Assembly (NCBI GenBank): GCA_045592785.1
Contig: JAZNVL010000031.1
Coordinates: forward strand, 1,147-65,146
Direction: 5' to 3'
DNA length: 64,000 bases
Source of the DNA: Victivallales bacterium
GTDB taxonomy: Bacteria; Verrucomicrobiota; Lentisphaeria; Victivallales; UBA1829
Below the pieces are notes generated by a model, which did no database searches, had not been told where the DNA came from, and saw only the letters and a list, made by a program, of their open reading frames with translations. Positions 1 through 64,000 of the stretch are shown here, piece by piece (position 1 is the stretch's first letter; each line of letters starts with the position of its first letter). Both the position numbers and the translations under genes were made by a program.

Positions 1-666
1 TTGAAGAATATGTCTGATGCAGGAGATGCGCCGGGAATTTCTTTCAAACAGGAATTACTGCGCAAAGGGGTGCATTTGAGTTCGCTGTGGATGGTGGCTC
101 TGATTTATTTCTGGACAGGGGATCCGGAGTTATTGTTTTATTTTTTCGGGACATGTTTTATACTGAACATCATGTGTGAATTTGCGTTTTCCATGAAAGT
201 CCCGGTGATCACGCAAATTTACGGATGCCTTTTCCGGTCGATGCTGCGGAAACAACCGGAACGCGGGACTTGGATCGTGAGCGGGAGTCCGCCTGTTTTT
301 CTTGCGGCTGCGTTGGTGAGTTGGTTGTTCCCTCAATATCTGGCGGCGATTTCGCTGGGCGTGATGTTACTGGCGGATACGGCGGCGGCGTTGGTGGGAC
401 GTCGTTTTGGAAAACACAAATTAAACGGGGTGAAATCGGTGGAGGGGACGGTCGTTTTTGTATTGACGGGTGTAATATTCTCGCTGTTCGTCTTATATTT
501 TACGCCGGGTTTCACATTATCACGCGTTTTTCTTCTGTCGCTGGGTGTGATTTTTGCCGCGATCGCGGAACTTTACGAAAAACAATTGCATTTGGATGAT
601 AATCTGACGATTCCCTTATTGACGGGATTGCCTTTATGGTTCGTCATTACTTTTTCCGGAGGATGA
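1..666 (+). CDS. Polytopic membrane protein of the CTP-dependent polyprenol/dolichol/phytol kinase (CdsA-like) superfamily. The ORF touches the window edge and may be 5' partial; there is an in-frame ATG at 10.
   Basis: 221-aa ORF with several hydrophobic helices. The motif LLADTAAALVGRRFGKHKL...KSVEGT is typical of this family. Confidence 0.6.
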   Translation: MKNMSDAGDAPGISFKQELLRKGVHLSSLWMVALIYFWTGDPELLFYFFGTCFILNIMCEFAFSMKVPVITQIYGCLFRSMLRKQPERGTWIVSGSPPVFLAAALVSWLFPQYLAAISLGVMLLADTAAALVGRRFGKHKLNGVKSVEGTVVFVLTGVIFSLFVLYFTPGFTLSRVFLLSLGVIFAAIAELYEKQLHLDDNLTIPLLTGLPLWFVITFSGG

Positions 667-669
667 TTT

Positions 670-2091
670 ATGAGTGAAAAATTACCAGGTTCCATGCATT
701 TTATCGGGATCGCCGGCATCGGAATGAGCGGCGTAGCACAGGCGGCGGCATCGTTGGGTGTCCGTGTGACGGGCAGTGACCGTGCGATATCGGCACCGGA
801 GAACAGCCGTATTCTGGATTCTCTGCGTGCGCAGGGGATCGTGTTATACAACCAGGACGGCTCGGTTTACCATGATTATCAGCCGGACGTGCTTGTTTAT
901 TCCACTGCGATCGAGGAAGACAATCCGGATTATCGGGAGGGCGTACACCGTCTGCACCGTTCGGAAGCGGTTACACTTCTGGTAGAAGCAATGCGCGGGA
1001 AGAAGCTTCATGCGGTTGCAGGGACTTGCGGCAAGACAACGGTATCGGGTTGGCTGACGGAGGCATTGAGTCATTTGGGAGCGGATCCGGTGTCGTTATG
1101 CGGCGGATTGATGAATGCGTTTTCGGACGGAAAATACTGTGGAAATTTCCGTGCGGGACAAGGGGATTCCTTTGTGTTGGAAGCGGATGAAAGCGACAAA
1201 AGTCTGTTGAATTATACGCCGGACAGTGCGATTTTGTTGAATATCGGGGAAGATCATTACGAACGGAGCGAAGTTGCGGATGTATTTGCGCGTTTTCTGG
1301 ATCGTGTAAATGGTCCGTGCGTGGTGGAGGACAAGGCATTTTTTGAGATCGGTGCGGATCGTTTGCGTGGGAAAAATATCGTATTGATCAGCGGGGATCC
1401 GTCTTCTCCGGATAAAATTTCCGGATTCCCGGTGTATAAACTTTCTTCGATTTGCACATCGACGTGCGGATTCCGCTGTCAGTTTGCGGATCACGGGGAA
1501 GAATTTTCTCTGCCGGTCCCGGGTGTTCATTCCGCAGTGAATGCGCTTGCGGTGTACGCGCTGCTTGTTTCGCTTGGATACGGGAAAGCGGAATCATTGA
1601 AAGCGGTGCAGGGATTTTCGGGCGTATGGCGTCGTTTCGATTACGCCGGAGAGATGCAGAGCGGGGTGAAAGTATACGATGATTACGCACACAATCCGGA
1701 CAAGATCTGTTCTGCGATCCGGACAGCGCAAACGGTGGCACAGGGGGCGGTGCATGTGGTATTTCAGCCGCACGGATTCAAGCCGCTGCGGATGATGCGC
1801 GAGGAATTGTTTGAGGTACTGGAACGAACGCTCCGGACGGGTGATACCTTTGGATTTCTTCCGGTATTTTATGCGGGGGGCACGACGAGTTTTGAACCGA
1901 AGTCGGAGGATGTTGTTTCCGGGTATAATGAGCAAGGGGAAAACGGACACATTTACCGTTATTATTCGGATCGTGATGAAGCGGAAAAAATGTTAAAAAA
2001 TACGATAAAAGGTGGCGATTTGGTCCTGATTTTGGGTGCAAGAGACAATTCTTTATCAATCTGGGCAAAAAAAATTGGCTTTTCAGCTTGA
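670..2091 (+). CDS. murC: UDP-N-acetylmuramate--L-alanine ligase (Mur ligase family)
   Basis: N-terminus MHFIGIAGIGMSGVAQ...GSD, P-loop GTCGKTT, and C-terminal DDYAHNPDK motif. Size of 473 aa fits MurC. An Mpl-type paralog is not excluded. Confidence 0.75.
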   Translation: MSEKLPGSMHFIGIAGIGMSGVAQAAASLGVRVTGSDRAISAPENSRILDSLRAQGIVLYNQDGSVYHDYQPDVLVYSTAIEEDNPDYREGVHRLHRSEAVTLLVEAMRGKKLHAVAGTCGKTTVSGWLTEALSHLGADPVSLCGGLMNAFSDGKYCGNFRAGQGDSFVLEADESDKSLLNYTPDSAILLNIGEDHYERSEVADVFARFLDRVNGPCVVEDKAFFEIGADRLRGKNIVLISGDPSSPDKISGFPVYKLSSICTSTCGFRCQFADHGEEFSLPVPGVHSAVNALAVYALLVSLGYGKAESLKAVQGFSGVWRRFDYAGEMQSGVKVYDDYAHNPDKICSAIRTAQTVAQGAVHVVFQPHGFKPLRMMREELFEVLERTLRTGDTFGFLPVFYAGGTTSFEPKSEDVVSGYNEQGENGHIYRYYSDRDEAEKMLKNTIKGGDLVLILGARDNSLSIWAKKIGFSA

Positions 2092-2116
2092 CTTTTTAGG
2101 GAAATATGCTTATAAT
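2088..2116 (+). promoter_or_regulatory. Sigma70-type promoter candidate for the first TPR/ExbBD cassette
   Basis: TTGACT (2088-2093), 17-nt spacer, TATAAT (2111-2116), about 95 nt upstream of the ATG at 2211. Confidence 0.5.
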
Positions 2117-2210
2117 ATATCAAGTATCGTTATAGTCGGGGTTTTTTCCCTGCTTTTCCGGTACAATGGCATCGTATTCAAATATAACATTATATAACAG
2201 GAGAAACAGG

Positions 2211-5200
2211 ATGACGAGCAGGAATTATCTTGTATCTGGCGTCACAGCGATGTGTATGCTTGCGGGAGCGATTTCGCTTTACGGGCAAACGGCGCGTGAT
2301 GTGGATTTTACTGACAAACTCAATGAAATGCAGCTGTATGATTATGCAGAGTTCTTTCTGGAAGGTCTCTTGAAACAAGACCTGAAAAACCCGGATCGTG
2401 CCCGCGTGCTTTTGATGGATACGCTGCTGCGTCAGAATAAAGTGAATGATGCGAAAGCGATCTTTGAAAAACTGCCGAAAGATACGGAAAACTACTATCA
2501 TGCACAAGGGGTGTATGGTGTGTATTATTTCCGCCGGAATCCGGATGAAGCATTGAAGAACCTGCTTCCGCTTTTGGATTACTGGATCAAGACCAAGCAG
2601 AATCCCGATGACTGGAAACAGCCGGTTGCGGCTCTCTTCAATCTTTTGAAGACAAAAGGTATGGTGAAGGATAACGAACGTCTTCTGGAATGGTATCAGG
2701 GCGGCGGCGAACAGGATGACCGCACCAAAGTTTATACACAGTGTCTTTTGAAGATGGATACGGTGGAAAACGGAATCGTTCAGGAAAGACAGTTGCTTGA
2801 CAAGTACGAAGAAGCCGTGGCAGCGATCAAAGAAGAAGGTACTGACGAAGAAAAGAAAGCATTTGAGGAGGCGGACAAGACCTGGAAAGGTCATTTTAAT
2901 GCGGCAGTCCGTGCAGCAGGCGGATTGCCCAACACAGCTGCGAGCTTGACGAAAGCATTGGTTGACTGGAAGAAATATTGTCCTGAATACGAAAAGATCG
3001 TCAAGGTCGATGCCGAAAAATTGATGAAGGCGCAGATCTATCAGAAAACCCGTCCCGTACTTCTGGGTTGGTTCCTGAAACGGAACTCCATTCCGGCTGC
3101 CCAGTTGACATATTTGAAGAAAGTGGATTCCGATGACTGGCAGAGTGTGCTTTTCCAAATCATGTTTGACCTGGAAAATGTCCAGTGGGCAGGTCTTGAC
3201 GTTGCGACAGCTTCCGCTGCAACTTTGACGGCGCGTGCATACTACACGCTGAAACAGTATGAAGTCGCGATCAGTGAATTGAAGCGTTATAAAGACCTGT
3301 TTGACGGTTGCGATGACATGTTGAAGAAGGAAGGTCAGATCGAAACCTCTCCGGGTGCCGATGCCAAGATGTGGGAAGGCCGTTCCTACTACGAAATGGC
3401 AAAGATCGCAGCGCAGAAAAATAATTCCAAAGATGCCATCAAATATTATACCCGTTCGTTCAAAGCACTGGGCAGATTGCTGATGGATTATCCGAAACAC
3501 CGCGATGGAGCAAAGAATTATCTGTTGTTCCAGGAAGTGATCGAAGAACTTTCTGCATTGAAGCCTTCTCTCGCGAGTGCATTGCAGGAACAGAAACAGA
3601 AAGTTCCGCGTCCGGAAGTCAGCGGCGGTGGCGGCGAGATCGAAAAATTGATCCCCCCGACAGCAAACCAGAATTTCCAGGAAAAGAAATACGCAGAAGT
3701 TGTGGAAGAATTGTATCCGATCCTCGTGGCAAAACGGAACAGTACCGGTGTGCCTGAACTGTTGAACCGGATCATCCTTTCCCAGGTTCTCTCTCAAGAT
3801 TATTTCCGTTCCCTCGCCCTGGGTGATTATATGGCGATGCGGTATCCGGATTCGGAATTTACGATCCACTCTCTGAAAACAGGCGGTAACCTGATCTGGG
3901 TGGAAGCCATAAAGAAAGACAAAGAAGAAAAAGAAGCCGCGGCAGCCGCTGAAAAAGCAGCCGCAGCCGCAGAGAATGACGGCAAGGCAGCCGCTCCGGC
4001 AGCCAAGAAAGTCGCAGGTCCCACCTCCCGCGAACTCAAAGACGTGGCTGTTGACTTCTATAACCGTTATTTGAAGATCGGTATTGATGATCAGGATGCG
4101 GCACCGGTTGCATTGCGTCTTGCCCGTGAATATTACAACCGTGCGCAGCAGATCGGACGTCAGCTGAACGCGGAAACCGATCAGAATATCCGTGCGGAAT
4201 TGAAAGCAGACTGGTTGCATGCGTTTGATTATGTGATCACGAACTATCAGTTCATTATCGAACACTTCGGCAACCGTGCGGAATTCGTGGATGAAGCTTA
4301 TATCTATCAGGCGGAATCTTATGTGACGACGGAACGTTATGCGGAAGCGGCTTCGGTTTACGAACGGTTCTGCCAGGCCGGTTCCCAGAACAAGATCCAG
4401 CTGATCAAAGCGAAAGAAAATATCTCGGAAACATTGTACCGCGTTGCTGCGGATCATGAGAAGAAAGCGAAAGCCATCCGCGAGGAAGCTGCTGCTGTCG
4501 CGATCCCCGTGATCCCGGAAACACCGGTCGCCCCCAAAGAAGAAGACTTCAAGAAAGCTGCCGCTGCCCCTGCTCCGGCTGCGGCACCCGCACCTGCTGC
4601 TGATGGAACAGCTCCTGCTGCCGCCCCCGCCCCGGCACCTGCCGCTGCTCCTGCTGCAACGGAATTGGATGCCGAAGCCTATAAGAAAGCGGTAGCTGCG
4701 TATGAAGCGACGCTGGAAGAGATCAAGAAGGCGACTGCGGATGCAGAAGTCATGAAGAAGAAAAAAGCCGCTCTGGAAGAATCAGCAGTGGCAGAAGAAG
4801 GCAAGGCGCGCGCGATTTACGAAAAAGCGATTGCGAACCTGCTTGATCTGACCGGAAAATGGCTTGCCTCCGGCTCTGAACTGGATAAAAAGGTCGGTGC
4901 CGATAAAGAAACAGCCAAAACACTGGAACGCGCCGCTGCACTGTTGCCGTGGCTGTATGACGGTGTGGGCAACAAGGATAAAGCCATTGAAGCGTTTGCG
5001 GCTTATATCAGCAAATATCCGACTGCCGCGAACATTCCTTCTTACATGATGCGTATCGGGATGTTGTATACAGAAATTGGCAAAGATGTGGAAGCACAGA
5101 AAGTATTGTCTGAACTTTCTGCGAAATACCCGGATTCTCCCCAGGGCAAGAATGCAAACTTCTTCCTGGCACGGAATCTGTATGAAAGCGGTTCCTATGC

Positions 5201-6020
5201 AAAAGCATTGCCGATCTTCAAAGAAATCTTCGGCGGTCCGCTGCTGAAGAATCTGAGTGTGTCCAACCTGCGTTGGATCTCCACGAACCTGGCGGATTGC
5301 CCGGTGGCGCAGCATGGAAAAGACTTTGCCCAGTATTCTTACAAAGCCTCCAAACAGTTGCTTGAAAAGTTGAAGAAACCTGATTTCAAGGAATGGGTTG
5401 GCGATTTGAAAGCAATCGAGTTCAACAACGATGCGAAAGCGCGTGAACAGTTCCTCAGTCAGATCGAACAGAAACTGCAGTTGGATGCGGCGACGGCGGC
5501 ATTGCTGCTGGCGCAGTATGATGATGCGGTTGCCTGTTTGACCCGTATCATCGATCTGGATGATAATACCGCTTACTTCAATCAGGTGTACTTCTCCCGT
5601 TCAGAAGCATACCGCAAGTTGAAGAAGTATGATCTTGCCCGGAAAGACTTGAACCGTATTGGTGCCCGTGCCATGACCCGGACCAAGACGATGTCGAAAC
5701 CGAACTACGGTCTGTATAACAAAGTACAGGTTCTGATGGGAGAAATCTTCCTGGAAGAAAACGAAATCGGCAAAGCCAACGGTGTATTCTCCATGGTTGC
5801 GGAACCGGCATTCAATCCGGGTACGGAACCGTTGCCGGAACCTGCGGCAGGCGAAGAAGATTACAGAGTGTATGTGGAACAGGCGATCTATCGCGCTGCG
5901 TATACTGCATCTCTGCTTGGCAAACCGGAAAAGGCCGTGATGGTTGAAAAGTATCGCAAGAATTATCCGAAAGGGAAGTACCTTGCGGAACTGGACAATT
6001 TGCCCGAACCCCAGAAATAA
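2211..6020 (+). CDS. Large secreted TPR-repeat protein with Ala/Lys- and Ala/Pro-rich linkers and a YbgF-like C-terminal TPR region
   Basis: Long ORF (track start 2166). I prefer ATG 2211 because AGGAGA lies 7 nt upstream. N-terminus is signal-peptide-like (VSGVTAMCMLAGAISLYGQ). Repeated YP(D/T)S..A TPR-like helices. Low-complexity AAAPAPAAAPAPA at about 4555-4660. Confidence 0.85.
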   Translation: MTSRNYLVSGVTAMCMLAGAISLYGQTARDVDFTDKLNEMQLYDYAEFFLEGLLKQDLKNPDRARVLLMDTLLRQNKVNDAKAIFEKLPKDTENYYHAQGVYGVYYFRRNPDEALKNLLPLLDYWIKTKQNPDDWKQPVAALFNLLKTKGMVKDNERLLEWYQGGGEQDDRTKVYTQCLLKMDTVENGIVQERQLLDKYEEAVAAIKEEGTDEEKKAFEEADKTWKGHFNAAVRAAGGLPNTAASLTKALVDWKKYCPEYEKIVKVDAEKLMKAQIYQKTRPVLLGWFLKRNSIPAAQLTYLKKVDSDDWQSVLFQIMFDLENVQWAGLDVATASAATLTARAYYTLKQYEVAISELKRYKDLFDGCDDMLKKEGQIETSPGADAKMWEGRSYYEMAKIAAQKNNSKDAIKYYTRSFKALGRLLMDYPKHRDGAKNYLLFQEVIEELSALKPSLASALQEQKQKVPRPEVSGGGGEIEKLIPPTANQNFQEKKYAEVVEELYPILVAKRNSTGVPELLNRIILSQVLSQDYFRSLALGDYMAMRYPDSEFTIHSLKTGGNLIWVEAIKKDKEEKEAAAAAEKAAAAAENDGKAAAPAAKKVAGPTSRELKDVAVDFYNRYLKIGIDDQDAAPVALRLAREYYNRAQQIGRQLNAETDQNIRAELKADWLHAFDYVITNYQFIIEHFGNRAEFVDEAYIYQAESYVTTERYAEAASVYERFCQAGSQNKIQLIKAKENISETLYRVAADHEKKAKAIREEAAAVAIPVIPETPVAPKEEDFKKAAAAPAPAAAPAPAADGTAPAAAPAPAPAAAPAATELDAEAYKKAVAAYEATLEEIKKATADAEVMKKKKAALEESAVAEEGKARAIYEKAIANLLDLTGKWLASGSELDKKVGADKETAKTLERAAALLPWLYDGVGNKDKAIEAFAAYISKYPTAANIPSYMMRIGMLYTEIGKDVEAQKVLSELSAKYPDSPQGKNANFFLARNLYESGSYAKALPIFKEIFGGPLLKNLSVSNLRWISTNLADCPVAQHGKDFAQYSYKASKQLLEKLKKPDFKEWVGDLKAIEFNNDAKAREQFLSQIEQKLQLDAATAALLLAQYDDAVACLTRIIDLDDNTAYFNQVYFSRSEAYRKLKKYDLARKDLNRIGARAMTRTKTMSKPNYGLYNKVQVLMGEIFLEENEIGKANGVFSMVAEPAFNPGTEPLPEPAAGEEDYRVYVEQAIYRAAYTASLLGKPEKAVMVEKYRKNYPKGKYLAELDNLPEPQK

Positions 6021-6053
6021 TAACAAAAAATTACATACAGAGAGGAATCACTC

Positions 6054-6860
6054 ATGAAAAAGATTTTGACATTGACAGCTGGACTTCTTCTGGCAGTTAC
6101 GGTATCCGCCCAGAGCAAGAAAGAGGATTGCATTATCATGACAGACAGCGGCAGAACGATCCATGCGGCTTCTGTTGAGGTAGCGAAGAATGCGTTTCGC
6201 TATATGGATGGAAAAATCGGGAAATCCATCCCGAAGAAAGACGTGCAGTGGGTATGGATCCCGAAACCGAAAGAAGTCCGCGCCGCGGATAAACTTGCCC
6301 GCGAAGGCAAACACAAAGATGCGGCAGCGGCGTATCGTAAAGCAGCCAAGGAATTTGAAGAACTGGGCTGGGAAGTGTATTGCACATACAAGCAGGCAGA
6401 CAGCCTGAAAGAATCCGGTGATTCCGAAGGGGCGATCGCAGCTCTGGAAAAACTGATCGATTACAAACCTGTCATGCCCAAGAACGAAGACGATCTTTTG
6501 AGCGCATACAAGATGCTGATCAAAGAATATGTGGCGGCAAAGACGTTTGACAAAGCAATTCCCATCGTTGACAGCCTGACGATCTCCAAGAATGACGATG
6601 TTGCCTGTGGCGCGTTCATTACCAAGGGTGAAGTTCTGGAAGCGAAGTATGGAGCCTCCAAGAACAGAGAAGATTTGAAATCAGCGGCATTGGCGTATTT
6701 CCAGGCAGCCCTTCTCTTCCCGAAGAGCAAGGAACGTCCGGAAGCTCTTCTCCGAGCTTACAATGCGATGAAAATGGCGAACGATGCCCGTGCAGAGAAG
6801 TTTGCAGAGATCCTGAAAAAGGAACATGCAGACAGTGCGGAAGCAAAACAGTTGAAATAA
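6054..6860 (+). CDS. Secreted TPR-like helical-repeat protein
   Basis: 268 aa. Signal peptide MKKILTLTAGLLLAVTVSAQ. Helical-repeat composition. Lies 33 nt after the preceding TPR gene. Confidence 0.7.
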   Translation: MKKILTLTAGLLLAVTVSAQSKKEDCIIMTDSGRTIHAASVEVAKNAFRYMDGKIGKSIPKKDVQWVWIPKPKEVRAADKLAREGKHKDAAAAYRKAAKEFEELGWEVYCTYKQADSLKESGDSEGAIAALEKLIDYKPVMPKNEDDLLSAYKMLIKEYVAAKTFDKAIPIVDSLTISKNDDVACGAFITKGEVLEAKYGASKNREDLKSAALAYFQAALLFPKSKERPEALLRAYNAMKMANDARAEKFAEILKKEHADSAEAKQLK

Positions 6861-6874
6861 TGCGAAAATAAAGT

Positions 6875-6903
6875 TGCATTTTTTCAGAATGTGTGGTATA
6901 TTA
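6875..6903 (+). promoter_or_regulatory. Sigma70-type promoter with extended -10, upstream of exbB-like gene 1
   Basis: TTGCAT (6875-6880), 17-nt spacer, TGgTATATT (6895-6903), about 50 nt upstream of the ATG at 6954. Confidence 0.5.
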
Positions 6904-6953
6904 TTACAAAATAACAAATAACATTTCATGAACAACAACAAAGGACTCAAATC

Positions 6954-7778
6954 ATGAAACTCAGAAAACTCTTTGGATTCCTCCTCTTCATCGGTGCTAT
7001 TCTTTTCTGCACCGCAACGTTTGAACTCACTGCGCAGGACGAAGGCGGCGAAGAAGCTGCTGCGGAAAGCGTGGAAGGCGGCGAAGAAGCTGCTGCGGAA
7101 GAAGGTGGCGAAGAAGCTGCACCTGCAGCCAGCGGCGAACAGACCTTCTTTGATATCGTTTTCGGCGGTAACGCCATGGATATCGCGGTGTGGTTCCTGA
7201 TCTTCCTGACCTCTCTTGCTACGATCGCATTGATCATCGACTCCTTCCTGTCGATCCGCGTAAGCAAGATCATGCCGCAGGAACTGGTGGATGCCGTGAA
7301 AACCGCGCTGGATGAAGGCGATCTCGGTGCAGCTGTGGAAGCATGCGAAAGCACTCCCGGTCCCCTTTCCAACATTCTGCTTGCCGGTTTCAACAACATT
7401 TCTGAAGGTTACGACGTGATCCTGGATGCCGTTGGATCCGCCGCAAGTATCGAAACCGAAAAACTCATGCAGCGCGTGAACTACCTGAACCTGTGCGGAC
7501 AGCTTGCTCCTATGTTCGGTCTGATGGGTACGGTTACCGGGATGGTGGCTGCATTCGCAGGTTTGGCAACCGCTTCCGGCGCATCGAAAGCCGCGAAACT
7601 GGCTCAGTCCATCTCCGGTGCTCTGTATACGACCGCAGTCGGTCTGTTCATCGCGATCCCCGCAATTCTCGGTTTTACCTTTGTGAAGAATAATGCCTCC
7701 AAGATCATTCTGACCATGGAAGCGTTGACCTACGACATGATCAAAACCCTGAAGGGCGCAGAAGTCGAAGAAGAGTAA
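6954..7778 (+). CDS. MotA/TolQ/ExbB-family proton channel with an N-terminal signal-like segment and an acidic tandem repeat
   Basis: C-terminal core LAPMFGLMGTVTGMV...ALYTTAVGLFIAIPA is the typical ExbB/TolQ signature. The N-terminus MKLRKLFGFLLFIGAILF is followed by EGGEEAAAE repeats. Confidence 0.85.
   Translation: MKLRKLFGFLLFIGAILFCTATFELTAQDEGGEEAAAESVEGGEEAAAEEGGEEAAPAASGEQTFFDIVFGGNAMDIAVWFLIFLTSLATIALIIDSFLSIRVSKIMPQELVDAVKTALDEGDLGAAVEACESTPGPLSNILLAGFNNISEGYDVILDAVGSAASIETEKLMQRVNYLNLCGQLAPMFGLMGTVTGMVAAFAGLATASGASKAAKLAQSISGALYTTAVGLFIAIPAILGFTFVKNNASKIILTMEALTYDMIKTLKGAEVEEE
7041..7130 (+). repeat. In-frame 33-bp tandem repeat (about 2.7 copies) encoding EGGEEAAAE(S/E)(V/G) inside the exbB-like gene
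   Basis: gaaggcggcgaagaagctgctgcggaa recurs at 7041 and 7074, with a degenerate third copy near 7104. Confidence 0.8.
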
Positions 7779-7808
7779 TAGAGACAGATAGGCGGGAGAG
7801 CCCAGACT

Positions 7809-8246
7809 ATGGCAAGGAATAAACAAAAACTTCAAACTGCTGATGTGGCGGAGACACCGATCTCCTCCATGATCGACGTGGTGTTTCTCCTCATTATCTT
7901 CTTCGTGGTCACTGCATCCATTGACAAAGAGATTGAGGACGAGAAAGTGATGCTTTCTCAGGCACCCCATGGCAGACCTGTGAAAAAGAAAGACCCCCGC
8001 AGCGTGATCATCAACGTGCGTCAGGATGGTACTTATACCATGGGGATGCACACAGTCAGCCTGGATGAGATCAAAAATCAGCTTGAAATGGCGAAAGCGG
8101 GTGTCGCTGATCCGGCAAACAATCTGCCGATCATCATCCGCGGCGACTGGCATGTGCAGCATCATTACATCAAACAGGTGATGGAAGCGGTGAAGTCCAC
8201 CGGACTTTACAAGATCCGCTTCAATGCACAGCAGGAAAGCAATTAA
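7809..8246 (+). CDS. ExbD/TolR-family biopolymer transport protein
   Basis: 145 aa. N-terminal motif PISSMIDVVFLLIIFFVVT (single TM helix), followed by a periplasmic domain with LPIIIRGD. Confidence 0.85.
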   Translation: MARNKQKLQTADVAETPISSMIDVVFLLIIFFVVTASIDKEIEDEKVMLSQAPHGRPVKKKDPRSVIINVRQDGTYTMGMHTVSLDEIKNQLEMAKAGVADPANNLPIIIRGDWHVQHHYIKQVMEAVKSTGLYKIRFNAQQESN

Positions 8247-8258
8247 GGAGTACGGAAC

Positions 8259-8792
8259 ATGGCAAGACGTAAATCAAATATTGATGAGAAGGCGGCAGAA
8301 GTACCTCTGTCTTCCATGATCGACGTGGTGTTCCTTCTCCTCATCTACTTTATTTTGACGCAGAAACCGGTGGTGGAAGACGTACATCTGAACGTGGATC
8401 TTCCGGCTCCCGGTGCTCCGTCCAAAGGTGAGCCGCCCATGCTGCTTACCATTGACGTGATGAAACTTCCGCAGTATGACAACGGTGACAAGATCTGGGC
8501 ACTTGCCCAGAAGGAAACCGATGCGGAACGTCAGAAGATGATTTTGGCACAGGAAAAGATCTATTACCACATGAACGGTGCCCCTTATGAGTCCAAGAAG
8601 CTCCGGGAATATCTGAAAACTGTGGCTGAAACGAATCCTGACACCACCGTTATGATCAACTGCGGTCCCAATGCAAAACATCAGAAACTCATCAATCTGC
8701 TGGATATCTGCAGTGAAGTCGGGTTGACGAAGTTGAACATTGTGGACGATAATACCGTTTTCTTCAAGCCGGATCCGCCGGAAAAACGCTGA
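8259..8792 (+). CDS. ExbD/TolR-family biopolymer transport protein (second paralog)
   Basis: 177 aa. PLSSMIDVVFLLLIYFILT motif. AAGGAG RBS upstream. Lies 12 nt after the previous exbD-like gene. Confidence 0.85.
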   Translation: MARRKSNIDEKAAEVPLSSMIDVVFLLLIYFILTQKPVVEDVHLNVDLPAPGAPSKGEPPMLLTIDVMKLPQYDNGDKIWALAQKETDAERQKMILAQEKIYYHMNGAPYESKKLREYLKTVAETNPDTTVMINCGPNAKHQKLINLLDICSEVGLTKLNIVDDNTVFFKPDPPEKR

Positions 8793-8806
8793 TCCCGTTT
8801 TTTCGA

Positions 8807-9439
8807 ATGGCTGACTTCAAGATACATTCGGTATTGGGAACCGGCAGCGCGATTTGCTACGCTGCCGGCTCTTATTTTTTTGAATATGTATCTTTGCGGC
8901 GTGCGTTCCTGGGGGCGGCGATTTTCGCAATGGCATCTGTTCTGCCCGATCTTGACAGCGAAACGGGTACGGCAAAACGATTTCTTTTTGATACTCTGGC
9001 GGTTTTTCTGCCTGCCCTTCTGATCACACAGATCTCCTTTGATACGGCGGAGCACACGTTTTTTATCATATTGTGCCTGTATTTACTGATCCGCTATCCG
9101 GTACAGTATCTTTTTGAGCATCTGACGACCCATCGCGGGATATTTCACAGTATTCCGGCGGCATGTGTCTTCGGTTTGGGAATCGCCCTGCTGTTCGTGG
9201 AGGCGCCGACCAATATCCGCGTGTTTTACGCCGCGGGGTGTGCGGGCGGATACATGCTTCACTTGATCATTGATGAAATATGGTCCTTCGGATTCTTTGG
9301 ACTTGGGGCAAAAAAGAGCTTCGGATCTGCGCTGAAATTGTATGATAAAAGCTGGTTCCCAACGGTCCTGATGTATCTTGTCCTCGGTGCGCTGGTATGT
9401 CTGATTTTCATTCCGGATTTACTTCACAAAATGAAATGA
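8807..9439 (+). CDS. Membrane-bound metal-dependent hydrolase, YdjM/DUF457-like
   Basis: 210 aa, hydrophobic. THRGIFHS and HLIIDE His-containing motifs are as in the YdjM family. Lies 14 nt after exbD. Confidence 0.5.
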   Translation: MADFKIHSVLGTGSAICYAAGSYFFEYVSLRRAFLGAAIFAMASVLPDLDSETGTAKRFLFDTLAVFLPALLITQISFDTAEHTFFIILCLYLLIRYPVQYLFEHLTTHRGIFHSIPAACVFGLGIALLFVEAPTNIRVFYAAGCAGGYMLHLIIDEIWSFGFFGLGAKKSFGSALKLYDKSWFPTVLMYLVLGALVCLIFIPDLLHKMK

Positions 9440-9489
9440 CGGACTTGATTTTCACAGAAAGTGTGCTATGTTTTTAAAATGACGGAACA

Positions 9490-10446
9490 ATGACGAAAGG
9501 CAAGAAAGTGAATCAGAACGCAGGGGAAAACACCCGGACAGCCAACCGGGACAACTTGAGCGAACGCCGCGGCAACTCTGTCGGGGTCCGCGCCATGTTG
9601 ATTATGCTCCGGATCCTGGGCGTAAACCGCACCTGCGAATATGTCTGGTTTGTTGCCCTGTTTTATGCGTTGTTTGACAAAACGGCACGTCGTCAGGCAT
9701 CCTATTACATCCGGCACAGATTTCCCAATGACGGCCCATTGCGGCATTTTTATCACATCTGGGCGTTGTTCACCAGTCAGGGACAGGCTCTGGTGGAAGC
9801 TGCGGCAGTCTCTCTGGGCAAGGTGACGATCCGGGAAACCGGACGGAAAGAAGCCGAGGAATTATTGGCACGTCCCGAAGGATTGATCATGCTGTGTTCC
9901 CATTTCGGTCAATGGCAGGGGATGATGCGCGTTATCAATCTCAAAGGTCGTCCGGTACATGTCCTGGTGCGTCCGGACCGGAATGTCAATGTGGATAAAT
10001 TTATGGCGGTAAAAGGGATCGAGGATAAGATCAACGTGATATCCACGGAAAGCGGGATGGGCGGACTTCTGGATGTTTACGATGCCCTGATGAAGGGTGA
10101 TACGGTCTGTATGATGGGGGACCGGAGTCGTGAAAATGAATCACTTGCCATTGATTTTCTTGGGGAGGAAGCGCATTTTCCGGTGGCGGCATTCATGATG
10201 AGTGCGCGTACGGGTGCGCCTGTGATCCCGGTATTCTCCCATCGGGAAAAACGGCATAAACAGATGCATGTGAGTTTTCTGGAAGCGATCTATGCGCCGC
10301 AGGGCGCGGGTCGTGGAAGAGAGCGTTTGCGTGGGAGTCTGGAGCGTTATGTGCGTGAATTGGAGCGCATGACATCGGAGCATCCGTTTGAGTATTATTT
10401 GTATGAAAATATCTGGCATAAGGAGCAGGCAGATGGCGAAGAATGA
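9490..10446 (+). CDS. Lysophospholipid / lipid A (LpxL-HtrB-type) acyltransferase family protein
   Basis: 318 aa. CSHFGQWQ resembles the H-x4-(D/E) block of LABLAT acyltransferases. Downstream motif MMGDRS. Confidence 0.55.
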   Translation: MTKGKKVNQNAGENTRTANRDNLSERRGNSVGVRAMLIMLRILGVNRTCEYVWFVALFYALFDKTARRQASYYIRHRFPNDGPLRHFYHIWALFTSQGQALVEAAAVSLGKVTIRETGRKEAEELLARPEGLIMLCSHFGQWQGMMRVINLKGRPVHVLVRPDRNVNVDKFMAVKGIEDKINVISTESGMGGLLDVYDALMKGDTVCMMGDRSRENESLAIDFLGEEAHFPVAAFMMSARTGAPVIPVFSHREKRHKQMHVSFLEAIYAPQGAGRGRERLRGSLERYVRELERMTSEHPFEYYLYENIWHKEQADGEE

Positions 10447-10708
10447 AAAAGAATTACCGTTTGAAGAGGCGATGACCGCATTGGAGGAAGCGGTATCTAA
10501 AATGGAAGAGGGGAATGTTCCGCTGGAAGAAATGATCCGTCAGTATGAAGAAGCACGCAAACTGGCATTGTATTGTCAGAAGAAGCTGGCGGGGATGAAG
10601 GAAAAGATCGAGATCCTGACGAAAGATACGGCGGAGGGCGGCGAATGGCGTGATATGACGCCCGAAGAATCCCAGCCGAAAGCGGATGATTTCTTCCGCG
10701 GAGAGTGA
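10433..10708 (+). CDS. xseB: Exodeoxyribonuclease VII small subunit
   Basis: MAKNEKELPFEEAMTALEEAVSKMEEGNVPLEEMIRQYEEARKLALYCQKKL matches the XseB pattern. AGGAG lies at 10421. The ATG at 10433 overlaps the upstream stop codon. Confidence 0.8.
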   Translation: MAKNEKELPFEEAMTALEEAVSKMEEGNVPLEEMIRQYEEARKLALYCQKKLAGMKEKIEILTKDTAEGGEWRDMTPEESQPKADDFFRGE

Positions 10709-11295
10709 TCGCAATGAAGTATCTCCGGCGGCTGTACGCGCTTTTTGCTGTCTTCTTCAAGATCTCCGCCATCACGATCGGCGGGGGCATGGTGATGATC
10801 CCGGTCATGGAAAAAGAGTTTCTTGAAAAACGGAAGTGGCTGACCCGGGATGACATGCTGGATACGGTTGCCCTGGTGCAATCGATGCCCGGTGTGATCG
10901 CGGTGAACATGGCGTTGATGATCGGGTATCGGGTGGCGAAACTGCCGGGTGCGATGGTTGCCGCCTTTGCCGTCGTTATTCCGCCATTTTTGACGATTCT
11001 TGTTATTGCATTCTTCTTCAAGACGTTAAGCGGAAACGAAAAGGTGTCGGAAATCTTTTGCGGCGTCCGTGCCGCCACCAGTGCGCTGATCCTGATCTCC
11101 GTCATCAAGATGGGAAAGAAAGTGTTGAAGAACCCGTTTGCGATCACGGTTGCTGTGGTTTCCTTTGTGATACTTGCCTTTTTCCCGCAGGTGAATGTGG
11201 TGCATGTGATCATTGCTGCGGGGCTTGCCGGCGTACTGTTTCCTGAATCCGTCACCTTGTCGTCAAAATTGCCGAAAGAGGAGGCAAAGCAATGA
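10705..11295 (+). CDS. chrA: Chromate transporter family protein (short-chain CHR, first half of a pair)
   Basis: FFKISAITIGGGMVMIPVMEKEF...WLT is the CHR-family signature. GTG 10705 overlaps the xseB stop; an alternative ATG lies at 10714. Confidence 0.7.
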   Translation: MIAMKYLRRLYALFAVFFKISAITIGGGMVMIPVMEKEFLEKRKWLTRDDMLDTVALVQSMPGVIAVNMALMIGYRVAKLPGAMVAAFAVVIPPFLTILVIAFFFKTLSGNEKVSEIFCGVRAATSALILISVIKMGKKVLKNPFAITVAVVSFVILAFFPQVNVVHVIIAAGLAGVLFPESVTLSSKLPKEEAKQ

Positions 11296-11864
11296 CAGTG
11301 TGGCAGTTGTACCTTCTTTTTGCAAAGATCGGACTCTTTACGTTCGGCGGCGGTTATGCCATGATTCCGTTGTTCCAGGATGAACTGGTGATCCGTCACG
11401 GGTTCATTTCGGCGGAGGAATTTGCCAACATGGTGGCATTGGCACAAGTGACGCCGGGCCCCGTCGGATTGAATGCGGCGACTTATGTGGGGTATTCCCA
11501 GCTGGGAGTTGCCGGCGCGGTTGCCGGCACGCTTGGGCTGATGACGCCGTCATTGATCCTTGTGACGGCTGCTGCGGCATTCTTTCTGTATTTCCGTGAC
11601 AACGTCATATTGCGGCGAATGCTTTCGGGGATCCGGCCGGCGACATTGGGTTTGATCGCGGCGGCAGTGATCTTTTTTGCGGAGTCGTCCATGTTGACGG
11701 CAACGTTGCAGAACGTATTCACCGGAGCGGCAAAGTTCGGGATCCATTGGCAGAGCTGCGTGATTTTTGCGGCAGTCGTATTTGTGCAATGGAAATGGAA
11801 GTTGGGATTGGTGCGGACCCTGATCGGATCCGCACTGTTGGCAGCGATCTTGTCTTACCTGTGA
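11292..11864 (+). CDS. chrA: Chromate transporter family protein (short-chain CHR, second half of a pair)
   Basis: LFAKIGLFTFGGGYAMIPLFQDELV signature. 4-nt overlap with the preceding half. Confidence 0.7.
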   Translation: MTVWQLYLLFAKIGLFTFGGGYAMIPLFQDELVIRHGFISAEEFANMVALAQVTPGPVGLNAATYVGYSQLGVAGAVAGTLGLMTPSLILVTAAAAFFLYFRDNVILRRMLSGIRPATLGLIAAAVIFFAESSMLTATLQNVFTGAAKFGIHWQSCVIFAAVVFVQWKWKLGLVRTLIGSALLAAILSYL

Positions 11865-12848
11865 TCAATCGGGCAGAGCCACGTCCACCAGTTCATCCAT
11901 GATATCTTCCAGCGTGATGAGGCCGGAAAGTTTATTGGTCTCACTGTTCTGAACGAATAACATGTGTCTTTTGTTCCAGCGCATCATTTTGAGAGCCTGG
12001 AGGAGGGTCATATCTTCGTTGACGTAAACCGCTTCTCTTGTCATGGAGGTATAATCTCTTGCCTGATCCCCGTGCCGGAGTTCGAACTTCTTGTAGTTGA
12101 TGGTCCCGATGATGGTATCGAGGTCATTGGACGTGCAAACGGGATAGCGGGTTTTTTCGAGGACCCCGCCGAACCGTTCTTCATTTTCCTCCAGGGAAGT
12201 TCCGTTGATGATGAACTGGATATCTTCGCGTGGGATCATGACTTTCTGCACGGTGGCATGTTTGAGTTTAATGGCATTGACGATGATGGTTTCCTGTTCC
12301 ATATCGATGCTTTTTCTGGAACGTGCGGAAGAAGCGAACGCGATGATATCGGCAGCGGAAACGCTGTTGTCATTTGCGGCACTTCCGCCGGACCGTTTGA
12401 AGGGTTTCGCCGCCCATTCCGTCAGGATGATGACAGGCGCGAAGAATTTGGTAAAGAAGAGGAGGGGGAGTACGAGTTTACCGAGGAGGTATTTCCCGTA
12501 TTCCACGCCGATGACTTTGGGCATGATCTCAGTACCGAAGAGGATTGCCAGCGTCATACCGAGAGAGAATATCCAGAGATATGAGGTACCGAACATATCG
12601 ATGAACGCGGAACTGGCGACCACGGAACCGCCGGTATTTGCCAACGTATTGAGGATGAGGATGGCTGCGATGGGTTTACTGATATTGGAACGCAGGCGTA
12701 CCCAGACATCCTGGAGTCTTTTTTCTCTGGATGTGGGATTGACTTTTGCCAGAGCGTTGATATTTGTACTTAAAATAACGGATTCTGCCATGGAACAGCA
12801 GAACGATGTGATTAAAACGACAAGAACACTACCGATAAAAAATAACAT
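11865..12848 (-). CDS. CNNM/CorB-type (DUF21 + CBS pair) membrane protein, hemolysin-family / putative Mg-Co efflux
   Basis: 327 aa. N-terminal DUF21-like TM region (SMAESVILS). C-terminal CBS-like segments (VMIPREDI..., GLITLEDIMDELV). Confidence 0.7.
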   Translation of the reverse strand: MLFFIGSVLVVLITSFCCSMAESVILSTNINALAKVNPTSREKRLQDVWVRLRSNISKPIAAILILNTLANTGGSVVASSAFIDMFGTSYLWIFSLGMTLAILFGTEIMPKVIGVEYGKYLLGKLVLPLLFFTKFFAPVIILTEWAAKPFKRSGGSAANDNSVSAADIIAFASSARSRKSIDMEQETIIVNAIKLKHATVQKVMIPREDIQFIINGTSLEENEERFGGVLEKTRYPVCTSNDLDTIIGTINYKKFELRHGDQARDYTSMTREAVYVNEDMTLLQALKMMRWNKRHMLFVQNSETNKLSGLITLEDIMDELVDVALPD

Positions 12849-13249
12849 ACGTTACGATTAAAAACCTTCTGTTGCACGACTCCTGTGACCGGGATTTATC
12901 CTTTTGTTGCCGGAAGGAACATCATGCGTGAATAATAGAGCGGGATCCGGATGGCGTAAAGGGGCATCAGCAGCGTAACTGCGGAAAAAGCAGAAGACTG
13001 CGGAAGCGGTTTCTTCCGTCCTCGCCGGGTGGAAATGAGACGACGCCGCATGGGATCAAACGAGCCATGACGGGACATCCCGACTCCGGGGAAATATTCA
13101 TGCGGTGCATGAAGGCTGTGATAATTTCCTTATTAAGGAACTCTTTGAAAGTCAGTTTGTTAAATGAGTTCGTACCCCATCGGGGTCGACCTCGGTGTTT
13201 TTTCTTTTTCATTTCAGTAACTTGTGTCTGTTTTTTTGCAAATCACTGT

Positions 13250-13277
13250 AATGTAGCATGTTTTTTTCAAAATGCAA
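13250..13277 (-). promoter_or_regulatory. Sigma70-type promoter candidate heading the long leader upstream of the CNNM gene
   Basis: On the minus strand: TTGCAT (13277-13272), 16-nt spacer, TACATT (13255-13250). Confidence 0.3.
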
Positions 13278-13307
13278 ATAAAAAAAGACAAAAAAATTAT
13301 TTTCCCG

Positions 13308-13964
13308 TCAGGAAGACAGGGCTTTTCCGATATGTTCCAGAAGATGTTCCAGAAAGTATTCGTATTGCAATTTTCCGTAATCCAGATTGAGCAACCGGAC
13401 CCAGTCCCGTTCCCGGGAAATGGTGATGGCTTCCGCGCGCCGGATGAGCTCATAAAATAGTTCCGGCTCCCGTGGCTGGATGGAACGCGCCCCTTTGAAA
13501 ACGTCCAGGTCGATATCCAGCACAAACGGTTCCGTGAGGGGAGCTTCTTCCAGATTTTTCTTCAGAAATTCGGTTTCCAGTATTTGCGCATAATATTGTT
13601 CTTCGGTTCCGGGTTCGGGCGGCGTGTGAACGATCCTGACGGCGGGATTGACGTCGATGGAGAAATTGACGTGCGAAAAAATGGCGGCGGAACGTATGAT
13701 GTCATTTCTGACTGCGAAATCGAAATGTTCGTCATGCCGCAGAAGTCGGATCGCCTCCTCCAGATCTTCACAAAGCGGGGAACGCGGGGAATCGCTGTGT
13801 ACGCTGTTGTAATGGGTGAATGCGCCGAGGGTGTCGGTATGATGATCCAGCGTAAGGACATGGAACGGTGTATTGAGCCGATCCCGTTCCTGTTTCCACG
13901 GAATCAGCACATGGTGATGATCTTCCACCTCATAAACGCGTTTCCCGCCGATGAGGGTCAACAT
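13308..13964 (-). CDS. Conserved hypothetical protein, UPF0489-like (HH...L...DHHTD motif pattern)
   Basis: 218 aa. VYEVEDHHHVLIPW...HVLTLDHHTD resembles the UPF0489 N-terminal pattern. Lies 4 nt downstream of thrC on the same strand. Confidence 0.4.
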   Translation of the reverse strand: MLTLIGGKRVYEVEDHHHVLIPWKQERDRLNTPFHVLTLDHHTDTLGAFTHYNSVHSDSPRSPLCEDLEEAIRLLRHDEHFDFAVRNDIIRSAAIFSHVNFSIDVNPAVRIVHTPPEPGTEEQYYAQILETEFLKKNLEEAPLTEPFVLDIDLDVFKGARSIQPREPELFYELIRRAEAITISRERDWVRLLNLDYGKLQYEYFLEHLLEHIGKALSS

Positions 13965-13968
13965 ACGG

Positions 13969-15453
13969 TTACGCCAGGAAATCCTGAATGAACTTTGTCA
14001 TGCCGGTCTTTTCGGTGACTGCGGGGTGCAGGACTTCTTTTCCGCGGAGCGAAGCAATGGGCGCGGGAATGGGTAGTCCGGTCACGGCGAAAAGTTTTTC
14101 GGTCATGGCGAATTCATCATCGGGGAGCGTATCATTGGTGACTGCGGGGAGGACCGCAGGCGCGAATTTGTACGGGGACGCGGTGGATGCGATGATACAG
14201 GGCGTGTTATCGCCGGATTCCTGCACATACTGCCGGTAGACATTGACGGCGACAGCGGTATGGGTGTCGCAGAGATACTGCTGCTTTTCAAAGAGATCGC
14301 GAATGGTTTCTGTGACGGTCTCATCATCGCAGAATCCGGCGTAGAAATCCTTCTGGAGTCGGGTGAGAACATCCTGCCGGACGGTATATTTTCCATCGGT
14401 GCGGAGCTGATTCATCAGCTGGCGGATCGCGCCGGTGTCGCCATCGTAAAGATGATACAGCAGCCGTTCCAGATTGGAAGAGATGAGGATATCCATGGAC
14501 GGACTGGTGGTGGGATAGAACGTACGGTTGCGATCATACACGCCGGTGCGGATGAAATCGGTCAGCACGTTATTGCGGTTGGAAGCGCAGATGAATTTTT
14601 TGACGGGCATCCCCATTTGAGCGGCATAATATGCTGCGAGGATATTGCCGAAGTTACCGGTGGGGACACAGACATTGACAGGTTCGCCGCTCTTGACTTT
14701 TCCGTCGCGGAGCATATCGCAGTAAGCGGAGATGTAATAAACGATCTGGGGGACGAGTCTGCCGAAATTGATGGAGTTTGCGGAAGAGAAATCCATTTTC
14801 TTTTCTGCGAGGAAGGCGTGCATATCGGGATCGGCGAAGATGGCTTTGACCCCGGACTGTGCATCGTCAAAATTTCCTTTGATGGCACACACTGCCACGT
14901 TGTCACCGGTCTGGGTCTGCATTTGAAGTTTCTGCATGGCACTGACACCATCGACGGGGTAGAAGACGATGATGCGTGTGCCTGGGACATCCGCGAAGCC
15001 GTCGAGTGCGGCTTTTCCGGTATCGCCGGAGGTGGCAACGAGGATGACTTTTGTTCTGCCGGGATCGGTTTTCTCTGCGGAAACGGTAAGGAGATAAGGC
15101 AGGAGCTGGAGTGCCAGGTCTTTGAATGCACATGTGGGACCATGCCAGAGTTCCAGCAGATTCATGCCGGGCGTTACTTCTTTCAAGGGCGCGGGCTGTT
15201 CATTTTCGAAGGTTCCGGTATAGGCGCCATCCACACAGTGACGGATCTCATCGGGCGTGAAATCGGTGAGATAAAGCGAAAGGACTTCGGCGGCGCGCGC
15301 CCGGTAATCCATGGGGATCAGCCGCTGGAAGAAGGATTCGGAAACGGGGGGGAATTCCCGGGGGACGAAAAGGCCGCCGTCATCTGCGATGCCGCGGGCG
15401 ATGGTTTGTGCGGAAACGAGTTCCGTTCCGCCGCGAGTGCTGGTGTAGAACAT
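13969..15453 (-). CDS. thrC: Threonine synthase (long form)
   Basis: MFYTSTRGG...GGLFVP N-terminus and the PLP-lysine block GPTCAFKDLALQ. 494 aa. Confidence 0.9.
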   Translation of the reverse strand: MFYTSTRGGTELVSAQTIARGIADDGGLFVPREFPPVSESFFQRLIPMDYRARAAEVLSLYLTDFTPDEIRHCVDGAYTGTFENEQPAPLKEVTPGMNLLELWHGPTCAFKDLALQLLPYLLTVSAEKTDPGRTKVILVATSGDTGKAALDGFADVPGTRIIVFYPVDGVSAMQKLQMQTQTGDNVAVCAIKGNFDDAQSGVKAIFADPDMHAFLAEKKMDFSSANSINFGRLVPQIVYYISAYCDMLRDGKVKSGEPVNVCVPTGNFGNILAAYYAAQMGMPVKKFICASNRNNVLTDFIRTGVYDRNRTFYPTTSPSMDILISSNLERLLYHLYDGDTGAIRQLMNQLRTDGKYTVRQDVLTRLQKDFYAGFCDDETVTETIRDLFEKQQYLCDTHTAVAVNVYRQYVQESGDNTPCIIASTASPYKFAPAVLPAVTNDTLPDDEFAMTEKLFAVTGLPIPAPIASLRGKEVLHPAVTEKTGMTKFIQDFLA

Positions 15454-15499
15454 AATACAAGTCCGTGTTAATAAGGTTGATCATTTTACGCAACGCGGT

Positions 15500-15528
15500 A
15501 ATGTACACCCGAAACGGTTAATTTACAA
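15500..15528 (-). promoter_or_regulatory. Sigma70-type promoter candidate for thrC
   Basis: On the minus strand: TTGTAA (15528-15523), 17-nt spacer, TACATT (15505-15500), about 45 nt upstream of the thrC ATG. Confidence 0.4.
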
Positions 15529-15713
15529 ATAAAAAACGTGTGATAAGGGAAAAAAAGGGTCGTGTTTCAGGTATTGAACCGGAAAAGGGAAAAAAATTCA
15601 TAAAAAAGTTAAAAAAAAGTGTAAGATTAGTCTGAAAAGAAGTGTATTACAAAAATGAGAGAGTAATTTTTGAAAAAAAGCTATGAAAAATGGCTGTTTT
15701 TGATTTTAATCAC

Positions 15714-15742
15714 TTGATTTTTGAATCATTACATTATATATT
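15714..15742 (+). promoter_or_regulatory. Sigma70-type promoter candidate for the giant-protein operon
   Basis: TTGATT (15714-15719), 17-nt spacer, TATATT (15737-15742), in an AT-rich divergent intergenic region. Confidence 0.35.
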
Positions 15743-15823
15743 AAGAACGTTGCAGTCTTTTTTTGAGAGAAAAAAACTGTGTTTTTGGATATGTGTTCAA
15801 ATAAATTTATGGAGAATATGCTT

Positions 15824-18800
15824 ATGGGAACGAAACACAAAAATTGTTTGTGTGCCGCAGCTGCGCTGTTGGCTTTCGCGATGACAATGCCGGTGACTGC
15901 CGGACCGCTCGACACCGCCAAGGAATTGTATGGTGCGGGTAAGTATGCCGAGTGCGCCAAGACTCTGGAAAAGGACGCCGTCCGTCCGGATGCGCCGCTT
16001 GAAATGCAGGTGCTTTTCATGCGTGCGAATATGCGTGCGGGCAATGCGATCTCTGCGACGACGGCAGCCGCTCAGATTTTGAAACAGATGAAGAAACCGA
16101 CATTGGATATTCTCTTTGATGCGGCGGAATCCGCCCGTCTTGCCGGAGAAGATACGGTGGCATTGAGCCGTTATCTTGCGTTCTGTAATCATCCGGATGC
16201 GGAAAAAGATAAACGCTTTATGACTGCGGCGGCGTATCTTACGGCGCGCGGTGCCTACCCCGAAGTGTTCCTGAAATATGCGAAAGCGATGGGTGCGGTC
16301 GCCATGCGTATGGATGTTCGCGGTTATTTTACAGATCTGATCAGAGCCCGTGATAATACCTCCATTGCCCGTTTCATCCCGGGGTATATGGCACTCTATA
16401 AAGACGACCAGGCAATGCTGGATTTCCTCGGCACAAACCTTTATCATAATGCAAACAATCTCGGTGCCGGTCAGTTGGGTGTGGTCAATGCGCTGTTGGA
16501 CAGCGGAATGCCGCTTCCTTATCTGGCGGGCGGTTACATTGTCCGTGCGTATGACGTCTGCAAGGTGAGCAATAGTGAACGGTACCGCATGGGTGGCCGT
16601 TATGTGGAAAAGACCGGGATGATCCCGGGGGATGAAGGGGTATATATCCTTCCTGCGATCCAGTACATTGCATCGATCGAAGATGATGTCCCGAAAACAG
16701 CGGCGGCGAAGACCTTCTTTGCCAATTATAAATATCTGTTGAAATCGAAGGATGCCGGAGCGATTTCCAAATTCATTCTCTACGTCGGCAATGCGGACAA
16801 AAAAGCATTTTCCTTTGTGAAGCCGGAAATCATGGCGAAATTGTATCGCCGTCTGCATGAGCTGCGCTATAAACCGTATACCGCTGCAAACATGGGACCG
16901 GAATACGATGCGATCATTTACAAACTTTTTGCCAATGATCAGGTCAAGCAGGTCCGTTTCCTGAAAGATATCCTGACGACACTGCCCGGTAACAGCAGTG
17001 ATGCCCGTTATCTGTTCCGTACTGACATTACCGGAAGTGCAGCCGGTGCAAAGGACAGCAACATCCGTATCTGGCTGGAATCGGTTGCAGGCAACAACAA
17101 GGAAAAAGAACGTGTTGCCGTTGTTTACAGTCTTGCTGAACTTCAAACGAACAAGTTTATGACGAAATTCTATCGCGGTGTCACGGATACAGTGGCACTT
17201 GGCGATTATGACGTCGGTACGCTGATGGCTTCGATCGCCGGCGTGAATGCGAAAGCGGCATCTTCCGTGAAAGCGGTGATGGATGGTGTCAAGATTTCCG
17301 GGAGCAACGAAAAGAACAAACAGTTGATCGCGGCGATGGCACGCATCAATACGATGAAAGAAGATCCCGGTTTTGCCGCTCTGGAAAAATTCAACGGCAA
17401 AGGCTCCAATCCGGTCTTCGCTGCGTCATCCGCCGTGCTCGCCATCGGTTACAACACGAAACGGTTGAAAGATATGGACAGCGCGGTGGAACGTTTCGTT
17501 TCCGCATACAAAGGGAAACTGCCTGCCTCCTTTGACCAGATCTCCAATCTGGAACAGCTGGCTGCCTGGAAAGTGTTCTACCTTTCTCTGCGTTATCATG
17601 GTTTGAGAGACGGCGCGTACATTCAGCGGAACCTGAAACGCTGGCTTCCCAAAATCGATGCTTACGGTGATCCTCTGTGTGCGGCTCTTGACGCCGCCGG
17701 ATGGCATGATGAACACTTGACCAGAAAATGGGTGGATGGTCTGTATGTCAATACAGTGAAAGCACTGGCTCCGTTGCTCGCAAAAGCCCCGAAGGATGTT
17801 CCTCATTTTCCTTATAGCGGATATCTGTGCAATCGTACGATGAACAAACCCAACAGCAATCAGAGTGTGCTCGTTCCGATCTATGCACGTTTCCCCCAGA
17901 TCTCTCTGGCATATCTGGGCGTCAACGTGCTGACCATGTCTCCGGACTACCTGATCAAACAGTACGAAGCGATCCTGAACAGCGGCAGTGAATATCTGAA
18001 AACGGATTATGTCTACGGTATGGCAGGTGTGCTCCGCGCGCGTGCTGCCAAAGACAAATACAACGTTCCGCTTTCCTTTGTGAAAAATCACCTTGCCAAA
18101 TACATGGAACTGTGCAAGAAAGAAAATACCTTGTCCGTCGCCGGCGAAATGGAAGTCATGTCCACCGCCAGTGCGGCTGACCGTCAGGCACTTCTTGAGT
18201 TCTACATCACGCAGGTGGCAAAGCGTACCAACAATGACCGTTTCCTGACTTATCAGACGCTTTTGACCGCCCGCGGTTCCTGGAACGCTGCGATCATTTG
18301 TACGGTTCTGGAAAAAGGCGTGAGAGCGCATTTGATCGACAACGGATTCATCAAGAACCCCACCGGCATGGTGATGAGCAACAATGCGCTTTTTGAAGCC
18401 GTGAATCAGGTGTTGGGCAACAAGGAAGCAACCCAGCCGCAGAAAGATTCTGTCAAGATCATTGCGCAGGAATTCCAGGATGCCCTTCTTGCCCGGGATA
18501 TCATTTCCAGATTTGAATCCTGGAGTTATCTTGCTCCGCGTCTGGAAGGATTCCTGGATCGCAAGAATGCGGATGCTCTTCTGACCGGCAGTGCCACGAT
18601 GGTGATTGCAGAAACGTTGAAAAGAGCGACCAATGCCTGGTATGCCACACAGTCGGTGGACCGCGTATACAAGACCATTACGGACCGTGCAGCACCGCAG
18701 ACGAAATATGTGTTCCTCACCAGCGTTTCCGGCGGGACTGCCGATTTCAACGTGGAAATGAAGAACAAATATCTTTCCGAGATCTCCAAGCTCTCCAAAG

Positions 18801-21800
18801 ATATCCCGGGGATCGTTCCTGTTCCGAAAACCGATCCGGCATACAATCTGTTTGTGGCTGTGAATCAGAAGAAGGACGGCAACGCGCTTCATGCGTGGTC
18901 CATGATCCGTGACCGTTTCCCGCTGCTGACCCAGCGTTGGAAAGAATTTGAGTTTGAATTTGTTCTGTGGGCGTTGGATATGGCGCGTACACAGAAGATG
19001 TATAAAGAAGCTGCCACTCTGGCACAGACTCTGTGGCTGGATGAAGGACGCCTCAGTCCGGAATACGCGGCACAGCTTGCATTGATCAAGGGTGATATCT
19101 ATCGTGATGAAAAGAATTATCCCATTGCAAGACTGGAATACGAAAGCTTGAACAACTCCAAGCGTTGCAATCAGACACCCGCCGGACGGATGGCGAAATT
19201 CCGTCTTGTGGAACTGCTGATCCTGACGGAAGACTTCGGATCCGCCCGGACCATGCTGGAACGTCTGACAGACTCCAACACGCTTGTTGACCAGGCAGAA
19301 GCATATTATCTGCTTGCGAAACTGGAATTTGCCAGCGATTCCTATGAACAGACCAATGAATTTCTGAAAGAAGTGTTCCAGCGCGTATACAACCATGTGG
19401 AAGGACGTCTGCTGGAAGCGACTGTGAAGTTGAAAATGGGTCGTGTGGAAGACGATGAAGTTGCCATCGGTACCCAGAAACTGGCGAAGATCCAGGTCCC
19501 GGGCAGACCGCTGATCCTGCAGATCGTGGACCAGAACCTGGGCGTGATCCGCGGCGGCAAATCGCTGCCCGTCCTTGTGACGACCACCAACGGCAAAGAC
19601 CGTGAAATCATTTCTCTGCTGCCCAGTGCATCCGATATGAACAAGTTTACCGCTAACGTTCCCACCGCGCTGGGCAGAGCTGTGCCCAACAACGGTCAGA
19701 TCGAACTGAACGGCAGTGACACGATCGAATATCAGATCGATCCTGAATTCCAGAAGGCGAACAACATTGTCCGCGGGAAGAATGTGAAGATCATCTGTTC
19801 CAGTGCAAAACTGTATGCCGGCGCGCAGCTGGCAGGCAATGATGAAACCCAGGAAGAACTCCGGTTCCAGCGCGAAATGGCGATGACCACCGGCGCCGCA
19901 TTCCGTGAATTCGGTAAAGTGATCCGCCCGGGTAATACCATTTATATCCGTGTCAATGACCCGGATATGAGTATGCACAGCAACAAGAGAGATACGATCA
20001 AGGTTGACCTGACCTGTAACTCCGGTGACCAACTTCTCGGTTTTGAACTGACAGAAACCGGGGCATGTACCGGCGTATTCGAAGGGAAAGTTCCCACCGC
20101 CATCCCGTTCCCCAACGTCACAGTTTCCAGTGCGCCGGAAGGACAGGATGTGAATGCCGTGATCAACAGCACGAAGAATACGACTTGGACCAGCAATGCG
20201 GCGGAAAAAGGAATGCAGTGGATCGAAGTCGATACCATGTCATCCCACCAGCTGAAACAGATGAACATCACGCTGCCCAACGTGGAAAGCGTGAAGTCCT
20301 TGCGGTTCTACGGATCTCTGGATTCCGGTGACGAACTGCTTTGTGCATATCCTGTGACGGCAGACGATAAGATCCGCGGCGGTCTGACCGTGCGTACGGT
20401 CGATAATCCCACGGGTGCTTACCGTCAGAACCTTGCCGGTCTGTTCAAGAAGGCGGGCGATGGTGTCTGGGTTGCCAATCCGGTATCTTACCGCAGCATT
20501 TCCAAGTCCAGATTCCGTGACCGCAATGGTCTCGTTGCCACGGAAATCTCCGGTTACTTCTATGTGCCGGAAAATATGACAGCGGAATTGAAATTCCTGC
20601 AACAGGCGAATGACGGTCAGACCTGTCAGGTCGTCATCGACAAGAAACTTGTGATGTCGAGCCGTATGAATGCCGCCGGTATCATGTCTACGAAACTGGT
20701 ACAGTTGCAGAAAGGGATCCATCATCTGGCGGTTTATGCACTTGATTCCGCGAAGAATTCCTCGGTGCAGCTCGGTATGCTCCAGGCGGACGGATCCGAA
20801 GTTCCGCTTCCGGCAGCATGGTTTGATGCCTCCAAGCACCCGGAACTGATGGAATATCTGCGTCCGAAAGGAAAGATCACGAAGACCGCGAACGGTTTCC
20901 GTGTGGATATGGAAACGGATGCAAGATTCCGTCGTTTCCGCTGGCAGTTTGATGAATTTGTGGGCAGACAGATCGAAGTGAGCAAGATCAGTGCCACGAA
21001 CCTGGAAGATGAAGCGATCCTTCCTGTGGAACATGACCTTTCCACCGGGAAAAACAATCAGACTTTGGAAATCGCGCCTGCCGACACGATCACGGTCCGT
21101 TATCATGACGAACGCCGTATCGAAGAAGACAAAGCGATCCTCGCTGATACGTTGTCCAGCTCCTTTGTCAATGCAACAGTCGCATTTGAATATGAAGAAG
21201 TATTCCTGGATGAAGAAGGCGTACCCCATTCTGAAATGAAGAGTGCGGTCCGCGTATCCAAGAACGATACCGTGACTGTCAGCGTGTACGATCCCGACTC
21301 TGACCAGTCGGAAGATCAGGAAACGGTTGACGTTGAAATCGTCACAAGTTCCGGCGAAAAGATTACGATGAAACTTCTGGAAACCACGGATTCATACAGC
21401 CGCGGAAGATTCTCCGATATTCTGAAATTCGGTGATGTTTCCGATGGAAGCAAGAATACCATCAAATTGCAAATGGGTGATACTGTGACCGCACGGTTCC
21501 TGGATAAGGAAAACAACTCACCCGGTATTCCGGTACACCGTACAGCGTTTCTGGAAAACAGTGTGACGAACCGTGTGTCTGTGAATGTATATTCAGCGAA
21601 ACCGGAAATGATCGAGGACCGCAGCGTTGCCGCCCGTGCCAAGATCAAAATGATGCGTGACAAAGGTGATAAGCGCGAAGATATCAAAATCTTCAAGGAA
21701 GTGATCTCCGTTACGCCCATCAAACAGGATCCCAAGGCGAAAGATGCTCCGGCCATTGCCAATACCAAAGCGCCGCTCCTCTTCGACGTGCTGGCTCCGG

Positions 21801-23482
21801 ACTTCGCCAAACATTCCGGCAGTGTTCTGAATGTGGAGATCCTCACCATGACAGAATTGAACGCCGCGAAGACGGAAGGACGTGATCCGAAGCCGCTGAC
21901 GGTCAAACTCAGATTGCAGCAGCTTTCCCAGTTGGCACGGACCAAGGGATATCAGACTGTCTTCAACGGGATCAACGACCGGCAGAATCTGGAACGCGGT
22001 GTGTTCACCGGTATCGTCAGACTCCAGCTCGGGTCCGCAGGTGATGAAGTCAATGACGTCGTCGCCAGCAACGAAACATACAACCTGTTGAATGTGGGTA
22101 ACAACACCGATCCCGATGCGTTCCGGATCCCCACTGTGATCGTTTCCGGTACGGATACGCTTTCCATCATCTGCAAAGGTGAGGACGGAAAAGTCCTGGC
22201 GAAACAGGATGTCCAGTTGCGGTCCGATGGGGAACTTGGACTCTACGACAAAGCATATCTCACCCCGAATCACTCGGTGCATCTGGGCCAGAACTTCTAT
22301 GTTCAGGTGTACGATCCGGACTGCGATGTGACTGCGGAACGTGACAATGTGACGGTGAAAGTTGCGGCGAAGACGGGCGATAAGATCGACCTGGTCCTTT
22401 CGGAAACGCTGCCTCATTCCGGTATTTTCTCCGGTTCCATGAAGGTGGATGTGAAACCGAAACCGCTGACTGGTGAAACCGAACCCAAGAAGTTGGAAAA
22501 CAACATTCTCTGGACCAGCTTCGGTGATAAAGTCACCTTCACTTACACCGATGAAAAACCCCTTGCCGGCAATAAAGCAATCGCTCACACGAAGGAAGGC
22601 GAAGTGGTCATCGGTTCTGACGGGGAAGTGGCAGTCTTCACCAAGAAGTTCAAAGATCCCGAAATGGCTGTGAAGACCAACTTCCTCATGGCGGAAGCAT
22701 TGTTCGAAATGGCGAAGAGTCACCGCAATATGCGTGATGAAGAAAAAGAAAAACAGGCACAGGAAGAAATCGCCAAGGGAAAACGCGTGCTGGAAGAAGC
22801 ACTGCGTGATTATCCCGATACCGCGCTCAAAGCGCAGGGCGACTTCCTGCTGGCAAACCTGGCGCAGCAGTTGGAAAATTACAACGATGCGATCGGACTT
22901 TATTCTTCCGTCCTGGCAAGATATCCGGACAGCGAATATGCGGTCAAGAGTCAGTTCCAGAAGGCAGTCTGTCTGGAAAAACTCGGGCAGTTCATCCCTG
23001 CCTGCGAAGAGTATGTGAAACTGACTTATCTGTATCCCAATGATAAGCTTGCTGCGGATGCAAAACTCCGCCTGGCGAACCATTACTACAAACAGAAAAA
23101 CTATAAGTCCTCCGCCTCCATCTTCCGGAAGTTTGCGGAACATCATCCGGATCATCCGCTGGCATCCAAAGGTCTGATGCTCGCCGGCTACTCCGCGGTG
23201 AAGTTCGAAGAACTCAAGATCAAGACGGCGGAAGCCATGAAGACGAAATACAGACCGGACTACACCACCGCGTGTAAGATCTTCCAGGATCTCATCGATA
23301 ACTTCCCGGATGATAAACAGATGCGTCCCGAAGCCATGTACTGGCTGGGTGACCTCTGGTTCAAGATAGGCGGCGATAAAGCAGCCAAGAGTTATCAGAT
23401 GCTCCAGAATCTGGTCTGGGATTATCCGGAAACCCGGTGGGCGAAACTGGCACGCGGTCGTCTCGCGGAACGTCAGGAGTAA
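15824..23482 (+). CDS. Giant secreted multidomain protein. Order: N-terminal helical/TPR region, repeated beta-modules, discoidin-like and PA14-like segments, C-terminal YbgF-like TPR array.
   Basis: Single uninterrupted ORF (track start GTG 15779). I prefer ATG 15824, with GGAGA 9 nt upstream. Signal-like MGTKHKNCLCAAAALLAFAMTMPVTAG. Repeated motif V.V.DPD...ETG..TG.F.G...GD.V...Y.D. C-terminal Y-P-D/N-S TPR repeats. Confidence 0.9.
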   Translation: MGTKHKNCLCAAAALLAFAMTMPVTAGPLDTAKELYGAGKYAECAKTLEKDAVRPDAPLEMQVLFMRANMRAGNAISATTAAAQILKQMKKPTLDILFDAAESARLAGEDTVALSRYLAFCNHPDAEKDKRFMTAAAYLTARGAYPEVFLKYAKAMGAVAMRMDVRGYFTDLIRARDNTSIARFIPGYMALYKDDQAMLDFLGTNLYHNANNLGAGQLGVVNALLDSGMPLPYLAGGYIVRAYDVCKVSNSERYRMGGRYVEKTGMIPGDEGVYILPAIQYIASIEDDVPKTAAAKTFFANYKYLLKSKDAGAISKFILYVGNADKKAFSFVKPEIMAKLYRRLHELRYKPYTAANMGPEYDAIIYKLFANDQVKQVRFLKDILTTLPGNSSDARYLFRTDITGSAAGAKDSNIRIWLESVAGNNKEKERVAVVYSLAELQTNKFMTKFYRGVTDTVALGDYDVGTLMASIAGVNAKAASSVKAVMDGVKISGSNEKNKQLIAAMARINTMKEDPGFAALEKFNGKGSNPVFAASSAVLAIGYNTKRLKDMDSAVERFVSAYKGKLPASFDQISNLEQLAAWKVFYLSLRYHGLRDGAYIQRNLKRWLPKIDAYGDPLCAALDAAGWHDEHLTRKWVDGLYVNTVKALAPLLAKAPKDVPHFPYSGYLCNRTMNKPNSNQSVLVPIYARFPQISLAYLGVNVLTMSPDYLIKQYEAILNSGSEYLKTDYVYGMAGVLRARAAKDKYNVPLSFVKNHLAKYMELCKKENTLSVAGEMEVMSTASAADRQALLEFYITQVAKRTNNDRFLTYQTLLTARGSWNAAIICTVLEKGVRAHLIDNGFIKNPTGMVMSNNALFEAVNQVLGNKEATQPQKDSVKIIAQEFQDALLARDIISRFESWSYLAPRLEGFLDRKNADALLTGSATMVIAETLKRATNAWYATQSVDRVYKTITDRAAPQTKYVFLTSVSGGTADFNVEMKNKYLSEISKLSKDIPGIVPVPKTDPAYNLFVAVNQKKDGNALHAWSMIRDRFPLLTQRWKEFEFEFVLWALDMARTQKMYKEAATLAQTLWLDEGRLSPEYAAQLALIKGDIYRDEKNYPIARLEYESLNNSKRCNQTPAGRMAKFRLVELLILTEDFGSARTMLERLTDSNTLVDQAEAYYLLAKLEFASDSYEQTNEFLKEVFQRVYNHVEGRLLEATVKLKMGRVEDDEVAIGTQKLAKIQVPGRPLILQIVDQNLGVIRGGKSLPVLVTTTNGKDREIISLLPSASDMNKFTANVPTALGRAVPNNGQIELNGSDTIEYQIDPEFQKANNIVRGKNVKIICSSAKLYAGAQLAGNDETQEELRFQREMAMTTGAAFREFGKVIRPGNTIYIRVNDPDMSMHSNKRDTIKVDLTCNSGDQLLGFELTETGACTGVFEGKVPTAIPFPNVTVSSAPEGQDVNAVINSTKNTTWTSNAAEKGMQWIEVDTMSSHQLKQMNITLPNVESVKSLRFYGSLDSGDELLCAYPVTADDKIRGGLTVRTVDNPTGAYRQNLAGLFKKAGDGVWVANPVSYRSISKSRFRDRNGLVATEISGYFYVPENMTAELKFLQQANDGQTCQVVIDKKLVMSSRMNAAGIMSTKLVQLQKGIHHLAVYALDSAKNSSVQLGMLQADGSEVPLPAAWFDASKHPELMEYLRPKGKITKTANGFRVDMETDARFRRFRWQFDEFVGRQIEVSKISATNLEDEAILPVEHDLSTGKNNQTLEIAPADTITVRYHDERRIEEDKAILADTLSSSFVNATVAFEYEEVFLDEEGVPHSEMKSAVRVSKNDTVTVSVYDPDSDQSEDQETVDVEIVTSSGEKITMKLLETTDSYSRGRFSDILKFGDVSDGSKNTIKLQMGDTVTARFLDKENNSPGIPVHRTAFLENSVTNRVSVNVYSAKPEMIEDRSVAARAKIKMMRDKGDKREDIKIFKEVISVTPIKQDPKAKDAPAIANTKAPLLFDVLAPDFAKHSGSVLNVEILTMTELNAAKTEGRDPKPLTVKLRLQQLSQLARTKGYQTVFNGINDRQNLERGVFTGIVRLQLGSAGDEVNDVVASNETYNLLNVGNNTDPDAFRIPTVIVSGTDTLSIICKGEDGKVLAKQDVQLRSDGELGLYDKAYLTPNHSVHLGQNFYVQVYDPDCDVTAERDNVTVKVAAKTGDKIDLVLSETLPHSGIFSGSMKVDVKPKPLTGETEPKKLENNILWTSFGDKVTFTYTDEKPLAGNKAIAHTKEGEVVIGSDGEVAVFTKKFKDPEMAVKTNFLMAEALFEMAKSHRNMRDEEKEKQAQEEIAKGKRVLEEALRDYPDTALKAQGDFLLANLAQQLENYNDAIGLYSSVLARYPDSEYAVKSQFQKAVCLEKLGQFIPACEEYVKLTYLYPNDKLAADAKLRLANHYYKQKNYKSSASIFRKFAEHHPDHPLASKGLMLAGYSAVKFEELKIKTAEAMKTKYRPDYTTACKIFQDLIDNFPDDKQMRPEAMYWLGDLWFKIGGDKAAKSYQMLQNLVWDYPETRWAKLARGRLAERQE

Positions 23483-23498
23483 TCAGAGAAAGAGTCGA

Positions 23499-23528
23499 TC
23501 CCCGGCGTTGGCAGCAATGCCGGGGATA
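23499..23528 (+). other. Intercistronic GC-rich hairpin without a U-tract
   Basis: ATCCCCGGC (23499-23507) pairs with GCCGGGGAT (23520-23528) across a 12-nt loop. Lies between the giant gene and the next TPR gene. Confidence 0.3.
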
Positions 23529-23560
23529 AAACAGCAACCTGTCACATCGTTGGAAATAAT

Positions 23561-25162
23561 ATGAAAAAGTTGATTTATCTGATTGCAGTCCTCCTGGTAT
23601 GCGGTTCTGCATTGCAAGCGCAGGAAGAATATTGGCGTGTGGTCTCTGCTGAACAGGTGAAGACGATGAACGCCTTTGAACGTGCGCAGTACCTCAAAGG
23701 ACTGAACGCCCTCAATGCGAAACAATATCGGTCCGCGGCATTGGAATTCGAACGTTTTACGCTCCAGTTCCAGAGTTCCGATATGAAGCCTTATATGATC
23801 TTCCTCCGCGCGTATTCTCTTTATTGCGCCAAGGACCGGAACAAAGCGATTTCCGTATTCAATGAAGTCGTGGACTATTTCCCCGGGGAGATCAATGCGG
23901 CTGCACCTGCCATTTATTATCGCGGGATGGCGCATTTTGACAACGGCGATTATGCCAAGGGTATGACCTCCATGAAGGAAGTCATCGACGATGCGGATTA
24001 TCAGGAACACCGTGTTGCGGCAAGTGCCTCGCTGCAGTTGGTCCGCAACTATTGGCGGAACAAAGAACCGGAGAAGGCTGCCGCTTATCTGAAACAGATC
24101 TTTGATAATTTCCGCAAGAAAGCACCCAGTACTGCCGATTCCGCACGGGATCTTTACGTTGCATATTGTATGGCAACGGGACGTCACAAGGAGTATCAGG
24201 CATGGTATTTTGAAACGTTTGCCGCCGATGCCGTGGAAAAAAAATTGAACCGTGAACAGTTCCGTATCAATATGGCGGAACTGCCCTACCGGCTCGTGGT
24301 CCATTATTACCATTCTCTGTTCAATCATGATGACCGGATCAACAAATATCGCGGTTACAAGAAAAAAGGCGGCACGGATCCTTATGAACAGGTATGGCAG
24401 GTATTGAAAGATCTGCGGTCCAGTTACGAAAAAGAAGGGAAACTGTGGGATTGGTTCGAACATGTGATCCGTCTGAATGTGTATCGCAGATTCATGAAAC
24501 CTGCGGAACTGGAAGATATCGTTGCCCAGTGCTGCAAACATGTTGCCACCCTTTCCATTGAGAAGGATGTGAACCGCAGAGTCAATTGTTACAATCATAT
24601 TGTCAGCCTGCTGATCCAGGCGAGAAGATTCGATCAGGCGACTTACGTCAACAACCGGATCGACAATCTGAAAACACGCGGCTGGAATGAATATGAGATC
24701 CTCCGTCACCAGAACAAGTGGCAGGAAAGTATCGCGCAGCTTGACCGGATCCGCGCCAATTTCAAAGATGATGCGAATCTTGTCCGCAGAGCCAACTGGG
24801 CGCGCGGCTGGATCTATCGTGATCAACTGCGCAAGTATGATGATGCCATTGCGGCATACCGTGAAGTTGCGGATCCCCCGCGGAACCTGTGGGATATCGC
24901 AGAATGTCACAAGCGCAAAAATGATAAAAATGCAGCGATCCGTCAGTATATAGAGATCGAAAATGCGTTCCCCAATGATGGCCCGGCTGCCGCATGGGCG
25001 AGAGCGGATTACTATCATCATCTGGGTGACAAGACCATGGCGGTGAAAGAAGGACGCTATATCATGAAGAAGTATCCGAAGTCAAGACAGTCTTCCTACG
25101 CTCATCAGTTGCTGGAAAAATACGGTATCGAAACCGGCGGCGGTGTCGTGGATGATATGTAA
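23561..25162 (+). CDS. Secreted TPR-repeat protein
   Basis: 533 aa. Signal peptide MKKLIYLIAVLLVCGSALQAQ. TPR-like helices throughout (e.g. YYRGMAHFDNGDYAKG, AIAAYREV). Confidence 0.8.
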   Translation: MKKLIYLIAVLLVCGSALQAQEEYWRVVSAEQVKTMNAFERAQYLKGLNALNAKQYRSAALEFERFTLQFQSSDMKPYMIFLRAYSLYCAKDRNKAISVFNEVVDYFPGEINAAAPAIYYRGMAHFDNGDYAKGMTSMKEVIDDADYQEHRVAASASLQLVRNYWRNKEPEKAAAYLKQIFDNFRKKAPSTADSARDLYVAYCMATGRHKEYQAWYFETFAADAVEKKLNREQFRINMAELPYRLVVHYYHSLFNHDDRINKYRGYKKKGGTDPYEQVWQVLKDLRSSYEKEGKLWDWFEHVIRLNVYRRFMKPAELEDIVAQCCKHVATLSIEKDVNRRVNCYNHIVSLLIQARRFDQATYVNNRIDNLKTRGWNEYEILRHQNKWQESIAQLDRIRANFKDDANLVRRANWARGWIYRDQLRKYDDAIAAYREVADPPRNLWDIAECHKRKNDKNAAIRQYIEIENAFPNDGPAAAWARADYYHHLGDKTMAVKEGRYIMKKYPKSRQSSYAHQLLEKYGIETGGGVVDDM

Positions 25163-25207
25163 TATGGTTTTTAAGATGAAGTTTAATATAAAACAGGATG
25201 AGACATT

Positions 25208-27568
25208 ATGAAAAACATGTACCGGTCAGGAATCCTTCCCCGTTTGCTCATTTGCGCAGCGGTATTCGGCACAGTCTGCACAGTTGCGGCAGACCAGGCA
25301 TTTGCACAGGCTCCTAAAAAGTCCGCCAAAACCCCGAAAAAGGGCAGAGGAAACGATATGGAGTACGATGCCCAGGCAATGCTGAAAAAGGGGATCGAAT
25401 ATCTGGAAATGAAACAGGAAGAACGCGGGGTGAAGACGATCACCCAGGTCACATTGCAGTATCCCGAATCCAAAGCGGCATTCCAGGCGGAAGTCGTTCT
25501 CGGTAATTATTACATCGAAAAACGGCAATACGACCTGGCTGTCAAACGTTTGCAGAAAGTCGCCCAGCATGAAGATCCCGAAATCCAGGCGGAAGCCCTT
25601 TACAAAATCGGTATCTGTTACTTCAATTCCGGCGAATACAATAAAGCGTTCCTCTCTCTCCGTCAGGTCACAAACAAGTTCCCCGGAAGCGTTCATGCCA
25701 ATGAAGCATATTATTACATCGGGTTGTGTCACTTCAGTTTGAACCGCTGGACACAGGCCGTGGATGCGTTGGAACGGGTGGGCACCAGCGTGAATGCACA
25801 GAACAAAACTCCCGAGGCAAAAACCGAAGCCGGACTCCTGCTGGCGGAAGCCGGACAGCGTTTGTTCGTCAAGATCCAGGACGAAGACCTGGCAGTTCTC
25901 ATCACCGAAGATTCCGGCAAGGTGCTGAAAGTTCGCCTTACCAATGAAAACGGGGATGAAGAAACCATCGAACTGGAAGGTCTGGGCAAAGAAGGTGCGA
26001 CCTTTATCGGCTCCATTGCCACACAGCCCGGCATCGCCGCAAAAAATGACGGTACTCTCCAGATCAAGGGCGGCGATAAAGTCACCGTTACTTACGTTGA
26101 TACCCATACCGATTCCGGCAAAACCAATGTGGAAGTCAAAGCCATGATCCCCATGGTCTCCACGGCTTCTGTCGGTTTCACCAGCGGTAACTATCAGGAT
26201 TACTGCTACGGTATCTTCGGCGCACAGGATTTCTTCATGCGTGTCCGTGACCTGGATAAAGACGTGACACCCCAGCCCGATACTGTTACCGTGAAAGTCA
26301 CCTCCCTCTACAAAGTGGAAAAGGAAGAAGACCTTTCCGCCGGGATCAACTTTGATGATCAGGAACCCGAATATCAGATCCGTGACACCAAAGAATTTGT
26401 GCTGAAAGAAACCGGTCCCCGTACCGGTATCTTTACCGCTGTTTCCAAAACAAATCTTCTGGAAGAACCCAGGAAAGAAGAGAAGGAAGATGTTCCTCCG
26501 GGATCCGAAGCACCTGTTGCGGCTCCTGCTCCCGCTCCTGCGGCGGCATCTGCGGATGATGACAAATATCTGCGTGTGATGAATGGCGATACCATGCAGA
26601 TCGAATATGTGGATGATGTGCACATTGCGGGGAACGAACCTGTGACCCGTATTTTCAAATCGAAACTGATGGTCGGCGAGATCTCCAACGTGCTTTCCCA
26701 GTCCCGCGAAGTGGATGACCTGGTCGTGAAGGCGAGAAAGAACCTGATCGAAAGTAAGATGCTGCTCTATCTGGCACAGATCTTCAAGGAAGTCGGTCTG
26801 ATCGAATATGCCAATGCACGCGCAGCCGAAGGTCTGGTGAAAGTGGATACGGTCCTGAGCATTCATTCCGATGCTCCGCTGGAACATGGGATCCTGGAAG
26901 ATGCGTTCAATACGAAATGGGAACTCTTCATCGTACAGGATAAGATCCGTGATGCCATCAAGGTCTGCAGTATGCTGATCAAGACATTCCCCGAATCCAC
27001 ACTTGTTGACCGCGCTCTGATGAAGATCGCCGAGATCAAGATCAAAGAAGGCGACAACCGTTCTGTGCAGGAAGGTTTGAATATCTACCGCGGTATCCTG
27101 CAGCTGCCGAAATCCGATTTGAAGGCGGAAGCGCAGTATCGTATTGCGGAAGTCTCTATGGCGGGCGCAGTGGCGAAGACCCGGGAAATGCAGGCGAAGG
27201 ACCCGACTTACAAGCCCAATTATGCGGCTGTGATGGCGGAATTCAAGAAATGCTCTGACAACTATCCGGACTCCGCATTTGCCGGAAAATCTCTGGAAAA
27301 GATCGCCGACTTCTACCTGGAAGGAAACGACTTCCAGCGCGTGATGGATATGATGGAACAGATCTTCCAGGATTATCCCGACGGCGACTTCCTGGATCGT
27401 ATGCTCTACAAATGGGCTGTTGCCGCATTCAAACTGGAACGTTTCCAGGTCGCTAATGAAAAATGCGAACAGCTTATGAGTGAATATCCCAACTCTGCCG
27501 AAGCGAAAAAGGCCAATCAGCTCCGTCAGCTGATCCGGAACCGTGTCGCAGCTCTCAATGAAGAATAA
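25208..27568 (+). CDS. Secreted protein with the order TPR, two beta-modules, TPR. The flanking TPR regions are YbgF-like and the modules are the same type as in the giant protein.
   Basis: 786 aa. Signal-like N-terminus. YPESKAAFQAEVVLGNYY TPR. Modules FVKIQDEDL...GDKVTVTYVD and FFMRVRDLDKD...LKETGPRTGIFTA...GDTMQIEYVDD. Ala/Pro linker. Confidence 0.85.
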   Translation: MKNMYRSGILPRLLICAAVFGTVCTVAADQAFAQAPKKSAKTPKKGRGNDMEYDAQAMLKKGIEYLEMKQEERGVKTITQVTLQYPESKAAFQAEVVLGNYYIEKRQYDLAVKRLQKVAQHEDPEIQAEALYKIGICYFNSGEYNKAFLSLRQVTNKFPGSVHANEAYYYIGLCHFSLNRWTQAVDALERVGTSVNAQNKTPEAKTEAGLLLAEAGQRLFVKIQDEDLAVLITEDSGKVLKVRLTNENGDEETIELEGLGKEGATFIGSIATQPGIAAKNDGTLQIKGGDKVTVTYVDTHTDSGKTNVEVKAMIPMVSTASVGFTSGNYQDYCYGIFGAQDFFMRVRDLDKDVTPQPDTVTVKVTSLYKVEKEEDLSAGINFDDQEPEYQIRDTKEFVLKETGPRTGIFTAVSKTNLLEEPRKEEKEDVPPGSEAPVAAPAPAPAAASADDDKYLRVMNGDTMQIEYVDDVHIAGNEPVTRIFKSKLMVGEISNVLSQSREVDDLVVKARKNLIESKMLLYLAQIFKEVGLIEYANARAAEGLVKVDTVLSIHSDAPLEHGILEDAFNTKWELFIVQDKIRDAIKVCSMLIKTFPESTLVDRALMKIAEIKIKEGDNRSVQEGLNIYRGILQLPKSDLKAEAQYRIAEVSMAGAVAKTREMQAKDPTYKPNYAAVMAEFKKCSDNYPDSAFAGKSLEKIADFYLEGNDFQRVMDMMEQIFQDYPDGDFLDRMLYKWAVAAFKLERFQVANEKCEQLMSEYPNSAEAKKANQLRQLIRNRVAALNEE

Positions 27569-27598
27569 TTAACATTTAACGTATAAGGAGTTTTAATT

Positions 27599-28240
27599 AT
27601 GCTCGAATTTATTTTCAATGGCGGATTTCTCATGTATCCGCTGGTCCTTCTTTCTGTGGTCGGTGTCGCCATCATGATCGACCGTGCCTGTGCATTCCAT
27701 GCGGCAGCGCGTGACAACGAGGCGTTGAAACGCGATGTGATGGAAGCAGTGGAAGACAACCGTCTGGAAGATGCAGAACAAATCTGCGCGAATGTGGGTG
27801 GTCCTGTGGCAGCCGTGCTGCTGGTGGGGATCCAGAAATTCCGTAAACTGGCGGATTCCGACCGCCCCATGAACGAAGTCAGTGATATCGTGCGTAAATC
27901 CATGGAAGATTATGCTCCGGTCGCGCTCGGTACCCTGGAACGGAATGTCAGCACACTCCCCATCGTGGCAAGTCTTTCCCCGCTGATCGGGATGACCGGT
28001 ACTGTCACCGGGATGATCGGGTCCTTCAACGCGATGGCGGAATCCACCACGCTGGAAGCGACGACGGTATCCGCCGGTATTTCGGAAGCTCTGATTACGA
28101 CCGCAGCCGGTCTGATCATTGCCATGCCTTCTGTGATCGCCTATAACATTTTCACCAAGCGTATCGATGCCAGTGTCATGGATCTTGATATGGCATGCAC
28201 ACAGCTGGTGGACTACATTGCACTGGATTACAAGAAATAA
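27599..28240 (+). CDS. MotA/TolQ/ExbB-family proton channel (canonical three-TM form)
   Basis: 213 aa. GGFLMYPLVLLSVVGVAIMIDR N-terminus and LSPLIGMTGTVTGMIGSF...ALITTAAGLIIAMP signature. AAGGAG RBS. Confidence 0.9.
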   Translation: MLEFIFNGGFLMYPLVLLSVVGVAIMIDRACAFHAAARDNEALKRDVMEAVEDNRLEDAEQICANVGGPVAAVLLVGIQKFRKLADSDRPMNEVSDIVRKSMEDYAPVALGTLERNVSTLPIVASLSPLIGMTGTVTGMIGSFNAMAESTTLEATTVSAGISEALITTAAGLIIAMPSVIAYNIFTKRIDASVMDLDMACTQLVDYIALDYKK

Positions 28241-28261
28241 TCACTGGAACGAAGGCGCAAC

Positions 28262-28708
28262 ATGATCAAACGACGCAAAAGACCGGCACTGACCGATATC
28301 GAAGTGGGTTCCTTCTCCGATATTGCGTTCCTGCTGATCATCTTCTTCATCCTTACCACGCAGATTGTCCGGCTTGTGGGCAAGACCGTGGAAATCCCTT
28401 CCGGTTCCGAATCGAAACAGGAAGAAAAGAAGGAGGACAAGAAGCAGTTAATGGTCCACATGACAGGCGCGAACAAGATTACCATCAATGATGAAACGGC
28501 GAATTTGACTCTGGATGATTTGAAAAACCGTCTGATCGCGGAAGATTTCGAATCCAAAACCAAACCGGAAGAAAAATTCGTGATCCTGGATGCCCAGCCC
28601 GACGTCCCCTACGAAGTCTATTACAAAGTCGTAATGATGATCGATGAATGCGGCGGGAAACTGGCGATCCTGGAACCGGAAGATAACAAGAAGAAAGGAG
28701 GCAGCTGA
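28262..28708 (+). CDS. ExbD/TolR-family protein
   Basis: 148 aa. FSDIAFLLIIFFILTT TM motif and a periplasmic domain. Confidence 0.85.
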   Translation: MIKRRKRPALTDIEVGSFSDIAFLLIIFFILTTQIVRLVGKTVEIPSGSESKQEEKKEDKKQLMVHMTGANKITINDETANLTLDDLKNRLIAEDFESKTKPEEKFVILDAQPDVPYEVYYKVVMMIDECGGKLAILEPEDNKKKGGS

Positions 28709-29130
28709 TGGCGTTGAGAAATAAAAAGCGCAGCGGCGGTCCTCTGCCGGTACCCACTACATCCATGGGTGATATCGCGTTCCTGCTGATCATCTTTTTC
28801 ATGCTGACCAGTAAGTTCATGCAGGAATCTCATGTGGAATATCAGAACGCAAAATCTCCGGACGTGGAGTCTATCGAAGACTTTCCCATTTCTGTCATCC
28901 TGGATTCCAAGGGTGAGATCTGGCTGCAGGGACAACCCTGCGGGTCTGCGGAGACCATGCGTATGGGTGTGGAAGTTCTCCGTGGCGACAGCAAGGATAC
29001 GAAAGTATTGTTGAAGATCCACAATGGAGCAACGCAGCAGCAATATGGTCCGGTGATCCAGAATCTGGCGCAGGCCGGAGTCAAGATCGCCTTCGTGGGC
29101 GAACGTTCGTCGGACTATTCAATCGAGTAA
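28708..29130 (+). CDS. ExbD/TolR-family protein (second paralog)
   Basis: 140 aa. TSMGDIAFLLIIFFMLTS motif. Its start codon overlaps the preceding stop (TGATG). Confidence 0.85.
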   Translation: MALRNKKRSGGPLPVPTTSMGDIAFLLIIFFMLTSKFMQESHVEYQNAKSPDVESIEDFPISVILDSKGEIWLQGQPCGSAETMRMGVEVLRGDSKDTKVLLKIHNGATQQQYGPVIQNLAQAGVKIAFVGERSSDYSIE

Positions 29131-29155
29131 CATATATAAACAGGAGTATATAATC

Positions 29156-29563
29156 ATGTCGGAAGAAAAAATCAATCCCAACGATCTCGTTGCCGTGATC
29201 GCAAAGCCCCGTCTTACGGTGAGCCTTATAATTTCATTTGTTGTCCACGTTGTCCTGCTGATCCTTTGTTCCATCGGATTCCTGCAGCTTTGTTTCCAGT
29301 ATAAGACCGTTCATCCGAAGGAAGCGATCAAACTGGAACAGAAACTTGCCAAAGAAGAAGCGGAAAAGAAAGAAAAAGAAGAAAAACTCAAACTTGCACA
29401 GCTCCGTGCCAAGGAAGAAGCGGAAAAGAAAGCGGCGGAAGAAAAAGCCAAACAGTCCGCTCAGCCTGCGGAACGGAAGAAAAGCAAAATCGAACAGCAG
29501 TTGGAAGAAACTCTTCCTCCCTCTTCTGCATCCGGCAGTCTTGACGGCGGTCTTTCATTGTAA
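29156..29563 (+). CDS. TonB-N-terminus-like membrane anchor with a Lys/Glu-rich coiled segment and no TonB C-terminal domain
   Basis: 135 aa. Single TM helix SLIISFVVHVVLLILCS containing S-x3-H as in the TonB SHLS motif. Then KLAKEEAEKKEKEEKLKLAQLRAKEEAEKKAAEEKAK. Only about 25 residues follow. Confidence 0.6.
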   Translation: MSEEKINPNDLVAVIAKPRLTVSLIISFVVHVVLLILCSIGFLQLCFQYKTVHPKEAIKLEQKLAKEEAEKKEKEEKLKLAQLRAKEEAEKKAAEEKAKQSAQPAERKKSKIEQQLEETLPPSSASGSLDGGLSL

Positions 29564-29585
29564 TTACAGCGGGATTTGATACACT

Positions 29586-31550
29586 ATGAATATAAGGCGT
29601 TCAAACGAAAACAAAACAGTCCGTGAAGCGGTCGCGTTCTGCATCCATTGGATCGCGTTCGCTCACGCCATGGCTGCCAAGGGTTTTCTGATCGCTTTCC
29701 GCTGGATCGGTGAAAAGCTTGCCCGGATCCCCTGGGAATTCCGGACCGCTTCCGCCGCCTTCCTTGCTGCTTTGATCCTGCTTGTCTCCTGTCTTTACGG
29801 GAATACCATCCTTCTGATGTCGGGCTGTACTGCCATTGCGGAACCGCCTGCGGAAGAAGAAGTGGAAGAAGAAGCAGAGATCGTGATCGATCCGGAAACA
29901 GAGATCGGCGAGCAGAAGCTCACGGTTTCGGAACCGGATGAATATTTTTCACCGGGTCAGATCGGTGCCTTGAAACGGTGCGATTTGGCATCTGCGGTGA
30001 CAGAGATCAAGGAAGCGCATCCCGATGGAAAGATCAAGCCGGACAAGATCATGTCCGCGTTTCAGAAACGGTATGAAGTGGAAAACTTCAACCGGGAAAA
30101 CCTGTTCTATTCCGAACATCACATTTATAAACTGCATGAAGCCGATGCGTTCCGTACGCTGAACGGGTTCCGTGCGGTCGGCTGGGTCCTGTTGGGACTC
30201 CTGCTGCTCGGTGCCGTTTTGAGTGTGGTCTCGCATTTTGTCAAGCCGCTGGGCAAGATCGCCTGGTACGCGCTTGCTGCCGGCTGTACCGGGTTCGGTA
30301 TTTACTGGCTGCTGCTGATCCTGCCCATGTTCCTTCTGCCGGAAACGCTCCTTTCCATGAACCTGAAGGATGTGGATACGGAATTCCGCAACATTGTCTG
30401 GTTTGCTTATCTCTGGTTGTGGATCCCCACACTGGCATTCTCTTTTTTTGCCTGGTTCCCGCTGTATCTTTCCCGTGTTCGCAAGGTTTACGGATTCGGA
30501 TTGCGGAAGATGGAGTTCGGCGATTTCTGGGAAAAGAATCTGAAATGTCAGGGGCAGAACTCCGGCCTTTACAAGGGCGGATACTGGGCATTCACCTATC
30601 ACTTTGCCATCCTGCTGGTGATCCCGCTCCTGGCAAAGGGCTGTTACCAGAATGACAGCTACGAGATCCCGAAAGGCGATGGCGGCGGCGTTGTGGAACA
30701 GGTGGTCCAGATCGTGAAACCCAAACCGAAGAAAGTGCGCAAATACACGTTGAATCCCAACAGTGCCATTCTTTTTGAAATTCCCAAAATGGATGACACC
30801 GTTTCCGAAGAACTGGATAAAGATACGGAAAACCTGTATCAGGCAACACAGCTTGCTTCCATGGGACCCGGCAAGAAGGGCGGCAAACCCGGCTGGCCTG
30901 ACGGGATGGAAGGCGGCAGGATCCGTTTCATCCGCTTGCAGTATCGCGGCGGTGACTGGGACCAGGATATGGGAAAAGGTGCTGACTACAACATGCTGTT
31001 GAAGATGCACGAATATGCCGGATTCAACATTGCCGACAATACGGAATCCATGGAGATTGCCCGTCTTGCCCGCTGGAAACGGGGCAAAGCGCCTCCGTTC
31101 GTGTATATTACGGGCTCCGGAAACATCCATATTAATTCCACGGAAGCCAAACAGATCCGGCGTTATCTGCTGGAAACGGGCGGTATGATCTTTGCGGATA
31201 ACGGCGGCGGTAACTTTGACCGTGCGTTCCGGAATATGCTCCGTCAGATCCTCCCGGAACTGCAGTTGATCGATATCGCCAATGACGATGTGATCTACCA
31301 GGCTCCGTTTGCGTTCCCCAACGGCGCTCCGCCGCTGTTCCATCACTCCGGCAGCCGTGCGCTGGGACTCAAGTACAATGGCCGCTGGGTGGTGTTCTAT
31401 CACCAGGGCGATATCAACGACGCCTGGAAGACCGGTGGTTCCGGAACCAGTGCGGAGGTACAGGAACGCGCCTACAAGATGGGTGCGAACGTGATCGCCT
31501 ACTCTTTCTCCCAGTATCTTGCGCTGGTACGTCAGAGTCAACTGGAATGA
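29586..31550 (+). CDS. Polytopic membrane protein with a C-terminal DUF4159-like domain
   Basis: 654 aa. Several N-terminal TM helices. The C-terminal region (about 30920-31530) reads FIRLQYRGGDWDQD...PFVYITGSGN...LLETGGMIFADNGGG...GANVIAYSFSQ, which matches my recollection of the DUF4159 pattern. Confidence 0.6.
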   Translation: MNIRRSNENKTVREAVAFCIHWIAFAHAMAAKGFLIAFRWIGEKLARIPWEFRTASAAFLAALILLVSCLYGNTILLMSGCTAIAEPPAEEEVEEEAEIVIDPETEIGEQKLTVSEPDEYFSPGQIGALKRCDLASAVTEIKEAHPDGKIKPDKIMSAFQKRYEVENFNRENLFYSEHHIYKLHEADAFRTLNGFRAVGWVLLGLLLLGAVLSVVSHFVKPLGKIAWYALAAGCTGFGIYWLLLILPMFLLPETLLSMNLKDVDTEFRNIVWFAYLWLWIPTLAFSFFAWFPLYLSRVRKVYGFGLRKMEFGDFWEKNLKCQGQNSGLYKGGYWAFTYHFAILLVIPLLAKGCYQNDSYEIPKGDGGGVVEQVVQIVKPKPKKVRKYTLNPNSAILFEIPKMDDTVSEELDKDTENLYQATQLASMGPGKKGGKPGWPDGMEGGRIRFIRLQYRGGDWDQDMGKGADYNMLLKMHEYAGFNIADNTESMEIARLARWKRGKAPPFVYITGSGNIHINSTEAKQIRRYLLETGGMIFADNGGGNFDRAFRNMLRQILPELQLIDIANDDVIYQAPFAFPNGAPPLFHHSGSRALGLKYNGRWVVFYHQGDINDAWKTGGSGTSAEVQERAYKMGANVIAYSFSQYLALVRQSQLE

Positions 31551-31592
31551 CGGATGACATCGTCATACTTCCGTCATAATTGAAACAAATTG

Positions 31593-31630
31593 AAGAACAA
31601 GGCTTTGCAAATCGTCAAAGTCTTGTTCTT
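31593..31630 (+). terminator. Stem-loop downstream of the cassette, a possible terminator
   Basis: AAGAACAAG (31593-31601) pairs with CTTGTTCTT (31622-31630), with an inner CTTTG/CAAAG pairing. The U-tract is weak. Confidence 0.35.
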
Positions 31631-31653
31631 TCAAAGTAAGGAATGGAGAATTT

Positions 31654-33015
31654 ATGTCGCGTGAAATGCTGAAATCCCGCCTGGGATTCATCCTCCTTTC
31701 CGCCGGATGTGCCATCGGACTTGGCAACATCTGGCGGTTCCCTTATGTCGTCGGTGCCAATGGCGGCGCAGCTTTTGTGATCCTCTATCTGCTCTTTCTG
31801 CTGATCCTGGGATATCCGGTGATGTTGATGGAACTGGCAGTGGGCAGGGCTGCCCGGCGTTCGCTTTTCGGCGCATACCGTGACCTGCCGAAGGGATCCC
31901 GTTTCCGCTGGCATATTCCCGGCGGCGTGATCTTTGCCGGGTCCGCGATCCTGATGATCTATTACACCACTGTGACGGGCTGGCTGCTGGCGTATACCTG
32001 GCGTTACACGACGGGCGCATTTGCCGAGGTCTCTTCTGCCAATGCGGGCAAGGCGTTTGAAGGGTTCATTTCTTCTGCACCTGCGAGCGTGCCGCCGATG
32101 CTGATCGGTGTGATCCTGGCGACGGTAGTCTGTTTCATCGGGCTCCGCAACGGCGTGGAACGTGTGACGAAGATCCTGATGGGTGGATTGTTTGCCCTGC
32201 TTCTTCTGTTGAGTATCCGCAGTTTGTTCATGCCGGGCGTGAAGGAAGGACTTTACTTCTATCTCTACCCGAACTTTTCCTCGCTGACTCTTTCGGCGAT
32301 CCCCGCGGCGATGGGGCAGGCGTTCTTCACGTTGAGTATCGGGATCGGATCCATTGCGATCTTCGGCAGTTATACGGGCCGGGAGAGTTCTCTGCCGGGC
32401 GCGGGACTGCACATTATTCTTCTGGACACACTGGTGGCATTGCTGGCGGGATTCATCATCTTCCCGGCGTGCATGAGTTATGATATTGACGTGAATGCGG
32501 GCCCCGGTTTGATCTTTGTGACCCTGCCGGCGGTATTCCATCAACTTCCGGGCGGTAGAGTCTGGGGAGCTCTTTTCTTCCTGTTTCTGAGTGTTGCCGC
32601 CATGACGACAGTGATCGCTGTATTTGAGAACCTGATCGCATTCCTGGTGGACGAACTTCATTTGAGCCGGAAACGTGCGTCTCTGCTCAACGGACTTGTG
32701 ATCGCCATCGGGTCTCTGCCCTGTGCTTTCGGATTCAATCTGCTGAAACACATTCAGCCATTGGGGAAGGGCAGCACGATCCTGGACTTTGAGGACTATC
32801 TTGTCAGTGACCTGCTTCTGCCTTTGGGCGGTTTGTATCTGGTGATCTTCTGTTGTTACAAAGTGGGCTGGGGCTGGAAGAATTTCATGGAGGAAGTCAA
32901 TACGGGTCACGGTTTGAAGTTCCCGTCATGGGCTTATCACTATTGCAAATGGATCGTTCCGCTTCTGATCCTGTTCCTTTTCGTGCTGTCCATCTGGCAG
33001 CGTTGGTTCAAGTGA
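31654..33015 (+). CDS. Sodium-dependent transporter, neurotransmitter:sodium symporter (NSS/SNF) family
   Basis: 453 aa. SAGCAIGLGNIWRFPYVVGANGGAAFV is the NSS signature. Polytopic. Confidence 0.9.
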   Translation: MSREMLKSRLGFILLSAGCAIGLGNIWRFPYVVGANGGAAFVILYLLFLLILGYPVMLMELAVGRAARRSLFGAYRDLPKGSRFRWHIPGGVIFAGSAILMIYYTTVTGWLLAYTWRYTTGAFAEVSSANAGKAFEGFISSAPASVPPMLIGVILATVVCFIGLRNGVERVTKILMGGLFALLLLLSIRSLFMPGVKEGLYFYLYPNFSSLTLSAIPAAMGQAFFTLSIGIGSIAIFGSYTGRESSLPGAGLHIILLDTLVALLAGFIIFPACMSYDIDVNAGPGLIFVTLPAVFHQLPGGRVWGALFFLFLSVAAMTTVIAVFENLIAFLVDELHLSRKRASLLNGLVIAIGSLPCAFGFNLLKHIQPLGKGSTILDFEDYLVSDLLLPLGGLYLVIFCCYKVGWGWKNFMEEVNTGHGLKFPSWAYHYCKWIVPLLILFLFVLSIWQRWFK

Positions 33016-33025
33016 GGCGCAGAAT

Positions 33026-36000
33026 ATGAGTTCCGGCTGGGCGGATACACTGTTCTCCTGTCATTTGCGTATTTCGCCGAAAGGGATCGGCCCGGCAGAT
33101 GAACTTTCCATTCCCCCGCTTCTGCTTGCCATGACCGGGGAACGCCGTCCGCTTCTGGTTCTTTTCCCTACATTGGCGGCGGCGGAAAATGCGCTTTCTT
33201 CTTTCCGTCGGTGGATGACTGCCGCCGGACGTTCCTGCCGGGTTCTTCTTCTTCCTGACGGGACCCGTGAATTGCGTTCCGCCTCCGGTACGGATTGTGC
33301 CCGTGCGCAGGCATTGCATCAACTTCTTCAGGAGCCGCCGGACATTCTGTTTGCGGCGGTCCCTGCGGTGCTGAATCCGGTTCCCTCGGTCCGGGAGATG
33401 AAGAAACGTTCGTTCACGGTCCGGAAGGGCATGACACTCTCTCTGATGGAATTGGCGCGGCAGTTGACGGAATTGGATTATGACGATGAACTGGAAGTGA
33501 CGGTCCCCGGCGAATTCAGCAAGCGCGGGGGACTTCTGGATGTATTTTCGCCCTCCGGCAGACAGCCTGCGCGTATTGAATTTTTCGGCGATGAGATCGA
33601 ATCGATCCGTCTGTTCTCCCCGGAATCCCAGCGCAGTACCGGGGAAGTGGAGGAATACGAGATCATTCTCCGGTCCGGCAGCGGCAGTGAACTGTTGGAG
33701 CAGGGGGAGATCCAGGATTATTTCAAGGGGTGGGATCCGTTGCTGGTTCCTGTGTTCCCGGACACGCTCCGGGTGCAGGTGGAACGGTTCTCTCCGGATG
33801 CCCTCACCCGCTGGGAATCATTCCCCGTCGCTTTCGGGAAGAATGTGTGTCCGCTCTACGATGAGCCGGGTACGGCATTGCATCCGGAAGCGCAGACACC
33901 GCCGTTTTTTGCCATGCACGGACAGCTGATGAAGGCATTGCCCAAGGGGGGCGAGAAAGCGTTTTCCGATCTGGGACGTCAATGGATGCAATCTACGGCG
34001 CACCGGCTGGTGACGAAGGAAAAGTATCAATGTGTTCTGTGCTGCCGTTCTGCGGCGGATGAAGGACATTTCCGGCAATGGTTGAGTGAAGCCAAACTGG
34101 ATACGGCATCCACGGTTTCCGTGGAAGAAAACAATCTTCCCGGCGGATTATTCGCCCCCAAACAGAAGATCATTCTCCTGACGGAACAGGAGATCTTTGT
34201 TTCGCCCGTGCGGAGCCGTTCCGGCGGGACCGATGAGGATGCGGAAGAAGCAGTCGGCGCGGCGGACAGTGCCGCCGATTTGAATGAAGGGGATCATGCG
34301 GTACATCTGGATCACGGGGTTTGTATATTCCGCGGTCTTGAACTTGTGACTTCCGGGGGATCCAAGGCGGAAATGATCACGCTGGAATTTGCCGATGAAA
34401 CCATTCTGCATGTCCCGTTGTGGCAGGCGCATTTGCTGACCCGTTATGTCGGCGCAGGGAAAAAGGGTGTGAATTTGAGCAGTATCCATACCTCCCGGTG
34501 GGGCAAGACACGCGCCGCCGCGGCTTTATCCGTGCGGAATCTGGCGTATGATATGCTCCGGATGCAGGCGATGCGGAACAGTATCCAGGCGGATTCGTTC
34601 CCCCCGGATACTCTGGATCAGAGACTTTTCGAACAGGCGTTCCCGTTCCGTGAGACCGCAGACCAGATCCGGTCCGCCGAGGAGATCAAACGGGATATGG
34701 AATCGGCAAAGCCCATGGACCGTTTGCTGTGCGGGGATGTGGGATACGGCAAAACCGAATTGGCGATGCGTGCGGCATTCAAATGTGTCATGGCGGGGAA
34801 ACAGGTGGCAGTTCTGGTGCCGACTACCGTATTGGCGCAACAGCATTATTACAGTTTCATGGAGCGGTTTGCCGGATTCCCCGTGATGATCGAACAGCTC
34901 AGCCGGTTCCGTACGAAGGGAGAACAGGCAAAGATCATTCAGCGGATGAAAGAGGGTACGCTTGATATCGTGATCGGAACACACCGTCTGGTGCAGGATG
35001 ATATTTCATTCAAAAACCTGGGACTCATCATCATCGACGAAGAACAGCGGTTCGGCGTTCTTCACAAAGAACGGTTGAAACGGCTCCGCGCGGAAACCGA
35101 TGTGCTGACCATGACCGCTACGCCCATTCCCCGGACACTGTATCTCTCTATGGCGGGAATGAGGGATATGAGTACCATCCTCACGGCTCCGGTCCGCCGT
35201 TTGCCCGTCCAGACCGTGATCGTTCCGGATGATCCGGCGGTGGTCCGCAATGCCATTGCCCGCGAACTGGAACGCGGCGGACAGGTTTATTATCTGTTCA
35301 ACCGTGTGAAAGGGATCGATGAAGCAGCTGGGAAGCTCAAAGAGATGTTTCCCCGCGCCCGGATCGGGATCGGACACGGTCAGATGCCGGAGGAACAGCT
35401 GGAAAACGTGATGAGTGATTTCATAGAGAACAAGCTCGATATTCTGGTGTGTACCACCATCATTGAATCGGGTCTGGATATCCCCAATGCCAATACCATT
35501 GTGATCGATCGTGCGGACCGGTTCGGGCTGGCGGAACTTTATCAGCTCCGCGGGCGTGTGGGCCGCTGGACACGACAGGCGTATGCCTATCTGCTGCTGC
35601 CCCGTTCGGGGATCCTCACAGGGGATGCCCGGGAACGGATCGCCGCCATGCGCCGTTATACGCATCTGGGTGCCGGGTTCAAACTTGCCATGAGTGACTT
35701 GCAGTTGCGTGGAGCGGGGAGTATTCTGGGATCGGAACAGAGTGGTCAGATCAACGCCATCGGGTTTCATCTGTATTGCGAACTCCTGCGGGATTGTATT
35801 GCCAATTTGAATCAGCAGGAGAAAGAACTCCGTGTGGTGCGGAAATCCGCGGATCTCCGGCTGGATTTCCTGGAATTCGCCTACGCTCCCTCAAAAAATA
35901 AACTGGGCGCCGGATTCCCACCGGATTATATCGAATCGCCCGCCATGCGGTTCCGGGTATGCAGAAAACTTTCGCTCTGCGCCAATGAGCAGGAAGTGGA

Positions 36001-36262
36001 ACAGTACCGGGAAGAACTGCGTGACCGGTTCGGTACGCTGCCCGCCTCTGCGGAACATTATATTTCCGTGGTGAAACTCCGTCTTCTGGGCGCGGAAAAG
36101 AAGATCGACACCATCTCAGTGTACGAGGGGAAAGCCATTCTGGAACGGGGACACAGTATTCTGAAACCGGGCGGGATCGTCCCCAGGATCCCGGATGAAC
36201 TTACGCCGGAAGAAAAACTCTCCCGGCTTTTTGCGGTGATCAACGCGTTGCCGGGAGAGTGA
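33026..36262 (+). CDS. mfd: Transcription-repair coupling factor
   Basis: 1078 aa. [14 protein letters not shown], helicase motifs GDVGYGKTE and [16 protein letters not shown], and a TRG-like C-terminal region. Confidence 0.9.
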
Positions 36263-36277
36263 TCGGACAAACCGGAC

Positions 36278-36643
36278 TCAGTGATGATGTCCGTGTCCGT
36301 GATGATCGTGATCGCAGACGTTTTCGCCGCAGACCAGGGTATCGTCCAGATAGGCTTTCACCAGATTTTCAACGGTATCCGGGGAAACACCGGCAACGAC
36401 TTTCACATTGAGAGATGCCAGGATCTGCTGTGCCATGGCACCCATTCCACCGACGATGGCGACATTTGCACCCTGTTCCGCGATCCAGCGGGGGATCACG
36501 CCGGGAGCGTGGGGCGGCGGGGTGAGCATTTCGATTTTCTGAATGGATTTTTCTGCTTCATCGACATGGACGAAAGCGAATTCTTCACAGTGTCCGAAGT
36601 GCATACAGAGGGCACCTTCTGCCATAGGGATTGCGATTTTCAT
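36278..36643 (-). CDS. NifX/NifB-like (dinitrogenase FeMo-cofactor-binding fold) small protein with a Cys/His-rich tail
   Basis: 121 aa. MKIAIPMAEG..CMHFGHCEEFAF pattern. The C-terminus is CGENVCDHDHHGHGHHH. Confidence 0.65.
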   Translation of the reverse strand: MKIAIPMAEGALCMHFGHCEEFAFVHVDEAEKSIQKIEMLTPPPHAPGVIPRWIAEQGANVAIVGGMGAMAQQILASLNVKVVAGVSPDTVENLVKAYLDDTLVCGENVCDHDHHGHGHHH

Positions 36644-36657
36644 TGTTTGTTACTCCT

Positions 36658-37641
36658 TCATTTAGTACAATTAACAAGACCGCCCCAGATGGCGAGACAC
36701 CATCCGGCAGCGAGAATGAACCATAAAATAATGCCGTGGATCACCGGTTTTATGCCCAGTTCTTTGAGTTTTTCTCTGGAAAGATTGGAGCCGATGAGGA
36801 ACAGGGTCGTGATCATCAGATATTTGGAAATGTCTTTCACGAATTTTCCACATTCCTGAGTGGCGGGAAGCCACGTCACGATGGCTGCCGCAATCAGAAA
36901 TCCCGGAATGAACCAGGGCACTTTCAGTTTGACTTTCCGTTTTTCGCCCGGTTCCACCGCAGCTGCAAAACAGGAGAGAAAGAGTGTCACCGGTACGATC
37001 CAGAGTGCCCGTGCCAGTTTCACCGTGGTCCCGACTTCCAGCGCAGTTTCGCCGTATTGGAGCCCTGCGCCCACCACGGAACTGGTGTCATGGATCCCCA
37101 ACGCTGCCCAGTAACCGAACTGTTCCTGGGAGAACCCCAGTGCGTGTCCGATGACCGGGAAGATCAGCAATGCCACCGCGTTCAGTGCAAAAACGGTGGC
37201 GGAAGCGATGGCGATATCATGGGGTTTCGCTTTCAGTACGGGCGCAGCCGCCGCAATGGCACTGCCGCCGCAAATACTGGTCCCCACACTCAAAAGATAC
37301 ATACAGTCCCTGGTCAATCCCAGTTTCTTCCCGATCAATACGCCCAATCCGATCCCCGCAGAGATCCCGATGACGGTATACACGATCCCGTTGGCACCGG
37401 CGCGCAGGACTTCAATAAGATTCATCCCGCAGCCCATCCCGACGATGGTGGCACCCAGCAGTTGCGAGGTGATCTTCCCCGTGAATTCACGGAAGGGATT
37501 GCCCCAGCAGACAGAGAAAAGGATCCCGGCGACGACAGCCAGTCCGGGAGCCCAGTCCCGCGCTTCTTTCCAGAACCAGGGGACCGCGAAAAATGCGGCG
37601 GCAACAAGGATGAACGTGATTTTCCGGACGATGATCTTCAT
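36658..37641 (-). CDS. YeiH/UPF0324-family (putative sulfate exporter family) membrane transporter
   Basis: 327 aa, polytopic. GTSICGGSAIAAAAPV...GYWAALGIHDTSSVVGA matches the YeiH-family signature. Confidence 0.7.
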   Translation of the reverse strand: MKIIVRKITFILVAAAFFAVPWFWKEARDWAPGLAVVAGILFSVCWGNPFREFTGKITSQLLGATIVGMGCGMNLIEVLRAGANGIVYTVIGISAGIGLGVLIGKKLGLTRDCMYLLSVGTSICGGSAIAAAAPVLKAKPHDIAIASATVFALNAVALLIFPVIGHALGFSQEQFGYWAALGIHDTSSVVGAGLQYGETALEVGTTVKLARALWIVPVTLFLSCFAAAVEPGEKRKVKLKVPWFIPGFLIAAAIVTWLPATQECGKFVKDISKYLMITTLFLIGSNLSREKLKELGIKPVIHGIILWFILAAGWCLAIWGGLVNCTK

Positions 37642-37650
37642 GATCTTGTG

Positions 37651-38532
37651 TTACTCCATTGTGATATATTTTTGTAAACGTTCCCAGCATTGCCGGAGAA
37701 TGGAATCCGAGGGGGATCCCGGACAATCCAGGATCGTTTTTCTTTGTTGCAAAGCACGGGAAAACGTTTCGTCAAACGGAATACGGCCCAGCACCGGAAT
37801 GTGATTCCGCTCACACCAGCGTTCCGTTTCCTCTGTCTTCCCGGGGTTGATGTCCCATTTGTTGATCAGCAGTGCAAACGGGATCTCGAATTGTTTCAGC
37901 AGGGATGCCAGACGCTGCATGTCATGGATCCCGGAAACACTGGGCTCCGTCACCACCACCGCATGATCCACACCCGTCGCCGCAGAAATGACCGGACAGC
38001 CGATCCCCGGCGGACCATCGCTGATGATCCAGTCCGCGCAGGCTTTTTCCGCTTTCTCCCGTGCCAGTTTTCGCAGGGAAGCGATGAGTTTTCCGGAATT
38101 TTCCGCACCCGGCCGCAATGCGGCATGATACAGCATCCCGTATCCGGTTTCCGATACACATAATTCACCGCAAACGCGGTCCGATAACGTAATGGCGCCT
38201 TCCGGACAATGATCCGAGCAGACACCGCAACCCTCGCAGGAATCCGCCACACGGGCAGACCCGTTTTCCACCGTGACCGCATGAAAACGGCACAGGGCGG
38301 CACATGCGCCGCATCCGGAACATTTCCCGGGATCGACCACAGGGATCTGCCCGGCACGGAACTCTTCGGTATGGGTATCGCGGGGTGTCAGGAGCATGGG
38401 CAGATTGGAGGCATCCACGTCGCAGTCAACGAACACGGCATTGCGTGCCAGTTGCGCGAAACAGGCGGTGATACTGGTCTTTCCTGCGCCGCCCTTCCCG
38501 CTCAATACAAGCAGTTCTTTCATATCCGGCAC
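37651..38532 (-). CDS. MinD/ParA-type P-loop ATPase with an inserted 2x[4Fe-4S] ferredoxin segment
   Basis: LSGKGGAGKTS deviant Walker A motif. Cys clusters CSGCGACAALC and CEGCGVCSDHCP. Confidence 0.8.
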   Translation of the reverse strand: MPDMKELLVLSGKGGAGKTSITACFAQLARNAVFVDCDVDASNLPMLLTPRDTHTEEFRAGQIPVVDPGKCSGCGACAALCRFHAVTVENGSARVADSCEGCGVCSDHCPEGAITLSDRVCGELCVSETGYGMLYHAALRPGAENSGKLIASLRKLAREKAEKACADWIISDGPPGIGCPVISAATGVDHAVVVTEPSVSGIHDMQRLASLLKQFEIPFALLINKWDINPGKTEETERWCERNHIPVLGRIPFDETFSRALQQRKTILDCPGSPSDSILRQCWERLQKYITME

Positions 38533-39353
38533 TCCCCGATGAGTTGTTGAAAGGATTCCCGTAACCCGGGTACCGTCTGCAATAAGGTCCTGCCCGCCGA
38601 ATACCCGGCGGCGATCTCTTTGGAAAAGGGGATCCGCAGCAGAAGCGGGAGTTGATTTTCCCGACAGTAATCCTCAATGATCCCGTTATTTTCATCCGCC
38701 CGGTTGATGATCACGCCGCAGGGGATCCCGAGTTCACGCAGTGTCTGATGTGCCAGCGCAAGATCGTGCAGACCGAAGGGCGTCGGCTCCGTCACCAGGA
38801 TCACATAATCACTGTCCCGGACCGCTGTGACCATGGAACAGGATGTCCCGGGCGGCGCATCCAGGATCGTGATGTCATGTTCCGCCGCGAAGGCATATTC
38901 CTTCAATGCCCGGATGACGAATGGCGCCATGGAGTAGCCCACGTTCATCACGCCGGAAATAAGTTGAAACGAATCCGTATTCCGCACCTGGATCTCACCG
39001 ATGGGGAATGACGTCTCCCGCAATGCCTTTTCCTGACACGCAAGAAGACATCCGCCGCAGGAATGACAGAGTTCCGGGAACACCAGGACCCGTTTTCCCA
39101 AACGCGCCAGCGCATGAAACCGGCAGACTTTCACACATTCCCCGCATCCGGAACATGCAGAAACGGCAAACTCCGGCAGCGGGATCGTGACCGGAACCTT
39201 CTCTGTCACCGTTTCTGCGAGAAACAGATGACAGTTGGGTTCCTCCACGTCACAATCCAGCAGTACACATCCGCGCCCGGCGGATTCCGCCAGTGCCAGT
39301 GATACCGTTGTCTTACCCGTCCCGCCTTTCCCGGATGCCACGGCAATTTTCAT
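38520..39353 (-). CDS. MinD/ParA-type P-loop ATPase with an inserted 4Fe-4S ferredoxin segment (paralog)
   Basis: ASGKGGTGKTT Walker A motif. CSGCGECVKVC and CHSCGGCLLAC clusters. Overlaps both neighbouring genes. Confidence 0.8.
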   Translation of the reverse strand: MKIAVASGKGGTGKTTVSLALAESAGRGCVLLDCDVEEPNCHLFLAETVTEKVPVTIPLPEFAVSACSGCGECVKVCRFHALARLGKRVLVFPELCHSCGGCLLACQEKALRETSFPIGEIQVRNTDSFQLISGVMNVGYSMAPFVIRALKEYAFAAEHDITILDAPPGTSCSMVTAVRDSDYVILVTEPTPFGLHDLALAHQTLRELGIPCGVIINRADENNGIIEDYCRENQLPLLLRIPFSKEIAAGYSAGRTLLQTVPGLRESFQQLIGECRI

Positions 39354-39712
39354 ACCCAGTGTCCTTCCACGTCGGCGTTTTCCGCTTCCGTCAATGCGCC
39401 TTCGCTGTAACGTTTCAACGCATCTTCGCCGGTGGCGGCATCGGTGAGGTAGATCTTCACTTCCGCTTCCTTGAGAACACGGAATGCTTTCGGCCCGCAG
39501 TGTCCGGTGAGGAGAGCCTGCGCCCCGTTTTCCGCCACACGGACGGCGGACTGGATCCCTGCGCCCTGTGCGGCTTGAAGATTCTGTTTATTTTCCACGG
39601 CAGTGACTTCCTTCGTTTCCGTGTTGAAAAAGAGGAAATATTTTGCTCTGCCGAAACGGGTATCCATGGCATCCGCCAGCGTGGTCCCGGTACTTGAAAT
39701 CGCAATGATCAT
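39350..39712 (-). CDS. NifX/NifB-like (FeMo-cofactor-binding fold) small protein
   Basis: 120 aa. FGRAKYFLFF...GAGIQSA..V...GAQALLTGHCGPKAF is typical of this family. Confidence 0.7.
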   Translation of the reverse strand: MIIAISSTGTTLADAMDTRFGRAKYFLFFNTETKEVTAVENKQNLQAAQGAGIQSAVRVAENGAQALLTGHCGPKAFRVLKEAEVKIYLTDAATGEDALKRYSEGALTEAENADVEGHWV

Positions 39713-39730
39713 CTTCTACCGTCCTTTCGG

Positions 39731-40048
39731 TCACAAACCCAGTTTTGTCGCAAGTTCATTTTTGGTCATATAGCCCACCAGCTTCTGTGCGAGTTTGCCG
39801 TTCTTGTAGTAGAAAAGTGCAGGGATGCTGTTGACTCCCAGGGAAACGGCGATGTTGACGTTTGCGGGTTCATCCACGTTGACTTTGCCAACGATGATCT
39901 CCGGGTGTTCCGCTGCCAGAGCTTCCAGTTCGGGTCCCAGTTTCTGACAGGGGCCGCACCAGGTTGCCCAGAAGTCGATCAATACGGCTTTTTCGCTTTG
40001 GGTTGTCAATTTTTCAAAAGATTCTTTGTTCAGATGCAGGACTTCCAT
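39731..40048 (-). CDS. trxA: Thioredoxin
   Basis: 105 aa with the active site WATWCGPCQ. Confidence 0.9.
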   Translation of the reverse strand: MEVLHLNKESFEKLTTQSEKAVLIDFWATWCGPCQKLGPELEALAAEHPEIIVGKVNVDEPANVNIAVSLGVNSIPALFYYKNGKLAQKLVGYMTKNELATKLGL

Positions 40049-40072
40049 TGTTTTTTCTCCTTCTGTTATCCG

Positions 40073-40390
40073 TTATTTTTCAGACTCTTTCCGGCAGAAC
40101 CCGTTCTTATGATGTTCCGCCACACACGCAAGAAAGCGTCTTACACATTCACATTCCAACCGGTAAAATACCTGTTTTCCCCGTTTTTCATCCACCAGTA
40201 CATCCGCTTCTTTCAACGCTGTCAAATGCTGGGAAATGGTGGAGAAATCCAGCTCTGTCTGCTCCACCAGTTCGCGGACACAATGCTCCTCATCCAGGAG
40301 CTGCTGTGCGATCCACAAGCGGATCGGGTGTCCCAGCGCCTTGAACTTTTTCGCAGGCTTCCGATACAATTCGTTGTTAAATTTATCCAT
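40073..40390 (-). CDS. ArsR/SmtB-family metalloregulatory transcription factor
   Basis: ALGHPIRLWIAQQLLDEEHCVRELVEQT...STISQHLTALKEADVL is a winged-HTH motif. I prefer ATG 40390 because the predicted promoter and operator lie between 40401 and 40440. Confidence 0.8.
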   Translation of the reverse strand: MDKFNNELYRKPAKKFKALGHPIRLWIAQQLLDEEHCVRELVEQTELDFSTISQHLTALKEADVLVDEKRGKQVFYRLECECVRRFLACVAEHHKNGFCRKESEK

Positions 40391-40400
40391 AATGCACCTT

Positions 40401-40430
40401 TTGTTATTTTGTAATATAACCAAATAACAA
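40401..40430. promoter_or_regulatory. Inverted-repeat operator candidate for the ArsR-family regulator
   Basis: TTGTTATTT (40401-40409) and AAATAACAA (40422-40430) are perfect 9-bp inverted arms 12 bp apart. They bracket the -10 element of the operon promoter. Confidence 0.55.
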
Positions 40431-40440
40431 TATTTGTCAA
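40413..40440 (-). promoter_or_regulatory. Near-consensus sigma70 promoter of the arsR-trx-nifX-like operon
   Basis: On the minus strand: TTGACA (40440-40435), 16-nt spacer, TATATT (40418-40413). Confidence 0.65.
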
Positions 40441-40469
40441 GTCATTTCCGCTTTTTTTTCAAAAAAAGA

Positions 40470-40497
40470 TTGAAAAAACGGTCTTGCGGGCTATATT
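40470..40497 (+). promoter_or_regulatory. Sigma70-type promoter candidate for the LysM gene (divergent from the arsR promoter)
   Basis: TTGAAA (40470-40475), 16-nt spacer, TATATT (40492-40497). Confidence 0.45.
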
Positions 40498-40536
40498 ATG
40501 ATACAGAAAATGAGAATCATCAACCGAGGTTACCGT

Positions 40537-41097
40537 ATGAAAATGACGATCCGTATGTTTTTTTGCTCTGTTCTGCTGTTTTCTGCAGGGACAGTATTTG
40601 CTGCCGGACAGCAGCAGACGCCGGCATCCACGCGGAATGCCCGCTATTTTGAATCACTGACAGCGAACCTGATCCAGGAAGTCCGCCGGGTTCAGGATGA
40701 TAACGCGGAACTATCCATTCAGGTTGCGGAACTGCAGCGCAAACTGCGTGAAGTTACTGCCCGGAACGAAGAAATGGCGCAGGAAATGCAGAAGATGCGC
40801 CGTCAGTTTGCAGTGGAATCGGAAGCGCGGGAAGCCCAGATGCGGGAAATTGCCGAACAGCTCCGGAAACTTGCCTCTGCGCCCCCGCCCCCGCCCCCGC
40901 CCCCGCCGGTAACGAAGAAAGAATCGGCACCGCCCCGCGATTCCGGTCGGTATGAGATCTTTGAAGTTCCCCGCGGCGGGACATTGAGTGCCATAGCATC
41001 GGCATTCAATGTATCGGTGCAGGATATCATGAAAGCGAATAACTTGAAAAACGACCGTCTGGCGGTCGGGCAGAAGCTGAAAATTCCCATCAAGTGA
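40537..41097 (+). CDS. Secreted LysM peptidoglycan-binding protein with a coiled-coil region and a poly-Pro linker
   Basis: Signal peptide MKMTIRMFFCSVLLFSAGTVFA (ATG 40537, with GAGG 7 nt upstream). PPPPPPPPP run. C-terminal LysM YEIFEVPRGGTLSAIASAFNVSVQDIMKANNL...GQKLKIP. Confidence 0.8.
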   Translation: MKMTIRMFFCSVLLFSAGTVFAAGQQQTPASTRNARYFESLTANLIQEVRRVQDDNAELSIQVAELQRKLREVTARNEEMAQEMQKMRRQFAVESEAREAQMREIAEQLRKLASAPPPPPPPPPVTKKESAPPRDSGRYEIFEVPRGGTLSAIASAFNVSVQDIMKANNLKNDRLAVGQKLKIPIK

Positions 41098-41135
41098 ACG
41101 AACCCCGCTGTTGATACAGTCAAGGAGAAAGTAGT

Positions 41136-44100
41136 ATGTTTGCCGCTCCGACCTTTAACCGCCGGATCACGCCCCTTGCGGTCATCATGTTCTGGGAAGT
41201 GTTTCTGAATACCGTTCTGGCACTTCTTGTGATGTCCTCTGTGACTGCACATGACCGTATTGCGTTGTATGGCGGCTGCATTGTATTCCCCTATCTCTGC
41301 ATTTTTCTGTTTGCGGGATATGCCGCGGACCATTGTGCGAAACGTGTGATCCTGATCCTGGTCAAACTTTTCGAGCTGTTTGTATATCTTGCGGGGGCAT
41401 TTTTCTTATCCCGTTTTCCTGATTCTGTTTTTCTCACCGGTGCATTGCTGTGTCTGATCTCCTTCAAAACGGCATTCTTCATGCCTGCACTTTACGGGAT
41501 CCTGCCGGAAACGTTTCCGGAACAGGAACTTTCCCAGGCAGCCGGGCGGATCAGCGGGGTGTTTTTTCTGGGTATCGCGCTGACATTCCCGGTGCTCGAA
41601 TTGTATCGCTGGATCTCCCGTGACGGGCTTGCAAACGGTCTGATCATTTCCGGGATCTTTGCTTTCGTTGGATTGGTCGCCGCATTTCTGGTGATCCCTT
41701 CCGTCTCCGCGATCCAGAAGAAACGGGAACTGGCGTACAAACGGAAAAATACGGTTGCCGTGGGGATGCGGGAAGTGTTCCGGACACCTTCTCTGCTGCT
41801 GACTTCGCTGGGGGATGGATTTTTCCTTGCCGTGGGCGCGGCATTGCTCTATCTGATCTGGGCAGTGCTGCTGCAGCCGAAAGCGGGCGGCGCAGGAACA
41901 GGCTTGCGCGTGACCATGATGATCCCTGTTCTGGGTATGGCATTGGGATGCCGTCTTGCCGGACGTTTTTCCCGGAAAAAGATCGAATTGGGGTTGATCC
42001 CCATTGGCGCATTTCTTGTTGCACTGGCATTGCCGCTGGCGGCACTTTTTCATGGCGAGCCGACGGTTTTCACGTTGACGATCCCCCGGCTGTATACGGA
42101 TACGATCCAGTTTTATATCCCTGCGATGTTCTATCTGCTGCTTGCCGGGATCGGCGGCGGACTGTTTATCATTCCGCTCCGGGCGTATTTTCTGCATCGG
42201 GTCCACCCGGAGGCAACGGGAGCGGCGACCGCCGTCAACAGTGTTCTCGGGTTCACACTGCTTTTCCTTGTATGCGGCGTGATCATGCGTCTCATTCCAC
42301 TGCCTTATGTGGAATCGGCGCACCGGATCTCTCCCTACACAGTGATCATTTATCTGGGCGTGATCGTCTTTCTGGTGACGCTCTTCTCCATGTGGATCCT
42401 CCCCGATTTCGCGCTGCGGTTCCTCATCATTGCGGCGGGGAATACCCTTTACCGGACAAAGATCCGCGGGGCGGAAAACATTCCGGAACGGGGCGGTGTC
42501 CTGCTGCTTTCCAATCACATCTCCTTTATCGACAGTATCCTGATCAGTGCCTGTACCTCCCGCCGGATCCGGTTCCTTATGCACGAAGATTATTTCCGGT
42601 TCGCCTGGCTGCGCCCGGTCGCCAAACTGACCGGGTTCATCCGGGTTCCGACTGCCGGAAAAGACAAGATGAACCGTATGTTTGCGGAAGTCCGGGAGGC
42701 ATTGCGGAAAGGCGATGTGATCTGTGCTTTCCCGGAGGGCCACATGACCCGGAACGGCGTGCTGGGCCATTTCCGTGCCGGATACGAACGGATGTTACCG
42801 GATGATATGGAGATCCCGGTGATCCCCGTATGGATCGGTAATATGTGGGGCAGTCTCTTTTCCTATGTCAAAGGGACGATCGCACTACGGCTTCCCAGGG
42901 AGTTCCCCTACAACGTCATGGTCTCTTTCGGCAAGCCTATGGTGAGACCTTTTACACCTTTTGATGTCAGACAAGCGGTCGCCGATCTGGCTGCCGAGGG
43001 CTGTATGGACCGTATCCCGAAGGAACGCACGCTCCATTACTCTGTGCTGCGTGATGCCCGGACATCTCCCTTCCGTATCCGTCTGCGGGACTATGACGGT
43101 ACATCCTACACGTTGTTGCAGGCGGTCTGTACGGCAGTTCTGTTCAGTCGCAAGATCCGTCGTCATGTTTCATCGGAGACGGAATACACGGGGATCCTGC
43201 TGCCCAATTCCTCGCTGGAAGCCATTGCCATTCTTTCGGTCCTTTACGCCGACAAAGCGCCTGCCATCCTGAATCACACGGTTGCTCCTGCTGTCTTTGA
43301 GGCATCCGTAAAGAAAGCGGGCGTGACCCATATCCTGACCACAAGGGAATACGCACAGCATTGTCCCATGCAGTCCGGGGTGGAATTTCTGTATCTGGAT
43401 GAGATCCTGAAAGAGATTCCCGGTTGGAAACGCATGATGTATACCGCCGCCATCCTGCTGCTGCCCTACCGTGAACTCATCAATCTGATCTCACCGTTGA
43501 GTGCGGACCGTATTTCAGGGGTGGCGGCGCTCCTGTTTTCCAGCGGGTCGACCGGCAATCCGAAAGCGGTCATGCTGACCCATCACAACATGTATACCAA
43601 TGCCATTGCCACAGGAGAGCTTCTCGGGGTGGAACGGAATCAGGATCATGTGGTGGGGAATCTGCCGTTGTTCCATTCCTTCGGCTTGAATACAGGGTTC
43701 TGGATGCCCATGCTTATGGGGTTTGAGGTGACGTATGTGGATAATCCTCTGGATACAGCCAAAGTGGAAACCGTGTTGCGCAAATACAAACCCACGCTCC
43801 TCTATGCCACGCCTTCCTTCCTCCAGATATACCTCCGGAAATGTCCGAAAGAAGCCTTCCAGTCATTGCGTTTGACCGTGACCGGGGCGGAAAAACTGCG
43901 GTCCGGACTGATCGAAAAATTCAAATCCGCGTTGGATGGACGGTTGGAGATCATGGAAGCGTACGGCTGTACGGAACTCTCCCCCATGGTCTCCATGAAC
44001 CTGGCGCCGCAAATCGTTGATCTGGGCAAACGGATCGGGAAAAACGGGTCCATCGGTGTGCCGCTGAATAATATCGCTGTCCGGGTCCTGGATCCGTTGA

Positions 44101-44612
44101 CAAAGGAACCGCTCCCCCCGGAATCGGAAGGGATCCTTCATGTGAAGGGGTCCAACGTCATGCGGGGATATCTGGGCGATCCGGAACTCACGGCGAAAGC
44201 GGTGCAGAATGGTTATTACGATACCGGCGACGTGGTGAAAATGGATGAAAAAGGGTATCTCACCATCTGCGGACGGCTTTCCCGGTTCAGTAAGATCGCA
44301 GGGGAAATGGTTCCCCATGAAATGGTGGAACATATCATCAACGAACTGGCGTGTCCCGAAGGACGCGGTGTCGCTGTCTGCGGCATCCCTGATCCTGCCA
44401 AAGGGGAAGCTCTGCTGGTCCTTTACACCGGAGAGATGAAACTCACCCCGGCGGATGTGGTCGCCGAGTTGCGTGAACGGAGTATTTCCAACTTGTGGAT
44501 CCCGAAAGCGGTGAACTTCCATGCGGTGGAAACTCTCCCGTTGCTGGGCAGCGGCAAACTGGACCTGGTCAAATTGCAGAAAATGGCAAACGGATTCAAA
44601 CCCGGTTCATAA
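41136..44612 (+). CDS. aas: Triple fusion: LplT-like MFS lysophospholipid transporter + PlsC-type acyltransferase + acyl-ACP synthetase (Aas-like)
   Basis: 1158 aa. About 12 N-terminal TM helices. Acyltransferase motifs NHISFID and FPEGHMTRNG. AMP-binding motif LLFSSGSTGNPKAVMLTHHN and a C-terminal GKLD. Confidence 0.8.
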   Translation: MFAAPTFNRRITPLAVIMFWEVFLNTVLALLVMSSVTAHDRIALYGGCIVFPYLCIFLFAGYAADHCAKRVILILVKLFELFVYLAGAFFLSRFPDSVFLTGALLCLISFKTAFFMPALYGILPETFPEQELSQAAGRISGVFFLGIALTFPVLELYRWISRDGLANGLIISGIFAFVGLVAAFLVIPSVSAIQKKRELAYKRKNTVAVGMREVFRTPSLLLTSLGDGFFLAVGAALLYLIWAVLLQPKAGGAGTGLRVTMMIPVLGMALGCRLAGRFSRKKIELGLIPIGAFLVALALPLAALFHGEPTVFTLTIPRLYTDTIQFYIPAMFYLLLAGIGGGLFIIPLRAYFLHRVHPEATGAATAVNSVLGFTLLFLVCGVIMRLIPLPYVESAHRISPYTVIIYLGVIVFLVTLFSMWILPDFALRFLIIAAGNTLYRTKIRGAENIPERGGVLLLSNHISFIDSILISACTSRRIRFLMHEDYFRFAWLRPVAKLTGFIRVPTAGKDKMNRMFAEVREALRKGDVICAFPEGHMTRNGVLGHFRAGYERMLPDDMEIPVIPVWIGNMWGSLFSYVKGTIALRLPREFPYNVMVSFGKPMVRPFTPFDVRQAVADLAAEGCMDRIPKERTLHYSVLRDARTSPFRIRLRDYDGTSYTLLQAVCTAVLFSRKIRRHVSSETEYTGILLPNSSLEAIAILSVLYADKAPAILNHTVAPAVFEASVKKAGVTHILTTREYAQHCPMQSGVEFLYLDEILKEIPGWKRMMYTAAILLLPYRELINLISPLSADRISGVAALLFSSGSTGNPKAVMLTHHNMYTNAIATGELLGVERNQDHVVGNLPLFHSFGLNTGFWMPMLMGFEVTYVDNPLDTAKVETVLRKYKPTLLYATPSFLQIYLRKCPKEAFQSLRLTVTGAEKLRSGLIEKFKSALDGRLEIMEAYGCTELSPMVSMNLAPQIVDLGKRIGKNGSIGVPLNNIAVRVLDPLTKEPLPPESEGILHVKGSNVMRGYLGDPELTAKAVQNGYYDTGDVVKMDEKGYLTICGRLSRFSKIAGEMVPHEMVEHIINELACPEGRGVAVCGIPDPAKGEALLVLYTGEMKLTPADVVAELRERSISNLWIPKAVNFHAVETLPLLGSGKLDLVKLQKMANGFKPGS

Positions 44613-45533
44613 TCCGCTGACCGTTTCCTTCGCCGGATCCACCTTACCCGTATTGAAAAACGTGTTTCGCAATGCTTCGTCACTGGCATCCGGATAGGAT
44701 TCCTGACAGGGCACTTCCTGCTTGCTTAAAGATGCCGTATGACCGTCCAGATATGCTCCCGCCGCTTTCCCGTTATGACGGAAGAACGCTGCCCGGTTGT
44801 TCCCGTATGCGCTGCCGGTGGCATGTTTCCCCGTGGTGTTCTGTGTCCCGTAATAATAACAGAGGTGTCCGGAATTTTCCACCAGCATTCCGGTTTGAGA
44901 GGGTTTCCGGTGTTCCGTCGCGCGGATCCCGGTGCCGTCACGGGTGGCAATGAGGTAATTCAGCCCGTAATTGGTGGCAATGTCTTCCCGTTCCTGTTCC
45001 GCCGGACACCGTAATGCTTCCTGTGGTGTTTCGGAAGCCTTCTGTCCGGTTTTCAGATACCAGGAGATCAATTCATCCAGCCAGGTTTTGGGCGAAAGCG
45101 TGTTCCCTGCGCTATCTGCGGCACCGGACCCGCCCAGATTATCGAGACAGGGCAGATAATCCTGAAAATCCGTGCTGTACATGAGATAAACGGTGGACAC
45201 CTGCTTGATGTTGGAACTGCATTTGGATGCGGTTGCCGTTTCTTTTGTCCGGGATAATGCGGGCAGAAGCATACCCGCCAACAGGGCAATGATCGCAATA
45301 ACGACCAGAAGTTCAATGAGGGTAAAATACGCTGTTTTCAGGGAGGCGGAAGGGATCTTTTTGAAAAAAGCTTCCCTTCCGCCTCCCCGAACCCCACCAC
45401 TTTCCCTCAAAAACTTCAGGATCGGATCAAAATTTTTTCCTGCGGAAAAATCTTTTGATCCTTGCCTTTGTTTTTTGAAGAACTTGAGTGTGTATAAGTC
45501 TGTAAAGTTCTCTGACAGACTGCTCATGCTCAT
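44607..45533 (-). CDS. Prepilin-type N-terminal cleavage/methylation-domain protein (PVC DUF1559-like). The start is uncertain.
   Basis: Core AYFTLIELLVVIAIIALLAGMLLPALS begins at about 45330. The nearest in-frame ATG is 45533. The codon at the expected start position is CTG (45341). The ORF stays open up to 45839. Confidence 0.6.
   Translation of the reverse strand: MSMSSLSENFTDLYTLKFFKKQRQGSKDFSAGKNFDPILKFLRESGGVRGGGREAFFKKIPSASLKTAYFTLIELLVVIAIIALLAGMLLPALSRTKETATASKCSSNIKQVSTVYLMYSTDFQDYLPCLDNLGGSGAADSAGNTLSPKTWLDELISWYLKTGQKASETPQEALRCPAEQEREDIATNYGLNYLIATRDGTGIRATEHRKPSQTGMLVENSGHLCYYYGTQNTTGKHATGSAYGNNRAAFFRHNGKAAGAYLDGHTASLSKQEVPCQESYPDASDEALRNTFFNTGKVDPAKETVSGL
45341..45387 (-). other. 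Perfect 15-bp-stem hairpin abutting the pilin-like core coding sequence
   Basis: GGGAGGCGGAAGGGA (45341-45355) and TCCCTTCCGCCTCCC (45373-45387) are exact reverse complements. The loop adds a CTTTT(T)/(A)AAAAG pairing. Confidence 0.8.
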
Positions 45534-45590
45534 TTTTTTGAGGGAATACAACGGCAAAACCCCTATTTTACAAGCAGTACTCACCAGTAG

Positions 45591-45622
45591 TTCGATCAGC
45601 GTGAACGCGGATCGTGTGAAGT
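45591..45622 (-). repeat. 32-bp direct repeat copy 1, encoding a truncated prepilin N-terminus (FTRSAFTLIELLV...)
   Basis: gttcgatcagcgtgaacgcggatcgtgtgaag is identical to 45743-45774. Confidence 0.85.
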
Positions 45623-45742
45623 ACGGCTTCGCCGTGTGAAGAAGTGAAGAGCTTTTTTCCCCCTTGCCGTTGGCGGCAAGGGCAAAAAAAGAACGTGAAG
45701 TGCGCCCTTGCGGGCGTGTGGAGGTGTATTGATCTTTGTTTT

Positions 45743-45774
45743 GTTCGATCAGCGTGAACGCGGATCGTGTGAAG
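45743..45774 (-). repeat. 32-bp direct repeat copy 2, encoding a more truncated prepilin N-terminus (FTRSAFTLIE then QNKDQ)
   Basis: Identical to 45591-45622, 152 bp away. Preceded by a leader-like MKLIGNQHLHI. Confidence 0.85.
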
Positions 45775-45907
45775 ATGTGAAGATGTTGATTACCGATAAG
45801 TTTCATAACAGGACTCCGGTGCCGGATGCGACGGCACACACAGTCTCTGCTGAAACTGCATACACAACTTCAATGATGTGTTATTGCATGGTGCATCAAA
45901 CGTTTTT

Positions 45908-45954
45908 CAAGAAGAAAGGACTGCTGTCCTCTTGCCGGGAGTCCGGCTCCCGGC
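45908..45954 (-). terminator. Tandem-hairpin Rho-independent terminator candidate after guaA
   Basis: On the minus strand, hairpin GCCGGGAG/CTCCCGGC (45934-45954) is followed by hairpin AGAGGAC/GTCCTTT and then TTCTTCTT. Confidence 0.5.
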
Positions 45955-45978
45955 ATTTGCAGAAAAAAGTTCAGGAAA

Positions 45979-47232
45979 TCATTCCCATTCAATGGTTCCG
46001 GGCGGTTTCGGCGTAACGTCGTAAACCACGCGGTTGACACCCTGCACTTCGTTGATGATCCGTTCCGTCATCTTTTCGATGAGTTCCCAGGGGAGTCTGA
46101 CCACCTGAGCGGTGACAGCATCCACAGAGTTGATGGAGCGGATGGCGATGACATGTTCGTAAGTACGTTTTCCGTTTTTCATGCCCACGGATTTCACGGG
46201 CAGGAAGATGGCGAAGGTCTGCCAGGTCTTGGCATACCAGCCGGAGGAAAGCAGTTCTTCCGTGACGATGGCATCGGCTTCCCGCAGGATCGCCAGGGTC
46301 GAACGGTCGATGGCACCGAGATGGCGTACGCCCAGGGAGGGACCGGGGAAGGGATGACGGTCCAGCAGTTCGGAGGGCAGGCCCATGAGTTTACCGACCT
46401 TACGGACTTCATCTTTGAAGAGACGTTCCACGGGTTCCACCAGTTTGAACTTCATATCTTTGGGGAGACCGCCCACGTTGTGATGACTTTTGATAACGCC
46501 TTCGGGGTTTCCGTCAAAGGAGATACTTTCCAGAATATCGGGATAGATCGTGCCCTGTCCGAGGAAGGGTGCATCGATTTCGGCGGCGGCTTCTGCGAAA
46601 ACGTCGATGAATTCCTTACCGATGATCTTGCGTTTGGTTTCGGGATCGCTGACCCCGGCGAGTTTATCCAGGAACCGGTCAGAAGCATCCACATATTTGA
46701 GGTTCATATTGAAGTTCCGGGCGAAGATTTTCTGTACCATTTCCGGTTCATTCTTGCGGAGAAGTCCGTGGTTCACGAATACGCAGGTCAGCTGTTTGCC
46801 CACTGCCTTGTTGATGAGAGCAGCCACAACGGAGGAGTCCACGCCCCCGGAAAGGCCGAGAACGACTTTCTGATCGCCCACCTGTGCCCGGATATCCGCC
46901 ACGGCTTCATCAATGAAGTTTTCCAGATTCCAGGAACCTTTGCAGCCGCATTTTTCCCGGCAGAATGCGGCGACAGCTTCGTTGTCACCGGCGTATTGAA
47001 AAACGGGCAGCCCCAGAGCGGAGAAACGGCTTTCGGCTTCCGGCTGGGGAGCGGCATCGTCATCTTTGCAGATCACCAGACCCACGGGCTGTTCCTGCAG
47101 AAGGCGTTCGGTCGGTGTGGAATAAGGCATGACCATGGTGTAAATGCCCTGGTCGCGGACGGCGCGTGCGATTTTCTGGATGGATGTACAGCCGAAATTC
47201 AGCAGTACAACGGTTTCTGGCGTGACTTTCAT
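45979..47232 (-). CDS. guaA: GMP synthase: intact ATP-pyrophosphatase and dimerisation domains, with a truncated, Cys-less N-terminal amidotransferase remnant
   Basis: LGLSGGVDSSV P-loop, KSHHNVGGLP, and C-terminal KPPGTIEWE. Only about 100 aa precede the ATP-PPase domain. 417 aa in total. Confidence 0.85.
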   Translation of the reverse strand: MKVTPETVVLLNFGCTSIQKIARAVRDQGIYTMVMPYSTPTERLLQEQPVGLVICKDDDAAPQPEAESRFSALGLPVFQYAGDNEAVAAFCREKCGCKGSWNLENFIDEAVADIRAQVGDQKVVLGLSGGVDSSVVAALINKAVGKQLTCVFVNHGLLRKNEPEMVQKIFARNFNMNLKYVDASDRFLDKLAGVSDPETKRKIIGKEFIDVFAEAAAEIDAPFLGQGTIYPDILESISFDGNPEGVIKSHHNVGGLPKDMKFKLVEPVERLFKDEVRKVGKLMGLPSELLDRHPFPGPSLGVRHLGAIDRSTLAILREADAIVTEELLSSGWYAKTWQTFAIFLPVKSVGMKNGKRTYEHVIAIRSINSVDAVTAQVVRLPWELIEKMTERIINEVQGVNRVVYDVTPKPPGTIEWE

Positions 47233-47256
47233 ATCGTAATAACTCCTTTCCGGTTT

Positions 47257-47607
47257 TCAATATGGCAGTATGACTGCAAGCAATACAAGCGGCGTTTCGC
47301 CGTAACAGGCAACGGAATGACTTTCGCCGTGACGGGTCACGATGGAATCCCCTGTTTCCAGGATGGCTTTTTCCCCGTTATCGGTGACTTCCGCACGTCC
47401 TTCCAGCACAAGAAACACTTCTTCTTCGTTTTCATGAACGTGGGTTCCGATGGAGACGCCCGGTTCCAGGATCAGACGGGAAAACAGACGTGTTTTTGAA
47501 TTCAGTTCCGTTCCGCAGTCCCAGACGCGTTCAAACCGAACCGTACCTGTACCGCCCCGCATTTCTGTCCGTTCCTCTTTCCGGAACTCATTTTTCCGCT
47601 TAATCAT
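47257..47607 (-). CDS. Cupin-domain protein
   Basis: GVSIGTHVHENEEEVFLVLEGRAEV...GDSIVTRHGESHS are the two-motif cupin signatures. I prefer the internal ATG 47607 over the long ORF start at 47739. Confidence 0.65.
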   Translation of the reverse strand: MIKRKNEFRKEERTEMRGGTGTVRFERVWDCGTELNSKTRLFSRLILEPGVSIGTHVHENEEEVFLVLEGRAEVTDNGEKAILETGDSIVTRHGESHSVACYGETPLVLLAVILPY

Positions 47608-47812
47608 GCGTGCTGTCTCCTTGCAGTGTGTCACAGTGATCTGTGTTTCTTTTAAAATACCACAAAAACGCAAAAAAGTCAAATCACTTTTTTCTTTCCA
47701 TTTCACTTTTTTTAAAATTTTTTCGAACGGTTTTTTCAAGCGTTTTCCCCGTTTGACTTTTCCCGTTCTGCAAGTATATTACATGGCAGTATTAACATCA
47801 GGAGCAACTCAC

Positions 47813-48274
47813 ATGATCCGTATCCTTTTTGTATGCCACGGGAATATCTGCCGGAGTCCCATGGCGGAATTTGTCATGAAAGATCTGGCAGAAAAAGCAT
47901 CTGTCAGTCACCTGCTGCACATCGAATCCGCGGCGACCAGTTCCGAAGAACTGGGTAACAGCGTTTACCCGCCCGCCAGACGTATGATGGCGCAGCACGG
48001 GATCTCCTGCGACGGCAAACGGGCCCGTCAGATCCGTGCCGCCGAATATGACGACTGGGATCTCATTATCGGTATGGATCAGAGAAACCTGCGTAATATG
48101 CTCCGGATCTTCCGTGATGATCCGGAACAGAAAATACATCTCCTGCTGGATTATGCAGACCGTTCCGGCGAAGAAGTGGCAGATCCCTGGTATACCGGGG
48201 ATTTCCAGGCAACGTGGGATGATGTTCAGGCGGGTTGTCAGGGATTACTGAAAGAACTCAATCTGCTTCCATGA
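47813..48274 (+). CDS. Low-molecular-weight protein-tyrosine phosphatase
   Basis: MIRILFVCHGNICRSPMAE contains the C-x5-R-S active-site loop. D-P motif ADPWY near the C-terminus. AGGAG RBS at about 47799. Confidence 0.85.
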   Translation: MIRILFVCHGNICRSPMAEFVMKDLAEKASVSHLLHIESAATSSEELGNSVYPPARRMMAQHGISCDGKRARQIRAAEYDDWDLIIGMDQRNLRNMLRIFRDDPEQKIHLLLDYADRSGEEVADPWYTGDFQATWDDVQAGCQGLLKELNLLP

Positions 48275-48641
48275 CCACGAATGCGACGGCATACTCTTTT
48301 TCGTGACTGATGGAGACATGGATCCGGGAGATGCCCCGGTTCTTCACGGTGATGGCTGCCTGTCCGTAGAGATTCGCAATGACGGGACGGCAATTTTCAT
48401 CGGGGAGGATCTCGATATCGGCGAAAGAGCAGTCCTTGCCGATCCCGGTTCCCAACGCTTTGGCAAACGCTTCTTTTGCCGCCCATCTTCCGGCGATGAA
48501 CTCACCTTTTCCGTTACGGGCTTCCAGTATCTTTACTTCCTCCGGTGTCAGAAGATTTTCGATGAAATGCAAGCCATGCTTCGCGTACACTTTTTCCACT
48601 CTGGCGATTTCTGCAATGTCGGTCCCGATTCCATAGATCAT
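48258..48641 (-). CDS. acpS: Holo-[acyl-carrier-protein] synthase
   Basis: MIYGIGTDIAEIARV..., WAAKEAFAKALGTG, and HVSISHEKEYAVAFVV are typical of AcpS. Confidence 0.85.
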   Translation of the reverse strand: MIYGIGTDIAEIARVEKVYAKHGLHFIENLLTPEEVKILEARNGKGEFIAGRWAAKEAFAKALGTGIGKDCSFADIEILPDENCRPVIANLYGQAAITVKNRGISRIHVSISHEKEYAVAFVVMEAD

Positions 48642-49396
48642 GGCTGATATTCTCCTGCGGGTTCTGCACATGCCGGTGAGTGCGGGATGGGATCTAAAAT
48701 TCTGGCGCGTACCGGCATACCTTCCTGTTCGCGCCGCAGACTGTATACATCAAACCGGGAAACCACAATATGATCCAGCAGAAAAATATGGAATGTCCGG
48801 AGCATATCGCGGATTTGACGGGTGACCAGAATATCATCTTCTGACGGTGTGGAAAGGCCGCCCGGATGATTATGACAGAGAACGATGCTTTTTGCATTAT
48901 GCAGCAATGCTTTCCGGGCGATTTCTGCAGGGTAGACATTCACCTGATCGGTTGTCCCCTCACTCATGATCTCATAATCAATGAGGATGTTCTGCGTGTT
49001 GAGAAAGAGTACCATCATGACTTCAGAGCCCAATCCGCCGATCTGGATCCGGGCAAAATCCGCGATCTTGCCCGCGCTGTTCATGATATCTTCATTCCGC
49101 ACTTCCTGTTCCAGATAACGGGCGGCAAGATCTTTCATCAGTTTCAGCAGAACGGCTGTATTCTTTGTGACCCCTTTGAACGAAACCAGTTCCTCCATGG
49201 GCGCATCCACCAGCCGGCCGAAAGACCCGAATCGCTGGATCAGACTTTTTGCCAGCGGGCGGACATCCCGGCGCGGCAATGCGTAGGTGAGTGCTAACTC
49301 CAGCAGTTCATAATCATGAAACGCTTTCGCTCCCGCTTTGAGATATTTCTCCCGAATCCTTGTACGGTGTCCAGACTTTTCCAGTTCGGGCATCAC
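48638..49396 (-). CDS. radC: RadC-family JAB/MPN-domain protein
   Basis: HRTRIREKYLKAG...HDYELLELAL N-terminus and the HNHPGG JAMM motif. Confidence 0.85.
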   Translation of the reverse strand: MMPELEKSGHRTRIREKYLKAGAKAFHDYELLELALTYALPRRDVRPLAKSLIQRFGSFGRLVDAPMEELVSFKGVTKNTAVLLKLMKDLAARYLEQEVRNEDIMNSAGKIADFARIQIGGLGSEVMMVLFLNTQNILIDYEIMSEGTTDQVNVYPAEIARKALLHNAKSIVLCHNHPGGLSTPSEDDILVTRQIRDMLRTFHIFLLDHIVVSRFDVYSLRREQEGMPVRARILDPIPHSPACAEPAGEYQP

Positions 49397-50565
49397 AATT
49401 TCTCCAACAGGGTCAGCGATTCAAAGTGAGCGGTACAGGGAAACATGTCAAGCAACGCACTTTCTGCAACTTTGTACCGGGCGGAGAGCAACTGCAGATC
49501 CCGGCGGAGTTTATCCGGCGCACAGGAGATATAAAGGATCCGTTTCGGGCCCAATTTCAGTATCCGTTCAATGACTTCCTTTGACATCCCGGTACGGGGC
49601 GGATCCGTCAGCAGAACTATCTTTTCCGGATTCATGTTGCGGTCCGTTTTGAATTGTGCCGCATCACCGCAAGTGAATTTGCAGCGGGCTGACGTCTTGT
49701 GATCCGCCGCATTCTTCTGTGCCGCTTTGATGGCGCCGGGATCCAGTTCCACTCCGGTCGTACGCAAGGCAGTGAGCTGTTCCGCCGCCAGGATCGAGAA
49801 TATGCCGGACCCGCAATAGAGTTCTACAAGGTGTTCCGGTTCAAACGCTTTCAGAAAAGATAAAACCCGGTTCGCCAATTCTTCCGCGACTGGCATATTC
49901 ACCTGGAAAAATGAGTTCACCGGCACATGAAAACGTCCATGCTGCCCGATCTGTTCTGTCAGATGTTCCACATCCGGCGGAAATAATTCCGGATGTTCCA
50001 GCACAAATACACCATCCGTCAGGGTCCAGCGGTATGTCACCCGGTCAGCTGCCGGTGACGGCAGAAACGTTGTCATCCGGTCCGTGATCGCTTTCCGGGC
50101 GAGGGGACAGGTGGTGACGGGGACGAGTGTGGAATTATCGGCGGCACGGTAACCCGCCACACCGTTTTCACAGGAGAGACTGATCTTGTTCCGGTATCCG
50201 GTGCGTTTCGGGGAGGGAAACGGGGGGTGGATCACCGGAACAGCAAACTGCCGGAGAAAGAACTCCAACTGTTTCTGTTTCGTTTCCAGTTCCGTTTCGT
50301 AACTTACTTCACCGTAAACACAACCGGGGCAAGGGACCGGGTCGTTCCGGTGTGGACAGAAGGAGTCGATGCGTTTTCCGGACTTCTCCACGAAGGCGGT
50401 CACTCTGCCCCGGGCGAAGTTTTTCTTGTCTTGCACGATTTCGACGGAAACCGTATCGCCCGGCACAGTCCCGGGGAGGAAACAGATCTTTCCATCCGGC
50501 ATGACAGCGGTCCCATCGCCGCCGAACGCGAAATCATTGACTTTCAGAACAACACGTTTCATCAC
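49393..50565 (-). CDS. TRAM-domain class I SAM-dependent RNA (uracil-5) methyltransferase, RlmD/RumA-like
   Basis: N-terminal TRAM-like GDGTAVMPDGKICFLPGTVPGDTVSVEI. SAM motif ELYCGSGIFS. C-terminal YISCAPDKLRRDL. Confidence 0.75.
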   Translation of the reverse strand: MMKRVVLKVNDFAFGGDGTAVMPDGKICFLPGTVPGDTVSVEIVQDKKNFARGRVTAFVEKSGKRIDSFCPHRNDPVPCPGCVYGEVSYETELETKQKQLEFFLRQFAVPVIHPPFPSPKRTGYRNKISLSCENGVAGYRAADNSTLVPVTTCPLARKAITDRMTTFLPSPAADRVTYRWTLTDGVFVLEHPELFPPDVEHLTEQIGQHGRFHVPVNSFFQVNMPVAEELANRVLSFLKAFEPEHLVELYCGSGIFSILAAEQLTALRTTGVELDPGAIKAAQKNAADHKTSARCKFTCGDAAQFKTDRNMNPEKIVLLTDPPRTGMSKEVIERILKLGPKRILYISCAPDKLRRDLQLLSARYKVAESALLDMFPCTAHFESLTLLEKL

Positions 50566-50765
50566 TTCTCTCTTGTGTTTGAATATTAGAAAATCCCGAA
50601 AAGGCTCTATAAATTAACACGGGAAACCCGATTCGTCAAACAAAGTACCGAAAAAAACGCAAAAAAAGTCCATGAAATGCGTTCCCGCAGTTGAAAAAAA
50701 CAGTTCCTGTGGTAAAGTATAGCTTGTATCTATATATTATCATAAAAGCGAACAGGAATGGCAAT

Positions 50766-52136
50766 ATGAAAAAACAGATCCTTTGTATCGGGGCAGGATA
50801 TGTCGGCGGGCCCACAATGGCTGTCATTGCGGATAAATGTCCGGATTGTGTCGTTACCGTGGTGGATATCAACGAAAAACGGATTGCCGCCTGGAATTCG
50901 GATCAGTTGCCCATTTACGAACCCGGACTGGATGAGATCGTGTTCCGCTGCCGGGGAAAAAACCTGTTCTATTCCACGGATATCCCCAACGGGATCCGCA
51001 ATGCTGATATTATCTTCGTCAGCGTGAATACGCCCACAAAAACCTTCGGGGAAGGCGCAGGCCAGGCTGCCAATCTGGAATTCCTGGAAAAGACCGCACG
51101 CAGTATTCTGGAACATGCGCAGTCCGATAAGATCGTTGTGGAAAAAAGTACCCTCCCGGTCCGTACGGCACAGGCGTTGAGCCGGATCCTTCATTCCAAC
51201 AACAAAGGGATCAAATTCCAGGTCATTTCCAACCCGGAATTCCTGGCGGAAGGGACTGCGATCAACGATTTGAACGATCCTGACCGTGTGTTGATCGGGG
51301 GATTGGAAACCGAAGAAGGACGCCGTGCGGTGGAAGAGATCGTTTCCATTTATGCCAACTGGGTCCCCCGGGAACGGATCATCACCACCAATCTCTGGTC
51401 CAGTGAATTATCCAAGCTGGTCGCCAATGCCCTGCTTGCCCAGCGGATCTCCTCCATCAACAGTATTTCCGCACTCTGCGAAAAAACAGAAGCCAATGTC
51501 AATGAAGTTTCCGCCGCTGCCGGCAGAGATTCCCGGATCGGTGCAAAATTCCTCCGTGCAAGTATCGGTTTCGGCGGGTCATGCTTCAAAAAAGATATTT
51601 TGAACCTGGTCTATCTCTGTCGTCATTACAACCTGCCCGAGGTCGCTGATTACTGGGAACAGGTCATCAAGCTCAATGAATACCAGACAACACGGTTCGT
51701 CCGGAATATGGTCAATGTCATGTTCAACTCCGTTGCCGGGAAAAAGATCGCGGTTCTGGGCTTTGCGTTCAAGGCGGATACCGGCGATACACGGGAATCT
51801 CCCGCTTGTACGGTGTGCAGACAGCTCCTGGCGGAACATGCCCATATTGCCATTTATGACCCGAAAGCAATGGAAAATGCCCGGCTCGATCTTGCAAATG
51901 AATCCGGGCAGATCGACTATTGTACTTCTCCGGAAGAAGCAGTGAAAGATGCCCATGCCATCGTCATTGCCACGGAATGGAAGGAATTCAGTTCGTACGA
52001 TTATGGAAAATTCTATGAGATCATGCAGAAACCCGCGTTCATCTTTGACGGACGCAATATCCTTGCGCACCGTGAACTCTTTGAACTCGGGTTCAATGTG
52101 TTCCCCGTCGGACAGAAGGCTTTGACTCATTTCTAA
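50766..52136 (+). CDS. ugd: UDP-glucose 6-dehydrogenase, eukaryote-like (UGDH-II) type
   Basis: [43 protein letters not shown] (catalytic Cys), [14 protein letters not shown]. The ATG at 50766 was chosen inside the longer ORF. Confidence 0.9.
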
Positions 52137-52157
52137 CATAAGGTTTGATCGCATATT

Positions 52158-52949
52158 ATGGCAACAAAACGTTTTTTGATGATCGGTGCCCATCCCGATG
52201 ACCCGGATGTCCATTTCGGTGCCGCGGCGATCCTGTTGACCCGCGCCGGACATCAGGTCAAGTTCGTTTCCGTCACCAATGGTGAAGCCGGACATCAGCA
52301 GATGGACCCGGCTGCGTTGGCAGCCCGTCGTTACGGTGAAACACAGGCAGCTGCAAAGTTCGCCGGTGTCTGTGAATATCAGGTCCTTTCCAATCGGGAT
52401 GCCAGACTGGAAAATACCCTTGCCAACCGGGAAGCGTTGACCCGCATCATCCGCGAATTCCAGCCCGATGTGGTCCTCACGCACCGCCTTTGTGATTATC
52501 ATCCCGACCACCGGACCACCGCGCAACTGGTCATGGATACCTCGTTCCTGGTCCGTGTGCCTCTGTTCTGCCCGGGTACCCCGGTTCCCCCGCAGAACCC
52601 GGTGTACGCTTATGTTTACGACCGGTTCACTGATCCCCGCAGGATCCGCCCGGATGCCTATATGGCAGTGGATGGCATCATGGATGAAGCCATGCAACTG
52701 CTTGCGTTCCACGAATCGCAATTCTTCGAATGGCTCCCCTGGGTCGGCGGGTTCGCGCCGCCGGTGGACTACAAAAATATGCCCTGGGAGGAAAAGAAGG
52801 CATTTCTTCTGGAACACTGGGGACACTTTTACACGGATGCGGCGCGTCTGTTGGGGCTTCCGGACGTGAAGTATGCGGAAGTGTTTGAGCAATCCGAATA
52901 TGGGAAGTGTGTAACGCCGGAAGAATTCAAGGCGTTATTTCAAGTATAA
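52158..52949 (+). CDS. PIG-L/LmbE-family N-acetylglucosaminyl deacetylase
   Basis: LMIGAHPDDPD...TNGEAGH and a later HPDH motif are typical of the PIG-L family. Confidence 0.75.
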   Translation: MATKRFLMIGAHPDDPDVHFGAAAILLTRAGHQVKFVSVTNGEAGHQQMDPAALAARRYGETQAAAKFAGVCEYQVLSNRDARLENTLANREALTRIIREFQPDVVLTHRLCDYHPDHRTTAQLVMDTSFLVRVPLFCPGTPVPPQNPVYAYVYDRFTDPRRIRPDAYMAVDGIMDEAMQLLAFHESQFFEWLPWVGGFAPPVDYKNMPWEEKKAFLLEHWGHFYTDAARLLGLPDVKYAEVFEQSEYGKCVTPEEFKALFQV

Positions 52950-52986
52950 CATCCACAAACAATCTTATAAGAGAAGGAAAAGAAAC

Positions 52987-54009
52987 ATGTCAGAATCCGT
53001 TCTTGACCAAATCCGTGCGAAAGCAAAATCTCTGGGTCGTAAAGTCTGCTTGACCGAAAGCGATGACCCGCGCAACCTGCGTGCCGCTGCCAAACTGGTG
53101 GAACTCGGCTACGCGAAACCTGTCCTGGTCGGCGACGAAGATGCCATTCAGAAACTGGCAGCCGAAAACGGGATCGACCTCGCCGGCGTGGAAATCGTTG
53201 ACGTTCTCAAGACCCCGAACCTGCAGAAATACATCGACAAGGCTGTGGAAATCCGCAAGAGCAAAGGCCTTACCGAAGAACAGGCTCGCGAAATGCTCAA
53301 AGATACATGCGTGTTCTCCGCTGTCATGGTCTGTGCCGGCGATGCTCATGGTTATGTCTCCGGCGGCGGTAATCCCAAAGGTTACAACCACAATACCGCC
53401 CAGAAGACCAAACCCGCTCTCCAGTTCTTCAAGACAGCTCCCGGCAACAAGATCGCTTCTGCTTTCTTCATCATGCAGCTCCCCGATAAAAAATGGGGCC
53501 ATGAAGGCGTATTCTTCTATGCTGACTGCGGTCTCAACATCAACCCCAACGCCGACCAGCTCGCGGAAATCGCCGTCACTACTGCCAAGACTTTCCGTCA
53601 GTATACCGGCGCAGAACCCAAAGTGGCTATGATCTCCTGCTCCACAAAGGGTTCCGCTCACGATCCCATCATTGATAAAGTCGTGGAAGCCACCGCAAAA
53701 GCAAAAGAACTGGATCCCTCCCTCATCATCGATGGTGAAATGCAGTTCGATGCCGCTGTCATTCCCGAAATCGGCGAAAAGAAAGCCGCAGGCTCTCCCG
53801 TTGCCGGTCATGCCAACGTCCTCGTATTCCCCGACCTCAACTGCGGGAATACCATGTACAAGGCGACCGAACGTCTCGCCGGCGCGACTGCGATCGGCCC
53901 GCTGATCCAGGGCCTCCGCCGTCCCTTCACGGACGTCTCCCGCGGCTGCTCTGTCGACGATATCGTTGACTGTGCCGCTGTTGCCGCCATCACGGAATGG
54001 TGCGACTGA
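52987..54009 (+). CDS. pta: Phosphate acetyltransferase
   Basis: 340 aa. Pattern ESDDPR...A...LVG, CSTKGSA, and a C-terminal SRG.SV.DIV pattern are typical of Pta. Confidence 0.85.
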   Translation: MSESVLDQIRAKAKSLGRKVCLTESDDPRNLRAAAKLVELGYAKPVLVGDEDAIQKLAAENGIDLAGVEIVDVLKTPNLQKYIDKAVEIRKSKGLTEEQAREMLKDTCVFSAVMVCAGDAHGYVSGGGNPKGYNHNTAQKTKPALQFFKTAPGNKIASAFFIMQLPDKKWGHEGVFFYADCGLNINPNADQLAEIAVTTAKTFRQYTGAEPKVAMISCSTKGSAHDPIIDKVVEATAKAKELDPSLIIDGEMQFDAAVIPEIGEKKAAGSPVAGHANVLVFPDLNCGNTMYKATERLAGATAIGPLIQGLRRPFTDVSRGCSVDDIVDCAAVAAITEWCD

Positions 54010-54028
54010 TTGAATTGACGATCCTCAT

Positions 54029-54057
54029 CCCGGCGGGGGCAAACCCGCCGGGTTTTT
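54029..54057 (+). terminator. Rho-independent terminator after pta
   Basis: CCCGGCGGG (54029-54037), 6-nt loop, CCCGCCGGG (54044-54052), then TTTTT. Confidence 0.8.
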
Positions 54058-54076
54058 CTATTCTCCCGGAGAAATT

Positions 54077-54766
54077 ATGACAGAAACGATTGCCGCCCAC
54101 ATTGAAACATTCGCAAAATATGCGGAAACTGCGCCCCTTATGATCCTGTTTTTCATCGTCCTTTTCATGGCGATCGAGAGTTCCTTTATCCCGTTCCCCA
54201 GTGAAGTCGTGATGATACCCGCAGGTTTTCTGGTGTACCGTTATTCGTTTGTCACAGGCAATCATTGGTGCGATCTTGCCATCTGTGTCATTGCCGGGCT
54301 TGCCGGTTCCATGATCGGCGCGTATATCAATTATTACCTTTCCTCATGGATCGGACGCCCTTTTCTTCACAAATACGGGAAATATTTCTTCCTGAAGGAG
54401 CAGGCTCTTGATCGTGCCGAAGAGATCTTCCGGGAATACGGCGACCTTGCCACTTTTGTATGCCGTCTTCTGCCTGCCATCCGGCAGCTGATCTCCATCC
54501 CCGCCGGACTTTCCCGCATGAACATCTGGCGTTTTACGCTGTTCACCGGGCTGGGCGCAGGGATTTGGAGTGCCATTCTTGCCGGGATCGGTTATTATTT
54601 CGGTCACATGACCGGAGACATGACGTATCTGGAAATGGTCGGGAAGGGCAAACAGCTGATCCACGATCATTTCATCTGGATCCTGTTGGGACTTGCCGTC
54701 TTTACGGCTGCTTATCTTTACATCCACAAAAAAGTCATGCACGGTAAGAAAGCGAAAGCCGAATAA
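54077..54766 (+). CDS. DedA-family membrane protein
   Basis: 229 aa. ESSFIPFPSEVVMIPAG and a later PAGLSRM re-entrant-loop motif. Confidence 0.8.
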   Translation: MTETIAAHIETFAKYAETAPLMILFFIVLFMAIESSFIPFPSEVVMIPAGFLVYRYSFVTGNHWCDLAICVIAGLAGSMIGAYINYYLSSWIGRPFLHKYGKYFFLKEQALDRAEEIFREYGDLATFVCRLLPAIRQLISIPAGLSRMNIWRFTLFTGLGAGIWSAILAGIGYYFGHMTGDMTYLEMVGKGKQLIHDHFIWILLGLAVFTAAYLYIHKKVMHGKKAKAE

Positions 54767-54795
54767 AAAACCCGGAGGCTGTTTCCAGCCGCCGG
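54764..54795 (-). terminator. Rho-independent terminator ending the minus-strand gyrA...ABC operon (stem shared with the dedA 3' end)
   Basis: 11-bp stem CCCGGAGGCTG/CAGCCGCCGGG with one mismatch and loop TTTC. On the minus strand it is followed by TTTTTT. Confidence 0.7.
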
Positions 54796-54820
54796 GCAGT
54801 GTCCTTTATAAAATCCCTGA

Positions 54821-55783
54821 TCAATAAGCGGAATCGGGATAATAGAAGTCTTTTGCGTTTGCCGCGTTCACCACTTCCGCAGGAACGATCTTCACTTTCT
54901 CCGCAAATGTTTCACCCTTCAATGCCTTCACGGCTTCCTGCGCCGCAACATAGATCATTTTCGGCGGGTAGGTCACGGTCATGCGGACCAGCGGATCACC
55001 GTCAAGCACCTTTTTCACAATGACTTTGCTTCCGCCGCCGCCCAGGAAGAGTTTCACATCTTTTCTGCCGGATTCCTGATATGCTTTCAGGGCACCGATC
55101 AACACATCATCGTCACCCGCCCAGACAGCATCCAGTTCTTTGTGTTTCTGCAGGAAGTTTTCCATGAGAGCCAGGCCGCGTTCGGTCTGCCAGTTGGAGG
55201 TCCCGGATTCCAGGATCTCGATCTCCGGATATTTCTTCATGACTTCGCGGAACGCATTGACACGGTCGGTATTCACCTGGCAGGGCACGCCTTCCATGAT
55301 GACGATCTTGCCTTTGCCGTTGAGTTCTTTCGCAATGACTTCGCCACATTCTCTGCCGAATCCGGTGTTGTCCCCGGCAATGTGAAGGTCCTGCACATCC
55401 TTTTCCAGATTCCGGTCCACAACCACAAGACGGATCCCTTTGCCGGCGACTTTGGCGCAGACATTGGTCAGCGGTGCCGGTTCATTGGGGAGGACCACCA
55501 GCACTTTCATGCCGCGGATCATCAGGTTTTCGATCTTATCCACCTGTTCCCCGGATGTCTGCGATGCTGCGATCTGCACTTCGATATCCGGATTGGCTTT
55601 TTCGATGTCCTTCTTCGCCTGTTCCGCCCAGTACACCACACCCCCGGTCCAGCCGTGGTCGGCAGCCGGAATGGAAATACCGATAATCTGTTTTTTTGCA
55701 CTTTGTGCATCTTGTTTACCGCACGCGGGAAGCAATGCGGCAGTGAGCATAAGCCCTGCTGCAATCAAAAGATTACGTTTCAT
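54821..55783 (-). CDS. Sugar ABC transporter substrate-binding lipoprotein (CUT2/RbsB-like)
   Basis: MKRNLLIAAGLMLTAALLPAC lipobox. Periplasmic-binding-protein type I pattern (IIGISIPAADHGW...). ATG 55783 was chosen inside the longer ORF. Confidence 0.75.
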   Translation of the reverse strand: MKRNLLIAAGLMLTAALLPACGKQDAQSAKKQIIGISIPAADHGWTGGVVYWAEQAKKDIEKANPDIEVQIAASQTSGEQVDKIENLMIRGMKVLVVLPNEPAPLTNVCAKVAGKGIRLVVVDRNLEKDVQDLHIAGDNTGFGRECGEVIAKELNGKGKIVIMEGVPCQVNTDRVNAFREVMKKYPEIEILESGTSNWQTERGLALMENFLQKHKELDAVWAGDDDVLIGALKAYQESGRKDVKLFLGGGGSKVIVKKVLDGDPLVRMTVTYPPKMIYVAAQEAVKALKGETFAEKVKIVPAEVVNAANAKDFYYPDSAY

Positions 55784-55785
55784 TG

Positions 55786-56781
55786 TTAAGATCCTTTCTT
55801 CTGTATTAAAACTGAAATAATAATGACAAGTCCTTTCACCAGTCCCTGCAAGGTCGCAGCGACACCCCACATATCAAGAATGTTGGAGACCAGACCCAGA
55901 ATCAGTACGCCCGCCAGAGTCCCGTGCAGCGTACCGCGTCCGCCGGACATGGCGGCACCCCCGATGATCACGGCGGCAATGGCATCCAGTTCGTAGAAAA
56001 GCCCCGCATTGGAAGAGGAGACCGAACCCAGACGTCCGGCAAAGAGAATGGCGGCGATCCCCACACAACCGCCGATGATGAGATACGTCATGAACTTGAC
56101 CAATCCGGTCCGGATCCCCGCAAAATGTGCCACGCGTTCGTTGGAACCGACTGCGCACACATGTTTTCCGAACGCAGTGAAAGAGAGCAGCGCACCCAGT
56201 AATGCCGTCAGACCGAAAAGCAGCAGTGCAGGCAGAGAAATGGGGCCGATTTCCGCTTCCCCGACTTTACACAGCACCTCATTTCCCGTGGAAAGCGTGC
56301 CGGAATCCGCCAGATACAACGCCAGCGAACGGAAGATGGAGTACGCTCCCAGCGTGGCAATGAATGGCGGGATCCGCCCCAGTACCACGATGGCTCCGTT
56401 GATGGCACCGCCCACCAGCCCGGCGGCGATGCTCACTGCCGCCGCCAGAAGAAAACCGCAGAGATCCGGAGACATGCCCATGCAGTCCGCTTCCGGCGTG
56501 AATTTCCGGATGGCAAGAATGGAACAAACGCCGCAGAACGCGAAAATGGATCCCACGGAAAGGTCGATCCCGCCCGCGATGATGACAAAGGTCATACCCA
56601 GGGCTATGATCCCGCTGTACGAGACCTGCCGCAGAATATTGAACAGGTTGTCTGCGCTGAGAAACACATCGCTGCTCAGCGAACATACGAGAAAAAGCAC
56701 CAACAATGCGGAATAAGGTCCTGTCAGTTTCAGCAGGATCTTTTTCAGCAGTGCTTTACGGTCCGTTTGTGTAAGTTCCAT
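55786..56781 (-). CDS. Sugar ABC transporter permease (RbsC-like)
   Basis: 331 aa, polytopic. GGIDLSVGS motif is typical of CUT2 permeases. Confidence 0.8.
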   Translation of the reverse strand: MELTQTDRKALLKKILLKLTGPYSALLVLFLVCSLSSDVFLSADNLFNILRQVSYSGIIALGMTFVIIAGGIDLSVGSIFAFCGVCSILAIRKFTPEADCMGMSPDLCGFLLAAAVSIAAGLVGGAINGAIVVLGRIPPFIATLGAYSIFRSLALYLADSGTLSTGNEVLCKVGEAEIGPISLPALLLFGLTALLGALLSFTAFGKHVCAVGSNERVAHFAGIRTGLVKFMTYLIIGGCVGIAAILFAGRLGSVSSSNAGLFYELDAIAAVIIGGAAMSGGRGTLHGTLAGVLILGLVSNILDMWGVAATLQGLVKGLVIIISVLIQKKGS

Positions 56782-56782
56782 A

Positions 56783-58234
56783 TTATTTCACTCCTGTTGC
56801 CAGATACATGATTTCTTCTTCCGTTACTTGTGCCCCCGTGACTTCCCCGCGGAGTCTGCCTTCCCGCATGACCAGAACGCGGCTGCAATTCCCGATGACT
56901 TCCTCCAGATCCGAGGAGATCAGAATACAGGAGACGCCGGATTCCGCCAGCGAGTGGATGAATTCGTAGATCTCTCCGCGCGCTCCCACGTCCACTCCAC
57001 GGGTCGGCTCATCAAAAATAAAAATCGCAGGATCGGAGTCCAACCCTTTGGCAATGACTGCTTTCTGCTGATTGCCGCCGGAAAGGTTCCGCAATTTCGT
57101 TTCCGCCGTTTCCGTACGGATCCGGAACCGTTTGATGTATTCTTCCGCCGCCGAACGGCAGAGGGAATGTTTCAGAATACCGCCCCGCACATATTTGTCA
57201 AGGGACCCCAGAGTGATGTTGTCCGTCAGGGAAAAATCGGGGAGGATCGCGGTACGCTGACGGTCTTCCGGCAGATAGGATAATCCTGCCCGTTTCGCCG
57301 CCGCCGGATTGGAAAAATGAACGTCCTTCCCCTGCAGAAAAATGTGTCCGCCGGAACGTTTACGGAATGCACAAATGGTTTCCGCCAGTTCCGTTCTGCC
57401 TGCCCCGGCAAGCCCGGCAAACCCCAGGATCTCGCCTTTGTAAAGAGAAAAACTGACATCCTGCACTTCTTTCCCCGCGGAAAGATGTTCGGTACGCAAG
57501 ACTTCCGGCGCATCGGCGGGGAGTGCTTTCTTTTCCGGGAATACCCGGCTGAACTCTCTGCCCACCATACGCCGGGCGATTTCCTCCGCCGTAAATTCAG
57601 AAGCGGGCCGGTCATCCACCAGTACGCCATCCCGCAGGACCGCGATCCGGTCGCAGATGGTGCGCACTTCTTCCAGTTTGTGGGAAATATAAATGATTGC
57701 GCCGCCATTCTCCCGGAACGTACGCATGATCGTGAACAAGGTTTCCGTTTCCTGATTGTTGAGGACCGTTGTCGGTTCATCCATGATCAACAGATTACAT
57801 TCAAACAAAAAGGCTTTTGCAATTTCGATCTTCTGTTTTTCCGCAACGCCCAATGTCCCCGTGACGGCATCGGCGGGGACCGTACAGCCCACCCGGCGCA
57901 GAAGTTCCTCCGCTTTCTGCATCATGTTTTTCTTCTGCAGAATACCCCATTTTTTGCGTTCGCGTCCCAGAAAGATGTTTTCGTATACACGGAGTTCCGG
58001 GATCAGCGTGAATTCCTGGGGGATCACATAACAGGACCCATTGACTTCGATGGTCCCGGATGTGGGTTTGACATCGCCGCGGATGCAGCGGGCAAGGGTG
58101 GATTTCCCCGCACCGTTTTCTCCTGCCAATCCCAGAATGGACCCGGCAGGAAGCGAAAAAGTCACTCCGGTCAGAACGGGGACCGGCCCGAACGATTTTG
58201 TAACATTCTGAATGGATAAAACGGGCTTGCTCAT
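56783..58234 (-). CDS. Sugar ABC transporter ATP-binding protein (two fused ABC domains, RbsA-like)
   Basis: GENGAGKST Walker A motif, LSGGNQQK signature, and a second domain with GLAGAGRTE. Confidence 0.85.
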   Translation of the reverse strand: MSKPVLSIQNVTKSFGPVPVLTGVTFSLPAGSILGLAGENGAGKSTLARCIRGDVKPTSGTIEVNGSCYVIPQEFTLIPELRVYENIFLGRERKKWGILQKKNMMQKAEELLRRVGCTVPADAVTGTLGVAEKQKIEIAKAFLFECNLLIMDEPTTVLNNQETETLFTIMRTFRENGGAIIYISHKLEEVRTICDRIAVLRDGVLVDDRPASEFTAEEIARRMVGREFSRVFPEKKALPADAPEVLRTEHLSAGKEVQDVSFSLYKGEILGFAGLAGAGRTELAETICAFRKRSGGHIFLQGKDVHFSNPAAAKRAGLSYLPEDRQRTAILPDFSLTDNITLGSLDKYVRGGILKHSLCRSAAEEYIKRFRIRTETAETKLRNLSGGNQQKAVIAKGLDSDPAIFIFDEPTRGVDVGARGEIYEFIHSLAESGVSCILISSDLEEVIGNCSRVLVMREGRLRGEVTGAQVTEEEIMYLATGVK

Positions 58235-59241
58235 TTTGTTTTTTCCGCTTCGTTCACGGAGACTTTCACTTGGATTTCAGCGGGAATGACCCGCACATCT
58301 CTGACATCACTGTTGGCGCAACGGTAGATCACCGGGCAGATCCCCTCTTTTTCCAGTCCGGTGACGTCCACCATGGCGTGGAAATCGTTGCGGGTGACTG
58401 TACTGTCATCCGTATGCGGTTTCTGGAAACGGATCGTTACTTTTTCCGGGGAAAGTTTATACTGTTCAATATTCTTGATCCGGCTGGATGGTGCAAGCAG
58501 GATCATCACCGGGAATTCCGTGAATTCCTCCTGGGTCTGCGTTACGATCTGACCGGATACGATGACTTTATCAAAACTCAGTTTCACGCCTTCCGGACAG
58601 CGCAGTTTGACCGATTTTTCGAAGTCCTGTGTAATGCCGGAAAGATTCACTTCCTCTGTGGCGATCCGGTTGATATTATCCACCAGGTTTTTCGGCCCCT
58701 CCACGGTAACATCCCGCTGTGCCAGCGGGAGCGAAAGTGTATTGTTTTTCAAATAATATCCGTCTGCCAGCGTGTTTTCGTTGTATACCACATCCACGCG
58801 GACTTTTTTCGAGATGGATTTGACCAGACGGAACGAGAGCTGACGCGGTTCGATACTGCGGATCTTCACATTGCCGAGGAGATCCCATAAGCCATTGAGC
58901 TTTACCATCTTCGGAGAGAGTTCGATCACCTGTTCCTCTTTGTCACCGGTCACGTTGATCGTGAGATCAAAGTTCGCCGCACTCAACTGATCAATGGCAC
59001 TTTCGTTCCCTTCCACCTTGATTTCGACTTCTTTCACCGGTTCGGATAAATACTCCATGTTCACCGGCAGCTTGATGTTCGGTTCGATGGTGATCTCTGA
59101 CGTTGCCGGTTTGATTTGCCCTTTTACCGCCAGAATGACAATGAACGTAATCAGGACAGCAGAGAGTTTCCGGAGAAAATCGTGTCGCAGAAAGCCCGGC
59201 ACTTTATGAATGAATTTCTTACGCATTTCTGAAAAACTCAT
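58231..59241 (-). CDS. cdaR: YbbR-domain protein, diadenylate cyclase regulator CdaR-like
   Basis: N-terminal TM anchor followed by repeated YbbR-like beta segments. Overlaps cdaA by 4 nt, which is the conserved cdaA-cdaR order. Confidence 0.7.
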   Translation of the reverse strand: MSFSEMRKKFIHKVPGFLRHDFLRKLSAVLITFIVILAVKGQIKPATSEITIEPNIKLPVNMEYLSEPVKEVEIKVEGNESAIDQLSAANFDLTINVTGDKEEQVIELSPKMVKLNGLWDLLGNVKIRSIEPRQLSFRLVKSISKKVRVDVVYNENTLADGYYLKNNTLSLPLAQRDVTVEGPKNLVDNINRIATEEVNLSGITQDFEKSVKLRCPEGVKLSFDKVIVSGQIVTQTQEEFTEFPVMILLAPSSRIKNIEQYKLSPEKVTIRFQKPHTDDSTVTRNDFHAMVDVTGLEKEGICPVIYRCANSDVRDVRVIPAEIQVKVSVNEAEKTK

Positions 59242-60086
59242 GACTTCTTCTCCGTGTTATCCTGCGTTTCATTGTAGTTGAAAAGATCCACAGATTCCGG
59301 TGTCGTATTGTTGCCGTTCTTGAAAAGAGAGAGCAGCTTGTTTTCCGATTCATCGATCAGAAGTATGTTCAATTCCTCCGCAAGCTGACTCGGTTTGTTG
59401 TCCCGAACAATTCTGCCCTTCGCCGCAATGGAGATCGATCCCGTTTCTTCCGAAACCACCAGCGCGATCGCATCCGTTTCCTCCGTGATCCCGATGGCTG
59501 CACGGTGACGGGTTCCCATGCGCCCGGTGTACTGCGCCAGCGGGAGGACCGCGTTGGCTGCCACGATCTTATTCCCCCGGATGATGACAGCGCAGTCATG
59601 GAGCGGAGAGTTTTTAAAAAATAACGATTGCAGCAGCAGGGAATGAACTTTTGCATCCAGTTTGACCGAGGAGTTGATGATCCCGGCAAGCCCGATCTTC
59701 CGTTCGATCACGATCAGCGCGCCTGTTTTGGTCAATGACATTTTCCCCATGGCATCGGCGATTTCGTCAATGGTCTGCTTCTCCACCTGATTTCGCGAGG
59801 AGAATACACCGCCCGCCTGCGCAAAAATACGGCGCAGTTCCTCCTGGAAAATGATCACGATCGCCACCCCGAGGATCGTCCAGATACGGGAGAAAAGATA
59901 ACCCAGTACCGGCAGATTCAGCAGGTTGGCAAGAATACCGCCCATGCAGAAAAAGATCACGACCCCCAATAACATATTCGCCCCGCGTGTGCCGCGGATG
60001 AAATACAGGATCCAATAACATAACACGGCTATGATGACAAAGTCGGCACAGTCACGCAACAGTGTAAGGTAATCAAAATCCCACAT
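59238..60086 (-). CDS. cdaA: Membrane-anchored diadenylate cyclase
   Basis: Three N-terminal TM helices, then DAC-domain motifs TGALIVIER, PLHDCAVII, GTRHRAAIGITEETDA, VVSEETGSIS. Confidence 0.9.
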   Translation of the reverse strand: MWDFDYLTLLRDCADFVIIAVLCYWILYFIRGTRGANMLLGVVIFFCMGGILANLLNLPVLGYLFSRIWTILGVAIVIIFQEELRRIFAQAGGVFSSRNQVEKQTIDEIADAMGKMSLTKTGALIVIERKIGLAGIINSSVKLDAKVHSLLLQSLFFKNSPLHDCAVIIRGNKIVAANAVLPLAQYTGRMGTRHRAAIGITEETDAIALVVSEETGSISIAAKGRIVRDNKPSQLAEELNILLIDESENKLLSLFKNGNNTTPESVDLFNYNETQDNTEKKS

Positions 60087-60089
60087 CGC

Positions 60090-60935
60090 TTATTCCTTTC
60101 CTTTCATCAAATGACTGCTCACTGTAACTGCATCCCGCGCTCCCCGTACGTTATGCACACGGAGAAAATCCGCGTGATGCGCTGCAAGCCAGGTGATGGC
60201 TGCCACTGTCGCAAAATCCCGTTCCGCGGGATTCGTCACCTGCGTGATCTCGCCCAGAAACGATTTCCGGGATACACCGTAAAACACAGGCCGGTCAAAG
60301 GTCTTGCGGAATACCTCACAATTCCGGATCAATTCCAGATTCTGTTCCGTATTCTTGGCAAAGCCGATCCCCGGATCCAACAGGATCTGCTCCCGGGTCA
60401 CGCCCTGCGACGCCGCATATTCCATCTGCGTACGGAAAAACGTGATGACGTCTTCCGTCACATCGTCATATTTCAGATTCTCCGGATCCTGCATGGTCTC
60501 CGGCGTGCCGCGGCTGTGAGAAAGTACCACACCCGCTTTGTGACGCGCCGCCACATGGATCATTTCCGGATCAAACTTCAAGCCGCTGACATCGTTGATG
60601 ATATTCGCGCCTTCCGTCAGTGCGGCATCCGCCACCACTGCTTTCCGCGTATCAACACTGATGGGCAGGGAACATACCTGCCGCAGATACCGGACCGCCG
60701 GGACCACCAGGGCTTTTTCCGCAGCCGGATCCATTTCTCTGGCGCCGGGCCGGGTGGATTCCGCGCCCACATCGATCATGTCGGCTTCCGCCAACAGGAT
60801 CTGGTTTACCCGTGACTGCATATCACGGATCCCGTCCCCGCTGAACGAGTCGGCGGAGAGGTTCAGGATCCCGACGACCCGGGATCCGCCGCGATTGCAG
60901 TCAAGTGTCAATCCGTGGGCTGTGACTAACTTCAT
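60090..60935 (-). CDS. folP: Dihydropteroate synthase
   Basis: GILNLSADSFSGDG, DVGAESTRPG, INDVSG, and GIGFAK motifs. Confidence 0.9.
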   Translation of the reverse strand: MKLVTAHGLTLDCNRGGSRVVGILNLSADSFSGDGIRDMQSRVNQILLAEADMIDVGAESTRPGAREMDPAAEKALVVPAVRYLRQVCSLPISVDTRKAVVADAALTEGANIINDVSGLKFDPEMIHVAARHKAGVVLSHSRGTPETMQDPENLKYDDVTEDVITFFRTQMEYAASQGVTREQILLDPGIGFAKNTEQNLELIRNCEVFRKTFDRPVFYGVSRKSFLGEITQVTNPAERDFATVAAITWLAAHHADFLRVHNVRGARDAVTVSSHLMKGKE

Positions 60936-63643
60936 TCTGCGTCCGTGGATTCTTCCGTTTCCGTTGTTTCGACAGCGGTATTTTCCAGGTCTTCTCCCTT
61001 GTATTCGGGATCATTCCCGGCTCCTGCCGCCGCTACGATCTGTTCCGCATCATCCGTTTTCGGTTCTTCCACTTCCACTTCCACAAGACGGGAGACACTG
61101 GTAATACGGTCGTTCTTGCGCAGATTCATGATACGGACACCCTTGGAATTTCTGCCGACCAGACGGATCTCATCCACACGGGTACGGACCACCTGTCCGC
61201 GTTCCGTTGTCATCAGGATCTCATCTCCGTGGGAGACACGGATCGCCGCGACCACGGTTTCGCCCGGTGCCAGGTTCACGTTCTTCACGCCCTTTGCACC
61301 GCGCTTGGTCAAACGGTATCCTTCCACATAACTGCGTTTACCCATACCGCCGCTGGTCACCACCAGCAGCTGGGGACGTCCGTCATCCACCAGGACTTCA
61401 TCGTCATCGCCTTCGCCTTCCGTTTCGACGGTTTCGGCTTCGGCTTCGACGGGTTCCACGGCTTCGACAGCATCATCCTGTTCCGGCATTTCGCTTTCCG
61501 GTCCCAGCGGGATGGCAGAGGGTACGATTTCCATACTGACAACGCAGTCATCCGCGATCTTGAATTTGATCCCGGTGACACCGCGGGCGGCTCTGCCCAT
61601 GGTACGCACATTGGTTTCCGGGAAGCGGCAAGCCATACCTTTTTCGGAGGAAAGGATGATTTCGCTGTTTCCGTCTGCGATACCGGCACCGATCAGATCG
61701 TCGCCTTCTTCAATGATGAGAGCACGCAAGCCGACTTTACGCAGATTGCGGAATTCCGTAAGCGCGGTCTTCTTGATGACACCCATCCGGGTCGCCATCA
61801 CAATGGAGTGTCCGGGCAGGTCAAACATATCTTTGTTCAAGGTGAGCATGGCGCAGATCTGTTCGCCCGGCTCGATCTTGATCAGGTTCACGATCGCCTT
61901 GCCCTTGGCGGTACGGGTCCCTTCCGGAATGTCGTACACATTGAGCCAGTACATGAACCCGCGGTTCGTGATGAAGAAGATGATGTCGTGGCTGTCCGCA
62001 TTGAAGAGATGCGCCACATGGTCTTCTTCCTTCGTTTCCATACCGATGATCCCGGTCCCGCCGCGATGCTGTGTCTTGTAGGTATCCGCCGGTACGCGTT
62101 TGATGTAACCGGTATCGGAAACCGTGATCACGCAGGCATGACGGGGGATCAGGTCCGCATAATTGAGGTCGCCTTCCGCGTATGTGATCTCGGTACGGCG
62201 ACGGTCGGCATAGCGTTCTTTCACCGCAAGCAGTTCTTCGCGGATGAGGTTCATCCGTTTTTCGCGGCTGGCAAGCAGTTCTTTCAGATACGCGATCTGT
62301 TCCATGACTTCCGCATAATCTTTTTCCAGGTCTTCAATGGCAAGACCGGTCAGCTGATGCAAACGCATATCCAGGATCGCGTTCACCTGGATCTTGGAGA
62401 ATTCAAAACGATCGATCAATGCCTGCGCCGCCATGTCACGGGTACGGGATTCGCGGATGATACGGACTACTTCGTCGATGTTCCGTACCGCCGTGAGCAA
62501 TCCGGCGAGGATGTGCGCTCTGGCTTCCGCTTTCCGCAGTTCGTACTGCGCACGGCGGGTCACAACGTCAAAACGGTGATCCAGATACGCCTGCAGGATC
62601 TGAACCAGATTCATCACGCGGGGACGGTTATGGTCCACCACCAGCATATTGAACCCGGTCACGCTTTCCAGCTGGGTGTGGGAATAAAGCTGATTCAGCA
62701 CCACGCTGCCCATGGCACCGCGTTTGATATCCACAACGATACGGATCCCTTTGTTGCTGGATTCGTCACGCAGATTGGAAATGCCGGTAATGACTTTGTC
62801 ATTGACGGTGTCGGCGATCTTCTTCACCAGAAGTTCCTTGTTCAGCGCGTAGGGGATCTCCGTAATAATGATCTGTTCCTTGCCATCTTTTTCCACGATC
62901 TCGCATTTGCCGCGGACTTTCAGAACGCCGTGCCCGGTCTCATACAGACTGCGCAGTTCGTCGATCCCGCAGATGATACCGCCGGTGGGGAAGTCGGGAC
63001 CCGGCAGGAACTGCATCAGATCCCGGGGGGTGGCAGTGGGATTATCCATCAGATGAATGGTGGCATCGATGACTTCGCCCAGGTTGTGCGTGGGGATATT
63101 GGTCGCCATCCCGACCCCGATCCCGACGGATCCATTCACCAGCAGGTTCGGGAATTTCGCCGGCAAGACTTCGGGTTCCATGGTCTGTTCGTCGAAGGTG
63201 GGGATCATCGGCACGGTTTCCTTGTCGATATCGGCAAGAAGTTCTTCCGTGACGCGTTCCATACGACATTCGGTATAACGGTAGGCAGCCGGCGGGTCAC
63301 CGTCGATACTGCCGAAGTTACCCTGTCCTTCGATCAGCGGCATACGCATGGCGAAATCCTGTGCCATACGGACCAGAGTATCATAGACCGAGGAGTCGCC
63401 GTGGGGATGATAATTACCCAGCACTTCACCGACGACTTTCGCGCATTTGACGGTGGCATGAGATTTCGTCAGGCCCATCTGACGCATCGCGAAAAGCACG
63501 CGCCGGTTACAGGGTTTCAAGCCGTCCCGGACGTCCGGAATGGCGCGTCCCACGTTTACGCTCAGGGAATACTGAAGATATGCGGTGTGCATGATGTCTT
63601 CAATATTGACAGTCACATCGTGTTTTTGAATTTCTTCTGACAT
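60932..63643 (-). CDS. gyrA: DNA gyrase subunit A
   Basis: YLQYSLSVNVGRAIPDVRDGLKPCNRRVLFAM, AAYRYTE (catalytic Tyr), and a C-terminal beta-pinwheel region with an acidic insert and an acidic tail. 903 aa. Confidence 0.95.
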   Translation of the reverse strand: MSEEIQKHDVTVNIEDIMHTAYLQYSLSVNVGRAIPDVRDGLKPCNRRVLFAMRQMGLTKSHATVKCAKVVGEVLGNYHPHGDSSVYDTLVRMAQDFAMRMPLIEGQGNFGSIDGDPPAAYRYTECRMERVTEELLADIDKETVPMIPTFDEQTMEPEVLPAKFPNLLVNGSVGIGVGMATNIPTHNLGEVIDATIHLMDNPTATPRDLMQFLPGPDFPTGGIICGIDELRSLYETGHGVLKVRGKCEIVEKDGKEQIIITEIPYALNKELLVKKIADTVNDKVITGISNLRDESSNKGIRIVVDIKRGAMGSVVLNQLYSHTQLESVTGFNMLVVDHNRPRVMNLVQILQAYLDHRFDVVTRRAQYELRKAEARAHILAGLLTAVRNIDEVVRIIRESRTRDMAAQALIDRFEFSKIQVNAILDMRLHQLTGLAIEDLEKDYAEVMEQIAYLKELLASREKRMNLIREELLAVKERYADRRRTEITYAEGDLNYADLIPRHACVITVSDTGYIKRVPADTYKTQHRGGTGIIGMETKEEDHVAHLFNADSHDIIFFITNRGFMYWLNVYDIPEGTRTAKGKAIVNLIKIEPGEQICAMLTLNKDMFDLPGHSIVMATRMGVIKKTALTEFRNLRKVGLRALIIEEGDDLIGAGIADGNSEIILSSEKGMACRFPETNVRTMGRAARGVTGIKFKIADDCVVSMEIVPSAIPLGPESEMPEQDDAVEAVEPVEAEAETVETEGEGDDDEVLVDDGRPQLLVVTSGGMGKRSYVEGYRLTKRGAKGVKNVNLAPGETVVAAIRVSHGDEILMTTERGQVVRTRVDEIRLVGRNSKGVRIMNLRKNDRITSVSRLVEVEVEEPKTDDAEQIVAAAGAGNDPEYKGEDLENTAVETTETEESTDAE

Positions 63644-63694
63644 AGCATGTCATCTTTCTTTGATGATGGTTTTTGTTGTTTGCAAACATGCCGT

Positions 63695-63723
63695 AATATA
63701 CACCCTTTTCCTGCGTTTCGCAA
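63695..63723 (-). promoter_or_regulatory. Sigma70-type promoter candidate for gyrA
   Basis: On the minus strand: TTGCGA (63723-63718), 17-nt spacer, TATATT (63700-63695), about 50 nt upstream of the gyrA ATG. Confidence 0.5.
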
Positions 63724-63780
63724 GTCTTTTTCCCTGCCTTTTCTAATATAATATAAAGAATTTCTTAAAAAAATCGCCCA

Positions 63781-63830
63781 AACGGACAAAAACGGACTGC
63801 AACGGACGGAAACCGACCGGAACGGACAGG
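63781..63830. repeat. Array of five AACGGAC-type motifs at exact 10-bp spacing
   Basis: aacggac at 63781, 63791, 63801 and 63821; aaccgac at 63811. Confidence 0.85.
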
Positions 63831-63890
63831 GAAAACAACGTCAGCCGGGCAGATTTTCCCGCGTTTTCAAACGATGCCGGCGCATGAAAG

Positions 63891-63940
63891 TACGGATGGG
63901 TACGGATGGGAACGGATGGGTACGGATGGGTACGGTTTGA
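63891..63940. repeat. Tandem decamer repeat (T/A)ACGGATGGG x4 plus a degenerate fifth copy
   Basis: tacggatggg at 63891, 63901 and 63921; aacggatggg at 63911; tacggtttga at 63931. Same 10-bp register as the 63781 array. Confidence 0.9.
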
Positions 63941-64000
63941 ATAAACAAAGCCGATGTGTTTTTTTGATACGGATCTTGTCTTTCTCCGTACCGATCCGTA

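Follow-up and report, generated by a model that had tools for sequence, protein, structure and literature searches.

We found that eight co-directional genes, G1 to G8, at positions 15824–31550 of the window (the whole 64-kb stretch of DNA that was analysed), form a conserved cluster that is widespread in the PVC superphylum. We have high confidence in its core, in which an ExbB/ExbD-type motor would act on a transducer that has no globular head. More tentatively, and taking the statement as a whole with its function included, we read the locus as a PVC-specific, PMF-driven force-transduction machine for the capture and import of glycans.

A conserved cluster of eight genes

The ORF listing places all eight genes on the + strand, with gaps from G1 to G8 of 78, 45, 30, 21, −1, 25 and 22 nt, as the first-pass annotation had described; the start of G6 and the stop of G5 share one base. 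The last six genes (G3–G8) are the same in independent calls on public contigs that encode an identical DUF4159 protein. A consensus scan gave a weak sigma-70-like promoter match 5′ of G1 (15714..15742, + strand, 9/12 matches), with promoter-like sites in total not above shuffled expectation, and convincing intrinsic terminators were not found between the eight genes. The window also holds a second, shorter TPR-TPR-ExbB-ExbD-ExbD cluster.

The gene order proved to be conserved in the gene-neighbourhood comparison that the first-pass annotation had proposed. ExbB-ExbD-ExbD, with both ExbD/TolR paralogues, lies immediately 5′ of the DUF4159 gene in all 68 related loci, and in 62 of the 68 the ORF at the G7 position is 120 aa or longer. 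Where there was sufficient upstream DNA (55 loci), the full order giant-TPR-TPR-motor-anchor-DUF4159 is kept in 46, each with a G2 homologue at the same position. The related loci carry the phylum labels Lentisphaerota, Kiritimatiellota, Verrucomicrobiota and Planctomycetota, and aquatic Akkermansiaceae also possess the cluster. One MAG has three divergent clusters (L016, L020 and L035) and another has two loci (L026 and L028), the copies from each MAG falling in separate clades.

The flanking genes vary by genome (thrC, SNF/Mfd, EF-Tu/ribosomal genes, histidine kinase, FAD oxidoreductase) and are mostly housekeeping genes, such as those for EF-Tu and ribosomal proteins, Mfd and LpxK. The short gaps (−1 to 78 nt) and an order kept in 46/55 loci amid unrelated flanks support a single unit. 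The ORFs scanned in the 64-kb window gave no match to TonB_C, a TonB-dependent receptor, TolB or OmpA/Pal, which bears out the absences noted earlier, and TBDT, TolB and Pal are missing from the top families in the downstream flanks of ∼50 related loci. The genes thus do not invariably neighbour a receptor or TolB/Pal, a possibility that had been raised. An outer-membrane channel or barrel is encoded neither in the cluster nor in the flanks examined, and carbohydrate-active enzymes are not consistently adjacent to the related loci.

The motor, its proposed transducer and the DUF4159 protein

G4 (27599..28240, 213 aa) is an ExbB/TolQ-type protein (PF01618, MotA_ExbB, E 2.8e-28). Its best NCBIfam match is TolQ, at 118 bits against an equivalog cut-off of 221, and its alignments with the solved structures of ExbB and of TolQ each score ∼70 bits and bring the conserved GIsEALitTA motif into register. 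G5 (28262..28708, 148 aa; FSDIAFLLIIFF) and G6 (28708..29130, 140 aa; MGDIAFLLIIFF) are two heterologous ExbD/TolR paralogues (PF02472, E 6.8e-16 and 9.6e-15, respectively), both of which have an Asp in the transmembrane helix. Among solved structures, G5 is closest to TolR (E 5e-6, transmembrane Asp aligned). TolR is also the best NCBIfam match alongside TolQ, the scores of both being far under the equivalog cut-offs. The motor assignment is based on the Pfam matches and on functional motifs that align with the ExbB, TolQ and TolR structures. G4 is presumed to be the proton-channel subunit of a pentameric stator. Given the family membership and the Asp, Thr and Glu conserved at transmembrane positions, we infer that the machine would be built on the 5:2 motor principle of ExbB/ExbD (TolQ/TolR), with G4 as the pentameric channel and G5 plus G6 as a heterodimeric plug.

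G7 (29156..29563, 135 aa) consists of an N-terminal PNDL motif, one transmembrane helix carrying S27-x3-H31 and S39, a Lys/Glu-rich linker (41% K+E) and a conserved C-terminal peptide, LPP...LDGGLSL. It matched no Pfam family. Among 59 aligned homologues S39 is invariant, P8, L11, H31 and P122 are each at least 90% conserved, and the family shares an N-terminal PDxL motif and an acidic C-terminal ‘DLxL’ peptide, with a consensus end of P..P........DL.L. None of the 59 matched TonB_C or TolA, and none has a globular C-domain. The earlier description of a short anchor with a TonB-like S-x3-H helix and a charged rod, ending without a TonB domain, is therefore upheld: G7 shares the conserved transmembrane His of TonB and TolA but not their globular head. 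In one clade, cytoplasmic zinc ribbons are fused to the N-terminus, which fits a TonB-like N-in topology. The globular head of TonB normally docks onto a receptor. G7 may be a pared-down transducer of the TonB/TolA type, comprising a motor-binding His helix, a flexible tether rich in Lys, Glu, Ala and Pro and the short acidic peptide; docking of this peptide on a TPR domain of G1–G3 or on the predicted periplasmic DUF4159 domain of G8 would then stand in for the missing head.

G8 (29586..31550, 654 aa) was confirmed as a polytopic protein ending in a DUF4159 domain (residues 447–641, 30924..31508, + strand; PF13709, E 1.8e-34). The protein has five consensus transmembrane helices and then a disordered Lys-rich linker of ∼95 aa (AlphaFold pLDDT 83.8 for the protein); its family comprises 804 representatives at E≤1e-3. 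An N-in, C-out topology is predicted from consensus hydropathy and alternating K/R bias, and homologues that carry an FHA domain at the N-terminus agree with a cytoplasmic location of this end. The protein would therefore sit in the inner membrane, with the DUF4159 domain predicted to be held in the periplasm by the long tether. The domain itself is alpha/beta, and over 30 of its residues are invariant, none of them Cys; its sole significant Foldseek match was 4i66 (Hoch_4089; TM 0.80 on the target), besides weak glutamine-amidotransferase-like matches.

The TPR proteins

All three large proteins, G1, G2 and G3, contain Pfam TPR families and begin with signal-peptide-like hydrophobic segments, in keeping with the claim that they are secreted TPR proteins. 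G2 (23561..25162, 533 aa) matches TPR_6 (2e-13), TPR_16 and YfiO, and also the NCBIfam YbgF model. In G3 (25208..27568, 786 aa; TPR_6, 1.3e-27) a beta module lies between TPR blocks at the two ends, the C-terminal one being YbgF/BamD-like. The tol_pal_ybgF score of G3, 106.3 bits when summed over four stretches, exceeds the cut-off of 90.1.

G1 (15824..23482, 2552 aa) starts with ATG in the ORF listing, and an alternative GTG start lies at 15779. Its Pfam matches are TPR_6 (E 1.6e-17), YfiO, TPR_18 and F5_F8_type_C. The N-terminal half is long and helical, with TPR-like repeats near residues 1125–1210; the centre is beta-rich; and the C-terminus (residues ∼2300–2540) is a YbgF/BamD-like TPR domain, the match to tol_pal_ybgF being under the cut-off at 80 bits. 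Homologues (41) align over the C-terminal ∼1300 aa with a mean column identity of 31%. As residues 2104–2548 of G1 are homologous to residues 283–749 of G3 (blastp 9e-13), G3 looks like a shorter counterpart of the C-terminal part of G1.

The beta-rich centre contains a discoidin (F5/8 type C)-like module (residues 1432–1503, 20117..20332, + strand), a putative glycan-binding cassette. The first-pass annotation had called G1 lectin-like and described a beta-module. The F5/8 type C match was indeed seen but is borderline (E 4e-6, 27.4 bits against a Pfam cut-off of 28.2), and the beta-module is putative, as the AlphaFold model of residues 1215–2290 was unusable at pLDDT 39.8. What occupies the cassette position varies among homologues. 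One (P0328) has F5_F8_type_C on record, and that of L001 contains two true PA14 domains (E 2.8e-34), which MAFFT places opposite G1 residues ∼1358–1500 in a region of poor alignment (14/48 and 6/38 identities). G1, aided by G2 and G3, may form a scaffold of great length, periplasmic or associated with the outer membrane, in which the central cassette would be a lectin-type module that differs from homologue to homologue.

Known systems and possible functions

The locus had been said to fit none of the Ton, Tol-Pal and Agl-Glt systems, and their defining features are indeed missing from the 59 anchors, the ORFs scanned in the window and the top families of the ∼50 downstream flanks. The label ‘uncharacterised’ holds in that we found no experiment on the cluster in the searchable literature, but sibling PVC loci have already been described. 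[quoted passage not shown] In the order TPR-tolQ-tolR-tolR-vWA, they were read as a motor plus His-transducer by structural modelling, and a role in gliding or adhesion was suggested (PMC12204202). Their transducer is of the vWA type; the cluster here has no vWA domain. Fibrobacter FSU_2396-2403 (OmpA, TPR, TPR, ExbB, ExbD, ExbD, TonB) is similar in composition; it is raised on cellulose, and its TPR protein is part of a complex that also contains cellulases and PA14 fibro-slime proteins (PMC6851124). Akkermansia MUL1 (Amuc_0543-0548, with ExbB and ExbD), likewise similar in composition, is required for mucin import. We rejected the idea that the locus is an isolated oddity, given its spread in the PVC superphylum and the similar clusters in Fibrobacter, in Akkermansia and in the same window.

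A close rival to glycan import, although somewhat less likely, is a Tol-like system for envelope maintenance or cell division in PVC bacteria. Here TolQ-like G4, TolR-like G5 and G6 and TolA-like G7 would act on CpoB/YbgF-like G1–G3 in outer-membrane tethering or constriction and the coordination of wall synthesis, alongside a distant TolB-Pal or as a substitute for it. The best NCBIfam matches of the motor, the TolR relative of G5, the YbgF matches of G1 and G2 and the whole-protein YbgF score of G3 all favour this, as do the SHLS-like helix of G7 with its TolA-like charged linker. The neighbours are of housekeeping or envelope type, and a conserved order in four PVC phyla is what a core function would lead one to expect. 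However, TolQ and TolR score far below the equivalog cut-offs, the G3 score adds up four generic TPR stretches, TolA domain III is found in 0/59 anchors, and TolB and Pal are absent from the window and the flanks examined. Tol systems have no equivalent of the giant putative-lectin protein or of DUF4159, and two MAGs carry three and two loci. A Tol-Pal catalogue cuts both ways: it lists ‘tolQ-tolR-???- No TolA found’ for a Lentisphaerae genome, with tolB-pal elsewhere, and no pal for Planctomycetes, which nevertheless keep the cluster, but it used a Victivallis vadensis TolA, so at least one Lentisphaerae member has a canonical TolA (PMC12204202).

It is very improbable that the cluster serves surface motility or adhesion as a motor of the Agl-Glt or vWA-transducer type. 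One TolQ and two TolR components would then power a TPR scaffold across the periplasm, which would shift a surface adhesin or put it under tension. Myxococcus AglR/AglQ/AglS comprises one TolQ-like and two TolR-like genes, a make-up identical to the motor here; Glt includes large TPR proteins; and the putative lectin-type modules could serve adhesion. For the sibling vWA loci, gliding or adhesion has been suggested (PMC12204202). Against this, the cluster lacks Glt-type outer-membrane barrels, a TonB-C-like GltG/GltJ domain and a vWA domain, and cytoplasmic track or regulator genes of the MglA or AglZ type were not found adjacent. Moreover, to our knowledge gliding is undescribed in most lineages that bear the cluster.

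Likewise very improbable is an ordinary extra ExbB-ExbD energiser for a full-length TonB and TonB-dependent receptors elsewhere in the genome, with the TPR and DUF4159 genes as mere co-located accessory or unrelated genes: many bacteria have several exbBD sets apart from tonB and receptors (PMC12204202), an Akkermansia genome has such receptors elsewhere, and those of this genome could lie outside the 64-kb window, but strict co-occurrence in fixed order across four phylum labels (motor with DUF4159 in 68/68 loci, anchor-position ORF in 62/68, TPR genes in 46/55) argues for one functional unit, and an anchor that retains the motor-binding His and Ser suggests that the cluster supplies its own transducer.

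The glycan-import reading draws on the discoidin-like module of G1 and the PA14 domains of its L001 homologue. Uptake systems multiply into divergent copies, which housekeeping Tol systems usually do not, and the divergent multi-copy clusters in MAGs therefore support an uptake system. By analogy, Fibrobacter on cellulose, Akkermansia MUL1 with mucin and the uptake of polysaccharide into the periplasm by PVC bacteria (PMC13174399) point the same way. The sub-threshold lectin match, the low-confidence G1 model and the YbgF/CpoB- and BamD-like TPR domains argue against glycan import, as does the lack of MUL1 synteny reported in a 2026 paper for aquatic Akkermansiaceae, which do bear the cluster. 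With no outer-membrane channel or barrel in the cluster or flanks, the machine lacks a way through the outer membrane, and with housekeeping neighbours and no consistent carbohydrate-active enzymes a core envelope function fits at least as well. If glycan import is nonetheless the function, motor strokes would pass through G7 to the scaffold, and large glycans or glycoproteins may be captured and moved into the periplasm without a TonB-dependent barrel.

Gene content of the cluster

Eight genes follow one another on the forward strand. The first three encode TPR proteins: G1 (15824-23482; 2552 aa from its ATG, with a GTG 45 nt upstream as a possible start), G2 (23561-25162; 533 aa) and G3 (25208-27568; 786 aa). 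An ExbB/TolQ-type gene (G4, 27599-28240; 213 aa) and two ExbD/TolR-type genes (G5, 28262-28708, 148 aa; G6, 28708-29130, 140 aa) come next, followed by a small membrane anchor (G7, 29156-29563; 135 aa) and a DUF4159 protein (G8, 29586-31550; 654 aa). The gaps in the ORF table are 78, 45, 30, 21, -1, 25 and 22 nt, and for the last six genes the gene calls match in public assemblies encoding an identical G8 protein. The ORF table and the Pfam matches confirm the co-directional order, the short gaps and the TPR/ExbB/ExbD/DUF4159 content described in the first-pass annotation. Promoter and terminator scans gave no informative signal for the cluster.

The surroundings were screened by a Pfam search of long, non-overlapping ORFs across the 64-kb window. 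Upstream of the cluster are threonine synthase (opposite strand), a UPF0489 protein, a CNNM/CBS protein and a split chromate transporter; downstream are an SNF-family symporter and Mfd. Among the ORFs scanned there was neither a TonB C-domain nor a TonB-dependent receptor, and no TolB or OmpA/Pal, which bears out the absences claimed from the sequence alone.

The G4 protein matched PF01618 (MotA_ExbB; E 2.8e-28) and aligned to solved ExbB and TolQ structures with ∼70 bits to each, keeping the Glu/Thr-containing helix motif. G5 and G6 matched PF02472 (ExbD; E 6.8e-16 and 9.6e-15, respectively). Both keep the transmembrane Asp (FSDIAF, MGDIAF), which aligns to the transmembrane Asp of TolR, and for G5 the best-aligning solved structure was TolR. 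The top-ranking NCBIfam models for the motor were TolQ and TolR, with scores far under the equivalog cut-offs (118 bits against 221 for TIGR02796; 38 and 29 bits against 127 for TIGR02801), so that equivalog level was not reached. A 5:2 stator is established for the ExbB/TolQ motor family, and by analogy it would be the natural reading of G4-G6. Because both ExbD paralogues are always present, we infer that the plug would be a G5/G6 heterodimer.

No Pfam family was matched by G7. It has a single transmembrane helix with an S27-x3-H31 motif followed by a stretch of 41% Lys+Glu, as expected from the S-x3-H helix and Lys/Glu-rich rod proposed earlier. We aligned 59 homologues from the same intergenic position. 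The consensus (n=59) begins PDxL..I..S........S...H..L.G.TS.GL...YG...P and continues after the helix with a variable Lys/Glu/Ala/Pro-rich linker and a terminal P..P........DL.L. Residue S39 is invariant in the 59 sequences, and conservation is 90% or higher at P8, L11, H31 and P122. A relationship is also plain in the tails: PPEVQPLPPKKEFEYGDDLSLD; ...ERPT.S...LDLE; and ...LPPSSASGSLDGGLSL in the window. There was no match to TonB_C, TonB_2 or TolA (Pfam) in G7 or 58 homologues, nor to VWA in the G7 family, and G7 itself ends after a low-complexity linker of ∼90 aa. Judged from its sequence, G7 combines a motor-binding helix of the TonB/TolA type with a tether and, at its end, a conserved peptide; it has no head.

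In some related loci the anchor homologue is longer (220-458 aa; L018, L021, L022, L025, L032, L035, L055 and L071) and has a CxxC...CPxC zinc ribbon before the conserved helix. The Pfam family Zn_ribbon_8 was matched by five of the 59 aligned sequences, and the N-terminal ribbon is confined to part of a single clade. It suggests a cytoplasmic regulatory input and, being a cytoplasmic module, fits a TonB-like N-in orientation.

Proteins G1, G2 and G3 all matched TPR families in Pfam and have signal-peptide-like N-terminal segments. The last ∼1300 residues of G1 are kept in 41 homologues with a mean column identity of 31%, and have many invariant acidic positions in repeated beta-rich units; all 41 end in a YfiO/BamD- and YbgF-like TPR block. 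G3 is related to the C-terminal part of G1. With TIGR02795 (cut-off 90.1 bits), G3 scored 106.3 bits, summed over four TPR stretches of the 786-aa protein, and G1 and G2 scored 80 and 64.7 bits, both under the cut-off.

The first-pass annotation had called G1 lectin-like. A discoidin-like F5/8 type C match is indeed present, although at 27.4 bits it is just below the Pfam cut-off of 28.2. F5/8 type C is also found in another G1 homologue, and the homologue from related locus L001 contains two strong PA14 domains, which MAFFT places opposite G1 ∼1358-1500, where the alignment is poor. As far as domain matches can tell, the lectin-type cassette of the giant protein differs between homologues. 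For the central region of G1 a word-indexed search returned two homologues only, and the AlphaFold model of residues 1215-2290, built from three sequences, was unusable (pLDDT 39.8), so that the beta-module named in the first-pass annotation is a putative one. The family consensus had suggested a PA14-like stretch at G1 ∼1570-1650; with no Pfam match there, this reading was dropped.

The DUF4159 domain (PF13709) of G8 occupies residues 447-641 and covers profile positions 1-202 of 202 (E 1.8e-34; 119.5 bits against a cut-off of 25.9). In the AlphaFold model, built on 85 sequences (pLDDT 83.8), the membrane domain is helical and is joined to an alpha/beta domain by a disordered linker (∼352-445) that includes a Lys-rich tract. 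For the alpha/beta domain, the only significant solved match in Foldseek was 4i66 (TM 0.80 on the target), a DUF4159 protein from structural genomics. A glutamine amidotransferase-type enzyme was considered and rejected; the Foldseek matches were weak and there is no invariant Cys, making this activity unlikely. Family-wide hydropathy gave five transmembrane segments, and the Lys+Arg excess alternates (8.1, then acidic, 2.6, 2.2, 7.9), which would put the N-terminus on the inner side of the membrane and leave DUF4159 periplasmic. The fifth helix has the pattern S331-x-Y-x-(S/A)-x3-H339-x7-P347, and roughly one half to two thirds of homologues keep the His. In its C-terminal half this polytopic protein thus shows a helix-tether-head layout like that of TonB, the Lys-rich disordered stretch being the tether. 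One homologue (P0017, 929 aa) has an N-terminal FHA/Yop-YscD_cpl domain; this supports a cytoplasmic N-terminus for G8 and hints at control by Ser/Thr phosphorylation.

A second, shorter cluster is found at 2166-8792 (forward strand). It encodes TPR proteins of 1284 and 268 aa, two ExbD proteins (145 and 177 aa) and a 274-aa ExbB that has a signal-like segment at its N-terminus and an acidic stretch rich in Glu and Ala. It has neither an anchor nor a DUF4159 gene, and its motor proteins share only 28-40% identity with their counterparts in the main cluster. YdjM and a gene for a lipid A acyltransferase come after it. Other features of the window include an adjacent pair of MinD/ParA-type P-loop NTPase genes with 4Fe-4S ferredoxin motifs inserted in each (37651-39353, reverse strand), and a single 1158-aa ORF (41136-44612, forward strand) that joins an MFS transporter, an acyltransferase and an AMP-binding (acyl-ACP synthetase-like) enzyme in the layout of lysophospholipid transporter/re-acylation fusions. 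A 410-aa ORF (44607-45839, reverse strand) has a prepilin N-methylation motif at residues 172-192 instead of at the N-terminus; its real start is probably further downstream and the product pilin-like. The split chromate-transporter half genes (10705-11864, forward strand; 4-nt overlap) and a CdaA (c-di-AMP synthase)-YbbR pair (58231-60086, reverse strand) are ordinary.

Conservation and copy number across genomes

An exhaustive search with G8 gave 804 representatives at E<=1e-3 and 214 at E<=1e-30. G8 has close relatives over its full length, two of which carry the source names Kiritimatiellae and Akkermansiaceae. A scan of one genome per species gave 303 loci encoding a G8 relative, and the best 80 of the 303 were kept. 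The nearest of these 80 are from Victivallales/Lentisphaeria MAGs (53-54% identity), which makes Lentisphaerota the most likely origin of the window. The locus labels cover Lentisphaerae, Kiritimatiellia, Verrucomicrobiota and Planctomycetota (Planctomycetaceae, Phycisphaerae).

Gene order was compared by tblastn of the eight window proteins against all loci kept, counting non-redundant loci. In every locus with at least 2.5 kb of upstream DNA (68/68), ExbB-ExbD-ExbD is immediately 5′ of the DUF4159 gene, and 62 of the 68 have an ORF of at least 120 aa between the second ExbD and the DUF4159 gene. Of 55 loci with 9 kb or more of upstream DNA, 46 have all of G1, G2 and G3 in the window order. 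In three loci the giant gene is immediately next to the motor, and in six there is no detectable TPR gene upstream of the motor (L039, L042, L052, L066, L068 and L070). At L075 (7948-16017) the three TPR genes are downstream of the DUF4159 gene, not upstream.

The Verrucomicrobiales form of the cluster encodes a giant TPR protein (2456 aa), a 115-aa protein, ExbB, ExbD, ExbD, the anchor, the DUF4159 protein and a 390-aa protein. Two examples, L090 (Haloferula helveola, 244-18513) and L002, are without G2 and G3 and have the 115-aa gene between the giant gene and ExbB; 3′ of the cluster are the 390-aa protein, which has no Pfam family, an FAD oxidoreductase and a 1326-aa DUF6288/HEAT protein.

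The flanks vary by genome, with, for example, a histidine kinase and LpxK, EF-Tu with ribosomal genes, or an FAD oxidoreductase. Receptor, TolB, Pal and TonB domain are absent from the recurring Pfam families of 94 downstream ORFs from ∼50 loci, and none was found in the upstream flank of one variant locus. The gene order is thus conserved among relatives and the set does not regularly adjoin a receptor or TolB/Pal; on both of these points, either of which could have told against it, the first-pass reading of an uncharacterised trans-envelope machine stands.

One Victivallales MAG has three clusters in full gene order (L016, L020 and L035), and their DUF4159 proteins fall into three separate deep clades of a neighbour-joining tree. 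A Planctomycetales MAG has two loci, L026 and L028; the cluster can be seen in L028, whereas L026 is too short for this. Provided that the MAGs are not chimeric, paralogous lineages of the cluster are old. The cluster is real and ancient.

Comparison with known motor-transducer systems

The nearest described loci are those of a recent study (Mol Biol Evol 2025, msaf138; PMC12204202), which, starting from Tichowtungia aerotolerans, found PVC transducers in which a linker joins an SHLS/His helix to a von Willebrand A head. These share with the present cluster the superphylum and the arrangement of TPR, tolQ-like, two tolR-like and transducer genes. Their SHLS-type helix with its conserved His has a counterpart in S27-x3-H31 of G7 (H31 at least 90% conserved, S39 invariant; n=59). 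The output ends differ. Whereas the vWA loci have two transducers, each ending in a von Willebrand A domain, G7 has no globular domain and is followed by the five-helix G8, whose end domain is a DUF4159 matching 4i66 rather than the vWA of Tichowtungia-type loci. The Tichowtungia sequence printed in that study differs at its N-terminus from both G7 and G8, and a giant 2500-aa TPR-lectin protein, present here, is not mentioned for the vWA loci (PMC12204202). The present cluster is thus a sibling of the recently recognised vWA-transducer class with a different output end.

A Tol-like role in the envelope or in division is the main rival to the import reading developed below, and we regard it as doubtful. 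The case for it is built on resemblance: TolQ and TolR are the best-scoring named families for the motor, the TPR proteins have YbgF/CpoB-like domains and the charged linker of G7 recalls TolA domain II. Housekeeping neighbours and deep conservation are also in its favour, as is a Lentisphaerae genome entry in the supplementary catalogue of the vWA study reading ‘tolQ-tolR-???- No TolA found’, with tolB-pal elsewhere (PMC12204202). The TolQ/TolR scores, however, are below the equivalog cut-offs, TolA domain III is absent from the G7 family, and TolB, Pal and YbgC are absent from the window and the flanks examined. The cluster is also present in Planctomycetes, which are noted as lacking pal (PMC12204202). 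Copy number also speaks against a Tol-like role, since a single MAG may contain several clusters.

The Agl-Glt system of Myxococcus has one TolQ-like and two TolR-like motor genes and large periplasmic TPR proteins. The present cluster has the same motor make-up, its motor families being confirmed by Pfam, and similarly large TPR proteins, but a Pfam-level screen of the eight proteins and their neighbours detected neither Glt outer-membrane barrels, TonB-C-like GltG/GltJ nor genes for a cytoplasmic platform. A role in motility or adhesion is therefore very unlikely. The Ton system likewise has an ExbB-family channel, an ExbD-family plug carrying a transmembrane Asp, and S-x3-H in the helix of its transducer. 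The cluster differs in having no TonB C-terminal domain and no TonB-dependent barrel nearby (64-kb window; ∼50 downstream flanks), although a distant partner may exist, and in its two different ExbD genes, three TPR proteins and DUF4159 protein; that it is a plain spare ExbBD set is also very unlikely. We would place the cluster within the ExbB/TolQ motor-transducer kind, as a variant and not as a separate category. These genes are not covered by Kamneva et al. (2012) or by the Verrucomicrobium essential-genome paper, and as far as the searchable literature shows the cluster is uncharacterised.

Polymer-linked analogues and proposed function

Two systems connected with polymer use resemble the cluster in part. 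In Fibrobacter succinogenes, FSU_2396-2403 encode OmpA, TPR, TPR, ExbB, ExbD, ExbD and TonB proteins that are raised on cellulose, and a TPR protein of this set is in complex with cellulases and PA14 fibro-slime proteins; the evidence is proteomic only (PMC6851124). The order TPR-TPR-ExbB-ExbD-ExbD-transducer and the tie to lectin-type PA14 modules and polymer use are common to both. The Fibrobacter genes differ in belonging to another phylum, in including TonB-family and OmpA proteins, in having PA14 on separate fibro-slime proteins and in having no DUF4159.

The second is the Akkermansia mucin utilisation locus MUL1 (Amuc_0543-0548; Davey et al. 2023), in which mul1A is Amuc_0544, ExbD is Amuc_0546 and ExbB is Amuc_0548. 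MUL1 is reported to be required for mucin import into the cell. In annotation tables it resembles the present cluster in being Verrucomicrobial and in grouping one ExbB and one annotated ExbD with four ‘hypothetical’ proteins, while neither TonB nor a receptor is annotated in it; by product names alone, it differs in having no giant gene listed beside it and no product named DUF4159. MUL1 synteny is reported to be absent from aquatic Akkermansiaceae, yet Akkermansiaceae, the aquatic ones included, do carry the present cluster, which argues against simple orthology. A. muciniphila was absent from the matches listed in searches seeded with G8 and with an Akkermansiaceae homologue. By analogy, a link between the cluster and MUL1 may be taken as a lead.

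Function here is throughout a matter of what we infer. We think it very probable that the genes encode a 5:2 proton motor with its own His-bearing, headless transducer, forming one unit with the DUF4159 membrane protein and the periplasmic TPR scaffolds. For the task of this unit, we tentatively favour capture and inward movement of large glycans as a distinct possibility, because the lectin cassette varies, paralogous copies occur, two analogues are linked to polymers and the named lineages live as polymer degraders. Whatever the reading, its largest gap is the lack of any outer-membrane component encoded within the cluster or beside it.

Some TPR domains clamp C-terminal peptides. By analogy, the acidic-hydrophobic C-terminal peptide of G7 could be a docking element, with a TPR groove as its candidate receptor. 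The TolQR-type motor would then pull a periplasm-spanning TPR-lectin scaffold through the headless transducer docked by this peptide, and polysaccharides or glycoproteins captured at the surface would be dragged into an enlarged periplasm. In its widest form, which we consider unlikely to hold as a whole, the cluster would be a general, long-sought, barrel-independent engine for macromolecule import in the PVC superphylum, with MUL1 as a reduced relative. If true, this would explain ‘selfish’ uptake in Verrucomicrobia, Planctomycetes, Kiritimatiellota and Lentisphaerae. Docking through an acidic C-terminal peptide would be a mode of coupling not known for the ExbB/TolQ motor family, and a headless transducer of this type would add to the recent finding that such motors drive more than Ton and Tol.

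The DUF4159 family is mentioned, in the searchable literature, in the Pfam paper alone, and in the cluster it gains a firm functional setting for the first time. Complex and sulfated polysaccharides, in the gut as in the sea, have PVC bacteria among their major degraders. Some of these bacteria take polymers into the periplasm, as cited work reports, and the machinery for this is so far known only as a genetic locus in Akkermansia. A proton motor and lectin-bearing scaffolds in one conserved cluster make a concrete candidate, testable in those hosts for which genetic tools exist, and the cluster matters as a candidate for polymer import or envelope mechanics across the whole superphylum.
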